The notes under the pieces were generated by a model. That model had not been told where the DNA came from. It saw only the letters and a list, made by a program, of their open reading frames with translations, and ran no database searches. Of a DNA stretch of 64,000 nt, positions 1 through 64,000 are shown one piece after another. Position 1 is the first letter of the stretch, and every line of letters starts with the position of its first letter. The DNA comes from a virus. Both the position numbers and the translations under genes were made by a program. Where the stretch lies: the UHGV virus genome UHGV-0101699. One strand, 5' to 3'.

Positions 1-95
1 TAGCACTTGGACACATCCAACTAAGTTCCAACTTCAATGCATTCCAAATACACAAACCATCAAAAAGTAAAAGATACTGTGGCGTAGGATACTCT

Positions 96-299
96 ATGAA
101 AGTTGATAATGAAGACAATTTGTGGAACCTTATCATTGAATTAAAAAAACATCTACTTTTACCTGCGGGAACCACAGGAAAGCTATCTAGTATCTATTAT
201 CAATCCGGGCTACCTAGACATAGAAACGAAAATAATACAAATGAAAATATATTAGAATATTTTTCTCTTATAGCTTCTGATACAATAGGTCACAAATAG
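96..299 (+). CDS. hypothetical small protein in AT-rich segment
   Basis: ORF of 67 aa in ~33% GC DNA at window edge; no recognisable motifs. Confidence 0.3.
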   Translation: MKVDNEDNLWNLIIELKKHLLLPAGTTGKLSSIYYQSGLPRHRNENNTNENILEYFSLIASDTIGHK

Positions 300-323
300 A
301 GGCAAATTTAGGATATTGCTCAC

Positions 324-680
324 ATGAAACAGGTTAAAATTTCGCTACTAGTAACACTTTTGTCTGTTTTTTCATCTACGACTGCACTTGCGGCTAAACC
401 TATTACGATAGATCAGCAAAATTATATAAAAGCCACTCTTGAGCCAAATTTACTTGATCCTGATTCAGCAAAATATAAATTTCCTGACTACATCGAAAGC
501 GAATCAACATATTGTTTCCAGCTAAATGCTACCAATCTATATGGCGGTTACACAGGCTATCGATGGGTCCAGATCCCCTACAAGAGCATAGTTTCTAAGG
601 AGAAAAATGTTCCGGTAGATATCAATATCCTTCCCAAGGAAGTCTTCGAAGAAAGCTGTAAAGAAATAGGTTACAAATAA
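324..680 (+). CDS. secreted/periplasmic hypothetical protein (N-terminal signal peptide)
   Basis: 118 aa; N-terminus MKQVKISLLVTLLSVFSSTTALAAKP looks like a Sec signal with AxA site; AT-rich codon usage. Confidence 0.45.
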   Translation: MKQVKISLLVTLLSVFSSTTALAAKPITIDQQNYIKATLEPNLLDPDSAKYKFPDYIESESTYCFQLNATNLYGGYTGYRWVQIPYKSIVSKEKNVPVDINILPKEVFEESCKEIGYK

Positions 681-708
681 TCAACAGGTGATGGGTTAAC
701 CCCTCAAC

Positions 709-1260
709 TTGACGAACAAGGCGTATCTTATGCCCAACAATATTACTGATATAACATACGGCATCCCAGCAGAAGTATGGCCTCGTGACTACTCCAGCAT
801 AGAGTCGGCTTTGATGTTCTGGAGAAAGCGAACAGTACCTATTAGGGTTACTGTAGAAAATGGACAAGTGTTCAACATGTACGTACAGGGAACACTATCA
901 TCACGCAATAAAGTCGATCTTTGCCCTACTCCATTCGATAGAGAGAATCGTGTAAGGCTTCCACTGGAGCGAGTAAGCACCATAGAGACAATCATACCTC
1001 CAGATGTGGACAAAGAGTTCACCGGAAGACTGACTGTAAGCAACGAGGACGTGCAAAACCAACCCTCTCGGCGTGACTTTTTCAAAATTTGTCGTAATGC
1101 ACACAATGAACAAAAGTCTATAAGGGTGTACATGGCTGACGGTCGTGAAATAGAGGGGGTATCGTTAGGCGTTGACGCTTGTCAGGTAACTATGAGGGTC
1201 GGGAAACAAACCAGAATGATTATTCTCTTCGATTGGGTCGAGCGCATTTTACCGTTTTAA
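709..1260 (+). CDS. hypothetical protein
   Basis: 183-aa ORF, coding-like composition, followed by hairpin terminator. Confidence 0.45.
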   Translation: MTNKAYLMPNNITDITYGIPAEVWPRDYSSIESALMFWRKRTVPIRVTVENGQVFNMYVQGTLSSRNKVDLCPTPFDRENRVRLPLERVSTIETIIPPDVDKEFTGRLTVSNEDVQNQPSRRDFFKICRNAHNEQKSIRVYMADGREIEGVSLGVDACQVTMRVGKQTRMIILFDWVERILPF

Positions 1261-1271
1261 ATCTATAAGGG

Positions 1272-1303
1272 TAATAACCGGCTATGTCCGGTTATTATTT
1301 TAT
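1272..1303 (+). terminator. rho-independent terminator-like hairpin
   Basis: taataaccgg-ctatgt-ccggttatta stem-loop followed by ttttat. Confidence 0.5.
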
Positions 1304-1476
1304 GGGTCACTTCCCGATAAATTAAATCACTAAAAGCATTGTCAGCGCTAAATATATAAGGGTAATTCGTCGAACAGGGAATTTATTTAGGCAACACCTT
1401 CGAGAAAATGCGATTTATTTCTAAGACTTTGATTTATTTATGAAATAAATTTTTTATCACCTCTTGCGAAAAATGC

Positions 1477-1505
1477 TTGATTTTATTTTTTGTATGTCGA
1501 TAATT
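1477..1505 (+). promoter_or_regulatory. sigma70-like promoter (TTGATT-17-ATAATT / GATAAT)
   Basis: Near-consensus -35 and -10 hexamers with 16-17 bp spacer, ~70 bp upstream of ORF at 1577. Confidence 0.5.
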
Positions 1506-1576
1506 AGTCACATCGAAAGCGAACACGCCAACGATAGAACGAAATAATTTTCTAATTTAAAGTAAGGATTAAAATA

Positions 1577-2227
1577 ATGTCTAACGTAACCATTTCTAAA
1601 AAATCCATCATTGATGCTGCTGTAGTTATCACTGACGAATTACAATTAAAAGCAGATCAAGCTACTCAGACTTACAACGAACATTATCAGAATGGCACGC
1701 ACACCAAAGCAGATAAAGCTAACATGCTTGCAGCGTCTACTAAACTTGCATACTTCGTGAATAACGTTGTAAACGCAGTAAACGACGATAAGCTGTCTGG
1801 TGTTTTCTACTACGCGATTAAAGCAAGCAAGCAAACGCCAGAAGTGTTTTTCCGCGAAGCGATGACAAATAGCTACTCTCTCGAAAAGCTGGTTTATCTG
1901 GTTAAGTCTATCAAGTCTGGTAAATGTGTGTATTCAGTCGCTGATATGTCCGGATCTCGTGTATTCGCTTTAATCGATATGATTAACGATGAGATCGACA
2001 CGTTCACAAATGGCGCTGTTTTCGATTTGATGAATGAAGCGAAAAAAGCGTGCGAAATTAAGTTAGACGCAGGCTATACGCAAGCCAACCAGCTGATCAA
2101 TCTTTGCGAGCGTCTCGGACTGGTCGAGAAAATCAAAGGAATGGGCGCAGCGAAAAACGGATCGCAACAATATCGCTTTATTAAAAATGATTTTTATAAC
2201 TATCTGGCTGATGCTTTCAAAGCGTAA
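1577..2227 (+). CDS. hypothetical protein (216 aa)
   Basis: Clean ORF with upstream AGGA RBS and strong promoter; no recognisable domain. Confidence 0.6.
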   Translation: MSNVTISKKSIIDAAVVITDELQLKADQATQTYNEHYQNGTHTKADKANMLAASTKLAYFVNNVVNAVNDDKLSGVFYYAIKASKQTPEVFFREAMTNSYSLEKLVYLVKSIKSGKCVYSVADMSGSRVFALIDMINDEIDTFTNGAVFDLMNEAKKACEIKLDAGYTQANQLINLCERLGLVEKIKGMGAAKNGSQQYRFIKNDFYNYLADAFKA

Positions 2228-2237
2228 TTAGATGGAT

Positions 2238-2262
2238 ATAGCGCCCAATATGGGCGCTATAA
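2238..2262. promoter_or_regulatory. 25-bp perfect palindrome TATAGCGCCCA-ATA-TGGGCGCTATA
   Basis: 11-bp perfect arms between two plus-strand genes; member of a family of GCGCC(C)A-N3-TGG(G)CGC palindromes at 2238-2640. Confidence 0.4.
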
Positions 2263-2274
2263 AGGAGCTTAATC

Positions 2275-2505
2275 ATGGTAATTTTCATCTCTGGCGTTAA
2301 CATCAATAATGAATATTATATTAATCGCATCGCTGGGATCGCTGGGATCGCTGGGCGCGCAGTCGAGCTTATAGATGAAACGACGCGTAAAATTGACTTA
2401 CTGAGCGACCAGGAGCGAAAAAAAGCAGACGTGAACGACGCTGATATATTTTTAATGTTAAAAGCGTTTGCAGAAATGGGATTTAAAATCAGTTTACACA
2501 AATAA
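2275..2505 (+). CDS. hypothetical small protein (contains IAGIAGIAG triplet repeat)
   Basis: 76-aa ORF; cgctgggat x3 tandem repeat inside; followed by terminator. Confidence 0.45.
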   Translation: MVIFISGVNINNEYYINRIAGIAGIAGRAVELIDETTRKIDLLSDQERKKADVNDADIFLMLKAFAEMGFKISLHK

Positions 2506-2510
2506 AATCG

Positions 2511-2536
2511 AGCGCCCACTATGGGCGCTTTTTTCG
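2511..2536 (+). terminator. rho-independent terminator
   Basis: agcgccca-cta-tgggcgct stem followed by TTTTTT. Confidence 0.6.
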
Positions 2537-2553
2537 TTTCCAATACTCCCACC

Positions 2554-2579
2554 ATAACGCGCCAACAATGGCGCGTTAT
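2554..2579. repeat. palindrome ATAACGCGCCA-ACA-ATGGCGCGTTAT
   Basis: 11-bp perfect inverted repeat, same family as 2238 and 2511. Confidence 0.4.
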
Positions 2580-2994
2580 CTTTTATCTGGCGTTCACTCA
2601 TTCACACCAAAAATAAGCGCCATAAATGCGCCAATTTAACGCGTTTTTACGTGTGGTAGTACATACCCATTACACACAGTAAAAAACACGTTATAGCGCG
2701 TTTAAAAGCGTTTTAGCGCGTGGCTTATTTTGTCGTGTCGTGGGCGTGATCGTCTGGCGTTATCTGGTGACGTGATCCGCGCTATCCTTCGGGGCGTGTT
2801 GGCAATGTTGGCGCTATCCGTGGGCGCTCGCGTATCATTGGCGCGACGTGATCCGCGCTTGCAGTGGTTTACCCACGGATTCACATAATCACATAGCGAA
2901 AGCTATCTGGATGGCTCAGGGGCTGAAACTCCACCAGCGTTACCCCAGCGCCGCTACGCAATTTCTGGCGCGATTCTGGGCTTCTCCCGCTCTG

Positions 2995-3142
2995 TTTTCT
3001 ACATAAAGGCAAACCCAGCCGTTTCCCGAAAATTTCCTGACCGTTTCCCTTCGGTTCCCCTGACAGCCCTCTGGCCGTTTATGAATTTCCCTGCGGGAGC
3101 TGGTGGACGGAAAGAAAGGGGCGTTTCCAGCCCCCTCCCCTC
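2995..3142. repeat. non-coding repeat element copy 1 (shares 21-mer ACCCAGCCGTTTCCCGAAAAT with 6401)
   Basis: Shared 20-21-mer, shared TTCCCCTGCGGG segment and CCCCTCCCCTCTTA end with copy at 6376-6580. Confidence 0.5.
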
Positions 3143-3625
3143 TTACTTGCCAGCCAGTATGTGAATCCGATTGCTGGCGTATACATTCAGCATAAAGTTA
3201 GCGCAAAACAGTTTCCATGAGTCAACGCCAGCGGCATACGTGATGTTTTTGCATTTAATTGCATTGTTGGCGATCCGCATACCCTGCGCTATTGCTTCAT
3301 CATCGCTAAAATCGAAGGACGATTGAGTCTTAATCCAGATAGCGATCTGCGAGGCAAACTCAGTCAGCTTGGACTGGCAGAATCGCCCGGAGCGCACCGG
3401 GAAGACAAATGTTCCAAACCCAGAATTTACCACATACGCTTTCTCAAATACCCGCGTGAATCGACGGTTGCAAATGATGTCTTTGGCGATCTGCTGCTTC
3501 TCTTTCCCGGACAGCTGGATGGTCTCTTCTTCGCGCCAGGCGCCCAGGATGTTCTTTTCAATGTCGGAGTATGTAACAGAGATGGTGCCATGCGCGGGAG
3601 TGTTTACAGTGGCGATATAGTTCAT
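3143..3625 (-). CDS. hypothetical protein (160 aa)
   Basis: ORF preceded by conserved early promoter/leader motif at 3641-3676. Confidence 0.6.
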   Translation of the reverse strand: MNYIATVNTPAHGTISVTYSDIEKNILGAWREEETIQLSGKEKQQIAKDIICNRRFTRVFEKAYVVNSGFGTFVFPVRSGRFCQSKLTEFASQIAIWIKTQSSFDFSDDEAIAQGMRIANNAIKCKNITYAAGVDSWKLFCANFMLNVYASNRIHILAGK

Positions 3626-3640
3626 TGTGATAATCCTTTA

Positions 3641-3700
3641 AACAATTTGTTTTCTAGTTGGTTTAATTATCGCAGTGGGTGTGAGGTGTCCAAGCGTTCT
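3641..3700 (-). promoter_or_regulatory. early-class promoter: TTGGAC-16-GATAAT followed by AACAAATTGTTTA leader palindrome
   Basis: Motif family repeated at least 14 times upstream of minus-strand genes. Confidence 0.5.
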
Positions 3701-3830
3701 GTTTCGGCAGCTGGTGGCCGTCGGGAAGTCGGTGGGTGCTTCGGTAGCCTGGCGGTAAGAGGTGGGTGTTTTTAGCCTGCGGGAAAGCAGGTGGTAATTG
3801 AGGGCCACCAGCATCGGTGGCCCTCCCCTC

Positions 3831-4130
3831 TCAATGAAGTAATCCGATGTCGATGGTGTCGCCTGAATCTGTCACGCGGATCATCAGCATAGCGAAGGCA
3901 TTCAGTGGATAACCGGCGTGCCATTCCGGGAAGCGGTCATCGCGCATGAAATCGGCAATGTCATAAACGCTATCCTGATAATGGAAGAAGCGGGAGCTGG
4001 TTTGTTCGTCCGGTTCGACGTGATCCATTTCTTTCTGCTCGGCCGGCGACAGGTCAAGCCAGGATTCCAGCCATACGTTTTCTGCTTTCGGGGAGATGGT
4101 GAAATCAGTCATATTTACCACCAGGCGCAA
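3831..4130 (-). CDS. hypothetical protein (99 aa)
   Basis: ORF; stop followed by GAGGGCCACC-GATGCTG-GGTGGCCCTC hairpin. Confidence 0.55.
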   Translation of the reverse strand: MRLVVNMTDFTISPKAENVWLESWLDLSPAEQKEMDHVEPDEQTSSRFFHYQDSVYDIADFMRDDRFPEWHAGYPLNAFAMLMIRVTDSGDTIDIGLLH

Positions 4131-4495
4131 AATGTCAGTCTGTTATTGTAGAAGTCGTGATTTTTAATCAGCTCATCCACAAGCTCTTTCAGCTCTTCCA
4201 CGTCATTCCAGTACCCTTCATCGTACTCCTGACTACCGAAGAAAAACCCTTCCTGGGTAGGCAGATACTCTTCACAATTGCTTTCGTTTAGACGAATCAA
4301 ATCAGCCTTGAGAGCACAAATATCATTCATCGTAACTTCTAAAAGTTCACAATTTACAACTTCACCTACGTTACGGTTCATCCACCCAACGAGAGCATTG
4401 AACTTACGGAAGTAGCCAACTTGCTTTCTGGATGCCTCGTTATTCAGATCGTTTTTTGGCTGCGTCTCAATATAGATATCAAGTCCCATGAACAT
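4115..4495 (-). CDS. hypothetical protein (126 aa)
   Basis: ORF preceded by early motif at 4521-4580. Confidence 0.55.
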   Translation of the reverse strand: MFMGLDIYIETQPKNDLNNEASRKQVGYFRKFNALVGWMNRNVGEVVNCELLEVTMNDICALKADLIRLNESNCEEYLPTQEGFFFGSQEYDEGYWNDVEELKELVDELIKNHDFYNNRLTFCAWW

Positions 4496-4617
4496 TTCCT
4501 CAACTTCGTTAATAACTTGTTTTCTTGTTGGTGTTATTATCGCAACTCAGAAAAGGTATAAAACAACTTGTTTACGGGTTGGGGAAAAATGGCGCGGGTT
4601 ACGCGCCATTGGCTGGT

Positions 4618-5025
4618 TTACTGGACGTTGTAGACGGACTCAGGCAGATACTCTTCCAGAGAGCCGCCAGACACAATGGTTATGCCGTATGAACCAACCC
4701 AGGTATTGTTGGCGCCAAGGTTGCCCTCGATCATATCCTGAACCTGTGCCATCAGGTTTTCGAAAATGGTCTTCGGGTCTGTTCGATAATAGGCTTCAAT
4801 GGCGGCCAGCAGAGTGTCCGAACCATTTTTCACTGACTGCTCGCCGACGGCATAAACCTTCGAGCGATCACGCTTAAGAGTTGTGCGGGCCAGCTGGGTG
4901 GTCACATGCGGAACAGCCGATGCATCACGGAACTGAACGGTCAGCTGGGCCAGTTTATTGCCTTCTTCGTCAGTGCTGGATGCGTAGTAAAGGTCAAATA
5001 CTAAATCTTCTTTGGTCAAACTCAT
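4618..5025 (-). CDS. hypothetical protein (start MSLTKEDLV)
   Basis: GGAGG RBS 8 nt upstream of ATG at 5025; the longer ORF-track start lacks an RBS. Confidence 0.55.
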   Translation of the reverse strand: MSLTKEDLVFDLYYASSTDEEGNKLAQLTVQFRDASAVPHVTTQLARTTLKRDRSKVYAVGEQSVKNGSDTLLAAIEAYYRTDPKTIFENLMAQVQDMIEGNLGANNTWVGSYGITIVSGGSLEEYLPESVYNVQ

Positions 5026-5144
5026 TTTTACCTCCATGTAAATGCGTCGTAATACTATCGCCGTAGGTAAGTACTTACAATACAAAAAAGCCCCGAAGGA
5101 TCGACGGGGCTGTCGTAAATTCGACTAATCTGTGTTGCACATGA

Positions 5145-5456
5145 CTATGCTATGGCGAGGGTTGTTGCGCGTTGAATTTCCTGCTGGGCGACCTTGTTAA
5201 CTTCCAGTAAAGCCAACTCCAGATCTGACTCAGGCCAGATAACTTGTTTAGCTACCCATCCTTTCCCACTATGGCGCCGGACGTTCATTACAATGCGCTT
5301 GCGAGAAGTTTCGCCGAAGACGACAACGGTCTCTTTGAAAAGTCGGATGGCTGTGCCGTTGGCCACTATGTCCAGTAAAGTGATCGAACCGAGTACTGCA
5401 GGTTTGTCTTTGCGAGGCTGGAGCTTATCCAGTTTCAAAATCATCTCGGTATTCAT
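5145..5456 (-). CDS. hypothetical protein (start MNTEMILK)
   Basis: ORF with early motif immediately upstream (5466-5500). Confidence 0.5.
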   Translation of the reverse strand: MNTEMILKLDKLQPRKDKPAVLGSITLLDIVANGTAIRLFKETVVVFGETSRKRIVMNVRRHSGKGWVAKQVIWPESDLELALLEVNKVAQQEIQRATTLAIA

Positions 5457-5592
5457 TACACACTCCGTAAACAATTTGTTTTCTTGTTTGTGTAAATAAT
5501 ACCAGTGTGAAAACGGCCACCAAGCGAAGCGTTCCGGCATTCAGCTGGCCGCAGGCCACATTCATTAAAAAGCCACCTGCTGGTGGCCGTGG

Positions 5593-5805
5593 TTAATCTT
5601 CGTCAGGGAACTCCTCTTTCACTGCGGCCACCAGCTCCCGCTTCTCTTCATCAGTCAACAGGTGCCACACGTCCTTCCCTTTTGGTGACTCTCCCTTAGC
5701 TGGTACAAACGACCATAATTTACGGGTCAGTGCTGGCCCTACGCCATCAAGACACTCAGCCAGCGAGTCCACGCTCCATACTTCCACAATCACAGGCATA
5801 TCCAT
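5593..5805 (-). CDS. hypothetical small protein
   Basis: 70-aa ORF in minus-strand early gene array. Confidence 0.5.
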   Translation of the reverse strand: MDMPVIVEVWSVDSLAECLDGVGPALTRKLWSFVPAKGESPKGKDVWHLLTDEEKRELVAAVKEEFPDED

Positions 5806-5817
5806 TGTCTCTCTCCT

Positions 5818-6036
5818 TTATCTGGACTCTGACGTTGTGCAGTTCCACGCGACGGACATTGCGTTGTCCTCGATATGAAAATCAAACGTGCCCTCGCGAT
5901 ACCCTTCGCCAATCAGCGTACCAATGCGCCCAGCGACATCCGCAGAGCGGATAACGTCATCCAGAGAGATCTGGAGTTCGTCAGTACATGTCTCTTCTCC
6001 GCAAAGGGTGATGCTGATGTTCAAATGCTTGTACAT
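5818..6036 (-). CDS. hypothetical small protein
   Basis: 72-aa ORF; early motif at 6057-6125 upstream. Confidence 0.5.
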   Translation of the reverse strand: MYKHLNISITLCGEETCTDELQISLDDVIRSADVAGRIGTLIGEGYREGTFDFHIEDNAMSVAWNCTTSESR

Positions 6037-6375
6037 GTTTTTCTCCTCTGTCTAAACACGTTGTTTTCTTGTTGGTGTTATTATCGCAATAAGACATAGG
6101 CGAAAAAGCATTTTGTATCGGGGAGAACTGGAAAAGCAGTGAGTATCCGGGAGTGTATCGGGAGCGCTTTTTACATTATTCTTCTCAACGCGCACCGCAG
6201 GGCTGGTGGGCAGTATTTTCCTCTTCCCGAAAACCTGCTGAAACAGCTTGTGACCCTCGAACGCTCTGGCAGAATACGAATCAGCAGCTGCGCGCAGCGG
6301 GAAGAAAGCCACCTGCGCACCAAGGGGTGTACCGCCAGAGAATCAGCCGTCCCCGCGGCATTTTGTCTCTATACC

Positions 6376-6580
6376 GGCACGCACCCTTTCCATGACGGGA
6401 ACCCAGCCGTTTCCCGAAAAATCTCCAGCCGTTTCTACTCAGGCAGCCAGCCTTTCCCCTGCGGGGACGCTCCCGATAGATTTTCGCGGTGGCCCTTTCA
6501 CTCGTTCGACCGCAGGGATGTTACGGCCGATAAAATCAGGACTTGAATAAATACGGGAAAGGGAGCGATCCCCCTCCATC
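6376..6580. repeat. non-coding repeat element copy 2
   Basis: See copy 1 at 2995-3142. Confidence 0.5.
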
Positions 6581-7586
6581 CCCTCTCTCTTATATCTGTG
6601 CTCTTTCCTGACTCGAATAACCTCTCTTATGGGGGACTCGTATCTCTCTTATTAGCGCTCTATACGGTGACCATTCGTATGGGAGAAAAGGCAACTTTCT
6701 TCTCTCTGCCGGTAAGTGGTTTTGCAGATGTTGTAGAGGTGGTGGTCTTGTGGTTTTACTCTGGTCTGTATTCTTCGTTTTGGGGATAGTTCTTCTCTGT
6801 GTATGGAGTGATGGCGTGCGCGCTTTTCCTTTCGTTCATCTTGAGAGGTGGAAGTGTGGGTGATGTGGTTTCTGGTCTGTTGTCGTTCTCCGCATGTGAA
6901 GTAATGGCGTTCCCTACTTATCAGGAATTTGCGTTATCTTTCGAGGTAAGAGTGGGTAAACGAGATGGCGCCGGGTACTGTTCTGGCCTGGTCTTGTCTG
7001 GAGTTTCTTCCCGGGTATTCTCTTCCGTGTATTGGGGAATGGCGTTCAGAGAAACTGGCTTTCTCTCGCCGCTTTTTGGTGGTGGTCGAGATTTGCTTCA
7101 TGGGGTCGATAGCCTGGGGCAATGAGGTTGGTCTTTTCGGTAGCCTGGCAGGAAGAGGTGGGTATTGCCTGGGTGTGGGGAAATGGCCGTTCCTTTTCTT
7201 CGTTATCTTGTTTTGTTGTTTTCTTCTTGCCTAAAACAATTTGTTTATATACTCATTAAACGCAACCAGAGCGATTCTGAGCGTGTCTGTTTTGTGGTGG
7301 TATCAGGAGTCGTTTTTGGCGTTTTCGTCGCAGGGTGTTGGTCTCTGGTACGCTGCTTAACGGATATAAGAAGTGACATGGCAAAACGTCAACTTTTGAG
7401 ACCAAATCAGGGTAAAGCGTTGACTTTTCATTGATGTGTTATTTATTTGTTTTCTTGTGGGTGTTATGTGCGTAAAAGCCTTGCCACGCCTGGAGTGTAT
7501 GAGGTTGGAGGGTAGGGGAGAGGGGCGATCAACGAGTTCTTATAGAAATCCTCAATTAGTGACCGCCAATGTCAACGCGTTGCAGG

Positions 7587-7781
7587 CTATGGTTGCGCGT
7601 TAACTATCCGCCAGGCTATCGCATAGACCTGCTCTCTAACTTCCGTATCCATCCACCCCCACTCATTGGCCAGTGCCTTTAACTCAGCAGGTATGTTGTC
7701 AAATACGGTGGCTATGAGGAGATGATCAGGTAGCTTACCCAGCTCCACCAGCACATCATTAATCACGTCTTCTGTCGTCAT
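7587..7781 (-). CDS. hypothetical small protein (start MTTEDVINDV)
   Basis: ORF; ATG at 7781 preceded by purine-rich stretch. Confidence 0.45.
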   Translation of the reverse strand: MTTEDVINDVLVELGKLPDHLLIATVFDNIPAELKALANEWGWMDTEVREQVYAIAWRIVNAQP

Positions 7782-7794
7782 CTTTTTCTCTCTC

Positions 7795-8112
7795 TTACCA
7801 GTCCCATGCTGGCATTCCATCCACCAGCTCGGCATCACGATCAAAGTGAACCACGTCGTAACCGGCATCCAGTATCATCTTGATATTGGCGATCGCCGCT
7901 TCGGAGATGTTGAATGTACGCAGTTCATCTGCCCAGCTATTGTCACGCATTCCGGCACGAACAATCCAACCATATTCTGTGCCGTGTACCCAGTTAAGAC
8001 CGCGATCGGTGATTGGGTCAAAACAGGCAATTGGCAACCGTTCGGAGTCTTCCGCAGTAACGTGCGCAGTGCTGATAACAGCTGTCTTGTAGGCTTCAGT
8101 GATTTTCAACAT
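7795..8112 (-). CDS. hypothetical protein (105 aa)
   Basis: ORF preceded by early motif at 8123-8190. Confidence 0.55.
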   Translation of the reverse strand: MLKITEAYKTAVISTAHVTAEDSERLPIACFDPITDRGLNWVHGTEYGWIVRAGMRDNSWADELRTFNISEAAIANIKMILDAGYDVVHFDRDAELVDGMPAWDW

Positions 8113-8233
8113 TACTCAACTCTTTTAACTAATTGTTTCCTTGTGTTAGTTATTATCAGCGATAAGAAAAGGTAGAAAACATTTTGTTTGAGGCAGTGCG
8201 GCTGTCTCGATACTGTCATGCGATAAGCAGTGG

Positions 8234-8506
8234 TTACGTTAAATTGAAGTCATCGAAATCGACGAACTCCATGTGTCTGGCTTCCACCTTTGCAAGAGTG
8301 AGCAGAAACAACATCCCCTCTCTAAGAGAGGTTGGTTGTTCGAGCAGGAACTCAAAACCGTCCACATGTGTCTTGCCCAACCAATAGCCGCCACCATACT
8401 GTCTCTCTCGCTGGAAAAAGACGCACTGGCCAGGTTTGAAATGTTTAAGTGTCTCGCCTCTGTAGACGATCTGATAACTGGTGTCTTTTCCGCCCATTTT
8501 AACCAC
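8234..8506 (-). CDS. hypothetical protein (90 aa)
   Basis: ORF in early array. Confidence 0.5.
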   Translation of the reverse strand: MVKMGGKDTSYQIVYRGETLKHFKPGQCVFFQRERQYGGGYWLGKTHVDGFEFLLEQPTSLREGMLFLLTLAKVEARHMEFVDFDDFNLT

Positions 8507-8628
8507 CTCAGAACACTGTATATTTAAACAGTAGTTCTTTGATGAAATGCGGTCAAGTTTGACAGTGGGGGTAATAACTTGTTGGTGAAAACAAATTATT
8601 TAAGGCCATAATAATGGCCTTATCACTG

Positions 8629-8886
8629 TTAATCTTTCAAGAAAACAGCTGCCGATGGATACTCATAAAGTACTCGTGTGAGCTCCCCTCTGGATTTTGC
8701 ATTCTCGAAGGCTTTCTCAGAGCATTGCACCCAAGTATTGCCGCCAACATTGACTTCGATGATCTCATCAGGCTCGTTGTCCATTGCGGCCAACAATACA
8801 ATAGCCATTCGATGAGCAATGTGATGCTTTCCGTATGTGGCAATCACTTCGTTAAGCTCATCTCTGGTTATGCTTGATTTGGTCAT
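8629..8886 (-). CDS. hypothetical protein (85 aa)
   Basis: ORF; 4-nt overlap with upstream gene suggests translational coupling. Confidence 0.5.
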   Translation of the reverse strand: MTKSSITRDELNEVIATYGKHHIAHRMAIVLLAAMDNEPDEIIEVNVGGNTWVQCSEKAFENAKSRGELTRVLYEYPSAAVFLKD

Positions 8887-9179
8887 GGTTGGCTCCAGCT
8901 ATCTTCAATTGCTACACCCAAGCGATGCAGCCAGTCGGCAAGTTTTAACATCGATTCACGATCACTAAGGCCTTCCGGGAAGTCTTTCATTTCGATAGTT
9001 GGCATAAAGCGCCCGAAACTATCGCGCTCCACGGTAAGAAATTGCTCCAGTATAGTCTTCTGAGCGTTGCTGCTATGTCGCACCAGATAAACGAATTTGG
9101 AGTCTTTGGCTTTAGGGTCGTAGCGATACTCAGTCAGTATCATCTGGCTTCTGCTGCGATCGGTTCCTCTCCACATCAC
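8883..9179 (-). CDS. hypothetical protein (98 aa)
   Basis: ORF, coupled overlaps on both sides. Confidence 0.5.
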   Translation of the reverse strand: MMWRGTDRSRSQMILTEYRYDPKAKDSKFVYLVRHSSNAQKTILEQFLTVERDSFGRFMPTIEMKDFPEGLSDRESMLKLADWLHRLGVAIEDSWSQP

Positions 9180-9505
9180 TCAGCCTTCACCTTGATGCCA
9201 GCGGCGGCAGCTGTACGCGCATAAACGAGCACTCCGTCCTCGGGGCGCTTGCGCTGCAAAAAGATACCAGGGCGCGGCCACAGAGCAATAAAGCGGCATT
9301 CGCTGTTTTCAAGACGATGAAATGCTTTCTCGCTCATTACACCTACCGGGCGAAGTTGCTCTTGTTCGCGCTCCAGCTCGGCGATGCGCTTCTCGGCGGC
9401 TTCCAACGCTGTGATTGCATCATTAGAAATGCTCGTCATTTGCATACCATTATCATGAGACGCATCTTCGAAACGATCCCACAGTCGTGATGAATTACTC
9501 ACCAT
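9176..9505 (-). CDS. hypothetical protein (109 aa)
   Basis: ORF in coupled chain 8629-10911. Confidence 0.5.
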   Translation of the reverse strand: MVSNSSRLWDRFEDASHDNGMQMTSISNDAITALEAAEKRIAELEREQEQLRPVGVMSEKAFHRLENSECRFIALWPRPGIFLQRKRPEDGVLVYARTAAAAGIKVKAE

Positions 9506-9728
9506 TGGCCCCCCTTATTTTCATAGCCTGAAACTCGAAATAATCCCCGGCAGAATCCATATATGACATCAATTCAGCATATTCACCGGCTATTGCCTGC
9601 GCCTTCTCCAGCGCCTCTAGCAGTGCCAGAACGTCATCGGCTTTTATGAAGAACAGGCCTTCGCCAAACTCATTTGCTGAAGCAGCTCGCCGTCTCAGGC
9701 TCTGCGCCAGTTCGGTGATATCAGTCAT
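9495..9728 (-). CDS. hypothetical protein (77 aa)
   Basis: ORF in coupled chain. Confidence 0.5.
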   Translation of the reverse strand: MTDITELAQSLRRRAASANEFGEGLFFIKADDVLALLEALEKAQAIAGEYAELMSYMDSAGDYFEFQAMKIRGANGE

Positions 9729-10282
9729 GCTGCACGCTCCATTTCTACCAGCCCGACACGAACCGCATTCACGATGCGATCGAGGTATTGATAATTCGGG
9801 TTAGGCACAGAAGGCCATCGTGCGTAACATGGGTCGTCGCCAAAAAGCTCCAAAAGTTCATTACCAATGCCGTAGTCGCAGCAACATGCCTTAACGTCAT
9901 CAGCATTTTCGGCTTCATCCCACATTTCGCGAGCTTTCTCAGCATCAAGTTCCCGTTCGCGACGAAGCTTAATGATATGGGCCTTAACGAACGCTAGATT
10001 CGCTTCGTTGTCGTCGTCAACCGAGCTTTCAAGTTGAGGATCTAAGCAACCAATCAGATAGTCATTGCTAACGCGCTTAATAAAAGCCTGAACAGAATCA
10101 CCACCCATGGCGAACCAGGCAGCTGTCCATGCCTTGCCGAAGCAGGTGATTGTGATACGGCCCTTTCCGGGCTCGTAGTTTTCAATCATCACCCTGATTG
10201 GGTCGAGGCGATCGACGTTGGTAATAGTGAAAGCCATAACGTCCATTCGTTCTACTTTCATGCGCTCTCCCATGCGCCCCAA
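9725..10282 (-). CDS. hypothetical protein (185 aa, Cys cluster CCCDYG)
   Basis: ORF overlapping the HD-hydrolase gene end by 25 nt. Confidence 0.55.
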   Translation of the reverse strand: MGRMGERMKVERMDVMAFTITNVDRLDPIRVMIENYEPGKGRITITCFGKAWTAAWFAMGGDSVQAFIKRVSNDYLIGCLDPQLESSVDDDNEANLAFVKAHIIKLRRERELDAEKAREMWDEAENADDVKACCCDYGIGNELLELFGDDPCYARWPSVPNPNYQYLDRIVNAVRVGLVEMERAA

Positions 10283-10911
10283 ATCAGCGCCTTGTGCTTT
10301 TCAAAACGTTTCATGTGTACCGGCTGAAGACTGGCTATACCTTCCACTACCACATCACGAGCTTTAATCAGTAATGCATGCTCGATACCTTTTTTCTCCA
10401 GAAGGTCAACGACACGCTCGTCGGCGCCAATTTCCTTATTCTCAAATAGGACCTTGAGCATTAACTCTTTTTCAGCGAGATAGATGGCCGAAAACTCAGG
10501 ATCGCGGTCGACGATAAACGACGTGTTATCCAGCAGATCGGCCAGCTTTATCATGCGTGTCTGCATATCAAGGCTTTGTGACAGCTCCAGAACGTTAATA
10601 ACGAAACGTTGCACCCTATTTCCGTCTTCTGGCTTGGCTATATTGGTGAGGGCCAGCACCATTTCAGCGACACGCTCACCGAAGTGTTCCCGAACCATCT
10701 CAATGGTTACATGGGTATCTTCCACTACGTCATGCAGTAATGCTGCAATCTGCATCTCAACAGTACCGCCATACCAGGCAACTATTGATCGGACTGAGTC
10801 TGGGTGGTGGATGTAATCCTCACCTGTATATTTCCGTTTCTGACCAACACCGCCATGAGCGCCGGCAGCAAACATGAAAGCTTTAGATACACTCGACATT
10901 CTTATCTCCAT
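10258..10911 (-). CDS. HD-domain hydrolase, Mesh1/SpoT-like (putative alarmone/nucleotide pyrophosphohydrolase)
   Basis: Motifs HHPDSVRSIV ... AALLHDVVEDT match the RelA/SpoT HD hydrolase signature (H..HD..ED). Confidence 0.7.
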   Translation of the reverse strand: MEIRMSSVSKAFMFAAGAHGGVGQKRKYTGEDYIHHPDSVRSIVAWYGGTVEMQIAALLHDVVEDTHVTIEMVREHFGERVAEMVLALTNIAKPEDGNRVQRFVINVLELSQSLDMQTRMIKLADLLDNTSFIVDRDPEFSAIYLAEKELMLKVLFENKEIGADERVVDLLEKKGIEHALLIKARDVVVEGIASLQPVHMKRFEKHKALIWGAWESA

Positions 10912-11014
10912 TGTTTACTTAACTTATTTATTTTCACAGATAAGAAAAGGCAGAAAACAAGTTGTTTAAGGCTATTGATATAGCCTTAAATTGGTGAAAC
11001 CAGTTACGACCCCA

Positions 11015-11743
11015 TCATGATGCGGTGGCGTGTAGGTTTTGCCGCTGCAGTGTCTTGACCTGTTCTTCAAGCTCACGCACATACTCAACAAGAGATCCGC
11101 CTGGCGGTATTTGGCACTCTTCCATGAGTTGAAAGTAAACGTCGGCTGCCGCGCGAATGTTTGAGCCTTTGGTTAGCTGATCACTGAGCAGTTCGTCGCG
11201 CTCTTTCATAAGCCGTACGCATTCTCCATTGCGTTGGTTGACTACAGCCTCCAGCTCTGCGATGCGATCGCCTGGCGTTTTGCACCCCTTACGTTGAGTC
11301 GTAACCGTGAAATATCCAAGCTCAGGAACGTCGTAGCTCAATTCCAGATAGTTTTTTGCACCGTGTCGAACAAATTCGCCGGCGAACATGGTGGCGAACA
11401 TGGCAGAGGCCAGCTCTCCGTTAAACAACGATTCCAGATCTACAGGAGTGCCAGCAGCAAGAGCGGCACGCGCAGCCTCTATGACATTCATAAACTCATC
11501 ATAATGTCTGGCGCGTTTCTCCAGCTCTGCCCACTGCTGACTAGTTCGACGCACCAGGTACTCAATAAAAATCAGCGCTGATTCGTCGGCGTCGCCTTCA
11601 AATGAGACCTTACCTTTATCGACAATAATCGTGCCCACAGCGGTTGGGTTGTTGCCCTGAAGACAAAATCTGAAAGGAGTGTCCGTGCTCATCGGTGATA
11701 CAGCCTGTATATCCATAGAAGTGGCTTTATTCCTGCTTTCCAT
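11015..11743 (-). CDS. hypothetical protein (242 aa)
   Basis: ORF between MTase and HD hydrolase. Confidence 0.55.
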   Translation of the reverse strand: MESRNKATSMDIQAVSPMSTDTPFRFCLQGNNPTAVGTIIVDKGKVSFEGDADESALIFIEYLVRRTSQQWAELEKRARHYDEFMNVIEAARAALAAGTPVDLESLFNGELASAMFATMFAGEFVRHGAKNYLELSYDVPELGYFTVTTQRKGCKTPGDRIAELEAVVNQRNGECVRLMKERDELLSDQLTKGSNIRAAADVYFQLMEECQIPPGGSLVEYVRELEEQVKTLQRQNLHATAS

Positions 11744-11804
11744 GTGTGTTTCCCTCTTAATTTCGCGTCATCATTTTTACACATAATAAGTATGTAGTTA
11801 CCTA

Positions 11805-13490
11805 TTATTTTGTTCGTTTGAAGACATACACACTGACAGTTATCCCCGTGTCATCAAACTCGCCTGTGTACGACTTACCTTTGGCGTAGACGAAATTATC
11901 CAGCATCATCCAGCTCAGTGTTGGTGAGTCCCCCGGCAAAACAGCAACAAGGCGCCCACCGACTTTCAGATGTCCCAGCCCAGCCAGCGTGTGTTCTTTG
12001 TGGCGCCCGAGAGAGTAGGGTGGATTCATGACTATCTTGTCGAAGAGGTAGCCTTCATTGTCAGCAGACCACTTCATGAAGTCACAGCAGACTGTGTTCA
12101 CGTAGCCTTTACCAAGAAGGATGTCAGCAAATAGCGGCGCAACCTCAACACAGGTCACGTCCTCAGGATTCGCCTCAATAAACGTAAGCAGATCTCCGCG
12201 ACCAGCTTCCGGCTCCAGCAATGTTTCGCCAGATTTCAAGTCAACGACCTTGGCCACGTACTCCGCGATTACACGAGGGGTAGGGTAGAACTGATGTGAT
12301 TTTGCATCCGGCATCAAACCTGTCGCCACAATCGTATTGAGTGTTTGACCGATCTCATACGGGAACTGCCAGTGCTTTTTATCCTGTACGCCGCCAATGA
12401 AGCTCAATGTGCGCTCCAACTCTTCAACCTGCGACTTCTGGAGACTGGAATCAGAGAAGTACCAAACCCCCTTGTCTTTGCTGAATCGCCCGTCACGTAA
12501 AGTGGATCGAACGGGCTCAGAGATGGTCTTTTGAATGAGGCCAAACTCCTCAGGCGCTCTGGTTTTTGGGGCTGTTCGGCAGGGGGCAGGTATAGCGGCC
12601 GGCATACTGTACGCCAGCACCTCATTAAGCTTCCAGGCAACATCTGGGTGGATCTCAAAATGCACATTACCGTTCTTGAACATTTTCACGCGCATGAGGT
12701 TACCATCCACGTTGATCCAATCACCCGTCTGGCAATCATTTGCCCGGTACGCAGCCGATAGCATCTCTGTTGTGCGGTTAATGGTGATGAACTCCTTATG
12801 CGCAAAGAAATGCAGCATTACACGCAGGTCATCGATGTAATCCTCTTTCCGATAGTTCACGCTGACACTATCCCGCCAGAACTCTGAAATGCAGCTGGCG
12901 ATGATCAGACGCTCGCTAAAGCCGTTCGTTTTATTGGTCTTATGCGCAGGGCTTAGCGCCTTAAACAAACCGTAAACGCGCTCAGAGAGATATTTATGCC
13001 TGTCATTCAGCAGATTGACCATCGTGGGGATGACCGTCTCTGCTTTGAACTCAGGTACGCCAACGAACTCCTTAACCTTCATCTGGTAGCCGGTTCTGTC
13101 AGTCTTGATGGTTTCCTGCTTGCCTTCTATGAACTGTTCGCGCCATTCATCTCGGCGGGAAGCTGGCATGATCAGCAGAACGTTTGTCATATCCGTGACC
13201 TTCTTCCAGTATTCGGCCCAGATATTCTGCTTCACCCACTCAAGATCGACCTTATCCAGCCAAGCTCTGTTGAAGCGTGTGCGTTCGTCATCCGGCCGGT
13301 GGTTGAGTCGAAGCAGGCGGTTAATCATGTTGTGACGCTCATCGCCATAAACGAAGTCGTGAACCTGGTGCATGAACGCGATCTCTTTCTCGCACTCGGC
13401 AACGATGTCATGGATGACGTTCATCTCTTTGCTATGGTCGATACCGGTGTTCGAAGCAAGAGACTCAAGGACAGAAAGCGCTGTACTCAT
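11805..13490 (-). CDS. DNA methyltransferase with large N-terminal domain of unknown function (probable N6-adenine, NPPY motif)
   Basis: C-terminal EPEAGRGDL (SAM-binding motif I) ... VMNPPYS (motif IV); about 360 aa N-terminal extension. Confidence 0.7.
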   Translation of the reverse strand: MSTALSVLESLASNTGIDHSKEMNVIHDIVAECEKEIAFMHQVHDFVYGDERHNMINRLLRLNHRPDDERTRFNRAWLDKVDLEWVKQNIWAEYWKKVTDMTNVLLIMPASRRDEWREQFIEGKQETIKTDRTGYQMKVKEFVGVPEFKAETVIPTMVNLLNDRHKYLSERVYGLFKALSPAHKTNKTNGFSERLIIASCISEFWRDSVSVNYRKEDYIDDLRVMLHFFAHKEFITINRTTEMLSAAYRANDCQTGDWINVDGNLMRVKMFKNGNVHFEIHPDVAWKLNEVLAYSMPAAIPAPCRTAPKTRAPEEFGLIQKTISEPVRSTLRDGRFSKDKGVWYFSDSSLQKSQVEELERTLSFIGGVQDKKHWQFPYEIGQTLNTIVATGLMPDAKSHQFYPTPRVIAEYVAKVVDLKSGETLLEPEAGRGDLLTFIEANPEDVTCVEVAPLFADILLGKGYVNTVCCDFMKWSADNEGYLFDKIVMNPPYSLGRHKEHTLAGLGHLKVGGRLVAVLPGDSPTLSWMMLDNFVYAKGKSYTGEFDDTGITVSVYVFKRTK

Positions 13491-13618
13491 AATTTCACCA
13501 TATAAACAATTTGTTTTCTTATTGGTTTTATTATCTCAGACAAGAAAAGGCATAAAAGATCTATACAGAGGGCTACGGAGGAGGGGAAGGGGGCTCTCGC
13601 CCCCTTGCTATTTCAGGT

Positions 13619-14197
13619 TCAGTGGCTGACTTGCTGCATCTTGTGCGGCTGGTCATTTAGATCGTGGCGATGGGCAAGTTCTCGCATCATGTCTTCAATA
13701 CGACTCTTCGCTTCATCCATATTATCCGCCATCGCACCAAGCAGCTGGCGAATAGCAGCGGGATGTTCATCGCCGGTTAGCTCTGGCATTTTGAACCCGT
13801 TATGGGTTGCCATTAGTTTAAAGGCGGTAATTAACATGCCTAAAGAAGACTTAAGGCTGGCGATCTCCCGCTCTTTGCTTTCAATGCCGATATTGTCTCC
13901 GGAGAGATCAGGCGCCGGCGAGCATTTTGGTTCGCTCATCATGTCCAGAGTTGCCTGCAGTTTATTGGCACGTTCATGCTCTTCCACATACGCCCCGCCA
14001 AAGTGACGAGCAAGCATCAGGATTTTCATTGGTTCATCAAATAAGTCCATGACCTGGACGATGGCCATGATGCGTTCCAGCGGATGAGCGTCACCATGAC
14101 CAGTTATAGAATCAAGCATCCCTACGAGTTTTTTAGCCCCGACTTCATTAATGATCTTCTTTACTTCAGCGTTAGCGGCGGTGCATTTATCACACAT
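13619..14197 (-). CDS. hypothetical protein (192 aa)
   Basis: ORF with conserved AGGAAAAACACATG start context. Confidence 0.55.
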   Translation of the reverse strand: MCDKCTAANAEVKKIINEVGAKKLVGMLDSITGHGDAHPLERIMAIVQVMDLFDEPMKILMLARHFGGAYVEEHERANKLQATLDMMSEPKCSPAPDLSGDNIGIESKEREIASLKSSLGMLITAFKLMATHNGFKMPELTGDEHPAAIRQLLGAMADNMDEAKSRIEDMMRELAHRHDLNDQPHKMQQVSH

Positions 14198-14479
14198 GTG
14201 TTTTTCCTTAATTGTTAAAATAATTTGTTTTCTTGGTGGCTTTATTCTGACAATTCAGAAGAGGGGGGCAAACGCGTCATAACGGTTAAACCAGAAGAAT
14301 CGAGGGCCAGGTGGCCCTCGGCGATCACTTCGATTTTTTAAGTAGAGGTTGGGCAAAGTAGATAGCCAATCCAACCAACACGCCATCTGCCGCGATAGAC
14401 ATCAGTTTGCCAGTGAAGTCCACCAGCACGACCAGCACGAGAAGAATGGCGACGACGGCCAGCCTTAATTTCTCTGCCA

Positions 14480-14905
14480 TTAGATGTACGCATCCAGAGA
14501 TAACTGCAGCGCCTGAGCAATTTTCTTCAGCACAACCTCTTCTTCTTCGCCGATGCCATCCTGATCGGCAATATCCAGACAGAGACACAACACATCAACG
14601 GCTTCTGGAGTGCCGGCGACATCAGCCAGCTCCCGAAGAGCCTGTGCGTTGGCGGAACGAGGAGAAGCTTCATAGCGAGCACGAATATTGCTGCTCATCT
14701 GGGCGATCTCACCCGCGAACGGTGAGAAAGCTGGCAGTGCGGAGATGGTCTTCTCCAGAATAGCGATTTCTTTTGCATCACAGTTGCCGTCTGCATAAGC
14801 GATCATGTATGCGCCCCAGACAGTAGCTTCGACCGCATCGCGGTTCTCCATTTTTTTAACTTCAATAACCGCTTTACGAGTTTTCTTTTTGAAGAAACCT
14901 AACAT
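14480..14905 (-). CDS. TerB-like domain protein
   Basis: Pattern IAYADGNCDAKEIAILEKTIS ... DQDGIGEEEEVVLKKIAQAL resembles tellurite-resistance TerB fold; start MLGFFKKK with conserved ACACATG context. Confidence 0.45.
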   Translation of the reverse strand: MLGFFKKKTRKAVIEVKKMENRDAVEATVWGAYMIAYADGNCDAKEIAILEKTISALPAFSPFAGEIAQMSSNIRARYEASPRSANAQALRELADVAGTPEAVDVLCLCLDIADQDGIGEEEEVVLKKIAQALQLSLDAYI

Positions 14906-15007
14906 GTGTTTTTCCCTATATGTTATGCGCTTAAACAAATTGTTTTCGTATACAAATAAACATTAAGGCAGCAAAGAGAGCCTCCAAGGCTTCTACCCCT
15001 ACGCCCA

Positions 15008-15196
15008 TTAACAGAACCCGAGAACAGAGCCGATCGGTGGGACAAAAATCCCCACAACACGAGCGATCGTCATACCTGAGTGAAGAAATAAATCACCGTG
15101 TAGTGCCAGCTTAACGATGTTTGAGATCCAGCCACCCACCGCCAAAAGCAGAATGGCTATCCAAATGAATGACCAGTTTTTGAGTAAGAAGATCAC
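15008..15196 (-). CDS. small membrane protein (2 predicted TM helices)
   Basis: 62-aa hydrophobic ORF. Confidence 0.35.
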   Translation of the reverse strand: MIFLLKNWSFIWIAILLLAVGGWISNIVKLALHGDLFLHSGMTIARVVGIFVPPIGSVLGFC

Positions 15197-15205
15197 GCCA
15201 TCACC

Positions 15206-15760
15206 TCAGTCGCAGCAGGAGGAAGATCCGGAGTCGCAGGACGAACTTGAGGAATCGAATCCAACCGCATCCCATCCAGAGTGGCAGACCGAGGCATGGT
15301 GGTGATGCTGGTTGTGCTTTCCGTGACTGGTGCCGGCGTCTGCTGCGAAACCGTTTTGCATGAGTCCGGCATCAGCAACGCCTGAGTCGACGGTATTGCT
15401 ACGGCTGCCAGACAAATCGTGATCAGCCCGTAGGCCATTGGAAGTAGTCTTTTTCGTTGAAATTGATCCATCTGAGCTCTCCATGCGCGTTTGATTGGCT
15501 CGCACGCCCCAGGTGTCTCGCAGGATTTTTGCGGTTCGGGTCTTCATCACTTCCCCCATTGCCACACGAGCCCCCAGGTTAGAGATGGCCACCGCATGGT
15601 CATCCAGACGATGCTCCATTTGACCTACTTTCTCTTCCAGTTCGGACAGGCGTGCAGACACACGGCCGGAGAATAACTCCGCCAGGATGAGTCGTAGCGA
15701 ACGGGGGTGTTTCTTAAGAGAAGAGGAAGGCGTTTGATGTGCCATTTGAAATCCTTTCAA
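15206..15760 (-). CDS. hypothetical coiled-coil protein; C-terminal third low-complexity and overlapped by alternate-frame ORF 15193-15471
   Basis: Two long ORFs overlapping in different frames; the alternate frame encodes a signal-peptide and Pro/Thr-rich protein. Confidence 0.4.
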   Translation of the reverse strand: MKGFQMAHQTPSSSLKKHPRSLRLILAELFSGRVSARLSELEEKVGQMEHRLDDHAVAISNLGARVAMGEVMKTRTAKILRDTWGVRANQTRMESSDGSISTKKTTSNGLRADHDLSGSRSNTVDSGVADAGLMQNGFAADAGTSHGKHNQHHHHASVCHSGWDAVGFDSSSSSCDSGSSSCCD

Positions 15761-15902
15761 TGTCAGAAAGAGTTGCGGCTGGAATGTCCAGCCGCCGTTT
15801 TTTGCGTTCCATCCTTGGAACCGTGCCTAACCAGCACGTTGTCATCCTGACGATGGGTAAGATACATGATACATAATGATAGGTAAATACTTACTTATCA
15901 TT

Positions 15903-16502
15903 TTATACCAAAAAACCAGCATCTTTTTTGTGTGGAGTATCCGCTGCCGCATATGCTGCGATCTTGGCCAGCCTGTCGCATATTTCGTTTTCTCGATGCC
16001 CGGCGTGGCCCTTTACCCAGTTCCACCTGACATTGTGGCGACTGGCGGCTAAATCGAGTCGTTTCCAGAGGTCGACATTCTTAACAGGCTTCTTGTCAGC
16101 AGTGATCCAACCATTTTGTTTCCACCCCTTCATCCAGAGGGTCATACCATTTTTGAGATACTGGCTATCTGAGTGCAGGATCACGTTGCAGGAGAATTTA
16201 AGGCGTTCCAAAGCTATCAGGGCGCCCATCATCTCCATGCGATTGTTTGTGGTGCTGTGGAAGCCGTCGGAAAACTCGCGTTCTTCGCCGCGGAACTGAA
16301 AGACGATGCCATATCCACCGGGCCCGCCTGGGTTTCTGAGACAAGAGCCATCACTGAAAACTTTGACCGTCTTAAACCGGGGATTAAATTCGACAACTGG
16401 CGTTTTGAAGTTTTTGCGGGGGTGTTTTTGATACTGGTGCTGCGCACGGCCGGCTGCCGTTTTTCGTCTGGCGTGTGTGCTTGTCGTCATCTCTAACTCC
16501 AA
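15903..16502 (-). CDS. rnhA: ribonuclease HI
   Basis: [18 protein letters not shown] ... [16 protein letters not shown] ... [17 protein letters not shown] ... WVKGHAGH is near-identical in motifs to E. coli RnhA; basic N-terminal extension. Confidence 0.85.
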
Positions 16503-17069
16503 AGCGTGCGCCGCCGCCCGTTTTTCCTCGCGCGTGTGCGCACGCGTATTTATACATATTTATTTTCAATAAATTACTTCCCAGATCGGGTTTATTTTTA
16601 CCTGAACTGAGCGAACGAAGTGAGTGAAGTTCACCTCGAACGAAGTGAGAGGTTGTCTTTTCAGGTAATACTCTCCCAGGGAGGTGAGTAAAAAAATCCT
16701 CACCAACCTGGTCGTTTCATAACCTGAAAAGTTATGACCTAAGTCTACTGCCAGCTTAGGCTTGGGAAGTTATGGATGACAGCACCCCAGAACCGAGATC
16801 TTCCCACACTTCATGAAGGGGAGTACTGGATTCAACCTCTCAAAATACCCAGACTCGACAATCATAAAGTGACCCTTCTCTCTGCCCACTTTGGTTCCCC
16901 CTTCCCCAGACCCCAAAAGGGCTGGTTCTGCGCTGGTTGTGGGCTTTTTTAAGTCTGGTGCCAGTGACGCTATCCTCCACCCACCAGACCGAGATTTCGA
17001 TTCAGGTCGAAATCGACATCATTCTACAACCACTATGATACATCGTAAACGGTAACTACTTACTTACTT

Positions 17070-17321
17070 TTATGACTGATCATTTTGTCTACCATGAAGC
17101 TGAACTTGCAGGGCAAAAACCTCGTTGATTAGCTCGCCAAGGAGCTGCTCAATCAGGTCTTTGTGTTCGCCAGTGTGCAAACATTTCAGTGACCACTCGT
17201 AAAGACTGAATGCCTTTTCACGATCCTTCATGAGTTCGCGAGCGTTAGCCAAAAAATCGCTCTCAACGAGCGCTACAACGTTGGTCGGGTATGCCATGAT
17301 GGTTTCCTTACTTGTCTTCAC
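17070..17321 (-). CDS. hypothetical small protein
   Basis: 83-aa ORF flanked by two copies of the GGTAAGTACTTACC-type motif. Confidence 0.45.
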   Translation of the reverse strand: MKTSKETIMAYPTNVVALVESDFLANARELMKDREKAFSLYEWSLKCLHTGEHKDLIEQLLGELINEVFALQVQLHGRQNDQS

Positions 17322-17494
17322 AAAAACGATTCTATAGCGTCTGGAAAGGGGTTCCAGAGTGGTCTGGGCGTCTTGTTTCGGTCTGGGAGTGGTCTGGAAT
17401 CGACAAGGAAAAGCCTGCTTTCGTATATGTTTATAATTAGTACTTAGTTATTTATATATACGAAAGCAGGTTATGAAACGCTCCCAGACTCGGA

Positions 17495-18088
17495 TTAAGC
17501 AGCCTGTTTCCGTGGTCTTTTTTTCCTGATCACTTTGGCAGGATCGTAACCACCCAGACTTTTCATCACTGTCAGCGGGACTTTATTCATGAAGTGACCA
17601 GCGTTCTGACAGAATCCGCGGAAGACCACCAGCATACTTCCGCCTGGGTTGATATTGACTTCAACCAAACCCAATGTGACGTCTGGTTCCATGAACGCTA
17701 CGCGGCCGCCAGAAAGAACTACCGTCTGGTTTGCGCACTCGGTGGCGCGCTCATACCACATCGTGTCGAGCGATTGCGGAATGAGCATAACGGTGGTTAC
17801 ACCACGCGCTTGCTCTCGGATAGCCGCCTCTATCCAGGGGGTTATTTTGGAGTAGGGCGGGTTGAGAAAAGCCACCGTTCCAGGATCACCCCAGCTGGAC
17901 TTAAGAGCATCTCGTTCCACACCTATGTAGCTTGGAAGAAGCGCGTTTTCTTTGTTACAGGCGACATCAACATCAAACGTAATGCCGAGATATCGCTGAA
18001 TGGCGACAAACAACCATTTCGGTGTGCGCCAAAGGTCTCGAAGAGAGGCATCTCGCTCTCGCTTTTTGATTTTTTCGGCTGCTATCAT
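17495..18088 (-). CDS. phage-type DNA N6-adenine methyltransferase (Dam-like)
   Basis: WRTPKWLF ... FDVDVACN ... LNPPYS motifs typical of the phage Dam_N6 family; ATG at 18088 (the ORF-track TTG at 18100 is less likely). Confidence 0.75.
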   Translation of the reverse strand: MIAAEKIKKRERDASLRDLWRTPKWLFVAIQRYLGITFDVDVACNKENALLPSYIGVERDALKSSWGDPGTVAFLNPPYSKITPWIEAAIREQARGVTTVMLIPQSLDTMWYERATECANQTVVLSGGRVAFMEPDVTLGLVEVNINPGGSMLVVFRGFCQNAGHFMNKVPLTVMKSLGGYDPAKVIRKKRPRKQAA

Positions 18089-18272
18089 TTTACAATCCAA
18101 TAGGTAAGTACTTACCTATTTTTTCATGTCATCTTACGAATGGCAAATAAAGAAAAAACACGCCAGATTGCTTAACGGGAGACGCTCTGGCGTGTTTTTT
18201 ACTGTTGGGGCATACGAATAACTGTCCAACGCTCTAAAACTATCAGGGGGCTTCAGAGCGCGAAACGGATCG

Positions 18273-19106
18273 TCAGCCAATGGAATACTCCGCGATAAAT
18301 TTCCTTACGATCGGGGACTCTTCATTAAGAAGCAATCTTCCACCATCCCTCGTAGCGATTCCCGTGACTGGGAAAACAGCCATCATCTGGCCAGCCTGAG
18401 TCGACGCGGTGCTGAGTGGATATGGCTTTTCCGGATAGCTCATTAACGCCAGCTTAATGCTATTGCTGCTTGCCTCTTTTGTGTCAATAAGATGCCGCAA
18501 TGCAATCACCGTGTAGATGCTGATATCCGGTCCGCCATTGAACCAATTTAGCAGGTTAGAGATCTTGTCTTTTGCCTTAACCGGCGCCGAATTCAGAGCT
18601 TCGATGAAGACCTCACGTTTCAGACCAGCCGCAGCATAAAAATCATCGCCCTTATCGTTCAGGCTGAATCGAGGCTTGGGTGCTGCGCGCTCTTTTTTCG
18701 CCGCCTTCGACTCTTTTGGCTGAGCCGCAACTGACGATTCTTTGGCGTGTTTCTCCTTTTTTTCATCAGTCTGAGGTTTATCACCCTGTGTCGAGTCGAT
18801 CTCAGGAAGAGGGGAGATCGACTCGACTTGAGGTATCTCAACATCAACCACCTTCAGCGACTCATGTTCGTTTTCCAACTCTTCAAACACATCGGTGAGA
18901 TCGCCGCCGTCTTTCGCTTCCATTACAGTTTCAGCAACAGCCGGCACCGGCACGATCGTCTCATCGTTAAGATCTGCCAGCAGGTCGTCTATTTCGTCCC
19001 CTACAACGGCCTCCGAAGCCAGTTTTTCAGGCTCATCGAGCAGTTGCAGCATGGCGGTCAGCTCATCCAGATCATCTTTTTTGACTGTATTGTTGAGGTT
19101 GCTCAT
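18273..19106 (-). CDS. acidic hypothetical protein (277 aa)
   Basis: Asp/Glu-rich N-terminal half, KE-rich linker, structured C-terminal domain. Confidence 0.5.
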   Translation of the reverse strand: MSNLNNTVKKDDLDELTAMLQLLDEPEKLASEAVVGDEIDDLLADLNDETIVPVPAVAETVMEAKDGGDLTDVFEELENEHESLKVVDVEIPQVESISPLPEIDSTQGDKPQTDEKKEKHAKESSVAAQPKESKAAKKERAAPKPRFSLNDKGDDFYAAAGLKREVFIEALNSAPVKAKDKISNLLNWFNGGPDISIYTVIALRHLIDTKEASSNSIKLALMSYPEKPYPLSTASTQAGQMMAVFPVTGIATRDGGRLLLNEESPIVRKFIAEYSIG

Positions 19107-19231
19107 GTCTCTCTCCTTTACGTTGTGTGAGCGTTTATACGTTTTTGGGTTGAGAGCATTTTGTCAAAACCTATTAGGTGGAAAAGAAGTAAATACAGGC
19201 AGTTGGGATAATGAGAGGGGCGAAAGCGCCG

Positions 19232-19780
19232 TCAGGCGCTTTCGAATGGGAGCTTATAGAAGCCGTATTTTTCCCGTGCTTTGAAAAAGCAGTGCATCAT
19301 CAGATCGGTATCATAGAGCGCGCTGTGCGCCTTAGCCTTGTCATAGACAAAACCCAATGAGAAGGCGAGTTCCTCCAGTCGCGGCCGTTTGCCGTCTTCT
19401 GTGGCCCACAGGGAAAATAGAGTGTCAATCAATGGGACGTCTGGAAGCGAAAAACCGTAACTTTTCAGCTCATGCCTAATAAACGGAATGTCGAATGCTT
19501 CGCCATTGTGGGCTATCCAAATATCGGAAGAAGAGAGGAATGAAGCGACAGATGAAGCGTGATCGGCTAGTAACGGCTCAGCGGCTAAATCTTCAAGACA
19601 GATACCGTGTACAGCTTGCGCTTTAGGATCGATACTGCGACGCGGGTTGAACCGCATTACAAAACTATCAACCATTGCCTGGGTCTCAATTTCGTACTTC
19701 ACCATTGCGATTTCAATGATCTTATGGCCTGAGAGAAAATCAATACCTGTAGATTCGATGTCCACCCCTGTAGCAATCAC
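19232..19780 (-). CDS. DnaQ-like 3'-5' exonuclease (DEDDh)
   Basis: N-terminal GVDIESTG (Exo I), HNGEAFDIPF (Exo II), later H..YD (Exo III) pattern. Confidence 0.7.
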   Translation of the reverse strand: MIATGVDIESTGIDFLSGHKIIEIAMVKYEIETQAMVDSFVMRFNPRRSIDPKAQAVHGICLEDLAAEPLLADHASSVASFLSSSDIWIAHNGEAFDIPFIRHELKSYGFSLPDVPLIDTLFSLWATEDGKRPRLEELAFSLGFVYDKAKAHSALYDTDLMMHCFFKAREKYGFYKLPFESA

Positions 19781-20571
19781 TTTTTATCTCCTTTTACTGG
19801 TCGTTTGGATGGTGTGAAAATGGCAGCTTCAACATCCCATCCCCTCAAAATTCGCTGCGAGATAATGGTCGCAGTCAAGCCAACCTCTCTTGCCCATTCG
19901 GTAATCCGCTGAGTTCTGCCACGACACTCGATCAGACGCTTACTATCTCGGTTGGCATATGTGTCGACGCTGGCGTTAAGCGCGCGATCTAATGGCCACC
20001 CCTTCTTGATTCGATAGTGAAGAGTAGATGCCTGAATCCCAGCTCTTTTAGCCCATTGTGAGAGAGTCAGCTTTTCCCCCATATGCTCCAAAATTAAGTT
20101 TGAACGCGTGTTATTGGCCTGCTCTTCAAAAGTCGCCCATCTGCAATTTTCAGGTTCGTAGTCACCATTCACATCTTTGCGATCAAGAGACATCCCTTCT
20201 GGTCGCTCTCCCATGTCAGCATAAAAATTTTCAAAGATTTGCCACCGCTCACAGACTTTGATACCTCGGCCGCCATACCACTTATAGGCGTGATGGGTTG
20301 TTTTTTCACATCGTTCCCGCATACCCAGCCATATACGATAAATTGGCGTTTTACTCATACCATGAGGCTTTATGCTACGACGATGTGCGTTGTAGACACA
20401 GCCACACGATATTGTCGCCCTGTGATTTAGCTTCCCGTAACTAACTTGGCAGGTGTTACCGCAATCGCAGATGCAATCCCAAAGTCGCCCCTGTTTGTTT
20501 GAAATACCGGAATATTTAAGTGCAACCAACTTTCCAAAACGTTTGCCTGCTATATTTACTGGTTGTCCCAT
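19777..20571 (-). CDS. homing-endonuclease-like protein (HNH/AP2-type DNA-binding domain with C-terminal HTH repeats)
   Basis: TPIYRIWLGMRERC ... YKWYGGRGIKVCERW ... SLDRKDVNGDYEPENCRWAT pattern common to phage proteins annotated as HNH endonucleases. Confidence 0.5.
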   Translation of the reverse strand: MGQPVNIAGKRFGKLVALKYSGISNKQGRLWDCICDCGNTCQVSYGKLNHRATISCGCVYNAHRRSIKPHGMSKTPIYRIWLGMRERCEKTTHHAYKWYGGRGIKVCERWQIFENFYADMGERPEGMSLDRKDVNGDYEPENCRWATFEEQANNTRSNLILEHMGEKLTLSQWAKRAGIQASTLHYRIKKGWPLDRALNASVDTYANRDSKRLIECRGRTQRITEWAREVGLTATIISQRILRGWDVEAAIFTPSKRPVKGDKK

Positions 20572-20580
20572 TACTACTCC

Positions 20581-21000
20581 TTACAGCTTTTTGGCACCTT
20601 TAAGCAGTGCGCTACGCACGAATTGAGCTGCTTTTTTGATGGTCTCCTCCTGCGATTCGCACACTACCGGCGCATGCCACTCACCAGTGGTGACGTTGAG
20701 AATGCGAATTTCATTTGTATCCAGACAAATCGACACATACAGAACCGTGCCGGCAGCCATTTTGATATGCATGGGGAAGATAGGTCGCTTGCCGCGTTCG
20801 CTGAACTGGGACATTGCCACATTCAGAACCTCTCCCACATCATCGCCTACCAATCCCTGAACGGACTCAAAAACAGCTCTGATAGCCAGCCTGGCCTCTC
20901 GTTCTGTCATCAGCGATCGGGACTGCTCGTCTGCGATGCGTGTCAGCGCCTCTATCGTTTTACGATCTAACTCATCAGCCAGAGATATTTCGCCTAACAC
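20581..21000 (-). CDS. hypothetical protein (139 aa)
   Basis: ORF. Confidence 0.5.
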   Translation of the reverse strand: MLGEISLADELDRKTIEALTRIADEQSRSLMTEREARLAIRAVFESVQGLVGDDVGEVLNVAMSQFSERGKRPIFPMHIKMAAGTVLYVSICLDTNEIRILNVTTGEWHAPVVCESQEETIKKAAQFVRSALLKGAKKL

Positions 21001-21063
21001 TCTGTTTTCCTGAAACTATTTTTGGTGACGTTATTCTGGCATTCCTTCACAGGGGAACAAGAA

Positions 21064-21714
21064 TCAGTGGAAGGTGACGCGATTTGAGATACGGCTCTCT
21101 ATACGTTCCACATGGAGGTCTATTACTCGCATGATCGAGCGTGCTCTTGCGTCAACGGATCTGCAGGTTTCCGACAGGACGAAAACCTGCAGATCTCCGG
21201 ATTTGGCCAGAGAGTTAATTTTTGTCAGCTCGCCACACATCAACGAGTCGATACGAGCGACATAAAGGCGATCAAGCGAACCTCTCTGGGCACGTTCATA
21301 ATCTTCTGCTCTCAAATTCACGCCCGGGCGCAGCCCCGCAATGGCATTAAAATTGGACAACGCGGTCTTGTGGCAAAAACGCTCAATTTCCAGCGCCAGA
21401 TCAATACATCGTTGGTCATTGGTCTGGCCTACCAAATCGAGCGTATAAGCCATCACATCAGCAGGCGTACGGTCTATTACAAAACCTTCCGCTCCGCGTG
21501 TTACCAGCTCAATATGGCGGGCAACTTCCATCTGCACCTGCAGACGCTCAAAGAGCGGCATTGGATCGCCTACGTTGACTCCAAGCCTTGTCATCAGTGC
21601 GCCGACGCCAGCATCCACATACGGAATGCCGTAATGCTCGTCGATAAACTTTGCCAGGGTTGTTTTTCCACTGCCCTGAGCGCCAGTGATCCCAATTCGG
21701 TAATCCATTACCAC
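21064..21714 (-). CDS. P-loop kinase (possible dNMP kinase)
   Basis: Walker A GITGAQGSGKTT at N-terminus; located in nucleotide-metabolism operon. Confidence 0.55.
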   Translation of the reverse strand: MVMDYRIGITGAQGSGKTTLAKFIDEHYGIPYVDAGVGALMTRLGVNVGDPMPLFERLQVQMEVARHIELVTRGAEGFVIDRTPADVMAYTLDLVGQTNDQRCIDLALEIERFCHKTALSNFNAIAGLRPGVNLRAEDYERAQRGSLDRLYVARIDSLMCGELTKINSLAKSGDLQVFVLSETCRSVDARARSIMRVIDLHVERIESRISNRVTFH

Positions 21715-22184
21715 CTTCTGTAAACAATCTGTTGGAAGCCGGGCTCATCCTCCGTTCCCCGTTGTGTATGAGCCGTTAACACAGGAAAGAAGCCGAGATT
21801 ACGCATCATTTGCCGCGGAAAATGAGCATCACTGTCAGGAACGTCTACGCCCATATGCGATAGCCAGAGTTCCTCGACGTGAGGCAGAAACAGAGAATAG
21901 ATCTGCGCACCGCCGATAACCCAAACGGGACCATCAAGCTGCATTACATCGTCCATAGTGGCAGGGTAAAAACCATTGGGCATGAACCCAGATGAGCGCG
22001 TTAGAACGACGTTATGGCGCTCCGGAAGCGGGCGCTTAAGACTTTCCATTGTCTTTCTGCCCATGACAACTGTGGCGTTTGTGGTGAGCTCTCTGAACAG
22101 TTTTAAGTCTGAGGGGCAGCGCCAGGGGAGTTCGTTTCCTCTACCGATCTCATAATTGCGACCGACAGCTGCAATCATCTTCAT
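21708..22184 (-). CDS. folA: dihydrofolate reductase
   Basis: MIAAVGRNYEIGRGNELPW ... LPERHNVVLTR ... VWVIGGAQIY matches DHFR signature. Confidence 0.85.
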   Translation of the reverse strand: MKMIAAVGRNYEIGRGNELPWRCPSDLKLFRELTTNATVVMGRKTMESLKRPLPERHNVVLTRSSGFMPNGFYPATMDDVMQLDGPVWVIGGAQIYSLFLPHVEELWLSHMGVDVPDSDAHFPRQMMRNLGFFPVLTAHTQRGTEDEPGFQQIVYRRW

Positions 22185-22594
22185 TGAGACACCTCATACA
22201 TTACCGGGCGCTGGTGAAAACCAGACAGAGCAGCTCGTAGACGCGACGAACTCACCAGTGCCGCGATCATCAGATCATCTTTATGCGCGGCAAGCGTGCG
22301 CTTTATATGGGTTTCGTAATTGACTCCACGTGGTGCCAGGTGCAGCCAGTCATAATCAATGCCGAAATCTCTCAGCCATTTCTTGGTTGCGCTTTCGAGC
22401 GCTTCCGGACGGTGGCTGATAAGCACCACTTCAGCACCAGAGCGAGCAAAGCCACGCAACATGCGGCTGGTAGGGAATATGAGCTCATCACCTGCAACGA
22501 GAGTGTCTGCGTTTTCATCAGCAGCGGCTTTACGATGGCCGGCTCTCGCCAGCACATCTTCAATTTCACATAACACATACATGCCTCTGGCCAT
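22181..22594 (-). CDS. hypothetical protein (start MARGMYVLC)
   Basis: Internal ATG 1 nt after thyA stop; the longer ORF-track version overlaps thyA completely. Confidence 0.4.
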   Translation of the reverse strand: MARGMYVLCEIEDVLARAGHRKAAADENADTLVAGDELIFPTSRMLRGFARSGAEVVLISHRPEALESATKKWLRDFGIDYDWLHLAPRGVNYETHIKRTLAAHKDDLMIAALVSSSRLRAALSGFHQRPVMYEVSQ

Positions 22595-22595
22595 A

Positions 22596-23699
22596 TCACA
22601 CCGCCACTGGAGCCTTAATCCATGGAAGTGGTTCGTAGCCGAAGATCTGCACGCCGTCCCATTTGAAGTCATCCAACTCTTCCCATTCGTGCGGGAAGAC
22701 GACGATGGGGTCGGACGACTCCGGATGTTCGCGAGCCAGTAGCTCTTCAACCTGCTCCAAGTGGTGGTTGTAAATGTGAACATCAAAGCCGAAATGGACG
22801 AAGGCGCCAGCCATGTGACCCGTAATCTTCGCAATGAACTGCGTGAGGATGCCGTAACCGGCAATATTGAATGGCATACCAAGGAAAGTATCGACACTCC
22901 GCTGCACCAGGCAGGAGTTCAGGATACGTTTAGGGATACCAAGCTCATCCAGCATTGGCTCAGAGATACTGCCTCGCTGCTCTATCAGGCAAAGCATCTG
23001 GGTATAGATCGATTCATAGCCATGCCGGTTATGCTGGATGCCAATATCGGTGGCCATAGACAAACGGGTCTGGAAATCGAGCTCACGACTCCATACGGAT
23101 AACACAAAGTGGCAAGGTGGAAGCTTCATGTCCTCCAGCTCACCAACATTCCAAGCATTAAGCAGGATGCGGCGATCGGTCGGGTCGTTGCGCAACTGAT
23201 CAACCATACGTTGTAACTGATCGATTTCACGGGTGATAACGACGCGGTCTTCATTCAGCCCAATGTAACCTTCAACGCGATAACCACGTTCCAGGAAGAT
23301 GTCCTCCTTAAGGCGATACTCGCTGTAAGGGACAATTCTGGTGTCCTCCCATCGGCGCCACTGCTTGCCATATACAGGCCCTAAATCGCCATTATCGTCG
23401 GCCCAAGCATCCCAGATCTTCACACCATGCTCTTTAAGGAACCCAATGTTGCCTGAACCTTGTAAATACCATTCAAGCTCAACCAGTAGCGGTTTCAGGT
23501 TTACCTGTTTTGAAGAAATGAGCGGAACAGCCCCGCCGGTAAGCATGTAGTAGGAAGGCACATAAGAAACGCCAAGCGTACCGGTGCCGGTGCGATCTTC
23601 GGAAGGAACGCCGGTATCAACAACGGTCTGAATGACACGGCCATAAGAGCTCGAAGCCAGCTGACCGTTACTGAATTCTCGATTAAGTAAAAAAGACAA
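22596..23699 (-). CDS. thyA: thymidylate synthase (TTG start, N-terminal extension)
   Basis: DRTGTGTL ... LPPCH ... motifs; GAGG RBS 7 nt upstream of TTG. Confidence 0.85.
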   Translation of the reverse strand: MSFLLNREFSNGQLASSSYGRVIQTVVDTGVPSEDRTGTGTLGVSYVPSYYMLTGGAVPLISSKQVNLKPLLVELEWYLQGSGNIGFLKEHGVKIWDAWADDNGDLGPVYGKQWRRWEDTRIVPYSEYRLKEDIFLERGYRVEGYIGLNEDRVVITREIDQLQRMVDQLRNDPTDRRILLNAWNVGELEDMKLPPCHFVLSVWSRELDFQTRLSMATDIGIQHNRHGYESIYTQMLCLIEQRGSISEPMLDELGIPKRILNSCLVQRSVDTFLGMPFNIAGYGILTQFIAKITGHMAGAFVHFGFDVHIYNHHLEQVEELLAREHPESSDPIVVFPHEWEELDDFKWDGVQIFGYEPLPWIKAPVAV

Positions 23700-23892
23700 G
23701 ATGACCTCAAATGATAAGTATGTACATACCTATCATTTTAAACACAGAGAAGACATCCAGGCTAGAAATTAAGTAAAAAAATGGTGGCCACGGGGCCACC
23801 AACGCTCAACTTTATCGAAAATAAAGATTGATAAGGATAGAAATAGACAATAGATCACACGTCCATTTCAATATATATTGATAAGTTAGTAC

Positions 23893-24768
23893 TTACAAGG
23901 TGTTTTTAACCACTTCATACAGCGAAGATGCCTGTGCTTGCTCAAGGAAACGAGACAGATCGACATCGCTATATGTCGGCGATTTAAGGATTTTTCCATC
24001 AGACAGGCGATAGCCGATCATCATGTCAGTGCCGTCAGCATGGCGGAATCCGAGGTCATTCTTATCATATTTACATCTCTCAACGGCAAGACGACGCGCT
24101 TCAGCATCCGCCGGCCACAGCTTTGTCATATTAGAACGGTGGATCTCCGCCACCAGCTCCACGACGTCGACGCCAAGGAATTCAGCCAGGCGATACACCA
24201 TCATGCACGCCACATAGATTTTGTTCATCACGCGGCGCAGATCCTGAATCAGCTCAGCATCACCTACCTTGTTATGTTCAAGTTTATCGGCCAGCGCGGC
24301 CAACATAAGCGCAGCTTCTTCTGCTTCATTGAAGGGGATGGCCATATCGTCGAAGACGGTATTTCCAGGCACCATAATGGTATGAATAAAGCGATCGACG
24401 CTTTGCTCCTGAGTGTAGTAGCTCATGCCAGTTGATAGCCCACCTTTGATGGCTACCATCGTCCCGACACCCACATACAGGAAATCAGCCATTGCATCCA
24501 GCAATCCCTGCATATCCCCCTTTTTCGCTGCAGGCAGCCCTTCTTCTACCGCCTCTTCATGGATCAGCTTAGCGCGCAGGCGCAGCAGCTCCGGAGTGGG
24601 CATTACACGACGCGGGTGCTGAAACAGCTCGTGGAACTGGTCAACCATCTTGTAAATACTCTCTGTCGCTTCTCCAAAACCGGGGTTCAGCTCATATGGC
24701 TCTGGTTTGAAGCCCACCAGTTTATCGGTGGCCAGCTTGAGATGGTCGGTCAGTTTCGTTAATTTCAT
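23893..24768 (-). CDS. putative all-alpha NTP pyrophosphohydrolase (MazG/dimeric dUTPase-like), tentative
   Basis: Acidic helix motifs EEAVEEG ... DAMADFLYV; position next to thyA/nrd genes. Confidence 0.4.
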   Translation of the reverse strand: MKLTKLTDHLKLATDKLVGFKPEPYELNPGFGEATESIYKMVDQFHELFQHPRRVMPTPELLRLRAKLIHEEAVEEGLPAAKKGDMQGLLDAMADFLYVGVGTMVAIKGGLSTGMSYYTQEQSVDRFIHTIMVPGNTVFDDMAIPFNEAEEAALMLAALADKLEHNKVGDAELIQDLRRVMNKIYVACMMVYRLAEFLGVDVVELVAEIHRSNMTKLWPADAEARRLAVERCKYDKNDLGFRHADGTDMMIGYRLSDGKILKSPTYSDVDLSRFLEQAQASSLYEVVKNTL

Positions 24769-24845
24769 GCTTTATCTTTCCTTAGTGCTTTTTTTCGCGT
24801 TCATTGTGGCCCAGAGCGACCAGGCCACAAAATCTTTATCCAGGC

Positions 24846-25988
24846 TTACAAATCGGCAAACTGGCTTAGGCCAGCGCGATCAACAGCGGAGTCAATCTGG
24901 CCAACGAGATAAGTGCTTTGCTCAGCTTCCTGCGGTGCAATCTGCAAGGTGTCGGACAACAGCCATTTGTTCATCCACACCAGCGGGTCATCTTTTATCT
25001 CCGGGTACAGTGGTTTCAGGCCAAGACGGCGCATCGCAAGATTGGTTCGGTATTTAACATAGCTTTTCAGGATATCGGCGTTTAAACCAATCATTGAGCC
25101 GTCTTTAAACAGATAATCTGCCCAGCGCATTTCCTGTTCGGCAACGTCCATCATGGTCTGATAGATGAATGGTTCCTCATCCGCAGCGATCTGGGCCCAT
25201 AGCAAGCCTTCGCGGCCTGTACGCATAAACCGGAGCATTCGTTCTGTGCCTTCGCAATGAAGCGCCTCATCGCGCGCAATGAAACGCATGATTTTGGTGT
25301 TGCCCTCAAGTAATTTCCTTTCTCCAAAAGCAAACGTACAGGCGAAGCTAACGTAAAAACGAATGGCCTCCAGCGCGTTGATGGATACCAAAGTACGGAA
25401 CAGCTGGCGCTGGAGAGGGTAGGGCTTTCCGTCAAATTCGGAGACGTAGAGCCGTTCGAATTCATCTTCTCCCAGATGCTGGCGCGCGCAGGTCATCTCA
25501 TAGAGCTTGTCGTACTCTGTAGAGATACTGATAGCCCGGCTGATAATTTCCTCGTCGGTCACAATGCCATCGAAGACAATGCTCGGATCATCCACCATGC
25601 CGCGAATAATATGGGTGTAGCTGCGGCTGTGAATGGTTTCAGAAAACGACCATGTTTCCACCCACGTTTCGAGCTCTGGAATTGAAATAAGCGGCAGCAG
25701 CGTTGCGTTTGGGCTGCGTCCCTGAACGGAATCCAGCAGAGTCTGGTAACGGAGGTTGCTCAGGAAAATGTGTCGCTCATGCTCTTGCAGCTTAGTATTG
25801 AAATCGATGCGATCGGTGGTTATGTCGACTTCTTCCGGGCGCCAGAAGAAGGAGAGTTGTTTTTCGATCAGCTTTTCGAAATCGCGGTACTTCTGCTGAT
25901 CGTAGCGCGCAACGTTGACAGACTGCCCGAGGAACATAGGCTCTTTGGTTGCGTCGTTAGCGCCCAAACGGAAAGTGGAGTAACTCAT
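24846..25988 (-). CDS. nrdB: ribonucleotide reductase class Ia beta subunit
   Basis: Diiron/tyrosyl-radical motifs ([31 protein letters not shown]). Confidence 0.85.
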
Positions 25989-26118
25989 GTGTTTCCCTTT
26001 GAATGTTATCGGTATTATTAAACAATTTGATTAGATGCACTTCTAAACAAATTATTATCTTATTGGTTAAAATGAGGCATTCAATGAAGTGAAAGGTGGG
26101 GATATCTCCCCACGCTTA

Positions 26119-28422
26119 TTAGATTTTGCATGCGCCATCGCACTCATCTTCTGGCTCAACCAACGCAACAGAGGCCAGATCATCGTCTTCACGCTTACCG
26201 GCACCATCTCGTGTGTTGTGGTAATAAAGCGTCTTCACGCCTTGCTGATAAGCGAAGAGCAGATCTTCAAGCAACTTCATCATTGGAACCTTGTCGCCCG
26301 GGAAGCGAGTAGGGTCATAGTTGGTGTTGGCTGAAATAGCCTGGTCAAAGAACTTCTGAATGATCGCAACTTTGGTCAGATAGCCGCGGTTATCCGGCAT
26401 ATCCCAAAGGTACTCGTACTGATCTTTCAGCTCAGCAAAGTCCGGAACCACCATTTTCACAATGCCGTCTTTGGATGATTTCACGGAAACAGGACCACGC
26501 GGCGGTTCGATACCATTTGTGGAGTTGGTGATTTGGCTGGACGTTTCGCACGGCATCTGAGCTGTCAGGGTAGAGTTACGCAGACCATATTCGCGTATGC
26601 GGCCACGCAGCTCTTCCCAAGGCATTTTCAGCTCAAAAGACGTATCAGGGTTGGCATCAAGCGACTTGCGGTAATGGTCAATCGGCAGCTGTCCCTGGGC
26701 ATATTTAGTTTGGGAAAACCAATCACAGGCACCTTTGGCTTCCGCCAGCCGGCAACTTGCATCAAGCAGGTAATACTGGATCGCTTCAAACGTTTCATGC
26801 ACCAGCTGGTTGCCGGCCGGATCAGAGTAGTTAAATCCGTTCTTCGCCAGATAGTACGCAAGATTGGTAACGCCGACGCCCAAACTACGACGTGCTTTTG
26901 CCGGAATTTCCGCTGCGGCCATCGGGTAATCCTGATAGTCGAGTAGGGAATCGAGCGCAGCCACCGCATAGAATGCGACCTCTTTCAGCGTGTCCAGTGA
27001 GCGTAATGCCCCCAGATTAAACGCAGACAGCGTGCAAAGGGCGATCTCACCATCGGGGTCATCGGTAAACGCCAGCGGTTTAGTTGGCAGCGTAATCTCC
27101 ATGCATAAGTTTGACTGGTGAACTGGAGCGACTTTCGGCTCGAAGGCGCCGTGTTCGTTCATATGGTCAACGTTCGCAATATACACGCGGCCGGTAGAGG
27201 CTCGTTCCTGCATCAGGGTTGAGAACAGATCAACAGCAGGAACGGATTTCTTGCGGATGCTCTCGTCAGCTTCATATTGCAGGTACAGCGCTTCGAATTT
27301 GTCCTGATCGACAAAGAAAGCATCATAGAGCCCCGGTACATCATGCGGGCTGAACAGCGTAATATTCTCGTTGCGTACCAGGCGGCGATACATCAGGCGG
27401 TTGATCATTACGCCATAGTCCAGATGACGAACACGGTTCTCCTCGATGCCGCGGTTATTCTTCAATACCAGCAGACTTTCAACTTCCAGATGCCAAATAG
27501 GGTAGAAAGCCGTCGCTGCGCCACCTCGAACGCCACCCTGCGAGCATGATTTCACAGCGGTCTGGAAGTGTTTCAGAAAGGGGATTACGCCAGTGTGGGT
27601 GGCTTCTCCATTGCGGATCTCACTCCCCAATGCACGCAGTCGGCCAAAACCAATCCCAATGCCAGCACGACGCGACACGTAATCGATAATGGCAGAGGAC
27701 GCAGCGCTGATCCCTTTCAAACTGTCTTCGGACTCAATCAGAACGCAGCTGGAGAACTGGCGCGTCGGGGTACGGACGCCGGCCATGATTGGGGTGGGCA
27801 GAGACAATTTGAATGTACTGGTGACGTCATAGAACCCCTTCACCATTTCCAGACGTGTTTTGCCGGCACAACCATCTTCCCAATTCTGGAAAAGACACAT
27901 ACCCACCAGCATATACAGCTGCTGCGGGGCTTCGTAGATTTCGCCGGTGACTCGGTTCTGGACGAGGTACTTACTCGCCAGCTGAACAGTCGCGGCATAA
28001 CCAAAGAGTTCGTCACGCATGGGTTTGATATACACGCCAAGTTCTGCGATCTCTTCGCGGGAGTAAAACTTAAGCAAATCCTCATCGTAAACGCCGCGGC
28101 TGACGTTGCTGACGATATGATGATAGAAACTTGGGTAAGCGTATTCGCCGAAGGCATCTTTGCGAATTTTGAACATGTTCAGGCGTGCTGCGACCTGGGA
28201 GTAGTTCGGAGTTTCAGGCGAAATAAGATCTGCAGCCGACTTAACCAATGCCTCATGAAGCTGCGAAGTTGTCATGCCGTCAAAAATGCTCGCGGCGGCG
28301 CCCATGGCTACGGCAGAGGCGCTTACGTTACGTATACCTTCTACCCCCCACATCACGACGCGGTTGTACTTCTCTTCGGATAGCGGCTCTGTGGAGCCAT
28401 TACGTTTGACAATCCTTATCAT
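26119..28422 (-). CDS. nrdA: ribonucleotide reductase class Ia alpha subunit
   Basis: ATP-cone N-terminus (VKRNGSTEPL), catalytic NLCMEI and C-terminal Cys pair (ECDGACKI). Confidence 0.9.
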   Translation of the reverse strand: MIRIVKRNGSTEPLSEEKYNRVVMWGVEGIRNVSASAVAMGAAASIFDGMTTSQLHEALVKSAADLISPETPNYSQVAARLNMFKIRKDAFGEYAYPSFYHHIVSNVSRGVYDEDLLKFYSREEIAELGVYIKPMRDELFGYAATVQLASKYLVQNRVTGEIYEAPQQLYMLVGMCLFQNWEDGCAGKTRLEMVKGFYDVTSTFKLSLPTPIMAGVRTPTRQFSSCVLIESEDSLKGISAASSAIIDYVSRRAGIGIGFGRLRALGSEIRNGEATHTGVIPFLKHFQTAVKSCSQGGVRGGAATAFYPIWHLEVESLLVLKNNRGIEENRVRHLDYGVMINRLMYRRLVRNENITLFSPHDVPGLYDAFFVDQDKFEALYLQYEADESIRKKSVPAVDLFSTLMQERASTGRVYIANVDHMNEHGAFEPKVAPVHQSNLCMEITLPTKPLAFTDDPDGEIALCTLSAFNLGALRSLDTLKEVAFYAVAALDSLLDYQDYPMAAAEIPAKARRSLGVGVTNLAYYLAKNGFNYSDPAGNQLVHETFEAIQYYLLDASCRLAEAKGACDWFSQTKYAQGQLPIDHYRKSLDANPDTSFELKMPWEELRGRIREYGLRNSTLTAQMPCETSSQITNSTNGIEPPRGPVSVKSSKDGIVKMVVPDFAELKDQYEYLWDMPDNRGYLTKVAIIQKFFDQAISANTNYDPTRFPGDKVPMMKLLEDLLFAYQQGVKTLYYHNTRDGAGKREDDDLASVALVEPEDECDGACKI

Positions 28423-28497
28423 GTATCACCCATCAAAAAAGGCCACTAAATGTAGTGGCCTATAGTATTAAATAAGTACTTACCTATCAATTGAGGA

Positions 28498-29067
28498 TTA
28501 TAAAATCCCTTTAAGAACGTCGCGCACTTGTCGGAACTGGTCTGTCTGCATTCCAGAATATATCGAAGCTATGGCATCAGCCAGGTGCTCATTCTTGGCA
28601 ACGAGTACGTCTTTTCCCGCTTGTTTCCGACGCAACCAAGGGGCATCAGGCTGTTTTGCAATCGCCCACTGGATGATCTCTTCTTTAGATGTGGTCAGTT
28701 TATTCCCGACGTAGTGCTTAATTTCATTTGGCGTAACCTGGATAAGTGGCTTATCAACGCAAGCAAGAACACCGATACACACACCGTAAGAAGTCTGCGC
28801 GCGAGAGCTTTGACTACCTACCGGCAGTTCACAAAACACTATGTGGGCCTGTTCAATGATGGGCCTGGCGGTGCGCCAGATCTCTTTGGCCCGGCGCAGA
28901 TCATCGCTGTTTACTCTGACGGTTTTCTTCGTTCCGCCGGCTTTGGTTTCAACCAGTTCAAGACCGTGGATTTCAAGTTTGTCTGTATCCAGATCCAGCG
29001 TACCAATGGCCAGCCCGAAGTTGCTCATTGAAGGGTCGACGCCAACTACTTTGATCACTTTACTCAT
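28498..29067 (-). CDS. RuvC-like Holliday junction resolvase
   Basis: N-terminal VVGVDPSMSNFGLAIG and downstream acidic residues typical of phage RuvC/A22 resolvases. Confidence 0.6.
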   Translation of the reverse strand: MSKVIKVVGVDPSMSNFGLAIGTLDLDTDKLEIHGLELVETKAGGTKKTVRVNSDDLRRAKEIWRTARPIIEQAHIVFCELPVGSQSSRAQTSYGVCIGVLACVDKPLIQVTPNEIKHYVGNKLTTSKEEIIQWAIAKQPDAPWLRRKQAGKDVLVAKNEHLADAIASIYSGMQTDQFRQVRDVLKGIL

Positions 29068-29076
29068 AGAGTTTCC

Positions 29077-29823
29077 TTACCATGTTGCCCATACCGGGCA
29101 TTCCATTAATTTCTCTTCCAGGGTTTTAACTGGAGACTTGCGAACGGGCTCTGGAATGCGGCTCACCACATGTATGTTGTCACTGGTCAGCACACCATTT
29201 TCTATGTCTGCGTCGATCATGCTCTGCCCGATGAAGTAGGACATGATATCTATCAGCTTACGCGCAACCATCCCGTTAAAACGAAGTACATAGGGGACAG
29301 AGAGCTCAACCATTGCCTTATCGCCATCTTCAGTCTCAAAGCTTAATTTGCCTCTTCCTGGAAATGTCTCAAGTGTATCGTAATTGAAATCGATGCCAGC
29401 AAATGCCTTGCCTGGCATTGCAACCTGCCCAGCACGTGCATTTGCCAGTCGAGTCAGGTTAGTAAACGCGCTGCTGGTATGCGCCTCTATAGCCCCGTAC
29501 TGCGCATCATCTTTGATAACCATCTCAGGTGATTCCGGGATCACCACGAACCCAGGCCCAGTGTGTGGAAGATAGCCACCTTCCGAAAATGGGTTGATCA
29601 GAATGGGCGCTGTACTTCCTGACGGCATCGATTTCAGACTTGGCATCAACGGGGTCTTGAAAAGTAGATCTTTCAGAGCCGTAAACTGCTCCGTCTCAAT
29701 ATTGAGATTTTGCCAACCGACACCAGGAGCCGCCCCAGCAGCGGTATAGCTGTTAATCAGCCTGAATGACTGCATCACAGCAAACATTTGCAAAAACTGC
29801 GTGCGGCTAAGATTAAACGACAT
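29077..29823 (-). CDS. hypothetical protein (248 aa)
   Basis: ORF coupled to SbcC-like gene. Confidence 0.55.
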   Translation of the reverse strand: MSFNLSRTQFLQMFAVMQSFRLINSYTAAGAAPGVGWQNLNIETEQFTALKDLLFKTPLMPSLKSMPSGSTAPILINPFSEGGYLPHTGPGFVVIPESPEMVIKDDAQYGAIEAHTSSAFTNLTRLANARAGQVAMPGKAFAGIDFNYDTLETFPGRGKLSFETEDGDKAMVELSVPYVLRFNGMVARKLIDIMSYFIGQSMIDADIENGVLTSDNIHVVSRIPEPVRKSPVKTLEEKLMECPVWATW

Positions 29824-31729
29824 AGCTGCGACCCTCTTTCACTTCCACTGTGATGGTTTCCCGGAACCATGACTTCATTTCTTTGTGAGAGATGATCATC
29901 ACCGTGCCGCGCTCGCGCGCTTTTGCTTCCAGAATACCCATCAGACGCTCCAGCCCGGCAGTATCCAGCGCATCGTCAATTTCATCACCGATAAACAGCT
30001 CGATGTTCTTGCTCGCGCGGCTGGCCACCAGATCCTGCAGAGCCAGGGAGCACGCAATGCGCACTTTGCGTTTTTCGCCACCTGACAATGTCTGGAAGGT
30101 TTTGCTGGCGCCGATCTTGCGCACGCTGATATTGAACTTATCGCGCCATTCGCCCTTCTTGGTTGATTCCATCGTTGACCATTCCGCCACAATGTTTCCG
30201 TCCGACAGTGTATTGAGATATTCCGCTGTCTGGGCATTCAGGAAAGGCGTCACGGAGGTCAGGATGTGCGAGCGAACGCCGGCAGGAGAGTAGACCTGGC
30301 GCGCTTTATCAAGCAGCAGAGCCTGCTCCTGTATATTCTTTAACTCAGTTTTAAGTACACCATAGTTAGATTTATTGGCAGCCAGGCTTTCTTCATGGCG
30401 TTTGATGACAGCCAGAAATGGGTTAGTTTCTTTGGTAATGCGATCTACTTCGCTCCGCGCCCGGGCAACCAAAGCTTCTACAGCTACGACTTCTTTTTCC
30501 CGATGACGAAGCGTTCCCAGCTCTTTAGTCAGTTGTTCGATTCGGGAAATAATGGCAGACACATCTGGTGTACTGGCGACAAGTGATGATTCAATTTTGA
30601 GCGCCTTCTCAAGATGCTCTTGGTATTTAGCCACTGACGTTGCAGATGCCTGCGCTTGGCTGATCTCACTGCGCGCCTGTTCAACAAAACTCTCCTTCAC
30701 GATGGACAGATCTTCAACGCAATAAGCCTTGCCACAGGTAGGGCACGGCTCTCCGACTTTGGTATTTACTTCTTCCGCTTTCACCTTGAGTGCGCGAGCA
30801 CGTTGCATCGCTTCCTTCTGGATGTTTTCGGTAATGCGGATGCTGGCACGTATATCAGTGATCGCTCCACGAACCTTAACCAGCTTGGCGTCATGTTCTT
30901 CTTTGGACGCAAGTTTTTCCCGCTCTTTACCGATGGCATTTTCAGTATCGCGGATCTGCTCTGGCAGACTGCGCAACTCCATTTCGACCTCAGTGAGCGT
31001 GACTTCCGCCCCAACCAGATCGGCACGGGCGACATCAAGCCGTTTGCTGCGGTCTCGCTCCCAGGCTTCAGAAGAGGTTTTGGCAGACTCCAGCTCATTC
31101 TGGGCCGATTCGACCAGAGACAAGCAGGCGTCCATCTTGGTTTTAGTGGTCTCCATGCGTGCGGCAGCTGCGTTGGCTCGTTCGCGAGCAATCGCGTAGG
31201 CTTTGGTGAGACGATCGACGCCGGCAGCCTCTTCTACGATGGTTTTGAGGTTTTTATCCGACATGCCAGGCAAATCAGGCATCGCCTCCTGACTGGCGTA
31301 GATCGATGCCATAAATACTTCTTTTGACGCACCGATCAGTCGCTCTACAAACTCCTGGGTGAGCGAATCTTTACCCTTTGTCATGTCGCCGTCTTCGCCA
31401 CGGACAATAAGCCGGTTTTTAAATTCCTTATGCTTGCGGTGACGGATAATGGCGTAGCGTTTACCTTCGTCTTCAATGGTGACTTTTACTCGACAGTTCT
31501 TCTCATGGCCCGTAGAGAGAACGTCGTCACCTTTAACGCCATGGGATGTCTCGCCATAAATACACCACATCAAACTATTCATGAGGGTTGATTTGCCAGC
31601 GCCATTGCTGGCGGCCGATGAGTCCCCGGCATTAACACCCTGGATGAGCACCAGCCCACGCTGATCAAGCTCGACCTTGGCGTTTGCCAGCGCCATGAAG
31701 TTTTCCACTTCGAGCGTTAAAAATTTCAT
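29813..31729 (-). CDS. SbcC/Rad50-like ATPase (recombination nuclease subunit)
   Basis: Walker A NGAGKST at N-terminus, long coiled-coil with CPTC zinc hook, C-terminal signature/Walker B. Confidence 0.8.
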   Translation of the reverse strand: MKFLTLEVENFMALANAKVELDQRGLVLIQGVNAGDSSAASNGAGKSTLMNSLMWCIYGETSHGVKGDDVLSTGHEKNCRVKVTIEDEGKRYAIIRHRKHKEFKNRLIVRGEDGDMTKGKDSLTQEFVERLIGASKEVFMASIYASQEAMPDLPGMSDKNLKTIVEEAAGVDRLTKAYAIARERANAAAARMETTKTKMDACLSLVESAQNELESAKTSSEAWERDRSKRLDVARADLVGAEVTLTEVEMELRSLPEQIRDTENAIGKEREKLASKEEHDAKLVKVRGAITDIRASIRITENIQKEAMQRARALKVKAEEVNTKVGEPCPTCGKAYCVEDLSIVKESFVEQARSEISQAQASATSVAKYQEHLEKALKIESSLVASTPDVSAIISRIEQLTKELGTLRHREKEVVAVEALVARARSEVDRITKETNPFLAVIKRHEESLAANKSNYGVLKTELKNIQEQALLLDKARQVYSPAGVRSHILTSVTPFLNAQTAEYLNTLSDGNIVAEWSTMESTKKGEWRDKFNISVRKIGASKTFQTLSGGEKRKVRIACSLALQDLVASRASKNIELFIGDEIDDALDTAGLERLMGILEAKARERGTVMIISHKEMKSWFRETITVEVKEGRSYVV

Positions 31730-32004
31730 GCTTTGCCTCGAATTGCTTTAGTCAATTTCTGCCCTTTGCGAAGGCGGTATTCCGTATGTGCCGGGAAGGA
31801 GTTGCGTGACAGGAGGCCACGTTTCGTTAGTTGACCAAGGTAAAACGCCTGTGGGTTTCCTTCTGGCGGATAGGGCTTCTGGAATAAAACGGGCTTCCCG
31901 CTTTCAAGCCGTTTAATCATCTGGATGAAATCCCAGAAATTATTGTGGGAGGAAGTCACTACACCGCCTCCGCACTTTCCGCTTCGGTGAGGATCTCCTG
32001 ACAC
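31726..32004 (-). CDS. hypothetical small protein
   Basis: 92-aa ORF overlapping the SbcD-like gene end. Confidence 0.4.
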   Translation of the reverse strand: MSGDPHRSGKCGGGVVTSSHNNFWDFIQMIKRLESGKPVLFQKPYPPEGNPQAFYLGQLTKRGLLSRNSFPAHTEYRLRKGQKLTKAIRGKA

Positions 32005-33044
32005 AAGGCATTCAGTTTGGTCAGGTCAAATCCACCGTCTGTGTCATGAACGATTTTGCAGTAAGCAGAAACAGACTCGCCAAGGCTGTCGATTTTGCTG
32101 GTCTCTGAGGTGCTGGCAGTACCCTCCATCATTGAGCCCTTGCGGATGAAGTTGCATACAACACCTTTCGCTCCCATGGACTTCAGGACGTTCTGCAGCT
32201 TGATGCCTTCCTCATCGTTTTCGACGACGGCCCGGAAGCGCACGTAATTGCCGCGTATCTGCTTGTCATCCACATCGTCTTCCAGGTTTACGAATTTCGG
32301 CGCCGAGGTTTCGAAATGACTGAACGAGCCGTCAGGGTTCACAATCATGTATCCCGCCAGCGAACCTACGTCCCCCCAGTTTTGGTGCGTCAGCGCGCCG
32401 ACACTGATAACTCCGGGGATCACCTCCTTGTGGTTGTGGTAATGGCCGGACAGTACCAGGCGAAAGCCTATGTCTTTCAGCTCCTGCGCATCGATGCCAA
32501 CATCAGGCATTGTGGGGATAGCTTTGTTGATGGCGGTATGAATCACGACGTCGTGCAGATCCCCGTCAAGCCGCGCACGAAGTGCTTTCAGGTCGCTAAT
32601 TAACTCGGCATGGTTGTTTCGCCAGCTCACCATATGGACTGTGACATCACCCAATTTGATGCTGTGTGGCTTACGGCCGCAGACGATCTGTACACCAATC
32701 GACTTCAGCGCCGCTGCGGCGTTAGCGCTGTAGACAGAGTCGTTTGTTTCCAGGTCATGGTTGCCGGCCAGCATAGCAACGCTGAGCCCCAGATCTTTGA
32801 CGATCCACTCATAGGCATCGGAGACGTAGTTGAGTACGGTAGGGGATACGGTTCCGCGGACGTGGAATGTGTCGCCGGCCACCAGCATGTGGCTGCAGCC
32901 CGCTTTTTTCATAGCTATGGCCGCTTCTTTTGTGGCCTCCAGCTGAATGGCTAGCCGAGAATTGAGACCATCTGCATCGGTCGTCGAGAATGAATCCCAT
33001 TTGTGGTAATGGGGATCGGAGATCACCCCATATGGCAACGTCAT
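31959..33044 (-). CDS. SbcD/Mre11-like nuclease
   Basis: Calcineurin-like phosphoesterase motifs (ISDPHYH, VAGDTFH, GNHD, GHYH). Confidence 0.8.
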   Translation of the reverse strand: MTLPYGVISDPHYHKWDSFSTTDADGLNSRLAIQLEATKEAAIAMKKAGCSHMLVAGDTFHVRGTVSPTVLNYVSDAYEWIVKDLGLSVAMLAGNHDLETNDSVYSANAAAALKSIGVQIVCGRKPHSIKLGDVTVHMVSWRNNHAELISDLKALRARLDGDLHDVVIHTAINKAIPTMPDVGIDAQELKDIGFRLVLSGHYHNHKEVIPGVISVGALTHQNWGDVGSLAGYMIVNPDGSFSHFETSAPKFVNLEDDVDDKQIRGNYVRFRAVVENDEEGIKLQNVLKSMGAKGVVCNFIRKGSMMEGTASTSETSKIDSLGESVSAYCKIVHDTDGGFDLTKLNALCQEILTEAESAEAV

Positions 33045-33231
33045 GTGTATTTTCCTTTGTGGTTATTTTGATATAGATTATAAGCATGTAAAACAGGCCA
33101 ACAACCAAGTAAACACGGCACATTAGAAAATCTACAGGCTGGATATTATGGCAAAATAGATAAGTAAGTACATACCTATTTTATAAGGTAGAGCTAGACA
33201 CTTAAGTAAGATCTAGACTCTGGGTGTGGTC

Positions 33232-33726
33232 TCAGCGTGGGTTGCGGAAAAGCAGTTGTGTGCCAGTGGGGCTGGTATCAACAAGATGAAAGCCACGGCG
33301 CTTAAGCATTTCAGCCATTTTTGTCGATTTGACGTAACACTTTGCCATCATTGGTAGTGGTGCGTTTGAGTCAATCATATCCGACAGGAACATCGAACCA
33401 TATCCTTTACCCTGCATAGATTTGGTGATACAGAAGGTACGGAGTTCAAGACGTTGATATCCAGCCGGATCAATCTCAGGAGTAAACCAGATCAGGCCAA
33501 TTTTTTTATCGTCTGAACGACGAAGCAGGATGAAGATGAAATGGCCTGACTCACCATTAGCGTCGCGAATCTTAATGGCTTCACGCATTTGTTTTTCAAA
33601 CTTCTTCCCACCGGCTTGCGTGATGATCTCATTTGTAAAGTGACCAAGACGTGCTCCTTCCTCGAATTCATGCATCAGAAAGGGCATATCAGCCAGAGTA
33701 ATCTCTCTTGAGTAAAAATCGTCCAT
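33232..33726 (-). CDS. GNAT family N-acetyltransferase
   Basis: Acetyl-CoA-binding motif QGKGYGSMFL and beta-strand pattern typical of GNAT. Confidence 0.6.
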   Translation of the reverse strand: MDDFYSREITLADMPFLMHEFEEGARLGHFTNEIITQAGGKKFEKQMREAIKIRDANGESGHFIFILLRRSDDKKIGLIWFTPEIDPAGYQRLELRTFCITKSMQGKGYGSMFLSDMIDSNAPLPMMAKCYVKSTKMAEMLKRRGFHLVDTSPTGTQLLFRNPR

Positions 33727-33801
33727 ATATCACTCCCTTGGCTTCTCAGATGCATTCTAAGCTACGCTATTTTGTATTCGCGTAAAGACCCCTTTGTTCG
33801 C

Positions 33802-34446
33802 TTAGGGTTCGTCAGAGAGCTTCTGACGCGCATTTGCGATGCTAAAAACTTCTGCTTTTGGCCGAGGGTCGACTAAATCGAGTTCTGCTTCGCTGTGATA
33901 CTCGATATCAAAGTCCCGTTTGATGTGTCTGATGTAAATCGCTGTGAGCAGGCTGTCTTCTTTCAGGAAGTGGCCATAGGATCGGCGGATCACTTCACCT
34001 ACTTTTTCGATCTTCTCTCCGCCCATACAGAGGTGATTGAATCGACTGTGCTTTCTCAGCATTTCATCAACTGGCCCAGAGTAAACCTTATCCACGACAC
34101 CGAATCGAAGGATCTTCGCAGTATCAGCTTCAACCAGGCAGACAATCTTCCCCTCGGTCAATCTGTCACGCCAGGTAACGCCTGAACGCATAGTGTTGAA
34201 GTAGGGGGTATCCAGACCGATGATCGGTTTTCGAAATGCCAGCAGCGGTACGTATCTGGCACAGCTGTTCAGGTGGAAGTTAACGCCGGCGTCACGCAAC
34301 TTGAGTCGGGTCTCGTTGATGTTGCACTTCGAGGCTATGCCACACAGGCTGCAGAGAACCTTCTCGTTGCTCAGTGTGGAGTTTGATTCTATGGTGTAGG
34401 TTCCGTCTTCCAGACGGCGTACCCAACGTGTGCGTTTTAAGTCCAT
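33802..34446 (-). CDS. hypothetical protein (214 aa)
   Basis: ORF. Confidence 0.55.
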   Translation of the reverse strand: MDLKRTRWVRRLEDGTYTIESNSTLSNEKVLCSLCGIASKCNINETRLKLRDAGVNFHLNSCARYVPLLAFRKPIIGLDTPYFNTMRSGVTWRDRLTEGKIVCLVEADTAKILRFGVVDKVYSGPVDEMLRKHSRFNHLCMGGEKIEKVGEVIRRSYGHFLKEDSLLTAIYIRHIKRDFDIEYHSEAELDLVDPRPKAEVFSIANARQKLSDEP

Positions 34447-34523
34447 GTTCTCGTTTTAGTGATTGTTGACCGGAACCACGATAGCTTACTAGGCACACCT
34501 GTAATCGCAAATGCCTGTTTTAC

Positions 34524-34540
34524 TTATCCACTTATCCACT
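34524..34540 (+). promoter_or_regulatory. two tandem DnaA boxes (TTATCCACT x2)
   Basis: 8/9 match to TTATCCACA consensus, overlapping tandem. Confidence 0.6.
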
Positions 34541-34545
34541 GGTTA

Positions 34546-34604
34546 GATCCCAATAATAAGATCCCTATACAGATCCCTATATAGATCCAAAGAGATCCCC
34601 GATC
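34546..34604. repeat. cluster of six GATC sites in AGATCCC(T)ATA-type repeats (Dam-methylation-dependent origin element)
   Basis: GATC at 34546, 34560, 34572, 34584, 34594, 34601. Confidence 0.6.
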
Positions 34605-34645
34605 GCCGCAGGCCGCGCCACGCCTGGGCTAAGGACTGATCCGTG

Positions 34646-34746
34646 TATGCTGTCAGCGGTAAACGATATGCTGTCAGCGGTACGGTATATGCTGCCAACG
34701 GTTTTGTGTATGCTATCAGCGGTAATTGACGTATGCTGTCAGCGGT
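34646..34746. repeat. five 15-bp iterons (TATGCTGTCAGCGGT, about 21-bp spacing), origin/incC-like
   Basis: Copies at 34646, 34667, 34687 (variant), 34709 (variant), 34732. Confidence 0.8.
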
Positions 34747-34766
34747 TAGAACCAAAAGGTATCCAC

Positions 34767-35864
34767 ATGTCCACAAGAAAGAAAAAAGAGAGCGATATCA
34801 AAGAAATACCTGAAGATAACGAAATTCTTGAGGAAGAAGCTCTCACTTTGTACACAGGTGACTTAGTTCCTAACAGCAACAATACGGTGCAGCCAATCGC
34901 TTTAATGCGTCTTGGCCTCTTTGTGCCGACACTCAAAGGAACGAAAAATAGCTCTCGCAACAAGTCCAACATGATCGACGCATCCAGAGAGCTTGTCCAG
35001 CTGGAAGTCGCGCGGTCAGAGGGTTATTCAAACATTAAAATCACCGGTCCGCGACTGGATATGGATCATGATTTCAAAACCTGGGTTGGTGTTGTTCGCT
35101 CTCTGGCTGAATACGGCGAGCCAACCGGGCGCGTAGAGCTGAGCATAACGAAGTTCGCCAAGTTCTGCGGCTACCCGTCCTCGCAGATCCGCAAAACCCT
35201 GCGAGACCGCCTGACAAACAGCCTGCTCAAGATCATGCGCACGACGCTGTCGTTCCAGCGCACTCATGAAGAGAAGAACGTCGACGACACCAACAAGATA
35301 TCCCTGTTGATGGTTCACCTCATAAACAGCGTTGATTACAACGAGAAGAAAGACTCTATTGTCTTTTATGCTGAACCTAAGCTGTCTGAGCTCTATCGCT
35401 TTGACCACAAAGTTCTGCTGCAGTTAAAGGTCATCAACAAGCTCCCGCGCAAGGAGACGGCCCAGGCGCTGTATACTTTCATCGAAAGTCTTCCTCCTAA
35501 GCCGGCACCGGTATCTCTTGCCCGGCTGCGCGCCAGGCTCAATCTGAGCACGCGCAACGTCAGCTCGCAAAACCAGACTATCAGGAACGGATTGAAGTCA
35601 CTGCAAGAGCTGGGCTATCTCGAATATAGCGAGGTTAAGCGTGGCCGTTCTGTCTACATCCAGATCCACAGTCGTAACCCAAAACTGAAAGTAACATCGA
35701 GCAAACCCGAGAAGCCAGAGGCGCCTAAGCAGGCAGAAGAAGCGAAGGGTGAAATTGATGCGAAACAGAACCTCAAAAACAAAATTTCTGAGCTGTCGCA
35801 GAACCTGACGCCAGAGAATATCAAGCTGATCGAGATACTCACCAATAGCCTCAAGTTGCTTTGA
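34767..35864 (+). CDS. repA: plasmid-type replication initiator (iteron-binding RepA-like)
   Basis: 365-aa plus-strand gene bracketed by iteron arrays, after DnaA boxes and GATC cluster; basic protein. Confidence 0.7.
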   Translation: MSTRKKKESDIKEIPEDNEILEEEALTLYTGDLVPNSNNTVQPIALMRLGLFVPTLKGTKNSSRNKSNMIDASRELVQLEVARSEGYSNIKITGPRLDMDHDFKTWVGVVRSLAEYGEPTGRVELSITKFAKFCGYPSSQIRKTLRDRLTNSLLKIMRTTLSFQRTHEEKNVDDTNKISLLMVHLINSVDYNEKKDSIVFYAEPKLSELYRFDHKVLLQLKVINKLPRKETAQALYTFIESLPPKPAPVSLARLRARLNLSTRNVSSQNQTIRNGLKSLQELGYLEYSEVKRGRSVYIQIHSRNPKLKVTSSKPEKPEAPKQAEEAKGEIDAKQNLKNKISELSQNLTPENIKLIEILTNSLKLL

Positions 35865-36131
35865 TACGCTGTCAGCGGTTCAACATATGCTGTCAGCGGT
35901 TCTTTTGTCTCAATGTATGCTGTCAGCGGTAAAACGTATGCTGTCAGCGGTACATTTCCACTATCTGCGGTCTTTATAAATCGACATGGCTAACGTCTAA
36001 GGGCAACTGCTGCCCTATGAATGTATGCTGTCAGCGGTGAAAGATATGCTGTCAGCGGTAAAACGTATGCTGTGAACGGCACAAGGTATGCTGCCAGCGG
36101 TAATTCACTGTCAACGTATGCTGTGAGCGGT
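35865..36131. repeat. nine to ten iterons in two sub-clusters (incA-like copy-control array)
   Basis: TATGCTGTCAGCGGT and variants at 35865, 35886, 35916, 35937, 35959 (degenerate), 36024, 36045, 36066, 36087, 36117. Confidence 0.8.
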
Positions 36132-36315
36132 AATACAGCGCTGGATTAGATATCCTGAAAACGGGCGACGCAGTCGTTGCTTTGCGTCAGGCCCGTGTAG
36201 ATAACAATATGGCTTCCCCAGTGGTCACTAACCGGCTAACCCGCATGAATGCTAGGTTAGTGGTTACTAACAAATGTTATTCCATCACGCTTAAAACGCG
36301 CTGCAGAAACATCGG

Positions 36316-36528
36316 TTAGTGGATCTGCTTGAGCAAACCCCAAAGCGTTTGTGCTTTCGATGTGAGTTTCCCGGTTTCAGGATCAAACATGCGCCATTCC
36401 CTACGCTGGTGGATGATGTAACCGTCTTCGCGTTCCAGACGCTCCAGCATGTCCGGTTTTCGGAAGCCTTTCGCTCTCCAGTAGCCGCTTGTTTTCTCAA
36501 TCTCAAGACCAGTCATTGTGAGAGCCAT
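36316..36528 (-). CDS. hypothetical small protein
   Basis: 70-aa ORF. Confidence 0.4.
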   Translation of the reverse strand: MALTMTGLEIEKTSGYWRAKGFRKPDMLERLEREDGYIIHQRREWRMFDPETGKLTSKAQTLWGLLKQIH

Positions 36529-36864
36529 TAACCAACCTCCTTACATCCGTCAAAAAAGAAACTTTGGTCTTTGCTATGAACGCCGTAGACGTCGTGGGAT
36601 TTGTTGTAGATAAGCTTATCCTCGCCAACGCCAACCAGTTTACCGTTTCGTTTAGCCAGATATGGAGATGAGAGAACCTCATCGCCGCGGACGACATAGA
36701 ACTGCTCTCCGCTATCAACGACCAGCGCGCCGAAGTCAGCTTTAGTAGGTCTGCTGATTTGATCATTTTTCACCTGCGATACGGTCATATCGCATTGGTA
36801 AATTCGGGTATCCGCCAGCAGAGAGAAGGAGAGGGCGGCCAGCAGTAGCGTTATTTTTCTCATA
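36528..36864 (-). CDS. small secreted protein (signal peptide MRKITLLLAALSFSLLA)
   Basis: Internal ATG with signal peptide; the longer ORF-track form has an unlikely N-terminus. Confidence 0.5.
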
Positions 36865-37398
36865 CCACTATCCCTGTGTAGACCTGTGCTGTAGAGGTGA
36901 CGACCAGCACCAGTGCGAGCATGTTCACAGTGGTTCCGTTGACAGGAGACAGAGCTTTCTTGAGTGTCCCGATCATCAGGCAGTCCAACATAAACAGTAT
37001 TGAAAAGATGAGTAACAGGATATCTATGTATATCTTCATAATAGGTAAATACTAACTTATATATTTTGAGCTGTAAATGGCTACGGAAGAGCGCCAAGGC
37101 CTGGAATTCCCTAAGGATGGCGAGTCCAGAGCCATTCACCATAAGCAGTGGCTAAGCATCACTTTCAGTACTGGCAGATATCCAAACTAATATTCTCATG
37201 TGCTTCTCCTTTGTGGTTTATGTACTTACTTATTATTCTGATCGAGAGAAGGGGAGCAATCGTCCTGTTCAGGTGATGGCTCATCTATTAGAGCAATGAC
37301 CTCGCGCAGCTGAGCGGCCCATTCAGGCTCAGGTAAGCCTTGGGCGATTTCTGCGTCGATAACATCGAGCGCGGCATTGGCCGCATCCCAGAGCCTCT

Positions 37399-38133
37399 TC
37401 ACTTTGATTCTCCCTTCTCTAGCAAACTTTTAATGTCAATCTGTAGGTTGTCTGGCCCTTCGATCACGTCGGACATCCCAGCTCTCATTGCGGCGCCAGA
37501 TACGTATGCCTCAATTTCCGCCTTGCCTGACGATACGATTTTATCCATCGACTCCTGCATCAACCTGGTGGAGAAAGAAAGATTAGATGGCAAATTGGCC
37601 GTAGCTGCGCGCAAAGATGCATACACATCCTCCAGCTCACGCTTCCCTGCTCTGCCCTTCTTAACCAGCTCTCCTAAACGAGCAACTTCGTCCATAATCC
37701 GTTCAATTTCTTTAGATGCCGTTGCCTCAATTTGAGACTCGAACTTGTCACGAATGCTCTTCTGTTCTGCAATATCAGGGAGACGTTCTGCATCTCCTGA
37801 ACTGCGGTAAGAAATTGTGCAAGGCACCCCATCGCCAACGCCGAAGCTGCTGACCATTGCTGCCCACTGGGCCTGGCTGAGTCGAATTTCTACGATCGGT
37901 CTGCGCTTATAGGTGCTTCTTCTAGGGGTCGGATGCTCACGATCCATCGTCATTTCTGCTTCGTATACACCGATCTCAATGTATTCGTGGTGTTTCAGCT
38001 CCGAATCGAATAGACGAATGCCGGTTGTATGTACCCGGCTGGTTTTGACAAGACCGAATGCCGGGTGCGACTGGATGGTTTCGCCATGTTTGTTTGTGCT
38101 AGTTATCGGATTTTCAATTCTACGATTGCTCAT
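37399..38133 (-). CDS. hypothetical protein (244 aa)
   Basis: ORF. Confidence 0.55.
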   Translation of the reverse strand: MSNRRIENPITSTNKHGETIQSHPAFGLVKTSRVHTTGIRLFDSELKHHEYIEIGVYEAEMTMDREHPTPRRSTYKRRPIVEIRLSQAQWAAMVSSFGVGDGVPCTISYRSSGDAERLPDIAEQKSIRDKFESQIEATASKEIERIMDEVARLGELVKKGRAGKRELEDVYASLRAATANLPSNLSFSTRLMQESMDKIVSSGKAEIEAYVSGAAMRAGMSDVIEGPDNLQIDIKSLLEKGESK

Positions 38134-38134
38134 A

Positions 38135-38380
38135 TCATCCTCTGTATTCGATAAACGCTAGGGGAAGCTGTTCAACGCTGTAACCGTTTTGCAGCTCGTT
38201 GGTAAAGACACGCTCAACCACTCGTCTGTCTGGGTTGAACATGTAATTTCCGGGATACTTCGTTTTGAATACATTTCCGTCTTTCACCAGCCACCAGGCG
38301 TCCACGATGGCTACCCGGTAACTACGTGGCACTGTCACATTTGACGTTGGGATTGGGATTAATTCCATATTAGTAACCAA
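38135..38380 (-). CDS. hypothetical small protein
   Basis: 81-aa ORF preceded by early-class motif at 38381-38405. Confidence 0.5.
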   Translation of the reverse strand: MVTNMELIPIPTSNVTVPRSYRVAIVDAWWLVKDGNVFKTKYPGNYMFNPDRRVVERVFTNELQNGYSVEQLPLAFIEYRG

Positions 38381-38450
38381 GTTGTTTTCTTATTGGTGAT
38401 AATACCCATAAAAAAACGGCGTCCAATGGACGCCGTAACTTTGTTGAGGG

Positions 38451-39281
38451 CTATTTAATAGTAATGAAAGGAGTGTTTGCGCCCTGTGTCATGTATTGAG
38501 GCAACTGACCATTCCACTTATTGATAGCTTCAAGTTCCATGACATTAGGGTTCTGGCGTAGTGCTTCACCGCGTAATTTAATCGCATCAGCTTCTGCTTG
38601 AGCGCGTTTGCGGATAGCATCAGCTTCACCTTCCGCTTGTTCGCGTAGCATGTTTGCTTCAGCTTTACGTTGCTCGACTTCCTGCTGGCGCTGGAGAGTC
38701 TTCTGGTTCGCGGTAACTTTGGCATTGATGGATTCAATGACAGTGTCAGGGTAGTCAGGTTTCCCTACCCACGACAGACTCAAGACTTCTATGCCTACCG
38801 GTGTCATTTCTTTCTGAATATCTTTGAGTGCATTATCGAGTAGTGCAGCTTTTCCACCGTCAATGAAAGCATCCGTGGTCATGCGGCTAGCAAGTCTGTT
38901 TAAAGAGTCGGCAATCTTCTGGCGAAGATCAGTGTCGGTAATATCATCAACACCTTTCCGATAAGTTTGGAAAACCGTGGTTACCTTGTCGCGATTGACC
39001 AGGTACGCAACACCGATTTTGTGGCCAATTGCAGTACCGTCACTCATTTGAAAAGTGAAAGGTTCATCGTATGTTTTCATCTGCTTAAATGTGGGGAATA
39101 CGTAGAGTTCGGTATTGATGCCCGTCCACTGACGGCCCACGCCAACAACCTCCCCAATTCCCTTGTCTTCGCCTAGTTTGTTGACCTTAATGCCAACGTA
39201 ACCTGGCTCTACACGATCACAACCACTAAGGCCCATCGTACAAATCGCAGCCAGTACTATCGCCAATATACCTTTCTTCAT
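38451..39281 (-). CDS. SPFH/band-7 (prohibitin-like) lipoprotein
   Basis: Lipobox LSGC after signal peptide; SPFH core followed by Ala/Glu-rich coiled-coil (EQRKAEANMLREQAEGEADAIRKRAQAEADAIK). Confidence 0.7.
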   Translation of the reverse strand: MKKGILAIVLAAICTMGLSGCDRVEPGYVGIKVNKLGEDKGIGEVVGVGRQWTGINTELYVFPTFKQMKTYDEPFTFQMSDGTAIGHKIGVAYLVNRDKVTTVFQTYRKGVDDITDTDLRQKIADSLNRLASRMTTDAFIDGGKAALLDNALKDIQKEMTPVGIEVLSLSWVGKPDYPDTVIESINAKVTANQKTLQRQQEVEQRKAEANMLREQAEGEADAIRKRAQAEADAIKLRGEALRQNPNVMELEAINKWNGQLPQYMTQGANTPFITIK

Positions 39282-39484
39282 TACTTATTCTCCTGAGATT
39301 TTTTGAGTGAGTTGATATACCGGCGTCCTGCGATGAGACCTACAACTGGGAACCCAAAAGCCATAAAAAGGCCGATTAACAGAGCCACATCGCTTTTAGC
39401 CGAAACAAGCGAAGGGACCAGCAATCCGTAAACAAAAGCGACTGATAACACAGTCAAAACCGCCATCAGATAACCTTTAATCAT
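39281..39484 (-). CDS. small membrane protein (2 TM) coupled upstream of the SPFH gene
   Basis: 67-aa hydrophobic ORF; stop/start overlap with the SPFH gene. Confidence 0.5.
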   Translation of the reverse strand: MIKGYLMAVLTVLSVAFVYGLLVPSLVSAKSDVALLIGLFMAFGFPVVGLIAGRRYINSLKKSQENK

Positions 39485-39575
39485 GTGTGTCCTTACGTTG
39501 TTTTGTTTTCAAATGATAAGTAAGTACTTATATATTTTCAAGTATCAAAATAGGCGTCCAATGGACGCCTTTACG

Positions 39576-41921
39576 TTACTCGATGGTTTCTGTAGTGCCA
39601 GAAGACAGGTCTTTAGCTCGACGTTCGTCGATGGCCTGTAGCGCCGCAATGATCTCAGGAAGGGGCTTATCACGATACATGTCGACTATCTGCGATTTGG
39701 TGTACTTCTTGTCGCCAATCTCTACGCGGCCGCTGGCATTCTTTGGCAGGTATCCTTCTTCGAGCATGTGCTCAACCAGTGACTCGATAACGTCCAGACC
39801 GCGGGTCGGGTCGAAGTAGAATTTCCATGAGCATTTGCCGAATGGCGGTGCCACTTTGTTTTTGATGCACTCGGCGCCAACGTCCTGACCGATCTTATCT
39901 TTGCCATCCTTCATGACAGAAGCGCCAAGACGAATACGTACTGAGGCGTAGAACTTCGGAGAATCACCACCAGGGGAGGTGGTCGGATCGCCAAACATCA
40001 CGCCGATTTTTGTACGAACCTGGTTAAGGAAAATAATGCAGGCATTGTACTTGCGCGCCCATAGCGCCAGCGTTGGAAAGTTGGCGCTCGTGGCGCGAGC
40101 CAGGGCCGTATTATCGTTCATGTTTAGCTGATCTTTATCCTTCGCTGTACCTTCCGCCATTTTGTCGAACTTCTCGGCTTTGGAGTTTGGCACCATTGAC
40201 GCAAGGGAGTCGGCTACGATGCAAATAGGGGCGTCTGCGGGGATCAGCTCTTCGTCTCGCACCAGTTTCAGGATGGTGCCGATCAGCTCAACCGATTCTT
40301 CGAATGTGTCCGGCTGCTTATAGACCCACTGGCCGTCATCCTCATCCGCATTCAGCCCGTTTGCCACCGCCAGACCAACGTCAAAGCTGTTTTCGTGGTC
40401 GAGGAATACAGCCAGACCCTCCTGTTTCTGAGCGGAGACCATGGCGGCCGTCGCCAGGAATGTGTTGTGGCTGATAATCCCGTTAGACCAGAAAGAGTGT
40501 GTTTCCGGCATCGCTACGTCGAACGTTGGTGCTTCACCTTCCTCAATAGCCACGACTTCGTCGTAGAACAAGTTAGAGTCAATTACCGCTGCCAGTTGTG
40601 CAAACAGATGCTCGTTAAAACGATTCTTTCTGCCAATGAAGGAGACATAGATTTCTCGCAGTTTGTCTATTCCGACACGATCGCCGCGGCCAATAACGTG
40701 ATCTACCAGAACGTAGTCTTTACGAGAGGTCTTGGTGAGTGACTCGTAGAGTGATTTCACTAAGCCGCTGATGTGCGGAACGTAGCCTAAATAAGTGCGG
40801 TCAAAACTAATGTCCCGTTTGGTTGCCACTGCTAAACGAGCCGGAGACTCGAACCCAATCGTTGACAGGAAAAGGTCGTAGTTAGAGCCACTGAATGACA
40901 GCCGGTAATATATGTTTTTATAACCTGCGACGTGTTTTTCAGAGATAGTTGACGTAATCCCCAGATTCAGGAGCATGAGGCGAATTTGCTGTAGCAGCAG
41001 CCCACTCGCGCTCACAACCTCAATGCAGCGACCATCATTGACGTGGCATTCCAGCTCAAAGTAGCCGCGAAGGAATGCAATTTGAGCCTCGCTATTGGCG
41101 CGACGCACACTCAACGGAACCTGCTTGCCAGCAGCTTTCTCATACTCCAGACCATATTCTTTAAAAAGCAGCGAACGCACCTCTTTGCTAAACAGCACAT
41201 GGTCTTCCGAGCCGTTATGTTTTCTCGTAACTGGCATCTTGTCTGATACCAGCGAAATGAGGCGGTAGTACTCATCCTTGATGAATGGATCTGTGTTAGA
41301 AAAATGCACAGAATTTTCAGAGGCCACGTATCCGTCAGCAATTAAATAGCCCATCAGTTTTGCGATATTGGCATCCAAGTGCTGATCGCCGAATTGATGT
41401 GTGCCAACCATTGAAGGAATCGTGTCGCCTACACTGATTTTTTCAGCATACCGCCAGACGATATTGCCTAAGTCGTCAACCACACGAATTGGGTGACGGA
41501 ACGTAGCCTCGATGTAACCCCCTGATGCCAGCTTAATGCGCTTGAATTTGCGACGGTTGTTCCATGTCAGGTGTGAGGTCTTCTCTATCACGCCATTTTC
41601 ATTGATGAGTCCAACGTTATGCTCTACATCGCGAGTAGTGCATGTTGCTTTGTGCCCCTCAATCTCAAACAGTTCTTTCACTGTTACCATTCCACGCTCC
41701 GTCAGCAGCATGGTGTCTGCGGTAACACATTTCCCCGCACTTGGCGGCCCAAAGATCTCAACGATACGTCCGCTTGGGAAACCGCCGTCATAGCGCCCGG
41801 AGATGGCTTTATTCAGCGGAGGGAAGCCGGAATCAATCCAGTGTGAAACCTTTTGGATCTCGTCATTGCTGCCGATTTTCTTTTTTAATGCCATTGCCAG
41901 TGCTGATTTTCCTTTTGCCAT
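39576..41921 (-). CDS. recA: RecA-like recombinase interrupted by a 422-aa intein
   Basis: N-extein RIVEIFGPPSAGK and C-extein TFLATA ... LFINQVRTKIGVMFGDPTTSPGG ... KFYASVRI ... KNKVAPPF collinear with E. coli RecA (359 aa when joined). Confidence 0.85.
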   Translation of the reverse strand: MAKGKSALAMALKKKIGSNDEIQKVSHWIDSGFPPLNKAISGRYDGGFPSGRIVEIFGPPSAGKCVTADTMLLTERGMVTVKELFEIEGHKATCTTRDVEHNVGLINENGVIEKTSHLTWNNRRKFKRIKLASGGYIEATFRHPIRVVDDLGNIVWRYAEKISVGDTIPSMVGTHQFGDQHLDANIAKLMGYLIADGYVASENSVHFSNTDPFIKDEYYRLISLVSDKMPVTRKHNGSEDHVLFSKEVRSLLFKEYGLEYEKAAGKQVPLSVRRANSEAQIAFLRGYFELECHVNDGRCIEVVSASGLLLQQIRLMLLNLGITSTISEKHVAGYKNIYYRLSFSGSNYDLFLSTIGFESPARLAVATKRDISFDRTYLGYVPHISGLVKSLYESLTKTSRKDYVLVDHVIGRGDRVGIDKLREIYVSFIGRKNRFNEHLFAQLAAVIDSNLFYDEVVAIEEGEAPTFDVAMPETHSFWSNGIISHNTFLATAAMVSAQKQEGLAVFLDHENSFDVGLAVANGLNADEDDGQWVYKQPDTFEESVELIGTILKLVRDEELIPADAPICIVADSLASMVPNSKAEKFDKMAEGTAKDKDQLNMNDNTALARATSANFPTLALWARKYNACIIFLNQVRTKIGVMFGDPTTSPGGDSPKFYASVRIRLGASVMKDGKDKIGQDVGAECIKNKVAPPFGKCSWKFYFDPTRGLDVIESLVEHMLEEGYLPKNASGRVEIGDKKYTKSQIVDMYRDKPLPEIIAALQAIDERRAKDLSSGTTETIE
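40464..41729 (-). mobile_element. intein with LAGLIDADG homing-endonuclease domain inserted in the RecA Walker A motif
   Basis: Starts with Cys (CVTADTML), ends SHN followed by Thr; LMGYLIADGYV and LRGYFELECHV dodecapeptide motifs. Confidence 0.8.
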
Positions 41922-41923
41922 TC

Positions 41924-42190
41924 TTAGGCTCCTTTTGTCTCGTTGATGCGTTTGGAAGCGGCGGCTTCATCAAACTTTATTGCGTCGTGGTTGAGGTGTT
42001 TGGCCATGCGGGAGAGGATCTTGACGACCTGTTCGCTAATCAGCCCGTACTCTCGTTCTGTCACGCTCATGCCGGCCGCGCCGAGAATGCGCGGTAGTGC
42101 AACAACGGCATGTTCTCCATGGAAGAAGACAATCTCCTTAGCCAGCATCGTAGGCGTGGTCGTATTGCCGTTGATGAGTGATTTCAACAT
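41924..42190 (-). CDS. hypothetical small protein
   Basis: 88-aa ORF. Confidence 0.45.
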   Translation of the reverse strand: MLKSLINGNTTTPTMLAKEIVFFHGEHAVVALPRILGAAGMSVTEREYGLISEQVVKILSRMAKHLNHDAIKFDEAAASKRINETKGA

Positions 42191-43185
42191 CAGCAGTACC
42201 TCTCAAAAGGCAAAACGAACACATCCAGATCTTCCAGGAATGACCGGAAGTTCAGCTCATGGCAGAGCAGTTCGAAGGCTTTCAAATCACGTGCGCCTTT
42301 TATCTTTTCAATTTCGCTGGGTGGGAACTTGGTATCGATGAGGTTCATCAGCGTCATGTTGCGTTTGAAGGCTTCCAGCATCCGGCAGCCGGTCTTCTCG
42401 TTGAAGGCATTTTTGGCCAGTTTGTTGAATGCCGTTTTGTATCGGCCTTTATTGATGACGATCGAGCCGTCGTTAATGCCGCGCACCATAGCGGCGACGC
42501 TTCCCCATTCGTGCAGCAGCTCCTTGGCGCCACCGTCACCAATCCCGCCTACACCTTTGATGTTGTCGGAGGTATCCCCCTGCAGAGCTTTGGCTTCGAG
42601 GAAAGCACGAGGAGTAGGCAGACCGATCAGCTCTGGGAACTGCTCAAAGTTCACCTGCTTGTGTTTGGCGTCTTCACGAAGGCTCACCCAGCTGACTTTT
42701 TCTCGAACCAGCTGCAGCCAGTCGCCGTCGCCGGTGAGCAGGTAGATATGATCGACCGTTGGTTGTGGCGCAAGACGACCAACCAGCATCCCCGCCAGGT
42801 CATCGGCCTCGGCGTCTTTGGCGATCAGCTGGTTGACGCCAAGGGCGGCCATCATTTTCAGGATATAAGGCTTCTGGACTGCAAAGCCTTCTTTCATCTT
42901 CTTCATTTCCGGATCTTCATCGCGATTTGCTTTGTATTCCGGGTAATAGTCGCGACGCTTGTCGCTAAAGCCGTCCCACAGGATCATGGGGCGAGCGTGA
43001 AGAATGGACGCATAGCGACGAACGTTTTTGACGAAGCCAAACACCGCCTGAACTTCCATTTCGCCGTTATGTAATTTGTCAGATTGCTGGTGGTAATAGC
43101 CCAGGCTGTTACCGTCCACAAAGAGATAATTCACCGGAAAACTCCTTCCAAAAAGTAAGGCGTCCGTAGACGCCTTAACAGTCAT
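42190..43185 (-). CDS. 5'-3' exonuclease / flap endonuclease (T4 RNase H / T5 D15-like)
   Basis: LFVDGNSLGY N-terminal motif, acidic metal-binding clusters, H3TH region. Confidence 0.75.
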   Translation of the reverse strand: MTVKASTDALLFGRSFPVNYLFVDGNSLGYYHQQSDKLHNGEMEVQAVFGFVKNVRRYASILHARPMILWDGFSDKRRDYYPEYKANRDEDPEMKKMKEGFAVQKPYILKMMAALGVNQLIAKDAEADDLAGMLVGRLAPQPTVDHIYLLTGDGDWLQLVREKVSWVSLREDAKHKQVNFEQFPELIGLPTPRAFLEAKALQGDTSDNIKGVGGIGDGGAKELLHEWGSVAAMVRGINDGSIVINKGRYKTAFNKLAKNAFNEKTGCRMLEAFKRNMTLMNLIDTKFPPSEIEKIKGARDLKAFELLCHELNFRSFLEDLDVFVLPFERYC

Positions 43186-43194
43186 GGCCTGTGA

Positions 43195-44202
43195 TTAAAG
43201 CGATTCTAATTCCGCCAGCAGATCGTCAAGACCCTCATCGTCATTAGAAGTGCTGGTCGCGGCTGCAGTGGTAGTGGCGGCAGCAGCTGATGCTTTAACT
43301 TCTTCCGGCTCTGGTACGAACTCAGCTTCTGCGGCACGTAAGATCTCTTCGTCTACCAGAGATGTTTTTGCTGGTTCCGGGGTAGAGGTCGTGGCTACAG
43401 CGGCTGCACCTTCCGTATGGCCAGTGATGGTGCCAAAACCAGGCAGAGTAGCTGCGCTGGCAGCAGCTGGTGAGGAAATAGCAGCGGTGGCGGCGGCAGG
43501 TGCAGCAATACCAATGAGACGCCCCATGGTGCGAACGGTGGACAGCAGACGAGTTTCATCAGCCTGATTGGCGTAAGCGATCAGGTCATGCTGGGTCGAC
43601 CACAGTTTTTCAGGGATATCGCCCTTGTAGACTTTACGTTTTGGGGATACGTCGTACTTGGTATCGCGACCGGAGCCGGTGCGTTTGATCAGGAACGCAT
43701 AGCCTTCTTCTTTGCTTAACGGGTTGCCGATATCATCTGCGATATCCTCAGACATCACTTTGCAGATATCGTCGAACACAGTGGACGGGAGCTCAATCAG
43801 CTGACATTTTTCTGCGTCGCCAAAGTCTTCACGAGCTGAAAGTACGCCATTGACCAGGTAGCGTGGAGTAGCGCGCATTTGACCGATACGCTCTTCCATT
43901 GCCTTGTTGCCTTTGTAGCGAGCGCGACCTTCCATCACCATCTCACACAGCTGGCACGCACGATTGTGGGTGTGCTGTTCGCAGATATAGGCAGTGGTAA
44001 CTTCTTTGCCCTCCTCATTCTGATGCTTAACGTAGTGCATACCGAAAGTCTGGAAGAACACACCGTTCTGATCCTCCTTGTTGGGGAAGATGCGCAGATA
44101 GTTATTACCGTCTTTCAGACGGGTTAGGTCGACGTTGTTGCCTCGTTTGGAAGCAATATCGCCGCGGGTCTTGTTAAGCAGATCAAGTAATGACTTAGAC
44201 AT
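43195..44202 (-). CDS. single-stranded DNA-binding protein, T4 gp32-like
   Basis: Zn-site-like CEQHTHNRACQLC, Ala/Thr-rich linker, acidic C-terminal tail DDEGLDDLLAELESL; GGAG RBS before ATG at 44202. Confidence 0.65.
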   Translation of the reverse strand: MSKSLLDLLNKTRGDIASKRGNNVDLTRLKDGNNYLRIFPNKEDQNGVFFQTFGMHYVKHQNEEGKEVTTAYICEQHTHNRACQLCEMVMEGRARYKGNKAMEERIGQMRATPRYLVNGVLSAREDFGDAEKCQLIELPSTVFDDICKVMSEDIADDIGNPLSKEEGYAFLIKRTGSGRDTKYDVSPKRKVYKGDIPEKLWSTQHDLIAYANQADETRLLSTVRTMGRLIGIAAPAAATAAISSPAAASAATLPGFGTITGHTEGAAAVATTSTPEPAKTSLVDEEILRAAEAEFVPEPEEVKASAAAATTTAAATSTSNDDEGLDDLLAELESL

Positions 44203-44321
44203 GTATTTCTCCTTGTTGTGATTATGGCCATGGGCGCTTTTCGCTTGGGGCATTCGCTTGTTCGTGGCTCTTAAAAGCGTACATAATAATAGATCAGTAC
44301 TTACTTACTATCTATCAAAAA

Positions 44322-44753
44322 TTATCGGGTGGGTGTGAAGCGTTCGGCACCCAGTCGTTCAATCTCTACGATGGCCATTTTCGAGGCCTGCACGATCATG
44401 TCTCTACGGTGAGAGAAGGCGGTGACAGCGTGCTTATAGATGTCAGCGATCAGACGTGCGTCATCCAGTTTTTGGCGCTTCGCAAGGTATTGTGGGCTTG
44501 TGCGAACCTTAGCTTCCAGTACTGATTCATTGAACTTTATTCCGTTCATACTCAAGTTCTTACGTTCAATGTCGTAAATTTTTGCCTCTATGGCATCGAG
44601 GGATAGTTTAGCATCTGCAACCTCTCGTTCCGCGCGCGCTAGTCTTGCGCCGTACTCCATCAACAGCCTCGGTTGCTGCCGCCAAACCTCTTCCAGATTG
44701 TCGCGATCGAACTCCAGATCGGTCATGATTTTTTCGTAAATTTCGGTGCTCAT
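44322..44753 (-). CDS. hypothetical protein (143 aa)
   Basis: ORF. Confidence 0.5.
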   Translation of the reverse strand: MSTEIYEKIMTDLEFDRDNLEEVWRQQPRLLMEYGARLARAEREVADAKLSLDAIEAKIYDIERKNLSMNGIKFNESVLEAKVRTSPQYLAKRQKLDDARLIADIYKHAVTAFSHRRDMIVQASKMAIVEIERLGAERFTPTR

Positions 44754-45102
44754 TTTGTTATGTATCCGCTTACTAATTTATATCAATAGTACCATGAAGA
44801 AATCAGCTGGTGGAGCATGTGTCGTGAAGATGAGAGGGGGTAGGTTGGGTAGAGACGTTTATGTGGCGACGCTGTGAAAAGGAAAATAAATGTTGCACAA
44901 ACAGAAAGGCCATGCGTTAATGATTGCGTCGGTTTGCAAGACAGACCTTATGAAAGCAGTTTTAGTAAAGCAGTCCGAAGTTCAGGTGTTATCCAAAGAT
45001 TACCCTTCTCCGTGAGTCTCCTCCTAAGTGCCCAAGTAAGTACCAATCTCTCAGACCAATTTCGCCGCGTTGTGTGGCTCTCAAATAATGAAGGTAATCT
45101 CT

Positions 45103-45318
45103 ATGTCTAACAAAATGACTGGTTTAGTAAAATGGTTTAACGCTGATAAAGGCTTCGGTTTTATTACCCCAGCAGACGGCAGCAAAGACGTGTTCGTACA
45201 TTTCTCTGCCATCCAGAGCAACAACTTCCGTACCCTGGAAGAAGGCCAAAAAGTTGAGTTCTCTATTGAGAACGGTGCTAAAGGCCCTGCTGCTTCAAAC
45301 GTAGTTACGTTGAGCTAA
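45103..45318 (+). CDS. cspA: cold-shock protein CspA family
   Basis: [38 protein letters not shown] ... near-identical to E. coli CspA; AAGG RBS; about 230-nt upstream leader. Confidence 0.9.
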
Positions 45319-45440
45319 TTTCATTTCGGTAATCTATCCGCTGCGATAACGATGACGGCCTGAGCCTGAGTAGTCAGTTTGGAAGGATTATTGGAAGGAG
45401 TTAAAGGTCGTTAGATCTGGACGGCTTCTCTACTAACTCC

Positions 45441-45472
45441 ATGAGAAAACCCGCCATATGGCGGGGTTCTTT
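45441..45472. terminator. bidirectional terminator hairpin AAAACCCGCCATATGGCGGGTTCTTT
   Basis: Perfect CCCGCCA/TGGCGGG stem with A-run and T-run on either side, between convergent genes. Confidence 0.6.
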
Positions 45473-45914
45473 ATGCTACTTTTCTACCGAAAATGTTTGA
45501 TAGAGTGACTCTGGTCTGCCTCTTAAGCCGGTATCTTCTGACGTCGCCTATCTTGCTCACCTCCATGAACTCCTTGGCCACCTTCAGGACAAGACGGGCA
45601 CGGAACGCTTTAAATGAAGCCAGCTCTTCTTCTGGTTTGTCAGATTCATAAATCTCCAGAAGATATTGGCACGCCTTTGGATCTTGCGTTTTTAAAGCCA
45701 GCGCACGCGCGCATTTCCGTAATCGACAAATAGGGTCGGCGCCATCCTGCTTTGCAAACGCCAATGCCAGATCGAGCGTGACAGGGCAGTCAATGATTTC
45801 CCAGAACTGGGATCGCAGAGTGGCTTCAATCGCCTTCTCCTGAAACTCCTGTGGTATTGCTGTGAGCTCTTGAGCAATTTTATCCGCTGCGCTCATGTGT
45901 TTTCCTTTACTCAT
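45471..45914 (-). CDS. hypothetical protein (147 aa)
   Basis: ORF coupled downstream of the DnaE C-terminal fragment. Confidence 0.5.
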   Translation of the reverse strand: MSKGKHMSAADKIAQELTAIPQEFQEKAIEATLRSQFWEIIDCPVTLDLALAFAKQDGADPICRLRKCARALALKTQDPKACQYLLEIYESDKPEEELASFKAFRARLVLKVAKEFMEVSKIGDVRRYRLKRQTRVTLSNIFGRKVA

Positions 45915-47080
45915 TTGTTAATAGTCTCCGCAACCTCTGCCAGAATGGCTTCCAGCTTTTCTCCTTCCTCTGGACGGAAGTACAAAATATTCGGGTTAAA
46001 TCCATAGAACACGGTCACGTCCAGGTCTGGCAGATATTCTTTGCGCCCAACAAGATCGGATGGCTTGCTCTTGTTATTAAACAGCGATGTCGCCCGGCTG
46101 CCGCACGTCAGCACGTAAGTTGGACGAACCAGATTTATCTCTTCCCGCATAAAGTCGATAAACTGGCCGATCTCATCTTTGGTGTAGTCTTTTTCCTTAT
46201 CCTTTACCTTTTTACACACGCCTGTGACATACAAATCACCCATACGCAGGTCACCAGAAACCAGCAACTTGGCTTTGAAGTCATCGTAGCCGTTCTCCAT
46301 GAAGTAGCCGGTACGTGCATCATTGCCATTGGCGTTGTCGAGTATGACCATAATTTTTGGCTTAATGCCGATGCTTGGTCGTATCAACTCATCGCCCAGA
46401 CCCATTTCTGCGGCCATGCGAGTCATCAGCACATTGACCTCTGCAGAGCGTTTTGGGTTCATTTCAAATGGGCGTGAAGCTTTCACCGCATCGATCACCA
46501 GATTGCCCATCAGCTCTGCCTGATCGCGCAGACGTTCCGGATCGGTCGCCGGCATACTGCCAGGTTCAATAGAGGCGAATGCACCAACCTTTTGTAGAGA
46601 CTCACGTACTCGGCTGTTACAGGCTCGCTTCTCGACCGCTTCCTCAAATTGCTCAAGTGACTCGAATTTGCCGCCAACTTTCTCACGCGCTCTCATGATG
46701 GCCTGGCAACCATTCTCAGAGCAGCCTTTCACAGCAGAGAATGGCGCATACAGAACCTGGCTGCCGTCTTCCAGCGTGCGGATCTCAATTCGGTTAGATG
46801 ACACGTTAACGTCTGGTGGCAATACGCGAATGCCATAGGTCAGCGCATCCTTAACCAGCCCCTGGTGCTTATCCTCGCCCAGAATGGTGAGAGCAGCAGC
46901 GAAGAACTCAGCAGGGTAATGTGTCTTTAACCACATAGACTGATAGCTGATCAGCGAGTAGGCAACGGAGTGTGATTTGTTGAAGGCATATCCACCGAAC
47001 TTCTCAAAGGCGTCCCATACTTCTTGGGCTTTCTCAGGGCTAAGACCTTCCTGCTCGGAAATAACTTTGGCAATTTTCAT
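45911..47080 (-). CDS. dnaE: DNA polymerase III alpha (DnaE-type) C-terminal fragment
   Basis: FGGYAFNKSHSVAYSLISYQSMWLKTHYPAEF matches the DnaE motif region around residue 800 onward; OB-fold tail. Confidence 0.85.
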   Translation of the reverse strand: MKIAKVISEQEGLSPEKAQEVWDAFEKFGGYAFNKSHSVAYSLISYQSMWLKTHYPAEFFAAALTILGEDKHQGLVKDALTYGIRVLPPDVNVSSNRIEIRTLEDGSQVLYAPFSAVKGCSENGCQAIMRAREKVGGKFESLEQFEEAVEKRACNSRVRESLQKVGAFASIEPGSMPATDPERLRDQAELMGNLVIDAVKASRPFEMNPKRSAEVNVLMTRMAAEMGLGDELIRPSIGIKPKIMVILDNANGNDARTGYFMENGYDDFKAKLLVSGDLRMGDLYVTGVCKKVKDKEKDYTKDEIGQFIDFMREEINLVRPTYVLTCGSRATSLFNNKSKPSDLVGRKEYLPDLDVTVFYGFNPNILYFRPEEGEKLEAILAEVAETINK

Positions 47081-47802
47081 GTGTTTTTCCCGTCATTAGC
47101 TTCAAACGCTAGCTTTTTTAAGATATTTGCGATTTGAGTGTTAGAGATGCCGAATTTTTCTCGCAACTTTTCATAGGTTGCGCCAGCCTTGCGCAAGGCG
47201 ACCACCTCAGCTCTTGCTTCAGCATCCAGTTTTTTGGATGCTCTTGAGACAACGATCGGCCCACCAACTCGTGCCCATTTCTTCCCGGTGACGATATGGT
47301 GAATGTAAAGCTCAGTTAAACCATATTCGGCCGCGAGGTCTTTGTTCAGAGCGCCTTCTGACTTTTTAATGCGAATAGCAATGACGACTTCGTTGGTTAG
47401 CTTGGCGTTGTAGCGCCTCTCACCAAACTCAACGGTATCGTGTGCAATGGCGTCAGCCATGTTGTCGACTTGAGTGCCATACGCGAGATTGGAGGGCGCA
47501 TTGTTTGATGGTCTTCCGTCAAGATGACGAATAAGTAAGCCTTCTGGTCGTTCTCCGTGGAATGCAGTTGCTACCAGATAATGGACTGTGCGGTCGCATT
47601 TGACGCCGTTGACGCTTAGTTTCACGCCCAGATGTCCAAAATCATTGATTACGCGAGGTTTGAGGATTTGCCCCTTCTTCACCCATTCGCCCCCATTGGG
47701 GGCTGTTCGTATAACATCTAAAGAGCGAATGCGACCTAAACTGGATGCTTCGTAATAACCTTCAAACTCAGGAATGGATTTCCAAATTTCTTCCACCGTC
47801 AA
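47077..47802 (-). CDS. HNH homing endonuclease (NUMOD4/HNH_3 type) inserted within dnaE
   Basis: EFEGYYEASSLGRIRSL N-terminal module; HYLVATAFHG ... RHLDGRPSNN HNH motif; ATGA start/stop overlaps with both dnaE fragments. Confidence 0.8.
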   Translation of the reverse strand: MTVEEIWKSIPEFEGYYEASSLGRIRSLDVIRTAPNGGEWVKKGQILKPRVINDFGHLGVKLSVNGVKCDRTVHYLVATAFHGERPEGLLIRHLDGRPSNNAPSNLAYGTQVDNMADAIAHDTVEFGERRYNAKLTNEVVIAIRIKKSEGALNKDLAAEYGLTELYIHHIVTGKKWARVGGPIVVSRASKKLDAEARAEVVALRKAGATYEKLREKFGISNTQIANILKKLAFEANDGKNT

Positions 47803-50162
47803 ACTCCAAAATCAACAATATCAGCGTTATCACCAATCGCTTCGTCATAGGTTCTGCGTTTGCCGTCAGAGCACATCAGCTTGGCCTTTTTGTGGACTTC
47901 TACTGTGCTTCCGTTTTCAAGTGACAGTGTCACCCAACCTGCTTGCGCTCGTTCTACAAAATCGCTGCCGATCGCTTTCATCTTATCCATGTTCTTTTTA
48001 CCGATAGCGGAACGCAGAGCGTCAGCCTCAGCCATAGAGAATCCAGCGAGTACGCGAGAGCTTTTCATGATCTGCTCTTGATAGAGTAAAACGCCGTTGG
48101 TTTCTTTAGTTGCTTCCTCAAGACGCGGATGAATTGAATGTGGAGCCATAAAACCTTTTGCCACGGAGACATAGTCGTCCAACATGCCTGACTGAATTGG
48201 ACCTGGTCTGAAAAGCGCAGTTGTGGCCACAATGGTTTTGAAGCTCATTGGCTCGATACCACCACCCAGATCTTTGAGTAGCTTCCTCATGGGGCCGGAC
48301 TCAAGCTGGAACACACCTTGCGTATACCCCGCGGCGAATCCATCAAGTACTTTGCGATCATCCAGTGGGATGGCATCGAGGTTGACGTCCTTACCGGTGC
48401 TCTCTTTGATGTAACGTTTTGCGCTATCCAGCAGATCGAGAGTGGCCAGGCCCAGAACGTCCAGTTTGATCAGCCCCATGGCCTCGCAGTATCGTTTATC
48501 GAATGCGATGCAACGCGCGTCTCCACGTCGCTCTACAGGGGTACGTTCCGTCAGAGGTACGCCAGCAACAATCATCCCTGCAGCATGGCGGCCGAAGCCA
48601 CGCATCAGGTTTTGCAACTTGCTCGCCGCCTTAAATGCGTCCGGATGTTTGGTGGCGTACTTGTCCAGGCTGGCCAGCTGCTCGCGCAGCTCCGACAGAG
48701 ATAAACTGTCATCCTCCAGGGTCTTTAGCTCCTTGGAAACAGCCATATCCGCCGCATCAACTCCATAAATACGCGCTGTGTCGCGCAGTGCGGAAGCGGC
48801 GCCCAGATAAGTGAAGTTCGGAATGCCTGCAACATACTCTTCGCCATATCGGGCATTCAGATACTCGATCACCTCATGGCGCCGCGCCTGGCTAAAGTCC
48901 AAATCCGCATCCGGCAAGTCGAGACGTTCAGGGTTAATGAAACGTTCGAACAGAAGACCATGACGGATTGGGTCAACGTTAGTAATGCCGATGCACCATG
49001 CCACCAGAGAGCCGGCGGATGAACCACGACCTGGCCCGACAGGAATACCAGTCTCGCGACTATGATTCATCAGATCGCGAACCATCAGGAAATAACCGCA
49101 GAATCCCAGGCGAGTGAGCGTTTCCATTTCATACTTGAGGCGATCGACGTAAATGCGGTGCTCGGAAGCTGGTGGCGTGTAGCCAAATTCTTTGTTGCTG
49201 AGACGTTTTCGAAGCCCTGCGACAGCCAGTTTCATCAACGTTGCAGGCTCATCGTCTGCCATTTTTGGCAGCGCCGGCGCCATCTCGTGCCAGCGCCATT
49301 CGCACGCCTTAACAATGGAGTCCTGCGTTGTAGAAGCCATGGCGGCAGACACAGATACGCCCATCCGGACAGAAAACTCTTTCAGAGCCTGCAGCAGATG
49401 ACGGCGACCATTTATTGCATTGTCGCGCTGGTGGGGGATACGCAGCCGGTGTGGCTGATCGACTTTGATATTGTTCATCACCATGTGGGCGATGTCTTTG
49501 ATGTCAGCGTCATCAACCCCTTCGTAATAAGCTGGGTAAAACGCAACGGGCTCGATTTTCAGTGCGCTTGCCACTTTCATGGCTCGCACGTTGATCTGGT
49601 CATAGAATGGCGTAGGGTGTGGATATACGACGCTGTAGAAATTATCGCGTCCACCGGCAGTAATCAGCGCACTAATAATTTTAGCGAAGTCCGGGCGCTG
49701 GAATACGCTGCCGATATCCGAAGTCAGTAACAGTATATTGCCTTTAGCGTATGTAGCCGCCAACTGGTCGAGCGCCAGGCGTGGCACGAAGTAAAACTGC
49801 TCGCGGGTATTGGCTAAAGTCATTAGTTCGCAAATGTCGCGATAACCTTGCTCGTTTTTAATCAGTGCGGTGAAGCAGTAGTTACGTCCACGCTCCAATG
49901 ATTCCATACATCCATTAGACTCTTTAGCCAGTTTAGCCCGGTACTCGTATGTTGGATCGTCGACAACATTCAGCTTAACACCACAGATCACCGCCATCTC
50001 ATCGCCAGCTGCTCGTTGCAGGGGGATAACGCTGGCGATATTCATCGTGTCAGCAGAGATAACCGCGGTATAGCCAGCCTCCTTTGCCACCTTTACTGCG
50101 TGCTCTGCTTTCAGTGCTGATTCTCCCAGGGAAAAATCAGTCCTGACCATCAGTGCTTTCAT
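47799..50162 (-). CDS. dnaE: DNA polymerase III alpha (DnaE-type) N-terminal fragment (PHP + polymerase core)
   Basis: PHP-domain N-terminus; GPGRGSSAGSLVAWCIGIT polymerase motif; ends with a 40-aa tail with no counterpart in E. coli DnaE. Confidence 0.85.
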   Translation of the reverse strand: MKALMVRTDFSLGESALKAEHAVKVAKEAGYTAVISADTMNIASVIPLQRAAGDEMAVICGVKLNVVDDPTYEYRAKLAKESNGCMESLERGRNYCFTALIKNEQGYRDICELMTLANTREQFYFVPRLALDQLAATYAKGNILLLTSDIGSVFQRPDFAKIISALITAGGRDNFYSVVYPHPTPFYDQINVRAMKVASALKIEPVAFYPAYYEGVDDADIKDIAHMVMNNIKVDQPHRLRIPHQRDNAINGRRHLLQALKEFSVRMGVSVSAAMASTTQDSIVKACEWRWHEMAPALPKMADDEPATLMKLAVAGLRKRLSNKEFGYTPPASEHRIYVDRLKYEMETLTRLGFCGYFLMVRDLMNHSRETGIPVGPGRGSSAGSLVAWCIGITNVDPIRHGLLFERFINPERLDLPDADLDFSQARRHEVIEYLNARYGEEYVAGIPNFTYLGAASALRDTARIYGVDAADMAVSKELKTLEDDSLSLSELREQLASLDKYATKHPDAFKAASKLQNLMRGFGRHAAGMIVAGVPLTERTPVERRGDARCIAFDKRYCEAMGLIKLDVLGLATLDLLDSAKRYIKESTGKDVNLDAIPLDDRKVLDGFAAGYTQGVFQLESGPMRKLLKDLGGGIEPMSFKTIVATTALFRPGPIQSGMLDDYVSVAKGFMAPHSIHPRLEEATKETNGVLLYQEQIMKSSRVLAGFSMAEADALRSAIGKKNMDKMKAIGSDFVERAQAGWVTLSLENGSTVEVHKKAKLMCSDGKRRTYDEAIGDNADIVDFGV

Positions 50163-50342
50163 GTGTTTTTACCTTCTGTTTTTTCTTAATTTTGTCGTTG
50201 GGGAAGCCGACGAACTTCCCGTATATCGAAATCGCAACTCCTTTGGCTGCCTGGTGGCAGTCAGGCCTGTGAGCGCATGACAAACAGGCCGCGCCAGTTT
50301 CAGAAGCTGCGATAAGAGATCCAAAACAACCTTTACGCACGA

Positions 50343-51575
50343 TTAACCGAAGATTTTCTGAACCACTTCACGCGCCGCTTGCGCAGAGGTGGAGGGGAGT
50401 TTATTGATGAATGACTTCTCGATGCCGGCTGCGAAATCACCTCGCATCATTCCGATTTTTGCGGACAGAAGCAGCTCACGCGGGCCGATTGGTTGGCTGA
50501 TCAGGTGTTGCTCATACCCGTCTCGTACCAGATTGGCGAACTTAACCATTTTTTCGGCGTATTCACGGATGATTCCCGCTTCAACCAGCATGTTCACCTC
50601 AGCACCAGGCTTCATGTACTTGACGTGAGATACGATGCCAAAGCGAGAGAAGTTAGCCGCGTTCTGGATGTTCGTTCCTTGATAAAGCCCCGTTTCATCC
50701 CCTGAACCATTAGTGTTGCCTGTACCGATGAAGGCGAAGCGCTTATGCGGCGCCACGCGACGCCAGTCAGGTGTCGCTTCTTTGATTACGAGTGGTTCGC
50801 CTTCCAGAACTGGCTGGTAGATCCCCAGAATCTGCGGGAATGCAAAATCGTATTCGTCTGCCAGATAGACCCAACCGTTCTTCATCGCCAGCGACAGAAG
50901 CCCAGGTTCAAAGTAGGTTGTGCCTTCTCGCGCCAGAATCTGGCCCGTAATATGGGCTTCCTCAGTTGATGCCGTATGCTGTGAGCGGATAACCGGGCGA
51001 TTCAGGAGCGCGCAAAGCTGGGTTGGCAGAGAGGTTTTCCCCGTACCAGCATGACCCCACAGATAACCAGGAATGCCGATCTCCAGCATCATGAAGATGT
51101 CTTTAATCAGATCGAAGTCGCCGTATACATAGCCGGCTTTCACTTCTGGCACGAACTCCGGATATGGCGTGTTGATGTTGACCGTCACCTGAAGGGGTTT
51201 GCCTCGGGGCGTGCCAAGTTCCTTGATAGTCAGGCCAAGCAGCTCGTGCGCGGCGACAAGCTCAGTTTTGTATTCGACTGTCCCTGCATAGCCAGGGTGG
51301 GAACTGATATCCGCGATTTTGCCGTCTGCGCCAGCCTTCTCAGAGCGTTTATTCTTTAACGCTTCAATGGCCTTTGGAGACAGCGTTGGTTCCCCGGGGA
51401 ATGCTGTGGTGTACATTTTCACTACGTCATCCACACCAAGCCCTTTGGCTTCTTCCGGAATTCCTTCGCACCGACCCATCGAAATGTGGGATTTGAGGTG
51501 ATGGAAGGATTTTCCGCACCATTTGCAGGTGACGGCATCAGAGTGGGCGTTTTGTGGTAGCGCAGTCGCGGTCAT
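50343..51575 (-). CDS. AAA+ ATPase, CobS/MoxR-like, with N-terminal zinc ribbon
   Basis: CKWCGKSFHHLKSH; Walker A GHAGTGKTS; Walker B YLADEYDF. Confidence 0.7.
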   Translation of the reverse strand: MTATALPQNAHSDAVTCKWCGKSFHHLKSHISMGRCEGIPEEAKGLGVDDVVKMYTTAFPGEPTLSPKAIEALKNKRSEKAGADGKIADISSHPGYAGTVEYKTELVAAHELLGLTIKELGTPRGKPLQVTVNINTPYPEFVPEVKAGYVYGDFDLIKDIFMMLEIGIPGYLWGHAGTGKTSLPTQLCALLNRPVIRSQHTASTEEAHITGQILAREGTTYFEPGLLSLAMKNGWVYLADEYDFAFPQILGIYQPVLEGEPLVIKEATPDWRRVAPHKRFAFIGTGNTNGSGDETGLYQGTNIQNAANFSRFGIVSHVKYMKPGAEVNMLVEAGIIREYAEKMVKFANLVRDGYEQHLISQPIGPRELLLSAKIGMMRGDFAAGIEKSFINKLPSTSAQAAREVVQKIFG

Positions 51576-51671
51576 GTGTTTTTCCTTACTTGTTGTCGTT
51601 TCTGGGCTCTATTCTATACAAATGTATCAGGCTTTATAGTAACTAGTTACTTATTTTATAGGGCGCAAGGT

Positions 51672-53951
51672 TTACTCTAAAATGATACGAGATAACTCGC
51701 TGACAACTGACGTACCCAACTCTTCGACCTTATTCACTAGCGCATAGTTTTTGTAATACCGGCGCGGCGCGTCCGTAAGAATGCCAATGGCCAACAGGTT
51801 GATGTCACTTGTGTTTTCGATGTCATTCGTTACAGAGCGCAGATGGTTACTAAAGCCATCCCCCGCAGCGCATGGGGCGCCGTCGCTCTGCACAATCATG
51901 ATCTTCTTGTCTTCCATACGCCCTGCAAACAGAGAAGCCAGCTGTGCGATGCTCTCGCCATCCACGTTGTTTAGCAGGGGGAAAGTCTCCGCCACACAGC
52001 CCATACGAGCACGTATCTCTGGGGAGTTCGCTTTTTCATGCCAGTTTTTAATAATCGGCAGCATAAGCGCTTCAAAGCGGCTAAACCCACGTTTCGACAT
52101 AGTTGCTACATCCGGATTGCCATACGTAGTGAAGCCGGTAATGACGTTCGGAACGTGGATACGATCTAGGGCGTCAGCCAGTGTGTATGCGGATGCCAGC
52201 GCGAGCTCGATTTTTCGGCCGCCCATTGAACCTGACAAATCGATGACCTGTTGAACGCACGCGTTCACGGCCTTGTGGTCTTCTTTTCTCCGGAATACCC
52301 GATCGTCATTCATCGACAGTCGGTAAAGACTCGCCCCATGTACGCGTCCACGACGCTGGCCAGGGATGAACTGAACACGGTTACGACTGGCGATCGCGCG
52401 CTCCAGGTCTTTGGCCAAGGTAGATGACACCGAGGAAGACAGATGTCTCTCCACCTTCATCACAAACAGTTTTCTGCCCTCTGGAACAATGCGGTAGCGA
52501 TCTACGGGAGAATACATAGGGATTGCGCCAAAAGCTTTTCTGGCGCGCTTAATATGCTCTTCTGCCTCGTCAATTGGCCCCAGAAAGTCGTAGGAGCGAT
52601 TGTATGGCCGGTAATCAGATAGTGACGCGCTGGCCAGCTCCGACTTGATCGCCGACGCCAGCGCATCTTCGGTTGAAGAACCTATCTCTTCATCGACGTT
52701 TTCTAATGCCTTGAGAGCATCATCAAGAGACATATCGTCAGCGTGTGGGGCAAAGCCGGCATCGCTTTCATCCGAGGTGTCCCGACCCCCTTCATCCTTC
52801 TCCTTGCCACCGTCTTTATCTGCCTTGCCTTCACCGTCTTCGACAGCTTCGCTGTCATCAGAGGAGCTGCCATGCCTGTCCTCTGAGCCATCATCCGTGG
52901 ACGGACTGTAATCCCCTTCATCATCTACTTCTTCCCCTACATCCGAGCCCAGAGATGTAACAGGATCATCAGCTGTCGTTTCTTCGCTGTCAGGCAAGTC
53001 GTCAACATTTTCATGGCCTAAATCGCCATCTTCAGGTTTACTTTCTGTATCATTTATTACTTCATCACTGTTAGGTATGTGCTTACTTATCGATTTGTCT
53101 GATTTTTCATCATCTTCATCGTCAGAGCTAAACCCATCAGGAGTGCTTTCGAGCCCCTCTTCGTCACAAACCTCAGTATCGTCTCCAGCAGCCGGCTCAT
53201 CCGAACTGTCTTCTTCTGGTTCGGTCTTTTTGGTTACAGAGGATTCAAGCTCAGGTAACGGGCCTTCTGGCATCTCAGTCATTTCACGCAGGATCTTCGC
53301 CATTGCTGCAGCAACCTTGACGCAATCCTCAGTGCTATCCATACGACGAACAGCTTCATCGACGCCAAACTCTTTCAGTACGGCAATAGGTTTATCGATG
53401 AGGTGCCAGTGCTCCTCCATGAAATCAACAAAAGTTGGTTGGCCATCCCACGCCCGTAGAACCGGACAGAGGAAGAACTTTAGAAACAACTCGCGTTGAT
53501 CCCCGCGGCACATCGCTACCGCCTTTTTAATGTGGGGATTAAAATATTTATCAATCATTAGGTTACGTGTGGACAATAGGTTCCGCCGGCTGCCGGTGAA
53601 CACTTCACTCATGCGACGTTCGATGTAGACGTCTTCCAGGGCGTTCCAGAGTCCGAATGCCTTTGTGTTGCGCATTTTCTTGACGACTTTTTCGTCTGTG
53701 AAAAGGAGATGGCCAACCTCGTGATCAAGGAATCCACGTATGGCATTCATAAGCGCAGGGCTTGCGTCATCTGGTATGGATGGGATGTTAACCATGACTG
53801 GCTCACCCTTTTTATTGTAGCGAACGTATGCTGTGTCTCCGCATTCAGCTACAGGAATATTCTTGCCCGAAAGAAGACCAACGACGCGTTTTACGGAATC
53901 GCGGAAGTCCTGTACCTCTTTGAGTACAGTTTTGCTGGGTTTGGTTGCCAT
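51672..53951 (-). CDS. CobT-like protein with central acidic/Ser-rich low-complexity region and C-terminal von Willebrand A domain
   Basis: MIDAS-like DLSGSMGG ... vWA fold; start MATKPSKT with ACACATG context. Confidence 0.65.
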   Translation of the reverse strand: MATKPSKTVLKEVQDFRDSVKRVVGLLSGKNIPVAECGDTAYVRYNKKGEPVMVNIPSIPDDASPALMNAIRGFLDHEVGHLLFTDEKVVKKMRNTKAFGLWNALEDVYIERRMSEVFTGSRRNLLSTRNLMIDKYFNPHIKKAVAMCRGDQRELFLKFFLCPVLRAWDGQPTFVDFMEEHWHLIDKPIAVLKEFGVDEAVRRMDSTEDCVKVAAAMAKILREMTEMPEGPLPELESSVTKKTEPEEDSSDEPAAGDDTEVCDEEGLESTPDGFSSDDEDDEKSDKSISKHIPNSDEVINDTESKPEDGDLGHENVDDLPDSEETTADDPVTSLGSDVGEEVDDEGDYSPSTDDGSEDRHGSSSDDSEAVEDGEGKADKDGGKEKDEGGRDTSDESDAGFAPHADDMSLDDALKALENVDEEIGSSTEDALASAIKSELASASLSDYRPYNRSYDFLGPIDEAEEHIKRARKAFGAIPMYSPVDRYRIVPEGRKLFVMKVERHLSSSVSSTLAKDLERAIASRNRVQFIPGQRRGRVHGASLYRLSMNDDRVFRRKEDHKAVNACVQQVIDLSGSMGGRKIELALASAYTLADALDRIHVPNVITGFTTYGNPDVATMSKRGFSRFEALMLPIIKNWHEKANSPEIRARMGCVAETFPLLNNVDGESIAQLASLFAGRMEDKKIMIVQSDGAPCAAGDGFSNHLRSVTNDIENTSDINLLAIGILTDAPRRYYKNYALVNKVEELGTSVVSELSRIILE

Positions 53952-54068
53952 GTGTTTTTCCTTATCGAGTAAACAAATTGTTTTCAGATATAAGAAAATA
54001 ACACTGCGCGAACAGGGGAGGAAGCAATTCGCGCAGGGGATCAATGAGTTATAGGCGGGTTATAAATT

Positions 54069-54299
54069 TTAGTTGATTCGAACCGCGAAAGAGAGGTCGC
54101 CAGTATTGATCAGCGTGAAAGAGCCATTTTCCAGGGAAAACCGGAAAACAGTAGCGTCGCGCGCTCTAACGTTTACCTGGTGATTTGGTAACTCAGATAG
54201 TACTTCTGCAGCCTCCAGGTGTGTCAGCGCGAAAACATTGCCTACATTCAGAGCAAGTAAATTAGATGACAATTTTTCCATTAATAGCATCCTAATCAA
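54069..54299 (-). CDS. hypothetical small protein
   Basis: 76-aa ORF at edge of AT-rich island. Confidence 0.4.
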   Translation of the reverse strand: MIRMLLMEKLSSNLLALNVGNVFALTHLEAAEVLSELPNHQVNVRARDATVFRFSLENGSFTLINTGDLSFAVRIN

Positions 54300-54554
54300 C
54301 AGGTTTCATTTGGAGGTGATGGTACTACCTATTGATATAAAAGTTAATAAAAATGTATCGTAATGTCTTAAACAAAAATAATCAAAAAAATCAACAGAAG
54401 TACCGGATTTTACTAATTTATACCTTATTTCGTGTGATTTATGTGCGATAATTGCCTACAAATAGCCGGATGTAAGACTTTACAATAATAACCGTTGCTG
54501 TAATATCGGTAAGTACTTACCATACAATAAGATCACACGAGGATAGTAACTACA

Positions 54555-54935
54555 ATGACAATGGCCGATGAGAAGACCGCTCGTTACGTCGCCTACATCG
54601 ATTCTTTAATCACTGTTTCGCCGAAAAGTCAGTCGGCGATCTCCCGTGAGATTGGTTACAAGAATCCCAACATTTTGTCCCTGATAAAAAAGGGAAGAAT
54701 TCCGCTGCCGGTAGAGAAAGTGCTACCACTGGCAGAAGCACTGAATGCAGACCCAGTACGTCTCATGATGATGGTTCTTGAAGACCGTCAGCCTGAGCTG
54801 GCAGATTTTTTACGAGACCAGGGCATAGCGCCGCTGACTCCGGAAGAACGTGAGGTTCTCGCAGCTTTCCGCAACCGCTTTCCGGCTCAAACTGATGGTG
54901 TTGAGCAGGTTGTGGAAGCAATTAAAAAGCTATGA
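54555..54935 (+). CDS. HTH DNA-binding protein (XRE/Cro-like)
   Basis: SQSAISREIGYKNPNILSLIKKGR helix-turn-helix; plus strand, convergent with recombinase. Confidence 0.55.
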   Translation: MTMADEKTARYVAYIDSLITVSPKSQSAISREIGYKNPNILSLIKKGRIPLPVEKVLPLAEALNADPVRLMMMVLEDRQPELADFLRDQGIAPLTPEEREVLAAFRNRFPAQTDGVEQVVEAIKKL

Positions 54936-56030
54936 GAAGTTTACTCTGATCAGCTCGGTGGATAGGCGATCTCCCTTCATTTTGTGGTCAATTTCTTCTA
55001 AATCTGGTTGCTCAACAATCGACGAGATGTACGATGAGAAGCTCTCAAGGGCTTCTCGCATCTGATCCATGTAGTCATATCGGTCGTATACACGGTCGAT
55101 ACCTTCCAGACTATGATTCATGATCTTACGTGATACTTCCTGAGAAATATTAAGGGCTGGAAAGTAGCTGCGTGCCGTTCTACGCAGATCACGTGGGGTA
55201 AACGACTCCACTTCCCCAAGCTCTGGTCGCTCTAGAATCCGCCTCAACGCCTGGGCTATTGCAACCTTTGACATTGGCGTATCAGCTTTCTTTTTGTTCG
55301 ACGGGACGAGCCACTGGCTGCCGGCGCCATAAGCAATCAATTCTTCTACGCACTTCCGCATCAGTGAGCTCATCGGAAGGGTGTGCGACCGGGCCGATTT
55401 GTTGCGAGACCCTTGATTCCATACATTTAGCTTAAGGTCGAACTCGCTTACTCTGGCCCGCAGCACTTCATCTGGACGTCTGGCAGCTACGAGGCAAAGC
55501 CTTGCCGCCCATTTCGTGCCTGGACATACGTCGAAATAGTCCCAGACATTCCAGAATACCCAAACCTCTGCGTCCGTCAGGCATCGTTCCCGCGGGGCCG
55601 TCTTCGCGCCGCCGGCAACTTTGTTCAGCGACATATCATTCAGGGGCGATGTTTCGATAATTCCCTGGAAGGCACACCATCCCAGGAACTGCTTCATGAT
55701 GGAAAAAACACGGCGACCCATCACGATCTTCCCTTCAAGGATCAGCGGGTTGACCAGCTGATTCACCATTATTCTATTCAGGTTACTTACTTTTTCCTGA
55801 GCGATATGCGGGAGAACATGTATCAAAACACAATGGACAGCTATCTCGGGCCGGCGGCGAGTTATCAATAATGATAAGCGAGTGAATAACATGAATGCGT
55901 CGGCGAAAGTCAGATCGGCTCCCTGCATCGAGACCGATCTGGCATCCATCTGCGATGCCCGATCCAGATAGGTGATCGCTTCCTGTGACGTGTTTTCCGC
56001 TGCGCGTGCTCTGTCAAACGTGTTTTTCAT
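54930..56030 (-). CDS. tyrosine site-specific recombinase
   Basis: C-terminal catalytic domain with R ... HxxR ... Y pattern (ARRPDEVL, SHTLPMS, RDLRRTARSY ... Y). Confidence 0.8.
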   Translation of the reverse strand: MKNTFDRARAAENTSQEAITYLDRASQMDARSVSMQGADLTFADAFMLFTRLSLLITRRRPEIAVHCVLIHVLPHIAQEKVSNLNRIMVNQLVNPLILEGKIVMGRRVFSIMKQFLGWCAFQGIIETSPLNDMSLNKVAGGAKTAPRERCLTDAEVWVFWNVWDYFDVCPGTKWAARLCLVAARRPDEVLRARVSEFDLKLNVWNQGSRNKSARSHTLPMSSLMRKCVEELIAYGAGSQWLVPSNKKKADTPMSKVAIAQALRRILERPELGEVESFTPRDLRRTARSYFPALNISQEVSRKIMNHSLEGIDRVYDRYDYMDQMREALESFSSYISSIVEQPDLEEIDHKMKGDRLSTELIRVNFS

Positions 56031-56050
56031 AATCTGGCCACTGTATGACG

Positions 56051-56084
56051 CTTTTTATACTGTGTTTATATACAGTATATTAGG
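56051..56084. promoter_or_regulatory. lox-like recombination site candidate: 13-bp imperfect inverted arms around an 8-bp asymmetric spacer (TATACTGT-GTTTATAT-ACAGTATA core)
   Basis: Perfect 8-bp inverted core, 10/13 arm matches, 20 bp upstream of recombinase start. Confidence 0.4.
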
Positions 56085-56379
56085 CATTGTTTTTATTGAG
56101 ATCAACCTAAAATACCCTCTTTTGTCTAATGATTCCATACCTACCAAGTATGGAATCATAGAAAGGCCTTTTTTTGAAAATTAGTCATCAGGGCCGTGCA
56201 TTTCCCGCTTGTTTGTTTGCGACATCACCCTTGTCTTTGCGTTATGTCCCATCGTTGTCCGGTGCCAGTTTAGTCATGTTTGCGTCTATGGCTGTCTCGA
56301 TGCCGCCTGGTCTCGAAGGGGGGACTTCGTCAATTCATGATATGATAGCTTTAATGGTATAGCTATGAAGGAATCATAG

Positions 56380-56739
56380 ATGATGACCTTAAAATATTAT
56401 TTACGGCACTGCTTATGGGGATGGTGTGGTTATGGCTATCTGATCTATTTTATAGTGCGCGATATGAATGACGGACTAATTTTTCCTGCCTATGTTCCTT
56501 ATATGCCATTTGTGGTTACATATCTTGTTTTAAGCGCCGTCCTGTACCCATTCTCATATTATACTTCGGAGAAACTAGCCCTTAAGATAATGACCAAACC
56601 CTTTTGGGATCGTCACATTGGCGTGAATAGCGGTGTGTATGGCATGTTCATTATTTTGTGGTTATTTTGCCTGCCGCTTTCGGTACCGTTATTTCTCGTA
56701 TATTTATGCATACGCGCAAAGACTAGATTAAGTGCCTAA
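56380..56739 (+). CDS. integral membrane protein (3-4 TM) in AT-rich DNA
   Basis: 119-aa hydrophobic ORF, low GC. Confidence 0.5.
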   Translation: MMTLKYYLRHCLWGWCGYGYLIYFIVRDMNDGLIFPAYVPYMPFVVTYLVLSAVLYPFSYYTSEKLALKIMTKPFWDRHIGVNSGVYGMFIILWLFCLPLSVPLFLVYLCIRAKTRLSA

Positions 56740-56803
56740 AAAATATGAAAATTATCGCAATATAACCACGCTACGAATGAGAAAGGCATGGAGCTGCAGG
56801 TAA

Positions 56804-57214
56804 CTACGGGTTTGTTAATTTCTGGAAGGCTGCCGCGTATTTGGCGATGTCGCTCATTTTGGCTGGATCACTGGCTGTTTTGTGTGCCTCTTTCGGGAAG
56901 ATGGCCAGCAGACTATACACGTCCTGAAACTTGGCGTGCTGGGTATAAACGAGGGCGCGGTCGCTTGTACAGTTGAACCTGTTTCGGTGACTATTTCGTT
57001 CTTGCTTGGTGAATAAGAGATGAACGTGGTAAACACGAGAGGAAACTACAGAACCAGGTTCGGTATAGGGGCCATCTTTGCCAAAAACGGCCGGATAAAA
57101 GCCGTTTTTAAAACTCACAAAGTCAGCAAGTAAGGAGGTCTTCAGATCAGGCATTACTCTGAAGACCGGCTCCAAAAATTGGGCGTAACTATCACTGTTC
57201 CATGTGACTTTCAT
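56804..57214 (-). CDS. YafO-like toxin (ribosome-dependent mRNA interferase family)
   Basis: FGKDGPY ... VYHVHLLF ... LVYTQHAKFQDVYSLLAIFPKEAH ... MSDIAKYAAAFQ collinear with E. coli YafO motifs (FGRD, AHIHL, LVYCQG, LLIAIL.PEPH, MAEAF). Confidence 0.6.
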   Translation of the reverse strand: MKVTWNSDSYAQFLEPVFRVMPDLKTSLLADFVSFKNGFYPAVFGKDGPYTEPGSVVSSRVYHVHLLFTKQERNSHRNRFNCTSDRALVYTQHAKFQDVYSLLAIFPKEAHKTASDPAKMSDIAKYAAAFQKLTNP

Positions 57215-57223
57215 CGATCAGCC

Positions 57224-57841
57224 TTAATGGAAGGAGAAGTTTGCGAAGACGTCCTCATCAATGAGACCTGTCTGCGATTCGATAACCTCAACTTCGTTAA
57301 AGCACTGATTTAAAATCATCAGGAGGTCAGAAACCGCCAGACGGTACTCAGTGATAGCATCACTCAAACGTTTCAGGTACGGATGTGGCAGTTCGGCGTC
57401 ACGGATGAACTTGTTAACGAAGCCTTCTAAACCGCGTATGGACAGGTCAACGTTCTTCAAGTCCTCGTAACGGCTTTCACCGAAAGTATCGCGGATCTGT
57501 TCCGCACTGTAACCTGAAATGTTATGGGTCAACTGGACGTGTTTCGCCGTCAGCTCTGCGAGCCTTTGTTCAATATCCGCAAGTTGAGCTGCGGTGTCAC
57601 TCTCAGCAACCGGAATACCTTCCGTTTGCGGCAGTCTGAACTCATGGGAATCTGCAAAACCGGGCCTCGTCGACCTTGTGATGCCGCCGAAACGAGGACG
57701 CATCTTAAATTTTGTGTGTACACGCTTCGGGAATGCTTTCGGAGTGCTATTTGCATTCGAAAAGCGTGAAGCGTTAGAAGTCACGGTAGCAAGAGCATTG
57801 CTAATGACATTCATATCTTCCAAGCAATTTTCTAAATGCAT
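57224..57841 (-). CDS. hypothetical protein, candidate cognate antitoxin/partner of the YafO-like gene
   Basis: 205-aa ORF 9 nt upstream, same strand; not YafN-like. Confidence 0.4.
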   Translation of the reverse strand: MHLENCLEDMNVISNALATVTSNASRFSNANSTPKAFPKRVHTKFKMRPRFGGITRSTRPGFADSHEFRLPQTEGIPVAESDTAAQLADIEQRLAELTAKHVQLTHNISGYSAEQIRDTFGESRYEDLKNVDLSIRGLEGFVNKFIRDAELPHPYLKRLSDAITEYRLAVSDLLMILNQCFNEVEVIESQTGLIDEDVFANFSFH

Positions 57842-57935
57842 AAAACCTCTTTACAGCTAAATGGCTCGTACCTAAGTGTACGCTCTGTTATCAAAAGCGA
57901 CAAATCAAAACGGCCCCAAACGGAGCCGTATTGTA

Positions 57936-58181
57936 TTACAGAGTGCTTGCGAAAGCAGCAAATTCTGTGTAACCGCCGATTGGAACATCGTCCAAAAACA
58001 CCTGGGGAATGGTTTCTACCGGCTTCCCAACCATGCCACTCAGCTTTTGCTTATCGATCCCGGCAGCGACAATATCGATGTACTGATATTCGCCATATCC
58101 ATGCCCCTGCAGCTGCTTCGCCAGCTCAACTGCCCGCTTACAGAAGGAGCAATTATCTCGGCCATAAATCACACACTTCAT
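57936..58181 (-). CDS. glutaredoxin (NrdC/GrxA-like)
   Basis: CSFC active site in N-terminal CVIYGRDNCSFCKRA; thioredoxin fold length. Confidence 0.7.
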   Translation of the reverse strand: MKCVIYGRDNCSFCKRAVELAKQLQGHGYGEYQYIDIVAAGIDKQKLSGMVGKPVETIPQVFLDDVPIGGYTEFAAFASTL

Positions 58182-58564
58182 TGTTTTGCCTCGTTAAATC
58201 TTTGTTTTAAGAGATATCCTTCAAGTGGCCAGATTTTAGCGACTGCGTTCTGGCGCGCAATCTTACGACCGATCTCCGGATCAAAGTTTTCCGGGCTTGC
58301 ACAAGCTGATTCACCGGTAACGATGAATCCGTTCTCCAACACCAGTACACAAAACGTCAGTAATTTAAGCGACTCAAGATCAGCGTCGCCAGCAACTGGC
58401 ACCTCTTTGCCGGCATAGGTCCCACTTGCCAGGGCGCCAGATCTGCCATCAAAGGCCGTAAAATAATGTTCGGCGCGGATAACGCTTTGGATACGTTCTG
58501 GGGTTACTCGCGCGGCCGTTTTTCCCTTGGCCACGATTTCTTTTTCGATTTCCATGTCAGTCAT
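58178..58564 (-). CDS. hypothetical protein (128 aa)
   Basis: ORF coupled to glutaredoxin. Confidence 0.5.
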   Translation of the reverse strand: MTDMEIEKEIVAKGKTAARVTPERIQSVIRAEHYFTAFDGRSGALASGTYAGKEVPVAGDADLESLKLLTFCVLVLENGFIVTGESACASPENFDPEIGRKIARQNAVAKIWPLEGYLLKQRFNEAKQ

Positions 58565-58573
58565 TTTGTTTCC

Positions 58574-59350
58574 TTACAGATAAGCTTGAAGCGCCACTTT
58601 GCATAGCTCAGAGCGCACGCAATCTTCGGCCGTGAACTCAATGAGCCCTACTTGGCGAGATGGCTGGAACCGCTGCAGGGCGTCCTCAAGACCAGATTTA
58701 ACATTACCCGGCAGGTCGCATTGCGTTACATCACCATTCACGATGACTGTTACGTTCTCACCCATCCGAGTTAGGAACATCTTCATTTGTGACGCCGTCA
58801 CGTTCTGGGCCTCATCGAGGATGACCACAGCATTTTCGAACGTGCGACCGCGCATATATGCGAAAGGTGCGATCTCGACTTTGGCCACTTCTGGTTTGAG
58901 GCAGTATTCGAGAAATGAAGCGCCCAGGCGCTTCTGGAGCACATCGTAGACGGGACGAAAGAACGGAGCGAACTTCTCGGCCATATCGCCAGGCAGGAAG
59001 CCCAAATCCTCCTCTGCCTGCAGTACGGGGCGCGTAACGATAATTCGCTCTACTTCCTTATCGAGTAATCGCTGTGCCGCGACTGCCGTCGCCAGGAAGG
59101 TTTTACCGCAGCCGGCTTCGCCAGTGGCGAACGTCAGTGCTTTGCTATCAAGGGAGATAAGATAGTGGGCCTGGGCCTCATTGCGTGCCTCTATGGGGGA
59201 AGTGTCACGCTTCGGTTTTGGGGGCAGAGCAGGGGCGGCGGTGGCCAGCTCGTCTACGATAATAGTGTCGATCTCGTATCCGAGAATACGCGATTTTGAC
59301 TTAAGCGCCTGGCGAGCTGCACGTCGCGCCTGTTTACGTTTGTTTCCCAT
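58574..59350 (-). CDS. phoH: PhoH-like ATPase
   Basis: Walker A GEAGCGKTFLA and PhoH signature; start MGNKRKQ after ACACATG-like context. Confidence 0.8.
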   Translation of the reverse strand: MGNKRKQARRAARQALKSKSRILGYEIDTIIVDELATAAPALPPKPKRDTSPIEARNEAQAHYLISLDSKALTFATGEAGCGKTFLATAVAAQRLLDKEVERIIVTRPVLQAEEDLGFLPGDMAEKFAPFFRPVYDVLQKRLGASFLEYCLKPEVAKVEIAPFAYMRGRTFENAVVILDEAQNVTASQMKMFLTRMGENVTVIVNGDVTQCDLPGNVKSGLEDALQRFQPSRQVGLIEFTAEDCVRSELCKVALQAYL

Positions 59351-59444
59351 ATTGAGTCCTTTCAAGTGAGTAACCAGACGAACTATACCTAAAAGAGAAC
59401 GCAAAAGTAAGTAAGTAGTTACATAACAACAAGAGCGCTTATGC

Positions 59445-59470
59445 AAGAAAAGGGGCCGAAGCCCCTTTGG
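59445..59470 (-). terminator. rho-independent terminator (AGGGGC-CGAA-GCCCCT then T-run on minus strand)
   Basis: Hairpin downstream of the tRNA region, upstream of phoH. Confidence 0.55.
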
Positions 59471-59621
59471 ATTTTGCGCTGAAAAAGTGTTGCTAAGATG
59501 CTAGAAGCTATGGTTAAAGAACGTCTGCCGTAATGTCTATCACAGCGTTGAGCGGTCTGGCCATGGTGACAGGCGGAGTCTTTTCGATAAGAAAAACAAA
59601 ACCAAACCGCTCAACGCTGTG

Positions 59622-59708
59622 TTGGCGGAGGATAATGGAATCGAACCATCATCGCTTTCGCAATGGGACGGTTTTCAAGACCGCTTGGGCGCCATGCCCT
59701 CTATCCTC
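59622..59708 (-). tRNA. tRNA-Ser (anticodon UGA), CCA encoded
   Basis: GGAGGAT acceptor, anticodon arm GCGGTCTTGAAAACCGT identical to E. coli tRNA-Ser(UGA), long variable arm, T-arm GGTTCGATTCC. Confidence 0.75.
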
Positions 59709-59856
59709 CGTTCGTTGTGACGCCAGATGCTTATCTTCTGGTTGCTTCAACGAGCTGCAATTCATCACAACGGTAAGGGCATTCAGGGAATCAGATCCGT
59801 CGCGAACAGCCAAAGAGCGCGCCTTCCTTGCTGTCGTCCAAATACCCTTACCGTTG

Positions 59857-59931
59857 TGGCGATGGTGGGTGGATTCGAACCACCGACCAGTTGATTAACA
59901 GTCAACCGCTCTACCACTGAGCTACACCATC
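59857..59931 (-). tRNA. tRNA-Asn (anticodon GUU), CCA encoded
   Basis: GATGGTGTAGCTCAGTGGTAGAGC D-arm, anticodon loop CTGTTAA, T-arm GGTGGTTCGAATCCACC, 7-bp acceptor. Confidence 0.85.
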
Positions 59932-60860
59932 TAAGGTTGACACCGTCAGCCTCTGTCGATTCACGGACTTGTGGGGCTGTATCGCCGATTCACCGGTGTC
60001 GTTCGCAGCAGTCCTACCGCTTTCTGCCACTTGTGCTTTACGTATTCACCAAACGCTTACAAGCCAAGATCTTCAAATACTCTCCGAGGGTTGAGGAGGG
60101 CTTTCTTTCAGATCTAATTGGATGTATGGAATCATTTAATCGTTGTGGCCACGGGGCAGTGACAACAATGGCTATAACCAGAAGGATAATGAATCCGTGA
60201 CCACAACGTTGAGACCACTGGACGGATTAATGTACTTGGCCCTACATGTCTGCCGGTTCTGCCTCTGTGATGCAAAAACCAGTGGTCTCAACGTTGCGTG
60301 CTGGCTCACCTAACCAGCCGGGTTACGTCGCCATTTTTAACCCAAAACTAAACGACATAAGTAACAGAAATGACGTAACAGGATAGACGGTCGGGCCTTT
60401 GGGAGCCGGGATGTGTTGGACATAAAACCCAACCGCCCATTCTGTTACCTCATCGGTAAGGGCACTGGTTAACCAGATGCCCTACCTGCGTTTTGCAATC
60501 ACACTCGCTTAGTGTGTCCCATTTCGGTGACGAGGCTGGAAACTGACCTCGCTGGTGTTTAGCTTTTTAGGCTACTGCCAGGTACTGATTGTCGTTTGCA
60601 GTTATCTTTAAACGTTCAAACAGTCGCGTTTCAACGAAAACAAGCCAATCATAGTTGTATCAATTTAATAAGTAAATACTTACCTATTATTTCATACGTC
60701 AGTTTGATCATTTTTTGATCAGTACTGGCTTCTCATCCTGCGTCCGTTGGATTGTGGCCGTTAAACGTTTGACTCTGATCAATCGCACTTTCTTAGATCT
60801 GTAGCAGTCACCTGTTCTACGTTGTTAATACATTTTGTCGTCTATGAACGTATAAGTGAT

Positions 60861-61277
60861 TCACACAATTTTACTTATCCATCCTTCGATAACATCATAG
60901 GCCACATAGCTTTTCGCGATAACAGTTGTCGCTATTACAAAGAACCATTTATGCTTTCCCACAAATCTTTTCACCTTTTCATATTTACTCAGTGATCCCT
61001 CGTAATACTCAATCAGAGTAATCCACTGCTGAATTTGCTCTTTATAATGATTACAAAGATTTTTATTTATTTGGGCTTGCTGCAACGACCGACTCCTAGA
61101 CAACCAACCACCAGTAACTGGTGGCTTAATTTCAGGCAGTTCAGTATCAAATTTAGTACGTTGTTGGTTAAGCCGATCAACAACAACACGAAGTTCATCT
61201 GCGGTGAGATCATTACGAGCATAAATATCTTTCAGTTGAGCTAGTGTCATATGAAGCACTCTTTTGGTTGATGACAT
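60861..61277 (-). CDS. hypothetical protein with C-terminal transmembrane anchor, in AT-rich DNA
   Basis: 138-aa ORF, low GC (about 35%). Confidence 0.45.
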   Translation of the reverse strand: MSSTKRVLHMTLAQLKDIYARNDLTADELRVVVDRLNQQRTKFDTELPEIKPPVTGGWLSRSRSLQQAQINKNLCNHYKEQIQQWITLIEYYEGSLSKYEKVKRFVGKHKWFFVIATTVIAKSYVAYDVIEGWISKIV

Positions 61278-61424
61278 TAATTATACCATCTTCAGATATG
61301 CTCTGTAGGAGTCGCCCCGTGGAGCTACAGAAATGTAAGTTACGGGCAAACTTCTTAATCAAGTCATGACAGATGATGAAGCCAAGGGCGACGCCTCCAA
61401 AAAAAGACAATACGATGTATGGAA

Positions 61425-61640
61425 TCATGAGTATTCTCCTGCTTCAATCAGTTGCTCAAGCAGCTCTCGCCCCTTATTCGTTAACTGGTAGTTCTCTGCC
61501 TTTCCTTCCGGTTCGACATTGGCCACCAGGTTCATCTGTTCGAGCTTGGCTCGTGTCTTGGGTTTCCAGTTAGCGTAGAAACATGACCATTGGCTGATTT
61601 CACGCAGGGTTTCCTTCTCTCGCTTACTCAGGACGATCAT
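61425..61640 (-). CDS. hypothetical small protein
   Basis: 71-aa ORF. Confidence 0.45.
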   Translation of the reverse strand: MIVLSKREKETLREISQWSCFYANWKPKTRAKLEQMNLVANVEPEGKAENYQLTNKGRELLEQLIEAGEYS

Positions 61641-61742
61641 CGCCAGTCTCCTTTAGCGTGTCAGTAATGTCGATGATGCGGTATACGCGGCCACGTCTTT
61701 CCATCAGCCCGCGCTTCACGTAATCGTTGATGCAGCTGAGCA

Positions 61743-63065
61743 TCATTCTTTATCTCCGACACGTTCTTCGGTATCGCGAAGGCATTTGGGCCACTTAAGC
61801 CGCGGATGACGCAGACTGCCATCTGGCGTGTACTCGTGAAAATTCACCTTAACAATACGGCCCATGTACTTGTCCTGGTTATGCCAGATCTCATCGAGGT
61901 AGCGATGTTTGATTCCAGAAGCGCGAACCTCGGTTCCATCTTCGAGGCGAATAACGATTTTGCCGAGCGTATGAGCAAAGCCGGCATCCGGATCTCCGGG
62001 TAGAAAGCCGATAATCTCCCCATCAGCTTCGTTTTCATCTTTTAGTTTCCACCAGCTGCGGGTGCGCTTGAACTCGTATACAGAATCCGGGTCTTTGCCC
62101 ATCTCTCCTTCTTCGTTATCGTCCAGACGCTTCATAAACCGCTCTACAAAGTCTTCATGGCTATAGATGATGTAGAAGGGGTGCATATGAATGTCAGTCG
62201 CGTAATCCTGGCCGCGTGTATTTCTGAACCAGGCCACCAACAGTGAAAGGCGCTGTTTCAGCTTCATACCGTTCTTCTGGTATTCGACTGTTTTAGCCTG
62301 TACGCGCCACTCTGGTAGGAAGAAATCGAAGATATGATAGGTTGCGCCAACCGCCTTCACGTTCTTCTTGCGTAGCGCTGAGACTGAATTGTTAAAAGAA
62401 CCTGCAGTACCTTCACCATCGAAAAAGATGTGTTTGTAGCCGGAGAGTTTGCCCAGCTCCAGCATGGCAGGTTTCAGGTGATCGAGAGATGTAATCGGGT
62501 TTCCGGTACGCGACAGAAAGTTAACCTCTTCCTCGTCCACGATCACTTCACAAATAACCCGAAGACCATCCAGTTTGAGGCTGCCTATCATTGGCCATCT
62601 GGCTTTGGGATTCGCCTTAAATGGGTACTTGTCGCCTTTTTCTTTATAGGCGGTGGACAGCTGCACCTCAAACTTTGGGATCGGGTTGGCGAATACCTTA
62701 TTGCATAGACTTATGCCGACGCCGGCTTTCGGGTCTTTCAGCAGGAACCGGCGAAATACGTCCTGACCGTCTGCACACATCGAAGCAACCAAAGACTCGA
62801 CCGCAGTAATGGCTGCGTTCCCCGTAAGCTCCCGGGCAGCCAGTTTCTCCAGCAGCTCTATCGCTTTCTGATCACTGGGTACGGACTTGCTAAGTGGATC
62901 GGCCACTTTGTATTTCTTCACCCCGAAACGAACAAATGGGTTCAGCATGAGTGACACCATTCTTTGTTCGAAGTCATCCATACTGGCCAACGCCTCTTTC
63001 TTGGCGTTCGTTCCCATTGTTTTAATGGCGTCCAGCTTATGTTTAAGCGCGATCAGCTTCTCCAT
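61743..63065 (-). CDS. ATP-dependent DNA ligase
   Basis: KLDGLRV adenylation motif I; downstream nucleotidyltransferase and OB-fold motifs. Confidence 0.85.
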   Translation of the reverse strand: MEKLIALKHKLDAIKTMGTNAKKEALASMDDFEQRMVSLMLNPFVRFGVKKYKVADPLSKSVPSDQKAIELLEKLAARELTGNAAITAVESLVASMCADGQDVFRRFLLKDPKAGVGISLCNKVFANPIPKFEVQLSTAYKEKGDKYPFKANPKARWPMIGSLKLDGLRVICEVIVDEEEVNFLSRTGNPITSLDHLKPAMLELGKLSGYKHIFFDGEGTAGSFNNSVSALRKKNVKAVGATYHIFDFFLPEWRVQAKTVEYQKNGMKLKQRLSLLVAWFRNTRGQDYATDIHMHPFYIIYSHEDFVERFMKRLDDNEEGEMGKDPDSVYEFKRTRSWWKLKDENEADGEIIGFLPGDPDAGFAHTLGKIVIRLEDGTEVRASGIKHRYLDEIWHNQDKYMGRIVKVNFHEYTPDGSLRHPRLKWPKCLRDTEERVGDKE

Positions 63066-63532
63066 TAGTCGGTCTTCTCCTTTAAGGTTTCTTTGATAAG
63101 TTCTGAATAAATCTCGCTGGCATCCGGCAGTCTGCCAGTTTCAGCAACGGTCGAAGATTGGCGCTTCCCTTTAATTCCACTGTAGATAGATGCACTGCCT
63201 CTCTTCGGCTGCAGAGTTCTTGCTGTTCGGTTTCTTTCCTCCACCTCTTCAATGAGCGCCGGCATATCGACGAAATACAGCGACTCACCTTGCCGGATTT
63301 CCTCCACCATCATTTTCAGCGCCTGGCATTTTCCGGCCGAAATGGCGTTCGCACAGGAGGTGAACGATGACGCCGGCAGTCGCTTCTCTTTGAAGGCAAG
63401 GATCGTGTGCTGACAGACGGTGTAGCTGCAGTACGAGGCATGTCCGTTAAGCTTCACTTCCGGGCAACGCAGCGAGTAGCCGTTGAGTCCAGAGATCGAA
63501 GGGATTTTTGATAAGTCAGTTTTGGTAGCCAT
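63065..63532 (-). CDS. hypothetical protein (155 aa)
   Basis: ORF coupled to ligase. Confidence 0.5.
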   Translation of the reverse strand: MATKTDLSKIPSISGLNGYSLRCPEVKLNGHASYCSYTVCQHTILAFKEKRLPASSFTSCANAISAGKCQALKMMVEEIRQGESLYFVDMPALIEEVEERNRTARTLQPKRGSASIYSGIKGKRQSSTVAETGRLPDASEIYSELIKETLKEKTD

Positions 63533-63607
63533 TTCTCTAAACGATAATCTTGTACTTACTAATCAGTTTAAATAACTCTGTACGGGGACACAGTACATAG
63601 TCACGGC

Positions 63608-63967
63608 TTACCAGGTGGCCCAGCCGGTCATCTTGTCACTTGCGGCTTCGTATCGATAAGGGGTTAGCAGGTCGTTTGCAGCATGAACGGCGTGGGATTT
63701 TGCTTCCTGAATCAGCATAGGCATTTCATTGGCCAAACGACTGATCTTACTTGCGTATTGCGCTAAAACCCCATCACAGACGCGGCCAGCCTCAACGATC
63801 ACGTTGATTAAATCCAGATCACTACGACACAAGTCGCAGATACGCCCATAGTCCAGCTCACGAACACGCGCTATAGCCTTGTTATAATCTCCAGACATAA
63901 TCATTTCCAACAAGCCTGGTGGTGCCACCAGATCTACATGGCGCTTTTCAACATCGGGAGAGGTCAT
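63608..63967 (-). CDS. hypothetical protein (119 aa)
   Basis: ORF. Confidence 0.5.
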   Translation of the reverse strand: MTSPDVEKRHVDLVAPPGLLEMIMSGDYNKAIARVRELDYGRICDLCRSDLDLINVIVEAGRVCDGVLAQYASKISRLANEMPMLIQEAKSHAVHAANDLLTPYRYEAASDKMTGWATW

Positions 63968-64000
63968 GACGCTGACGAAAGCCTCTCCTACTGTTTCGCA

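Follow-up and report, generated by a model that had tools for sequence, protein, structure and literature searches.

A palindromic site of 20–26 bp recurs about 20 times in the 64,000-nucleotide stretch of virus genome UHGV-0101699 analyzed here (the window), which is an SSU5-like phage-plasmid of Klebsiella. The site lies mostly between genes, is conserved among relatives at about 25–30 copies per genome, and co-occurs with a gene for an XRE-family HTH protein. With evenly balanced confidence, we infer that a protein binds the site, that binding represses transcription, and that the motif is the operator of a repressor encoded by the phage-plasmid itself, for which the XRE protein is the most likely binder.

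The repeated palindrome in the window

The repeated 20-mer is real and constitutes a putative protein-binding element. Its palindromic consensus is AATARGTAAGT/ACTTACYTATT (slashes mark the center of symmetry), with frequent extension to ATGATA...TATCAT. In the window, GGTAAGTACTTACC with two or fewer mismatches occurs 8 times against 0.10 expected, and a symmetric 26-column weight matrix gives 24 matches at ≥12 bits and 19 at ≥16 bits, against 0.3 and 0.0 in shuffled sequences. The chance expectation for the listed motif set is less than one copy. The original prediction of at least 19 copies holds, since at every one of its 19 stated centers a copy is present no more than 11 bp away; one further copy is found at 53068–53093 (center 53080). 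The motif centers are outside ORFs in 18 of 20 cases, with ORFs covering ~85% of the window (binomial p = 1.6e-13). All copies are listed in Table 1.

Table 1. Motif copies and repressor-locus features in the window. Distances are from the motif center to the likely start codon, and bits are from the symmetric 26-column matrix.
Feature	Position	Strand	Bits	Context
Motif copy, GCCGTAGGTAAGT/ACTTACAATACAA	5060..5085		17.9	Core exact match to GTRAGYRCTYAC; after terminator-like hairpin; ATG 5025 at 48 nt downstream
Motif copy	11783..11808		33.8	Overlaps stop codon of upstream gene (11805); ATG 11743 at 53 nt downstream
Motif copy, ATGATAGGTAAAT/ACTTACTTATCAT	15876..15901		34.7	Full 26-bp palindrome; upstream stop codon 14 nt before
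Motif copy	17045..17070		23.7	Followed by ~550 nt without convincing ORF
Weak motif-like core	17429..17454		14.8	Part of a larger inverted repeat of ~70 bp (CCTGCTTTCGTATAT...ATATACGAAAGCAGG); may be a different element
Perfect core GGTAAGTACTTACC	18097..18122		31.8	Promoter-like TTGCCA-17-AAAAAT just upstream; Dam methylase ATG 18088 at 22 nt downstream
Motif copy, ATGATAAGTATGT/ACATACCTATCAT	23711..23736		33.3	Thymidylate synthase start 23699 at 25 nt downstream
Motif copy	23878..23903		19.3	Directly after upstream stop codon; overlaps TTGTAA-17-TATATT
Motif copy	28465..28490		30.3	Between upstream stop codon and strong terminator hairpin (28440–28461); nrdA ATG 28422 at 56 nt downstream
Motif copy	33157..33182		32.5	sbcD-like ATG 33044 at 126 nt downstream
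Motif copy	37038..37063		28.3	Right end overlaps ATG 37039 of 59-aa ORF; TTTACA-17-TAGTAT overlaps motif center
Motif copy	37211..37236		18.0	On plus strand, right half good and left half degenerate
Motif copy	39513..39538		32.6	After terminator (39552–39570); overlaps the best sigma70-like pair of the window, TTGAAA-17-TATCAT; ATG 39484 at 42 nt downstream
Motif copy	44286..44311		28.5	Upstream of gp32-like SSB gene (ATG 44202 or 44253)
Motif copy	51632..51657		20.8	TTTAGA-17-TAAAAT directly upstream; MoxR/CobS-like ATPase ATG 51575 at 70 nt downstream
Extra copy, absent from earlier list	53068..53093		20.0	Sole clear intragenic copy (CobT-like gene)
Core GGTAAGTACTTACC	54502..54527			2 nt after −10 hexamer of repressor-gene promoter; plus-strand ATG 54555 at 41 nt downstream
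Motif copy	59404..59429		28.3	After terminator-like hairpin, downstream of tRNA genes; ATG 59350 at 67 nt downstream
Motif copy	60665..60690		34.3	~750 nt upstream of tRNA-Asn; no ORF start within 260 nt
Weaker copy	63541..63566		16.9	ATG 63532 at 22 nt downstream
Sigma70-type promoter of XRE-like repressor gene	54479..54506	+		TTTACA-16-TAATAT
XRE-family HTH protein, 126 aa	54555..54935	+		Candidate immunity repressor and candidate motif binder
Integrase gene	54930..56030	minus		Adjoins XRE gene

Base frequencies at mirrored motif positions are mirrored, and only the flanks are mildly asymmetric (the upstream flank is A-rich, with A at +12). That all copies share one orientation, as had been claimed, is therefore of little meaning. 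The center GT/AC is among the most conserved positions, and each half holds a 4-bp-offset repeat (TAAG-TAAG). The half-sites vary independently of each other (358 complementary pairs observed against 358.4 expected, p = 0.53), suggesting that a protein reads two half-sites on duplex DNA rather than that a hairpin is selected.

Each copy had also been placed 10–45 bp upstream of a minus-strand start codon. This is appropriate for about 6 of the 19 copies, the six nearest centers being 12, 22, 22, 25, 42, and 48 nt from the start, while the remainder are at 53–192 nt or, for sites 17057 and 60677, have no gene within 260 nt. The site at 54514 precedes a plus-strand gene.

Conservation, promoter signals, and the XRE gene

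Orthologous motif positions are kept in SSU5 and Cyrano at ~77% DNA identity. The relatives also carry copies between structural genes: in pJN2-26 (near-identical to the window), SSU5, and Cyrano, copies are found between terL and portal and after the major capsid gene, and further ones precede the major tail gene and the holin gene, among other places. Since the site thus also occurs in gaps between late and structural genes, the replication and nucleotide-metabolism regulon first proposed is too narrow. The motif is TARGTAAGT/ACTTACYTA in the enteric lineage, TTAGTAAGC/GCTTACTAA in the Acinetobacter lineage, and TCAGTAAAT/ACTTACTGA in the Aeromonas lineage, and the recognition helix of the XRE protein differs in parallel with this drift (KNPNN, NQNM, and KNQASM). 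Single (TAAG)n(CTTA)n palindromes are also found in unrelated viral contigs.

Within ±25 bp of the sites, the best sigma70-like score has a mean of 8.8 bits on the gene strand and 7.6 bits on the antisense strand, compared with 4.5 bits at random positions; the sense score is higher than the antisense score at 68 of 94 sites (p = 1.4e-5). The −10 position relative to the motif center is variable (−14, +7, +10, +15, or +24), as expected for operators and not for activator promoters of fixed geometry. Sigma70-like hexamer pairs are depleted in the window, and most sites have no −35 hexamer. The observation that the motif does not fit a −35/−10 geometry was correct. Because a convincing −35 hexamer is missing at many sites, the description "operator at promoter" is only partly demonstrated there. 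Between the phage-specific promoter and the operator that the original prediction offered as alternatives, the latter is favored by a symmetric duplex site, by its location in intergenic promoter-like regions, and by the copy over the start of the XRE promoter. The former is disfavored, since the window encodes no RNA polymerase, the enteric lineage yielded no sigma factor, the −10-like hexamers vary in register relative to the palindrome, and most copies of the GC-rich Aeromonas lineage lack a −10 at the fixed position.

At the XRE gene, the motif core follows the −10 hexamer so closely that the predicted transcription start would be covered. Across 8 divergent classes of relatives, the arrangement TTTACA-16-TAATAT followed by GTAAG(T/C)ACTTACC does not change, unlike the spacer and flanks, and both hexamers are invariant across relatives whose repressors are 57–100% identical. 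Degenerate or nearby motif copies also precede the XRE homolog in Acinetobacter and Aeromonas plasmids. The protein belongs to a PHROG of transcriptional regulators, and NCBI labels its homologs as XRE family regulators. An AF2 model, whose confidence is modest (pLDDT 65), shows similarity of the N-terminal ~75 residues to the HTH domains of XRE, Cro, and C-proteins, with target-normalized TM values of 0.65–0.71 and weak Foldseek E-values (0.08–0.5). The gene is present in 872 PLSDB plasmids, including pHCM2 and pMT1. Its Cyrano ortholog, CYRAN_45, is transcribed in lysogens and is listed as a putative master repressor (PMC9928086).

Among the relatives, the gene is missing only from SSU5, a free plaque-forming phage, and the nearest plasmid relatives of SSU5 have a ~3-kb integrase-containing segment at the corresponding spot. 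As a counterpoint to the XRE reading, SSU5 retains ~25 good sites without the gene, which agrees with that reading only if the deletion is recent. The centers of classic Cro/CI operators are poorly conserved, whereas the center here is highly conserved, and together with the 4-bp-offset half-site repeat this is more suggestive of a site for a pair of dimers. A small winged-helix protein, whose gene is located just upstream of terS, is conserved in every motif-bearing lineage, and for this reason it could be the binder instead.

Activator, SlmA, and RNA-level readings

The winged-helix protein (88 aa, encoded outside the window) is also the candidate in an unlikely reading, in which the copies are activator-dependent lytic promoters comparable to the late promoters that depend on Lpa in P1. 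A small dimeric activator on a palindrome centered near −19 would substitute for the missing −35 hexamer, host RNA polymerase would rely on the TATCAT/TATAAT-like hexamer that forms the downstream end of the palindrome, and the copy on the repressor promoter would shut off repressor synthesis in lytic growth. The winged-helix gene is found in all five lineages at the usual position of late activators, and the scarcity of −35 hexamers and hexamer pairs described above is in agreement with this reading. The downstream edge is TATCAT or TATTAT in ~15 of 44 enteric sites, CTATAAT in ~9 of 30 Acinetobacter sites, and TATAAT, TAAAAT, or TAGAAT in 4–5 Aeromonas sites, in which the mirrored upstream edge never is. 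The 11 late promoters of P1 each combine an inverted repeat of 9 bp (AAGTTACTT at LPhot) with a −10 hexamer; both there and here (AAGT/ACTT), a short inverted repeat lies upstream of or overlaps the −10 without a −35, and a small regulator gene directly precedes the packaging genes. However, the P1 repeat has a central base and is ~14 nt upstream of the −10, whereas the palindrome here, of 20–26 bp, overlaps the −10-like hexamer in an arrangement that is not constant among sites or among lineages. The hexamer belongs to the palindrome, being equally mirrored in the enteric and Acinetobacter lineages (14 occurrences of TAnnnT downstream, compared with 11 of its mirror image upstream). The best −10 positions differ from site to site, most Aeromonas sites lack one at the fixed position, and a +20 start at the terL–portal junction would land within the Shine-Dalgarno sequence. 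Moreover, a protein over −29 to −8 would be more likely to occlude RNA polymerase than to recruit it, and tblastn found no Lpa homolog.

In a minority reading that we consider improbable, the sites are occupied, with or without a phage protein alongside, by SlmA, the nucleoid-occlusion factor of the host, which belongs to the TetR family and binds DNA as a pair of dimers. SlmA might keep the septum from closing over plasmid copies, block cell division once lytic replication amplifies the sites, or act as a host-supplied transcriptional brake; in Vibrio cholerae it can regulate transcription (PMC5519180), which counts for this reading. Published work on the SBS (GTGAGTACTCAC) identifies positions 1, 2, 4, and 5 (G, T, A, and G) as essential, whereas position 3 takes any purine (Kd of ~60 nM after G to A, compared with ~50 nM) and position 6 any pyrimidine (PMC3020112). 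The motif core fits the resulting rule, GTRAGY/RCTYAC, which both GTAAGT/ACTTAC and the Acinetobacter form GTAAGC/GCTTAC obey. Exact matches and matches with at most one violation number 3 and 12 in the window (0.1 and 1.6 expected), 3 and 17 in SSU5, and 10 and 29 in the Acinetobacter plasmid (0.09 and 2.8 expected). The 20-bp consensus GTAAGTGAGC/GCTCACTTAC and the natural SBS17 (..AAAAGTAAGTAAAT/GG..) resemble the phage motif in length (20 bp), in the TAAGT flank, and in having an internal repeat offset by 4 bp (PMC4423959). SlmA of K. pneumoniae is 93% identical to that of E. coli, and no TetR-like protein was found in the window, SSU5, Cyrano, or the Acinetobacter plasmid except a transposon TetR(B), the positive control. 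Against this reading, the Aeromonas form is mostly GTAAAT, which departs from the rule at essential position 5 and leaves 0 exact matches. The motif drifts between host lineages, although the site of a conserved host protein would be expected to stay constant; the two tolerant positions are always A/T here, and enteric sites never use the G of the chromosomal consensus at position 3. Chromosomal SBS are mostly intragenic and number 24–52 per 4.6 Mb, compared with about 30 sites per 110 kb here; the intergenic share is ~90% here but ~8% for E. coli SBS, none of them in a promoter (PMC5519180, PMC3020112). A constitutive host protein on both repressor and lytic promoters would offer no obvious switch, and a coincidental match has a non-negligible probability, given that roughly 100 known palindromic motifs are available for comparison.

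It is very improbable that the motif is an mRNA hairpin (terminator, processing site, or stabilizer), a DNA cruciform, or a gene-boundary cassette that provides stops in several reading frames or short homologous stretches through which modules are exchanged: it can fold as a 9-bp stem with a GUAC loop, carries TAA or TAG in two frames of each strand, overlaps the upstream stop codon at several copies (11805 in the window, that of terL in relatives), and has the above-mentioned single counterparts in unrelated viral contigs, but the arms show no compensatory variation, loop and stem positions are conserved alike, no T-run follows on the gene strand, separate GC-rich terminator hairpins adjoin several copies, and G-6, G-2, C+2, and C+6, which form no stop codon, are as conserved as the stop-forming positions.

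Known systems and the proposed dispersed repression

As a dispersed repressor operator, the motif has its closest analogues in the C1 operators scattered over the P1 genome and in the stoperators of mycobacteriophage L5. P1 is likewise a plasmid prophage of ~100 kb in which one repressor has many operators dispersed before lytic functions (P1 annotation), overlapping sigma70 promoters in various registers, including the repressor's own. P1 operators are, however, asymmetric 17-mers in contrast to the palindromes here, C1 (283 aa) is unrelated to XRE proteins, and the P1 late operons are under separate Lpa control, whereas the same site occurs throughout the late region of the relatives here. 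The Cro/CI (XRE-HTH) systems of temperate phages and the controller (C) protein systems of restriction-modification loci resemble the present one in having a small XRE-fold HTH protein and a palindromic operator on its own promoter, and binding as two dimers, as by C.Esp1396I-type proteins, would fit the double half-site structure. These systems usually have 3–6 clustered operators with variable centers in one immunity region, unlike the genome-wide sites here. The stoperators of L5 are reportedly gp71 binding sites, about 30 per genome, in short intergenic gaps, and are said to be 13-bp, asymmetric, orientation-dependent, and monomer-bound. They resemble the present sites in copy number, in occurring in early and late arms, and in lying at gene boundaries often without a recognizable promoter, but the sites here are symmetric. 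Such placement is consistent with silencing by a putative elongation block.

As operators of the XRE repressor, the copies in short intergenic gaps of lytic-direction genes, early ones and, in relatives, late ones, would each bind a symmetric dimer or dimer pair. A site over a sigma70-type promoter would block initiation, and one between co-directional genes would probably act as a roadblock. The XRE protein would also repress its own promoter through the copy there, and the sites would jointly silence ~100 kb of lytic genes during plasmid-prophage maintenance.

Distribution and symmetry of the palindromic site

The window is assigned by megablast to the SSU5 phage-plasmid group. It is 98–99% identical to the Klebsiella phages GArcari-2022b, ST13-OXA48phi12.3, and pJN2-26, ~78% identical to Salmonella phage SSU5, and ~76% identical to Escherichia phage Cyrano (pLF82). 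It represents ~64 kb out of a genome of ~110 kb and contains replication, recombination, and nucleotide-metabolism genes. Nearly all of its genes are on the minus strand, and the plus-strand genes are found in two small regions.

A motif copy is present within 11 bp of all 19 centers listed in the original prediction. The motif search suggested there, run on the window with a symmetric 26-column matrix, gives 24 sites that score ≥12 bits, where 0.3 are expected, and 19 that score ≥16 bits, where 0.0 are expected. The 14-mer GGTAAGTACTTACC occurs eight times with at most two mismatches, compared with 0.10 in shuffles. One additional clear copy (53068–53093), which is intragenic, was missing from the earlier list. 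The centers of 18 out of 20 sites are located outside ORFs in a window of which ~85% is ORF (p = 1.6e-13). The element is a palindrome of 20–26 bp, AATARGTAAGT|ACTTACYTATT, often within ATGATA...TATCAT. Mirrored positions show mirrored base frequencies; the site being palindromic, the proposed common orientation of all copies has no basis beyond the mild A-richness of the upstream flank and an A at +12. A start codon 10–45 bp downstream had also been described for each copy. Such a spacing (12–48 nt) is found at six sites only, while at the remaining sites the start codon is 53–192 nt away or a gene is absent nearby.

The copies are not confined to a regulon for replication and nucleotide metabolism, as had been supposed, since they also occur among the late structural genes of relatives. 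The part of pJN2-26 beyond the window has ~10 more copies, and those at the terL-portal, capsid, tail, and holin positions indicate that the family spans early and late lytic genes. SSU5 and Cyrano have ~25 copies each, mostly at orthologous positions. The Acinetobacter plasmid ZW85p2 contains ~30 copies of ATATTAGTAAGC|GCTTACTAATAT (0–2 in shuffles), the Aeromonas plasmid pKAM376_1 contains ~28–30 copies of TGATCAGTAAAT|ACTTACTGA.. (0–5 in shuffles), and a third SSU5-type lineage has the version TTAAGTAAGT|ACTTACTTAA. The inner TAAG(Y)|(R)CTTA is common to all lineage versions, whereas the outer tetranucleotide and the center vary. A description of the motif string was not found in the searchable literature. 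In AT-rich viral IMG/VR contigs of ~41% GC that are unrelated to SSU5 (L010, L012, L047, L055, L070, and L081), a single strong palindrome, (TAAG)3 T|A (CTTA)3, is found per contig, adjoining a conserved gtaacctctttac; these palindromes were not informative about the motif.

The two arms of the palindrome vary independently. Among the 44 sites of the window and SSU5 taken together, complementarity between the arms is found at 358 positions, against 358.4 under independent arms (permutation p = 0.53). A change in one arm is hardly ever matched by a compensating change in the opposite arm, and conservation is equal at the center and arm positions. Independent arms with equal conservation are the signature of a symmetric protein bound to two half-sites of duplex DNA. 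An RNA hairpin or intrinsic terminator is rejected given the lack of arm covariation, of a T-run after the motif on the gene strand, and of an Rfam match at the motif sites. Some copies come downstream of a terminator; at others, a stop codon is found on one side and a terminator hairpin on the other.

Other features of the window and its relatives should be noted (see the table). The summed length of the three ORFs for the DNA polymerase III alpha subunit exceeds that of the single 3.5-kb gene in ST13-OXA48phi12.3. An insertion of the intein or homing endonuclease type is possible; in the Acinetobacter relative, a NUMOD4 gene is located inside the split polymerase region. The full-length cspA thermoregulator suggests that a cold-shock protein gene is carried as cargo. 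The ~550 nt downstream of site 17057 in the minus-strand direction contain no convincing ORF. SSU5 has a conserved counterpart of the gap, and in that of Cyrano only the 44-aa ORF CYRAN_81 is annotated, with a level in lysogens 12-fold above background. The region may be a small RNA locus. An inverted repeat of ~70 bp, CCTGCTTTCGTATATAT[AT-rich core]ATATACGAAAGCAGG, occurs in two to three copies per genome. In SSU5 and Cyrano, one copy runs across the junction of the record ends, immediately upstream of terS. The repeat could be a packaging site, a replication site, or a bidirectional terminator.

Table. Positions of features in the window and in related elements
Feature	Sequence	Position	Remarks
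XRE-type HTH gene	window	54555–54935 (+)	adjoins integrase gene
FljA homolog	window	709–1260 (+)	Pfam PF03614, E = 1.8e-72; PHROG 'transcriptional repressor'
68-aa winged-helix protein	window	61437–61640	
DNA polymerase III alpha, three consecutive ORFs	window	45911–50162 (−)	47799–50162, 47077–47802, 45911–47080
cspA thermoregulator	window	44928–45351 (+)	Rfam RF01766, 188.6 bits; opposite strand to lytic genes
tRNA-Ser(TGA)	window	59623–59709 (−)	between motif copies 59416 and 60677
tRNA-Asn(GTT)	window	59857–59931 (−)	between motif copies 59416 and 60677
ORF-poor gap	window	~16500–17050	
ORF-poor gap	SSU5	78718–79147	
~70-bp inverted repeat	window	~17405–17478	contains motif-like core 17429–17454
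~70-bp inverted repeat	SSU5	~78300–78365 and record ends	
~70-bp inverted repeat	Cyrano	31188, 78108, and record ends	
Motif copy	pJN2-26	terL/portal gap	gap of 32 bp, nearly all motif
Motif copy	pJN2-26	close to 3' end of portal gene	
Motif copy	pJN2-26	downstream of major capsid gene	
Motif copy	pJN2-26	ahead of major tail gene	
Motif copy	pJN2-26	behind tail protein M	
Motif copy	pJN2-26	ahead of holin gene	
Motif copy	pJN2-26	upstream of ParB-like operon	
Winged-helix gene upstream of terS	pJN2-26	6742–7008 of the L087 stretch	
Winged-helix gene upstream of terS	SSU5		SSU5_130
Winged-helix gene upstream of terS	Cyrano		CYRAN_123
Winged-helix homolog	Acinetobacter plasmid		
Winged-helix homolog	Aeromonas plasmid		
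Winged-helix homolog	third lineage		
Sigma70-family gene	ZW85p2	42323–42988 of the L084 stretch (record 92323–92988)	beside MoxR-like ATPase gene

The XRE-type protein as a candidate repressor

The candidate binders that accompany the motif throughout are an HTH protein of the XRE type, a winged-helix protein of 88 aa whose gene lies just upstream of terS, and two proteins with a ParB N-terminal domain. The FljA-like repressor, the 68-aa winged-helix protein, and a P1 Cra-like protein are rejected as binders, all three being restricted to the enteric lineage and missing in the motif-bearing Acinetobacter and Aeromonas plasmids. The ParB-like proteins are conserved but have the ParB N-terminal domain only, with no recognizable HTH, and motif copies are absent near parA. 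The XRE protein, a putative motif binder, is the strongest candidate among the regulators screened. The winged-helix protein (85–107 aa), located directly upstream of terS in every motif-bearing lineage, is a candidate for an alternative binder or a late regulator. The FljA homolog, related to the Salmonella phase-1 flagellin repressor, is kept in SSU5 and Cyrano.

The XRE protein matches a PHROG regulator family, and its homologs are named XRE family regulators. In an AlphaFold model (pLDDT 65), ~70 residues resemble the HTH domains of XRE, Cro, P22 c2, and controller proteins. Its gene has a promoter, TTTACA-16-TAATAT. The core GGTAAGTACTTACC comes two bases after this promoter and so spans the predicted transcription start, and the −35 hexamer is overlapped by another sequence resembling a half-site. 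The arrangement of TTTACA-16-TAATAT and then GTAAGYACTTACC is invariant across eight relative classes, in which the protein identity is 57–100%; the hexamers and the core are fixed, whereas the spacer and flanks are variable. Homologs are found in 872 PLSDB plasmids from Klebsiella, Escherichia, Enterobacter, Yersinia (pMT1), Salmonella (pHCM2), and Acinetobacter. The homolog in the Aeromonas plasmid (HMM E = 1.4e-11) has a motif site 67 nt upstream. The recognition helix differs by lineage (KNPNN, NQNM, and KNQASM) in parallel with the motif variants. In E. coli LF82 lysogens, the ortholog CYRAN_45 is expressed tenfold above the prophage background, and it is listed as a putative master repressor (PMC9928086).

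The XRE gene and the motif are found together in enteric, Acinetobacter, and Aeromonas plasmids. The sole genome without the gene is the plaque-forming phage SSU5, which retains the sites. At the XRE locus, the nearest plasmid relatives of SSU5 (91–93% identity) have a segment of ~3 kb containing an integrase gene, consistent with SSU5 being a recent deletion derivative. The absence of the gene from SSU5 alone is as expected if the XRE protein is an immunity repressor and SSU5 such a derivative.

Whether the motif copies form the operator set of the XRE repressor is, in our judgment, evenly balanced; beyond the facts of sequence, we infer the following scheme. The ~30 dispersed palindromes would be occupied by the XRE repressor, and promoters overlapping a site would be occluded by the bound protein. 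At promoterless sites, read-through would probably be blocked. The repressor would also limit its own synthesis, and its loss would open many transcription units together. The loss may occur via an antirepressor, because the XRE protein lacks a peptidase domain and ciprofloxacin induces Cyrano (PMC9928086).

Resemblance to SlmA-binding sites

The ~30 palindromes could instead be genuine binding sites (SBS) for SlmA, the host nucleoid-occlusion factor, used by SlmA only or shared with a phage repressor. We consider a selected role for SlmA improbable. The SlmA site GTGAGTACTCAC requires G, T, A, and G at positions 1, 2, 4, and 5, either purine at position 3 leaves the affinity unchanged, and position 6 can be any pyrimidine (Tonthat et al., PMC3020112). 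The phage motif ATAAGTAAGT|ACTTACTTAT obeys this rule, GTRAGY|RCTYAC. The window has three exact matches and 12 with at most one violation (0.1 and 1.6 expected), and the Acinetobacter plasmid has 10 and 29 (0.09 and 2.8 expected). However, the Aeromonas form violates the essential position 5; the Aeromonas plasmid contains no exact match because position 5 is mostly A. Furthermore, the G found at position 3 in chromosomal sites is never used in the enteric sites.

The likeness extends to the flanks. A later 20-bp SBS consensus is GTAAGTGAGC|GCTCACTTAC, and the natural site SBS17 is AAAAGTAAGTAAAT|GGTCACTAAC (PMC4423959). SlmA binds as two dimers (PMC6018408), and the motif, like the SBS, has the TAAGT flank and the 4-bp-offset repeat expected for a two-dimer binder. 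Contrarily, the motif drifts among lineages, giving three variants with differing outer tetranucleotides and centers, whereas the site of a conserved host protein would be expected to stay constant. The locations also differ, 18 of 20 sites (~90%) being intergenic compared with 2 of 24 E. coli SBS (~8%) (PMC5519180).

SlmA of K. pneumoniae is 93% identical to that of E. coli, and the hits of the protein search for SlmA all came from Enterobacterales. No TetR-like ORF of the elements' own is found in the window, SSU5, Cyrano, or the Acinetobacter plasmid, where only the transposon TetR(B), a positive control, was detected. Extra plasmid-borne SBS copies sensitize cells to SlmA, the sensitivity being tenfold greater with an SBS on a multicopy plasmid (PMC4117426). 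SlmA bound to the palindromes could keep the septum from closing over unsegregated plasmid copies, or division could be arrested as lytic replication multiplies the sites. On the other hand, a constitutive host protein at the repressor promoter would provide no switch, and with many known palindromic motifs available for comparison, the resemblance may be due to chance. Incidental binding of SlmA to the exact-match copies at 5067, 18104, and 54509 is quite plausible.

If the sites were genuine, high-affinity SlmA sites on the phage-plasmid would outnumber those of the host chromosome: with the plasmid at ~5 copies per cell, they would total ~150, compared with 24–52 chromosomal ones. If amplification arrested division, the element would encode a division inhibitor as DNA sites, not as a protein.

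Promoter register, related systems, and implications

The operator reading agrees better with the promoter context than a promoter reading. Pairs of sigma70 −35 and −10 hexamers in the window (4001–64000) are fewer than in shuffles (10, 16, and 15 per 20 kb vs 20–22.6). The best sigma70-like score within 25 bp on either side of the sites is 8.8 bits, compared with 4.5 at random positions, and at 68 of 94 sites the score is higher on the gene strand than on the opposite one (p = 1.4e-5). The register of the −10 hexamer is variable: −14 upstream, +7/+8 on the downstream edge, or 10–25 nt further downstream. In the enteric and Acinetobacter lineages, the edge hexamer (TATCAT/TAATAT-like, +8 to +13) belongs to the palindrome itself and has its mirror image on the opposite side. 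In the Aeromonas plasmid, which is GC-rich, the palindrome edge reads CTGATCA and does not resemble a −10; it is replaced by TATAAT, TAAAAT, or TAGAAT in the gene direction at only 4–5 of ~30 sites. Between terL and portal, transcription starting 20 nt beyond the center would begin inside the ribosome-binding site. A fixed −10 geometry, tested in the three lineages, is thus not general, and the heterogeneous register fits operators or roadblocks, not an activator needing a fixed geometry. Accordingly, of the phage-specific promoter or operator originally predicted, the operator is retained, the site being symmetric with promoters in varied register, and the promoter is abandoned, as the enteric genomes have neither an RNA polymerase nor a detectable sigma factor of their own. 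A sigma70-family gene is present only in ZW85p2; a BLAST comparison with the enteric genomes gave no counterpart.

The architecture is closest to the dispersed C1 operators of phage P1 and the stoperators of mycobacteriophage L5, from which it differs in its palindromic motif with a binder that is probably of the XRE type. L5 stoperators likewise occur in many copies in short intergenic gaps of early and late regions, but they are asymmetric with one orientation to transcription, whereas the present motif is palindromic with mild flank asymmetry. As in XRE/Cro-CI systems, the half-sites vary independently, and the gene for the candidate HTH repressor has a motif copy on its own promoter. The likeness to the late promoters activated by P1 Lpa (AAGTTACTT vs AAGT|ACTT) is superficial. 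Promoters of this type are improbable here, because the −10 is not at a fixed distance and the edge hexamer is absent from most Aeromonas sites. No hit to Lpa with E below 0.29 was obtained by tblastn against four genomes, and the analogous position is taken by the unrelated winged-helix protein upstream of terS.

Phage-plasmids of the SSU5 type abound in clinical Enterobacterales. At least 870 sequenced plasmids belong to the type, among them Salmonella Typhi pHCM2 and Yersinia pestis pMT1, and resistance genes are present on some. No account of regulation in the group, either silencing of the ~100 kb of lytic genes or switching, was found in the searchable literature. The motif is usable as an annotation signature for SSU5-type elements. 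If SlmA also binds, a mobile element would be linked to the host machinery for septum placement. An operator set is not surprising as such, but would be useful given the abundance of the family in clinical isolates: with ~30 mapped copies of the putative operator, a candidate repressor, and a promoter that is probably autoregulated, the question of how the lytic genes are silenced becomes experimentally approachable.

Follow-up and report, generated by a model that had tools for sequence, protein, structure and literature searches.

The closest described relative of the gene studied here is the small alarmone hydrolase (SAH) of Salmonella phage SSU5, designated PaSpo(SSU5). When co-expressed in E. 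coli, it neutralised all five toxic small alarmone synthetases (toxSAS) tested, CapRel, PhRel, PhRel2, FaRel2 and FaRel, and the idea that phage SAHs may bypass toxSAS defences was published in the same study (Jimmy et al. 2020, PMC7229694, Table 1). The SSU5 enzyme is routinely employed for the detoxification of CapRelSJ46 (PMC9712102), of PhRel2 (Kurata 2021 preprint) and of FaRel2, where leaky expression was sufficient and the tRNA modification is said to be removed (PMC11559606). [quoted passage not shown] De-pyrophosphorylation of tRNA in vitro was demonstrated with MESH1 and ATfaRel, not with the SSU5 enzyme (Kurata 2021 preprint), and in the accessible text of the literature found, the evidence for the SSU5 SAH consists of neutralisation in vivo only. 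In our literature search, we found no infection experiment in which a phage SAH protects a phage against toxSAS defence.

The DNA analysed here (the window, 64,000 nt in total) is an SSU5-like phage-plasmid of Klebsiella pneumoniae, which persists as a plasmid with an IncFIB replicon, RepB and ParB. The original prediction had described a phage-encoded Mesh1/SpoT-like HD hydrolase with the signature HHPDS ... ALLHDVVEDT. Family profiles, conserved catalytic residues and the predicted fold agree with this assignment, and both motifs are present in the minus-strand ORF, within YIHHPDSV and AALLHDVVEDT; the element is of phage nature, but is better termed a phage-plasmid. In the ORF listing, the gene occupies positions 10258-10911 on the minus strand and encodes 217 aa counted from the first ATG at 10911. 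Most likely, the true start is the second ATG at 10899, giving a CDS at 10258-10899 and a protein of 213 aa, because a Shine-Dalgarno motif GGAG (10906-10909, minus strand) lies 6 nt upstream of this codon (upstream sequence AATGGAGATAAGA-ATG), because both PGAP and the SSU5 annotation give 213 aa and because every close homolog begins at that Met. A scan for sigma-70-like promoters upstream of the gene found none, with fewer sites overall than in shuffled sequences.

Judged from sequence and model, the gene product is a single-domain RelA/SpoT-type HD hydrolase, i.e. an SAH with predicted hydrolase activity. Pfam HD_4 (PF13328) matched with 64.5 bits (gathering score 27.2, E=1.2e-17), aligning residues 11-139 to positions 1-133 of the 156-position profile, and besides HD_4 and an overlapping HD model Pfam detected nothing else in the protein, indicating a single domain without synthetase, TGS or ACT domains. 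The protein also matched phrog_990 'metal-dependent phosphohydrolase' (4.8e-48) and the N-terminal 120 positions (1-120) of TIGR00691 spoT_relA (9.6e-24). Among sequences, 6527 homologs were found at E<=1e-5; phmmer and profile searches of the PDB returned RSH hydrolases only (22 matched sequences), and the solved SAH of P. aeruginosa (6YVC) was with E=0.002 no closer than MESH1 or SpoT.

Conservation was scored over 53 homologs, with residue numbers following the 213-aa form. H32, P33, H56, E60, D61, D121 and N125 were invariant, and D57, R22 and K23 were kept in at least 90% of the homologs. The metal-binding H ... HD ... D set is complete (H32, H56, D57 and D121) and aligns with the HP, HD and D motifs of Rel and SpoT in phmmer alignments, while the catalytic ED pair is represented by E60/D61 within LLHDVVEDT and the downstream Asn by N125. 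We take these residues to be the counterparts of H53, H77/D78, E81/D82, D144/N148 and R44/K45 of RelSeq (Hogg et al. 2004). Structure modelling, in which a homolog 99% identical to SSU5_099 (P0002) was included, gave an AlphaFold (AF2) model of the SAH with a mean pLDDT of 97, a pTM of 0.92 and 12 helices, in which the C-terminal 70 residues appear as helical extensions of the same domain. With this model, Foldseek found 42 PDB matches at E<=0.001 with TM-scores up to 0.77 (target-normalised), and the best 50 PDB matches were all hydrolase domains of MESH1, RelH, P. aeruginosa SAH, Aph1, Rel or SpoT. Viral structural matches were phage proteins annotated as HD or (p)ppGpp hydrolases.

The Klebsiella SAH is 85% identical to SSU5_099 (YP_006906731.1) over 213 of 213 residues without gaps. 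All catalytic residues are identical, and the 32 substitutions are located mostly in the C-terminal helices. SSU5_099 resides in the same type of element at the same place, downstream of a DUF4942 methyltransferase, and overlaps with the next gene, SSU5_100, which is 77% identical to the second gene of the Klebsiella chain described below. The host genus differs, Salmonella for phage SSU5 and Klebsiella for the present element, as do the flanking small genes, which encode Eaa and an LprI-family protein in SSU5 compared with Ead/Ea22-like pieces in the Klebsiella element. A tblastn search of the SSU5 genome at E<=0.01 gave one match, making SSU5_099 its sole RSH-like locus. Since there is only this locus and its original GenBank name was 'putative guanosine polyphosphate pyrophosphohydrolase/synthetase', SSU5_099 is presumably the SAH that was used by Jimmy et al. 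2020. The PaSpo label that we apply to the Klebsiella SAH is inherited from this ortholog and not derived from subfamily HMMs or phylogeny. Taken together, we regard the identity of the enzyme and its orthology to the SSU5 SAH as highly probable.

As had also been proposed for 8629-10911, the SAH gene belongs to a translationally coupled chain, comprising six genes with overlapping successive start and stop codons (ATGA at 10261/10258, 4 nt at 9728/9725, 11 nt at 9505/9495, GTGA at 9179/9176 and ATGA at 8886/8883), and every start in the chain is preceded by an SD-like purine run. All genes are on the minus strand. Gene 2 (9725-10261, 178 aa), whose ATG overlaps the SAH stop codon, matches positions 100-281 of phrog_3451 (E=2.5e-80); Pfam and PADLOC gave no match to it and a PDB sequence search only chance-level ones. 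An obligate pairing of SAH and gene 2 was considered and rejected, as tblastn found gene 2 only beside SAH alleles of at least 85% identity and not beside alleles of 62%, 52% and 43%. Gene 3 (9495-9728, 77 aa) resembles the N-terminal part of Ead/Ea22-like proteins (phrog_4838 positions 2-47) and gene 4 (9176-9505, 109 aa) a following part (positions 50-139), so that the two look like one split PHROG family. Gene 5 (8883-9179, 98 aa, GTG start) matches phrog_1258, and gene 6 (8629-8886, 85 aa) is the last of the chain, with a terminator-like hairpin directly after it.

Upstream of the SAH gene follow, on the same strand, a gene for a 242-aa protein (11015-11743; phrog_8364, N-terminus matching phrog_3451 positions 15-101) and a gene for a 561-aa DUF4942 and class I SAM-dependent DNA methyltransferase (11805-13490; Pfam DUF4942 E=8.6e-21, phrog_6263 'DNA methyltransferase', PADLOC MTase models). 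A DUF4942 methyltransferase within approximately 1 kb of the SAH gene is also found in further SSU5-like lineages (L001, L005 and L011/L012). In a search for a toxin-antitoxin module, Pfam and PADLOC were applied to the five genes following the SAH gene, to the gene for the 242-aa protein and to ten additional neighbours, and detected only TerB, DUF5983, DUF4942 and methyltransferase models.

The six-gene chain coincides with a 2.37-kb presence/absence cassette between 36-bp direct repeats that contain a hairpin. The repeats were defined by pattern search and by alignment of both copies with the single-copy empty site. The upstream copy (GAAAACAAGTTGTTTAAGGCTATTGATATAGCCTTA) is located at 10953-10988 and the downstream copy (GAAAACAAATTATTTAAGGCCATAATAATGGCCTTA) at 8587-8622, with terminator-like hairpins on the minus strand at 10990-10965 and 8622-8601, respectively. 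Klebsiella phage ST13-OXA48phi12.3 contains one copy of the repeat and lacks the cassette, phage-plasmids of the pJN2-26 type carry it, and the 242-aa backbone gene is present in empty-site and cassette-bearing relatives alike. Among related Klebsiella plasmids we counted 153 contiguous empty sites versus approximately 26 plasmids with an SAH allele of at least 95% identity, and presence or absence varies even among near-identical plasmids. Given its absence from most of the related Klebsiella plasmids, the cassette is dispensable for the life cycle of the element. The GC content of the cassette (0.48-0.51) equals that of the backbone and is uninformative with respect to a foreign origin. In several lineages the SAH gene has decayed, and relatives carry a Tad2-like gene and methyltransferases near the SAH locus. 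This accessory-gene behaviour, with a variable cassette, decayed copies and nearby Tad2-like and methyltransferase genes, fits a counter-defence gene.

In the mechanism that we propose, the H ... HD ... D residues would hold a metal ion and the ED pair would activate a water molecule for removal of the 3'-pyrophosphate. Substrates may include (p)ppGpp, (pp)pApp and, by extension, pyrophosphorylated CCA ends of tRNA. The likeliest role of the SAH is to shield the phage-plasmid, together with the cell in which it resides, from the toxSAS of toxin-antitoxin and abortive-infection systems such as CapRel, FaRel2 and PhRel, whose products it would reverse enzymatically; a lowering of host (p)ppGpp is conceivable in addition. 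We infer both the substrate range of the Klebsiella allele and its role in real infection or lysogeny, and we tentatively put forward anti-toxSAS counter-defence as the main selected function. The suggestion of the original prediction that such an enzyme could act on signals used by anti-phage systems corresponds in this respect to the hypothesis already published for the 85% identical SSU5 ortholog.

Alternatively, the main job of the SAH could be the manipulation of the host stringent response, where degradation of (p)ppGpp would sustain transcription, translation and nucleotide synthesis in lytic replication or support replication in the plasmid state, independently of any defence system. 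The nearest sequences are the hydrolase domains of SpoT and Rel, which are (p)ppGpp hydrolases, and the gene lies within a long minus-strand block for nucleotide metabolism and replication, with nrdAB, thyA, dhfr, a MazG-like NTP pyrophosphohydrolase and RNase H. In the literature, restriction of phage growth has also been connected with the stringent response, and (p)ppGpp depletion with the phage MazG-like protein Atd1. However, the absence of the gene from most close relatives and its decay in several lineages are unexpected for core replication support, and the sole functional data on the ortholog concern toxSAS neutralisation. We consider this role possible, although somewhat unlikely as the main function, and it does not exclude counter-defence.

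Since the element persists as a plasmid, genes expressed in the lysogen can benefit the host, and a resident hydrolase might guard Klebsiella from the (p)ppApp-synthetase toxins of competitors, such as Tas1-type T6SS effectors, polymorphic MuF phage toxins or toxSAS on incoming elements. SAHs are reported to confer self-resistance to toxic alarmone synthetases (PMC9765508, PMC10083569, PMC12226406, PMC12691689). The position of the SAH gene in a co-oriented block of phage genes with no recognisable lysogeny module adjoining argues against such lysogenic conversion, which appears improbable.

Instead of alarmones or modified tRNA, the physiological substrates could be NADPH or PAPS, which have been reported for metazoan MESH1, or cyclic oligonucleotides that serve as immune signals. 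MESH1-NADPH and MESH1-PAPS complexes are among the top structural matches, and RSH hydrolases are described as promiscuous (PMC9765508), but the documented phenotype of the ortholog is the neutralisation of pyrophosphokinase toxins. The chemistry of the family strips a 3'-(pyro)phosphate from ribose, a group that is absent in cyclic oligonucleotides, and their cleavage by RSH enzymes is not reported in the literature found, leaving the part of the original prediction that concerned such second messengers unsupported. Overall, we deem these alternative substrates very improbable. Hardly credible is a function as type IV antitoxin of an adjacent toxic small alarmone synthetase encoded by one of the coupled genes of unknown function, as in FaRel-ATfaRel: although toxSAS antitoxins of the SAH type exist (PMC7229694) and the gene is translationally coupled to such genes, the five downstream proteins and the upstream 242-aa protein showed neither a RelA_SpoT synthetase nor any other Pfam match at E<=0.01 nor a PADLOC match, no RelA/SpoT synthetase is annotated in a plasmid that is 100% identical over positions 8500-13600 of the window, the only consistently coupled partner, gene 2, does not accompany more distant SAH alleles, and the SSU5 SAH was described as stand-alone (PMC7229694).

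Returning to counter-defence, a more specific and, in our estimation, unlikely version would be a small mobile counter-defence cassette with the SAH as its payload, exchanged among SSU5-like phage-plasmids via the 36-bp terminator-like repeat, with clade-specific C-terminal helices adapted to pyrophosphorylated tRNA that specifically disarm CapRel-type tRNA-targeting immunity in Klebsiella and other Enterobacteriaceae. If this were true, natural plasmid pairs with and without the cassette would be a ready system for the first demonstration of SAH anti-defence in a real infection. More generally, phage alarmone hydrolases are a plausible counter to the RelA/SpoT-type toxins of abortive infection (CapRel, FaRel2 and PhRel) and to stringent-response restriction. 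The observation reported here is correct but already known; with both the idea and the activity of the SSU5 PaSpo enzyme published in 2020, it does not introduce a new type of biology. Of modest practical value is that clinically common Klebsiella phage-plasmids carry the enzyme on a discrete cassette that is often absent, which offers natural isogenic comparisons for an infection-level test of counter-defence.

Besides the SSU5 enzyme, several known hydrolases invite comparison with the Klebsiella SAH. ATfaRel of C. marina (PbcSpo, a type IV antitoxin) and the SAH of Salmonella phage PVP-SE1 are likewise single-domain RSH hydrolases, and their neutralisation of every toxSAS tested relies on enzymatic reversal and not on binding (PMC7229694); for ATfaRel, aminoacylation of FaRel2-modified tRNA was restored in vitro (Kurata 2021 preprint). 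Jimmy et al. place the two in another SAH subfamily, and ATfaRel shares an operon with its toxin, whereas Pfam, PADLOC and the annotation revealed no toxin gene in the neighbourhood of the Klebsiella SAH. Metazoan MESH1/HDDC3 (PDB 3NR1, 5VXA and 9CHY) provided the best structural matches, with a target-normalised TM-score of 0.75 and 28-29% identity, and has the same H/HD/ED/D active site; the human enzyme neutralises toxSAS too (PMC7229694). In contrast to MESH1, for which NADPH is the proposed physiological substrate, the Klebsiella SAH is approximately 35 residues longer, and it contains an insertion specific to its clade (residues ~153-172) and one additional helix at the C-terminus (residues 193-212), both of which are absent in homologs of approximately 170 aa.

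Of the solved structures, the HD domains of SpoT and Rel (PDB 7QPR/7QPS, 1VJ7, 5XNX and 6S2T) were the most similar in sequence, with E-values from 1e-25 to 1e-22 in the profile search, and share the same catalytic motifs. Unlike these long RSH enzymes, the Klebsiella SAH lacks synthetase, TGS and ACT domains and consequently the allosteric switch between hydrolase and synthetase as well as control by the ribosome; presumably, it is constitutively active. The same functional logic is found in the phage MazG-like protein Atd1 (anti-TIR defence 1), which depletes (p)ppGpp and thereby blunts the toxicity of abortive infection. With its unrelated fold, an all-alpha MazG NTP pyrophosphohydrolase, and its different chemistry, Atd1 is an analogue and not a homologue of the SAH.

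The minus-strand open reading frame at 10258-10911, 217 aa in the longest form listed, contains both motifs quoted in the original prediction of a Mesh1/SpoT-like HD hydrolase, YIHHPDSV and AALLHDVVEDT. Translation more likely starts at the second ATG (10899), yielding a small alarmone hydrolase (SAH) of 213 aa, because this ATG follows a GGAG at a distance of 6 nt, both PGAP and the SSU5 annotation give a length of 213 aa, and the Met at 10899 is the first residue of every close homolog in the alignment. The protein matched Pfam HD_4 (PF13328; 64.5 bits, E=1.2e-17, cut-off 27.2), PHROG 990 ('metal-dependent phosphohydrolase') and TIGR00691 (spoT_relA), the latter over the hydrolase portion at the N-terminal end of the model. 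Searches of the PDB with phmmer and a 53-sequence profile returned only hydrolase domains of RelA/SpoT homologs (RSH), from SpoT, Rel, MESH1, RelH, Lmo0812, Aph1 and the P. aeruginosa SAH. Across the 53 aligned sequences, H32, P33, H56, E60, D61, D121 and N125 were invariant, and D57, R22 and K23 were kept in at least 90% (213-aa numbering). In the RelSeq structure, the metal ligands of the RSH family, its catalytic ED pair and residues contacting the nucleotide occupy these positions. An AlphaFold2 model computed from the same alignment had a mean pLDDT of 97 and a pTM of 0.92; its best 50 Foldseek matches in the PDB were all RSH hydrolase domains, human MESH1 being the first, and the matches in a viral library were phage proteins annotated as HD or '(p)ppGpp hydrolase'. 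All testable hallmarks of RSH hydrolases and SAHs were found in the protein. Family match, intact active-site residues and predicted fold thus agree with the HD hydrolase assignment, and profile matches, conserved residues and modeled fold together place the observation far beyond chance, so that the protein is very probably an RSH-type hydrolase.

The 5.1 kb around the SAH gene matched Klebsiella pneumoniae plasmid p-T-hvKP-2 at 100% identity and were approximately 97-99.9% identical to many non-mobilisable IncFIB Klebsiella plasmids of ~108-114 kb and to 'Klebsiella phage pJN2-26', and the adjoining methyltransferase gene had 83% DNA identity to Salmonella phage SSU5. Since terminase, portal and capsid genes occur alongside RepB and ParB on an annotated matching plasmid, the element is an SSU5-like phage-plasmid and not a purely lytic phage. 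In NZ_CP118908.1, the record of the plasmid matching window 8500-13600 at 100%, an IS5/IS26/IS91-bounded blaNDM-1-ble-groES/EL insertion (record 1361-11073, outside the window) lies beside the tail-fibre gene, indicating that the SAH-bearing backbone also occurs as a carbapenemase carrier.

At the equivalent site in SSU5, downstream of a DUF4942 methyltransferase, SSU5_099 encodes a 213-aa 'metal-dependent phosphohydrolase' with 85% identity to the window SAH over all 213 residues without gaps. The next gene (gene 2) is 77% identical to its SSU5 counterpart, and in both elements an ATGA overlap links it to the SAH stop codon. Because tblastn with the window SAH found a single match in SSU5 at E<=0.01, and because the original GenBank name of SSU5_099 is 'putative guanosine polyphosphate pyrophosphohydrolase/synthetase', we equate it with the 'Salmonella phage SSU5 SAH (PaSpo)' studied by Jimmy et al. 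(2020). This enzyme neutralized every one of the five toxic small alarmone synthetases (toxSAS) that had been validated, CapRel, PhRel2, FaRel2, PhRel and FaRel (PMC7229694, Table 1), and has since served as a laboratory tool to detoxify overexpressed CapRelSJ46 (PMC9712102), PhRel2, and FaRel2, for which leaky expression was enough (PMC11559606). For four of these toxins, the mode of action is pyrophosphorylation of the tRNA 3'-CCA end (Kurata 2021 preprint). PaSpo(SSU5) is said to act 'by removing the tRNA modification' (PMC11559606), and direct in vitro reversal was demonstrated for MESH1 and ATfaRel only (Kurata 2021 preprint). The present analysis established the family of the window SAH, its intact active site, its predicted fold, its orthology and its synteny, and in vivo neutralization of pyrophosphokinase toxins is a literature result for the SSU5 ortholog. 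Cloning and testing of the ortholog had led to the same interpretation by 2020; the original call is correct, for a kind of gene that is ordinary and already published.

The window allele would presumably remove the 3'-pyrophosphate from (p)ppGpp, (pp)pApp and modified tRNA, and its selected role may be counter-defense against toxSAS-type abortive-infection or toxin-antitoxin (TA) systems. Jimmy et al. (2020; PMC7229694) proposed that incoming phages may evade alarmone-mediated defense via their own alarmone hydrolases, a hypothesis at which the original prediction arrived independently. Tentatively, we favor counter-defense as the main role. The main rival, manipulation of the host stringent response, would draw on the predicted cleavage of (p)ppGpp and is less likely to be the main role; the enzyme could serve both functions. 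Lower still in probability are the readings that the SAH shields the lysogen from (p)ppApp toxins or acts on non-alarmone substrates; nothing supports cleavage of cyclic oligonucleotides. A cis-encoded TA module was rejected, as Pfam and PADLOC scans found no synthetase-like or defense-like protein in the gene chain or its flanks and the annotation of the plasmid matching the SAH region at 100% lists no such protein.

The SAH gene heads six co-oriented minus-strand genes (8629-10911) with start/stop overlaps of 4, 4, 11, 4 and 4 nt and an SD-like run upstream of each start, confirming the translationally coupled chain of small unknown genes that had been proposed; the five partners match only function-unknown PHROG families. 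Within one Ead/Ea22-like family (phrog_4838), genes 3 and 4 (9176-9728, minus; 77 and 109 aa, overlapping by 11 nt) align to successive segments, positions 2-47 and 50-139, and they resemble a single gene that was split or frameshifted. In the related plasmid L004, one gene of 534 nt replaces genes 3-5. Positions 15-101 of phrog_3451 correspond to the N-terminal end of the 242-aa product encoded upstream of the SAH (11015-11743, minus) and positions 100-281 to the whole 178-aa product of gene 2 downstream of it (9725-10261, minus); some members of the family may be fusions of both genes, or the SAH may split a once-continuous gene.

Terminator-like hairpins lie directly before the SAH gene (10990-10965, minus) and after the last chain gene (8622-8601, minus), within the two copies of an imperfect 36-bp direct repeat (10953-10988 and 8587-8622). 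Klebsiella phage ST13-OXA48phi12.3 has one repeat copy and none of the six genes between conserved flanks, and of the 195 PLSDB plasmids that matched a 501-bp probe across the empty site, 153 did so contiguously. The chain is therefore a 2.37-kb presence/absence cassette, missing from most close relatives, and this polymorphism would make the role of the SAH easy to test at the level of infection.

SAH alleles with at least 95% identity occurred in only about 26 plasmids and alleles with 60-90% identity in about 143. The gene is common in SSU5-like elements from Salmonella, Enterobacter, Citrobacter and E. coli, in varying neighborhoods. A 52% allele lies upstream of a DUF4942 methyltransferase gene, and a 43% allele (L011:6001-6609) between a TerB-like gene and such a methyltransferase gene just downstream, with a Tad2-like gene (PF11195, Thoeris anti-defense; L011:3563-3877) about 2 kb upstream, which fits an anti-defense neighborhood. 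On ~109.5-kb phage-plasmid contigs, a 62% E. coli allele (231 aa; L008-L010:6001-6696) directly follows a 677-aa methionyl-tRNA-synthetase-like gene (3815-5848; tRNA-synt_1g, Anticodon_3, tRNA_bind), a suggestive arrangement given SAH repair of pyrophosphorylated tRNA. Related Enterobacteriaceae elements contain decayed copies: one truncated to 139 aa (P0011, on 139 contigs) and two fusions lacking the HP and HD motifs, in which a P-loop ATPase N-terminus (P0009) or an N-terminus like that of the 242-aa gene (P0012) joins the SAH from 'EDTHVT' or 'VAEMV' on, respectively. This accessory, mosaic and often-lost pattern is typical of counter-defense cargo and constitutes circumstantial evidence.

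A 291-aa ORF (23893-24768, minus) occupies the place of an 876-nt p-T-hvKP-2 gene labeled by PGAP as 'nucleoside triphosphate pyrophosphohydrolase family protein', which suggests a MazG-type product. Depletion of (p)ppGpp was reported for the phage MazG-like enzyme Atd1, and the element may carry two candidate alarmone-degrading enzymes. Elsewhere, if collinearity is assumed (~94 bp off further out), the closest plasmid has no gene annotated over about 6050-7590 (~1.5 kb), a stretch with no long ORF, no Rfam match and a single weak tandem repeat (11-nt period, 1.9 copies, score 37); strand asymmetry is strong at 6600-7500 (GC skew +0.25, AT skew -0.3 to -0.4). A full-length cspA thermoregulator 5'-UTR RNA (44928-45351, plus; Rfam RF01766, 188.6 bits) would, if collinear there, directly precede the cspG cold-shock gene of the closest plasmid. 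The element's two tRNA genes are tRNA-Ser(TGA) and tRNA-Asn(GTT) (59623-59709 and 59857-59931, minus).

An insertion specific to its clade (about residues 153-172) and an additional helix at the terminus set the window SAH apart from SAHs of ~170 aa and from MESH1, and in contrast to SpoT and Rel it consists of the hydrolase without any regulatory domain.

Follow-up and report, generated by a model that had tools for sequence, protein, structure and literature searches.

The window, by which we mean the whole 64-kb stretch of viral DNA that was analysed, contains a compact plus-strand arrangement of two DnaA boxes, a cluster of GATC (Dam) sites, a GC-rich spacer, five iterons, the gene repA, and nine further iterons. 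The left edge of the origin is formed by two copies of the DnaA box TTATCCACT (34524–34532 and 34532–34540; 34524–34540 together) that have one T in common; just one other exact copy is present elsewhere in the 64 kb. Next come six GATC sites (34545–34604, 40% GC; starts at 34546, 34560, 34572, 34584, 34594, and 34601), five of which sit within AGATCC[C/A] heptamers. The six sites span 59 bp (34546–34604) and constitute the densest GATC cluster of the window: a density of six per 70 bp is reached nowhere else, and the mean across the window is 5.2 per kb. A seventh GATC is present at 34638. We presume that 34545–34604 is the region that is unwound and that is controlled by SeqA and Dam. The GC-rich spacer (34605–34645; ~71% GC over 34601–34645 by composition count) separates the heptamers from the iterons, placing the DnaA boxes and heptamers at the rep-distal end of the origin. 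A putative third DnaA box, GTATCCACA (34759–34767, 8/9 matches), overlaps the repA start codon; in phage P1, a DnaA-like box, CTATCCACA, is located between the iterons and repA, and PhiR41_1 has GTGTCCACATG at the position equivalent to that of the third box in the window.

The iterons share the 15-bp core TATGCTGTCAGCGGT. A search allowing up to three mismatches yielded 17 matches in the window, versus 1.6 expected (maximum of 5 in 100 shuffles); 14 of the 17 lie within 34646–36131, every one on the plus strand, and 8 of these 14 are perfect. Five origin iterons (34646–34746; starts at 34646, 34667, 34688, 34709, and 34732) are direct and helically phased, with start-to-start distances of 21, 21, 21, and 23 bp, and the last of them ends 20 bp 5′ of the repA ATG. 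The nine downstream iterons (35865–36131) are oriented like the origin iterons and fall into two clusters: four at 35865–35951 (starts at 35865, 35886, 35916, and 35937), the first of which begins at the base immediately after the repA stop codon, and five at 36024–36131 (starts at 36024, 36045, 36066, 36087, and 36117). A weak additional candidate, with 10 of 15 matches, is present at 35957. The parts that an earlier note had listed from the letters of this DNA, comprising two tandem DnaA boxes, six GATC sites in 60 bp, five 15-bp iterons upstream of a 365-aa plus-strand gene, and about nine further iterons in two downstream sub-clusters, are all present, and they exceed chance expectation by far.

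The gene between the two arrays, repA (34767–35864, plus strand, ATG at 34767), encodes a 365-aa putative iteron-binding initiator. The ORF list bears out the claim that it is the sole sizeable plus-strand gene in a minus-strand block of ~30 kb: all other plus-strand ORFs of at least 130 aa between ~10 and 63 kb are contained within longer minus-strand ORFs, and small minus-strand genes come after the downstream array. PGAP places the start at 34647, giving a 405-aa product. We rejected this start; the first 40 residues of the 405-aa form are translated iterons (MLSAV...MLSAV), and the similarity shared with every relative sets in near residue 30 of the 365-aa form. Both observations argue that ATG 34767 is the true start.

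RepA contains a Rep_3 WH1 domain and matches the Pfam family Rep3_N (PF01051; E = 1.4e-8, 35.6 bits versus a cut-off of 22.4), the outcome of the HMM comparison with Rep_3 that the earlier note had proposed; an NCBIfam scan with RepA yielded no matching model. BLASTP aligns RepA with residues 20–284 of the 286 residues of P1 RepA at 45% identity (E = 1e-84), a match also obtained by tblastn, and with RepA of classical RepFIB at 51% identity (E = 1e-110); the identity to RepA of Salmonella phage SSU5 is 53% by tblastn and 47% by global alignment. RepA is also homologous to RepA of P7 and of further phage-plasmids. These alignments establish RepA as a genuine P1 RepA homologue that is slightly closer to the RepA proteins of RepFIB and SSU5.

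A PDB sequence search with RepA gave chance matches alone (E > 0.5), so a fold search was required to reach initiators of known structure. The AF2 model of RepA has a pLDDT of 72 overall and of 79–92 over most of the core residues 71–210. In a Foldseek search of the PDB, the top matches of the model are RctB domains 2–3 (E = 5e-7) and RepE (E = 2e-5), followed by the WH1 domain of MSBI1.176, TrfA, and pPS10 RepA. Global TM-scores against RepE and RctB are low (0.25–0.42) because domain orientation and disordered ends differ. The model thus predicts a two-winged-helix (WH1–WH2) initiator fold.

The layout was compared with the replicon of phage P1 (IncY), for which the GenBank annotation gives, in order, a DnaA site, five Dam sites, five incC iterons, repA, and nine incA iterons. 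The order and number of the parts are alike in P1 and the window: two DnaA boxes, GATC heptamers, a GC-rich spacer, and five plus nine iterons. In particular, the annotated DnaA protein_bind site of P1 oriR, TTATCCACATTATCCACT, aligns with the boxes at 34524–34540; the five annotated Dam sites align with the GATC cluster; the P1 spacer, GCAGGCCGCGCCACG(C/T)CTGG, is nearly identical to that of the window; the five incC iterons, spaced by 21, 21, 21, and 22 bp, occupy the same position as the origin iterons of the window; and incA starts at the repA stop codon, as does the downstream array. Over the segment that runs from the DnaA boxes through the GC-rich spacer, DNA identity to P1 oriR is 81%, versus a maximum of 51% for shuffled sequences. 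The window has six GATC sites where P1 has five, since the second P1 heptamer reads AGGTCC. By analogy, the nine-iteron array at 35865–36131 would be equivalent to incA and would act as a copy-control array.

Other features set the window apart from P1. Specifically, the P1 iterons are 19 bp, GATGTGTGCTGGAGGGAAA, and are unrelated to TATGCTGTCAGCGGT; incA contains three direct and six inverted iterons, whereas all nine in the window are direct; compared with P1 RepA, RepA of the window is longer by ~12 residues at the N terminus, by an 8-residue insert, and by a ~55-residue C-terminal tail; and parA, parB, and parS lie directly 3′ of incA in P1, whereas no such genes adjoin the control array in the window. 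A tblastn search of the 64-kb window with P1 ParA and ParB returned no match, and a complete P1-like rep-par cassette was accordingly rejected. The relative pJN2-26 carries a small ParA gene away from the replicon, in a portion of the plasmid that the window does not include. The virion genes are of the siphovirus SSU5-like type and differ from those of P1. The earlier designation as a P1-type replicon with the P1 oriR/repA/incA layout thus stands as to family, order of parts, the 45% identical RepA, and an origin core and layout that match the curated P1 annotation; it does not extend to the iterons, the all-direct control array, the adjacent parAB genes, or the C-terminal tail of RepA, and for these differences we rejected the P1 (IncY) replicon proper. 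Details of control may differ from those of P1, given that the control iterons are all direct and that no partition genes adjoin the replicon.

Classical RepFIB, the replicon of P307, F, and pO157-type IncF plasmids, for which we used the E. coli IncFIB plasmid CP088425 as comparator, likewise has a DnaA box and GATC heptamers upstream and iterons flanking rep (see also PMC11983097), and its RepA has the same kind of C-terminal tail. Its iterons are of the ACATAAGCTGTGG type and of mixed orientation, unlike the direct TATGCTGTCAGCGGT iterons of the window; ~250 bp of leader lie between its upstream iterons and rep; and it is carried by conjugative F-type plasmids rather than by phages. SSU5 is the closest characterised phage relative and has the same replicon neighbours on both sides, with those of the window matching SSU5_062–073. 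Its iterons are of another type, CCACTGTAGAGAG, its DnaA-box/GATC/iteron module occurs twice in tandem upstream of repA, and its downstream iterons are in both orientations, whereas those of the window are all direct. The architecture of the replicon is shared with SSU5, PhiR41_1, JK004, and an E. coli IncFIB plasmid; the AGATCC-type heptamer motif is common to SSU5, PhiR41_1, JK004, and the classical RepFIB origin; and an E. coli relative with an 85% identical RepA keeps the architecture of the window. Because RepA is nearer to RepFIB and SSU5 than to P1, the precise label is P1/RepFIB family, IncFIB(pKPHS1) type.

Database matches place the replicon in a known group of elements. The replicon region matches 334 plasmid records; in 301, the match covers 80% or more of the query. 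The matching plasmids are mostly from Klebsiella, circular, non-mobilizable, and ~110 kb in size, with 98–99% identity, and the region is also present, at 98–99% identity, in six database entries submitted as Klebsiella phages, which are syntenic with SSU5. These plasmids and phages are members of the pKpn group within the SSU5 phage-plasmid supercommunity, whose replicon bears the PlasmidFinder name IncFIB(pKPHS1). In particular, pJN2-26 (MZ779062), ST13-OXA48phi12.3 (MK422451), and pINF192.5 (CP110742) are 98–99% identical over the whole 1.7-kb module; the replicon is 99.2% identical to that of CP110742, typed as IncFIB by MOB-suite; and 24 kb surrounding the replicon are 98–99% identical to ~110-kb Klebsiella plasmids. 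Relatives of the pKpn group, for which FIB(pKPHS1) typing has been described (PMC9241755), have the same flanking genes and a replicon without differences of substance, and relatives also encode terminase, portal, capsid, tail, and lysis functions.

We conclude, with a probability of roughly 0.9, that the element serves an SSU5-like Klebsiella phage-plasmid of the pKpn group as its plasmid-prophage replicon, an iteron-controlled theta replicon of the P1/RepFIB family that typing tools call IncFIB(pKPHS1). The analysis shows directly how the parts are laid out, that RepA and the origin core have homologues, and that near-identical elements occur as circular ~110-kb plasmids and as phages. The phage-plasmid lifestyle proposed in the earlier note is borne out by the recurrence of the region in at least 301 circular ~110-kb plasmids and in the six phage records. 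The replicon is an ordinary feature of a known Klebsiella phage-plasmid family that is already in the databases.

An origin serving chiefly lytic (vegetative) phage replication, rather than plasmid maintenance, would be in keeping with the phage-type neighbours (an SbcCD-like nuclease, a RecA-like recombinase, a gp32-like SSB, a 5′–3′ exonuclease, and Pol III alpha) and with the primase and helicase genes that relatives have near the replicon. We consider it improbable, since the homologous P1 oriR and RepFIB serve plasmid maintenance under copy control (PMC11983097), a run-away lytic origin would call for the very reverse of a nine-iteron negative-control array, and IncFIB is the sole replicon type listed for the closest ~110-kb plasmid relative. 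Still less probable is a relic, non-functional like the weakly expressed FIB of F, with some other, unrecognised origin maintaining the element. The FIB replicon of plasmid F does function poorly (PMC11983097), and a consensus scan detected no repA promoter; set against this, the repA ORF is intact, the majority of iterons match the core perfectly, more than 300 plasmids have the module at 98–99% conservation, the E. coli relative retains its architecture, and the close relative has no other replicon type reported. We give next to no credence to the repeats being attL and attR of an integrating prophage: MZ779062.1 does have two 20-bp attL/attR features exactly on iterons, one on each side of rep, and the window does carry a tyrosine-recombinase gene (54930–56030), but there are 14 repeat copies rather than 2, in 21-bp phase and in two arrays around a Rep_3 initiator, adjoining DnaA boxes and a GATC cluster in the layout of P1 oriR/incA, and the relatives are circular plasmids rather than integrated prophages, so that an artefact produced by a repeat-based att finder is the best explanation of the annotation.

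The operation of this IncFIB(pKPHS1) replicon can be modelled by homology on P1 oriR/repA/incA and RepFIB, from which we infer every biochemical step. RepA monomers would bind the five phased iterons at 34646–34746, and host DnaA would bind the boxes at 34524–34540 and perhaps also the one overlapping the repA start codon. Acting jointly, RepA and DnaA would open the adjoining, AT-richer GATC-heptamer region, where host helicase would be loaded; in P1, origin opening requires DnaA and RepA, and RepA is monomerised by chaperones (PMC5043065). Firing would require Dam-methylated GATC sites, and SeqA would sequester the hemimethylated sites afterwards. The nine downstream iterons would titrate RepA and handcuff with the origin iterons, resulting in low copy number and incompatibility; in FIB replicons, the strongest incompatibility comes from the downstream iterons, which fits handcuffing (PMC11983097). 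Low copy number and Dam dependence of the replicon in the window are what we infer from this scheme.

RepA bound to the origin iterons would also repress its own promoter. By analogy only, repA may be autoregulated through a promoter within the iterons. A consensus scan of 34400–36400 revealed no plus-strand sigma-70 promoter for repA, and inspection by eye of the spacers equivalent to P1 PrepA revealed no convincing −35/−10 elements, the P1 hexamers not being conserved. The strongest hexamer in the vicinity, TTGACG at 34726, lacks conservation in PhiR41_1.

The origin core is 81% identical to that of P1, RepA is just 45% identical, and the iterons are unrelated. This combination invites a reading as modular origin evolution, in which a module read by host factors, comprising the DnaA boxes, the Dam/SeqA heptamers, and the GC-rich spacer, is separated from a specificity module, and in which the element's own methyltransferase and the direct iterons might alter control; we regard this reading as doubtful. 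Exchange by recombination, or else constraint of unusual strength, could account for the gap between 81% and 45%, and either would set the two modules apart. If origin control does differ from that of P1, origin methylation would possibly be independent of host Dam.

The replicon implies no new biology, and its main value lies in correct annotation: it marks the contig as an SSU5/pKpn-type phage-plasmid. Clinical Klebsiella commonly carry such elements, which at times are mis-filed as cryptic plasmids or integrated prophages. The map corrects two recurrent database errors, the 405-aa RepB call and the attL/attR features on iterons. It also predicts incompatibility with E. coli relatives having the TATGCTGTCAGCGGT iteron and compatibility with P1 and classical FIB plasmids, predictions that could serve the design of curing cassettes.

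Elsewhere in the window, a gene for a Dam-family methyltransferase is present at 17495–18100. The differences from the pKpn-group relatives fall in the flanks of the replicon: in the window, the RecA-like gene contains an intein, the Pol III alpha gene is split by an HNH endonuclease, and a GNAT gene occupies the place where some relatives have a DUF4041 gene.

The 1.7-kb module at 34440–36135 is 98–99% identical to six 'Klebsiella phage' records and matches 334 plasmid records. Of these, 301 match across 80% or more of the query, 316 come from Klebsiella, and 325 are non-mobilizable. Among the matches listed, the best-matching plasmids are mostly 106–128 kb, and the closest, CP110742, is circular, 110 kb, and typed IncFIB. 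A 24-kb segment around the replicon likewise shows 98–99% identity to such Klebsiella plasmids, and the genes flanking the replicon on each side correspond to SSU5_062–073 of phage SSU5. In the closely related Klebsiella phage-plasmid pJN2-26 (MZ779062.1), the part equivalent to the window carries genes for replication and nucleotide metabolism, and genes for terminase, portal, capsid, tape-measure, and tail-fibre proteins and for lysis lie outside that part. The Pfam content of the window ORFs (SbcCD-like pair, RecA-like recombinase, gp32-like SSB, 5′-3′ exonuclease, Pol III alpha, RNase H, Dam, and tyrosine recombinase) agrees with this picture. Such elements are assigned to the pKpn group of the SSU5 supercommunity, with IncFIB typing in most (PMC7969092); SSU5 (IncFIB) rep genes are present already in typing databases (bioRxiv 10.1101/2025.09.12.675607); and a study of p2 of Kp1604, a related plasmid, included its curing (PMC8969562). 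The earlier note's reading of a phage-plasmid replicon is correct, a near-identical module being present in circular plasmids and phage records, and the replicon is already known: it is database-typed, occurs in hundreds of sequenced plasmids, and belongs to a recognised phage-plasmid group. That it is a relic is unlikely, given its conservation and given that a relative has no other replicon type listed.

Direct reading of 34000–36700 reveals two DnaA-box-like 9-mers sharing one T, TTATCCACTTATCCACT (34524–34540, + strand), followed immediately by six GATC sites (34546, 34560, 34572, 34584, 34594, and 34601), followed by a 71% GC spacer, followed by five upstream iterons, TATGCTGTCAGCGGT (34646, 34667, 34688, 34709, and 34732, + strand; spacings 21, 21, 21, and 23 bp). 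Exact TTATCCACT has only one more copy elsewhere in the 64-kb window. Five of the six origin GATC sites lie in an AGATCC[C/A] heptamer context, the GATC-heptamer segment is 40% GC, and the density of 6 per 70 bp is unique to the origin in the window (mean 5.2 per kb). A pattern search tolerating up to three mismatches returned 17 iteron matches in the window, versus 1.6 expected and never more than 5 across 100 shuffles; 14 of the 17 lie within 34646–36131, every one on the + strand. Pattern search and repeat families place nine iterons downstream of repA, also on the + strand: four at 35865, 35886, 35916, and 35937, the first directly abutting the repA stop codon, and five at 36024, 36045, 36066, 36087, and 36117. 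The parts that the earlier note had claimed are thus all present, namely two tandem DnaA boxes, a cluster of six GATC sites (34546–34604, the densest in the window), five upstream iterons, and about nine downstream iterons in two sub-clusters, here 4 + 5. An additional DnaA-box-like site, GTATCCACA, overlaps the repA start codon. A consensus scan for sigma-70 promoters on the + strand of 34400–36400 did not find a repA promoter.

The repA gene extends from an ATG at 34767, preceded by AAAGG, to a stop at 35864 (+ strand) and encodes 365 aa; this is the credible start. The HMM check for the Rep_3 family that had been proposed for this protein returned Rep3_N, the iteron-initiator WH1 domain, above its gathering score (E = 1.4e-8; 35.6 bits versus 22.4). 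In tblastn against phage genomes, RepA identity is 99% for six Klebsiella phages, 87% for E. coli phage-plasmids, 53% for SSU5 RepA, and 42% for P1 and P7 RepA (E = 9e-65). By pairwise BLASTP, the protein shows 45% identity to P1 RepA (P1 residues 20–284 of 286, E = 1e-84) and 51% identity to the 325-aa classical RepFIB RepA of one IncFIB/IncFIC conjugative plasmid (E = 1e-110), a protein carried by ~4000 plasmids, mostly of E. coli. Its N-terminus is longer than that of P1 RepA, and an 8-residue insert and a ~55-residue tail set it further apart; SSU5 RepA and RepFIB RepA have a C-terminal tail of the same kind. An AlphaFold2 model (37 homologues; mean pLDDT 72, and 79–92 over most of the core, residues 71–210) contains two winged-helix-like alpha/beta modules and, after a disordered linker, a pair of C-terminal helices. 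Its best Foldseek PDB matches are RctB domains 2–3, mini-F RepE, the MSBI1.176 WH1 domain, TrfA, and pPS10 RepA; because global TM-scores are modest, we treat the fold match as supporting, not primary, evidence. We rejected the 405-aa 'RepB family' form given by PGAP-style annotation in relatives, which begins within iteron 1 and whose 40 added residues (window 34647–34766) are the iterons translated (MLSAV...MLSAV; MLSAVNDMLSAVRYMLPTVLCMLSAV).

The curated P1 replicon (AF234172) comprises a DnaA site, five Dam sites, five 19-bp incC iterons (spaced 21, 21, 21, and 22 bp, with PrepA inside them), repA, and nine incA iterons, of which the first overlaps the repA stop codon. The window replicon matches this order and these numbers, in agreement with the oriR/repA/incA layout claimed earlier. 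In nucleotide sequence, the origin core from the DnaA boxes through the end of the GC-rich spacer (34518–34645) is 81% identical to P1 oriR (104/129 columns; shuffle maximum 51%); a four-way alignment was also made. In contrast, P1 iterons (GATGTGTGCTGGAGGGAAA) are unrelated to those of the window, three of the P1 incA copies are direct and six inverted whereas the window array has nine direct copies, and P1 has parA-parB-parS directly after incA whereas tblastn found no P1-type ParA/ParB in the 64-kb window. With these iteron, orientation, and par differences beside the shared plan, the replicon is therefore of P1 kind without being P1 (IncY) itself.

This plan of DnaA box(es), GATC heptamers, iterons, rep, and iterons recurs in SSU5, JK004, PhiR41_1, and a classical E. 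coli IncFIB plasmid. SSU5 (JQ965645) has iterons that differ from those of the window and carries the origin module in two tandem copies upstream of repA (2740–2970 and 3120–3380); several GATC heptamers of the proximal copy are degraded (AGAACC, AGACCC). Cronobacter phage JK004 has iterons of P1 type, and the E. coli phage-plasmid PhiR41_1 keeps the TATGCTGTCAGCGGT iteron core of the window, with 5 upstream and ~9 downstream copies and 85% RepA identity. In FIB replicons, rep lies between two iteron blocks, one associated with the origin and the other a control block downstream, and the latter on its own displaces most strongly, which fits handcuffing (PMC11983097).

Outside the window and far from the replicon, pJN2-26 encodes a small, 221-aa ParA and, after it, a 120-aa ORF (record 71881–72908), which are likely its partition locus; P1 partition genes, in contrast, adjoin the replicon. 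Two ParB-N-domain genes lie elsewhere in pJN2-26 (record 34817–36165). As in SSU5, a GNAT acetyltransferase gene (33232–33726, − strand) lies upstream of the origin, two genes away; at this position some Klebsiella relatives have a DUF4041 gene of 1.56 kb on the other strand. The spot looks like a variable cargo site adjoining the replicon.

The P1 origin is opened by DnaA and RepA, with chaperones turning RepA dimers into active monomers (PMC5043065). By our proposal, RepA monomers would occupy the five phased origin iterons, with DnaA on the boxes at the far origin end and possibly also on the box at the repA start, and the 40%-GC heptamer segment between DnaA boxes and iterons would melt, whereupon the host replisome would be loaded. 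It is established for P1 (Abeles, Austin, Brendler, and Chattoraj) that the GATC heptamers require Dam methylation and that hemimethylated heptamers are bound by SeqA; re-initiation here would be timed by Dam and SeqA. RepA bound to the origin iterons would repress repA, and the nine downstream iterons would titrate RepA and handcuff origins, setting low copy number and incompatibility specificity. Because the iteron core is shared, cross-incompatibility is predicted with E. coli relatives such as PhiR41_1; compatibility is predicted with P1 and classical FIB plasmids. A mainly lytic role of this RepA/iteron origin is unlikely, since it has a negative-control array and is homologous to maintenance replicons. 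The GenBank annotation of pJN2-26 places attL and attR on two RepA iterons (MZ779062.1 28912–28931 and 30182–30201), but repeat copy number, phasing, and context do not fit attachment sites, and a repeat-based att finder almost certainly produced the annotation as an artefact. Mildly new, and descriptive only, are the 81%-identical host-factor module versus unrelated iterons, a control array made up of direct copies only, the correction of the start codon, and the att-site mis-annotation.

The RecA-like recombinase gene (39576–41921, − strand; Pfam RecA 3.8e-37, LAGLIDADG_3 4.5e-18, Intein_splicing 1.7e-11) encodes 781 aa because of an intein with a LAGLIDADG homing endonuclease, whereas close relatives have an intein-less gene of ~357 aa. 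Pol III alpha (45911–50162, − strand) is split into two abutting ORFs (47799–50162 and 45911–47080) by a 241-aa HNH/NUMOD4 homing-endonuclease ORF (47077–47802), whereas pJN2-26 has one unsplit 3519-bp gene. A phage-type Dam-family N6-adenine methyltransferase (17495–18100, − strand; PF05869, E = 2.5e-35) might maintain methylation at the six origin GATC sites without relying on the host. A tyrosine recombinase (54930–56030, − strand; Phage_integrase, E = 1.7e-9) may, in a plasmid-maintained element, be a Cre-like multimer resolvase rather than an integrase.
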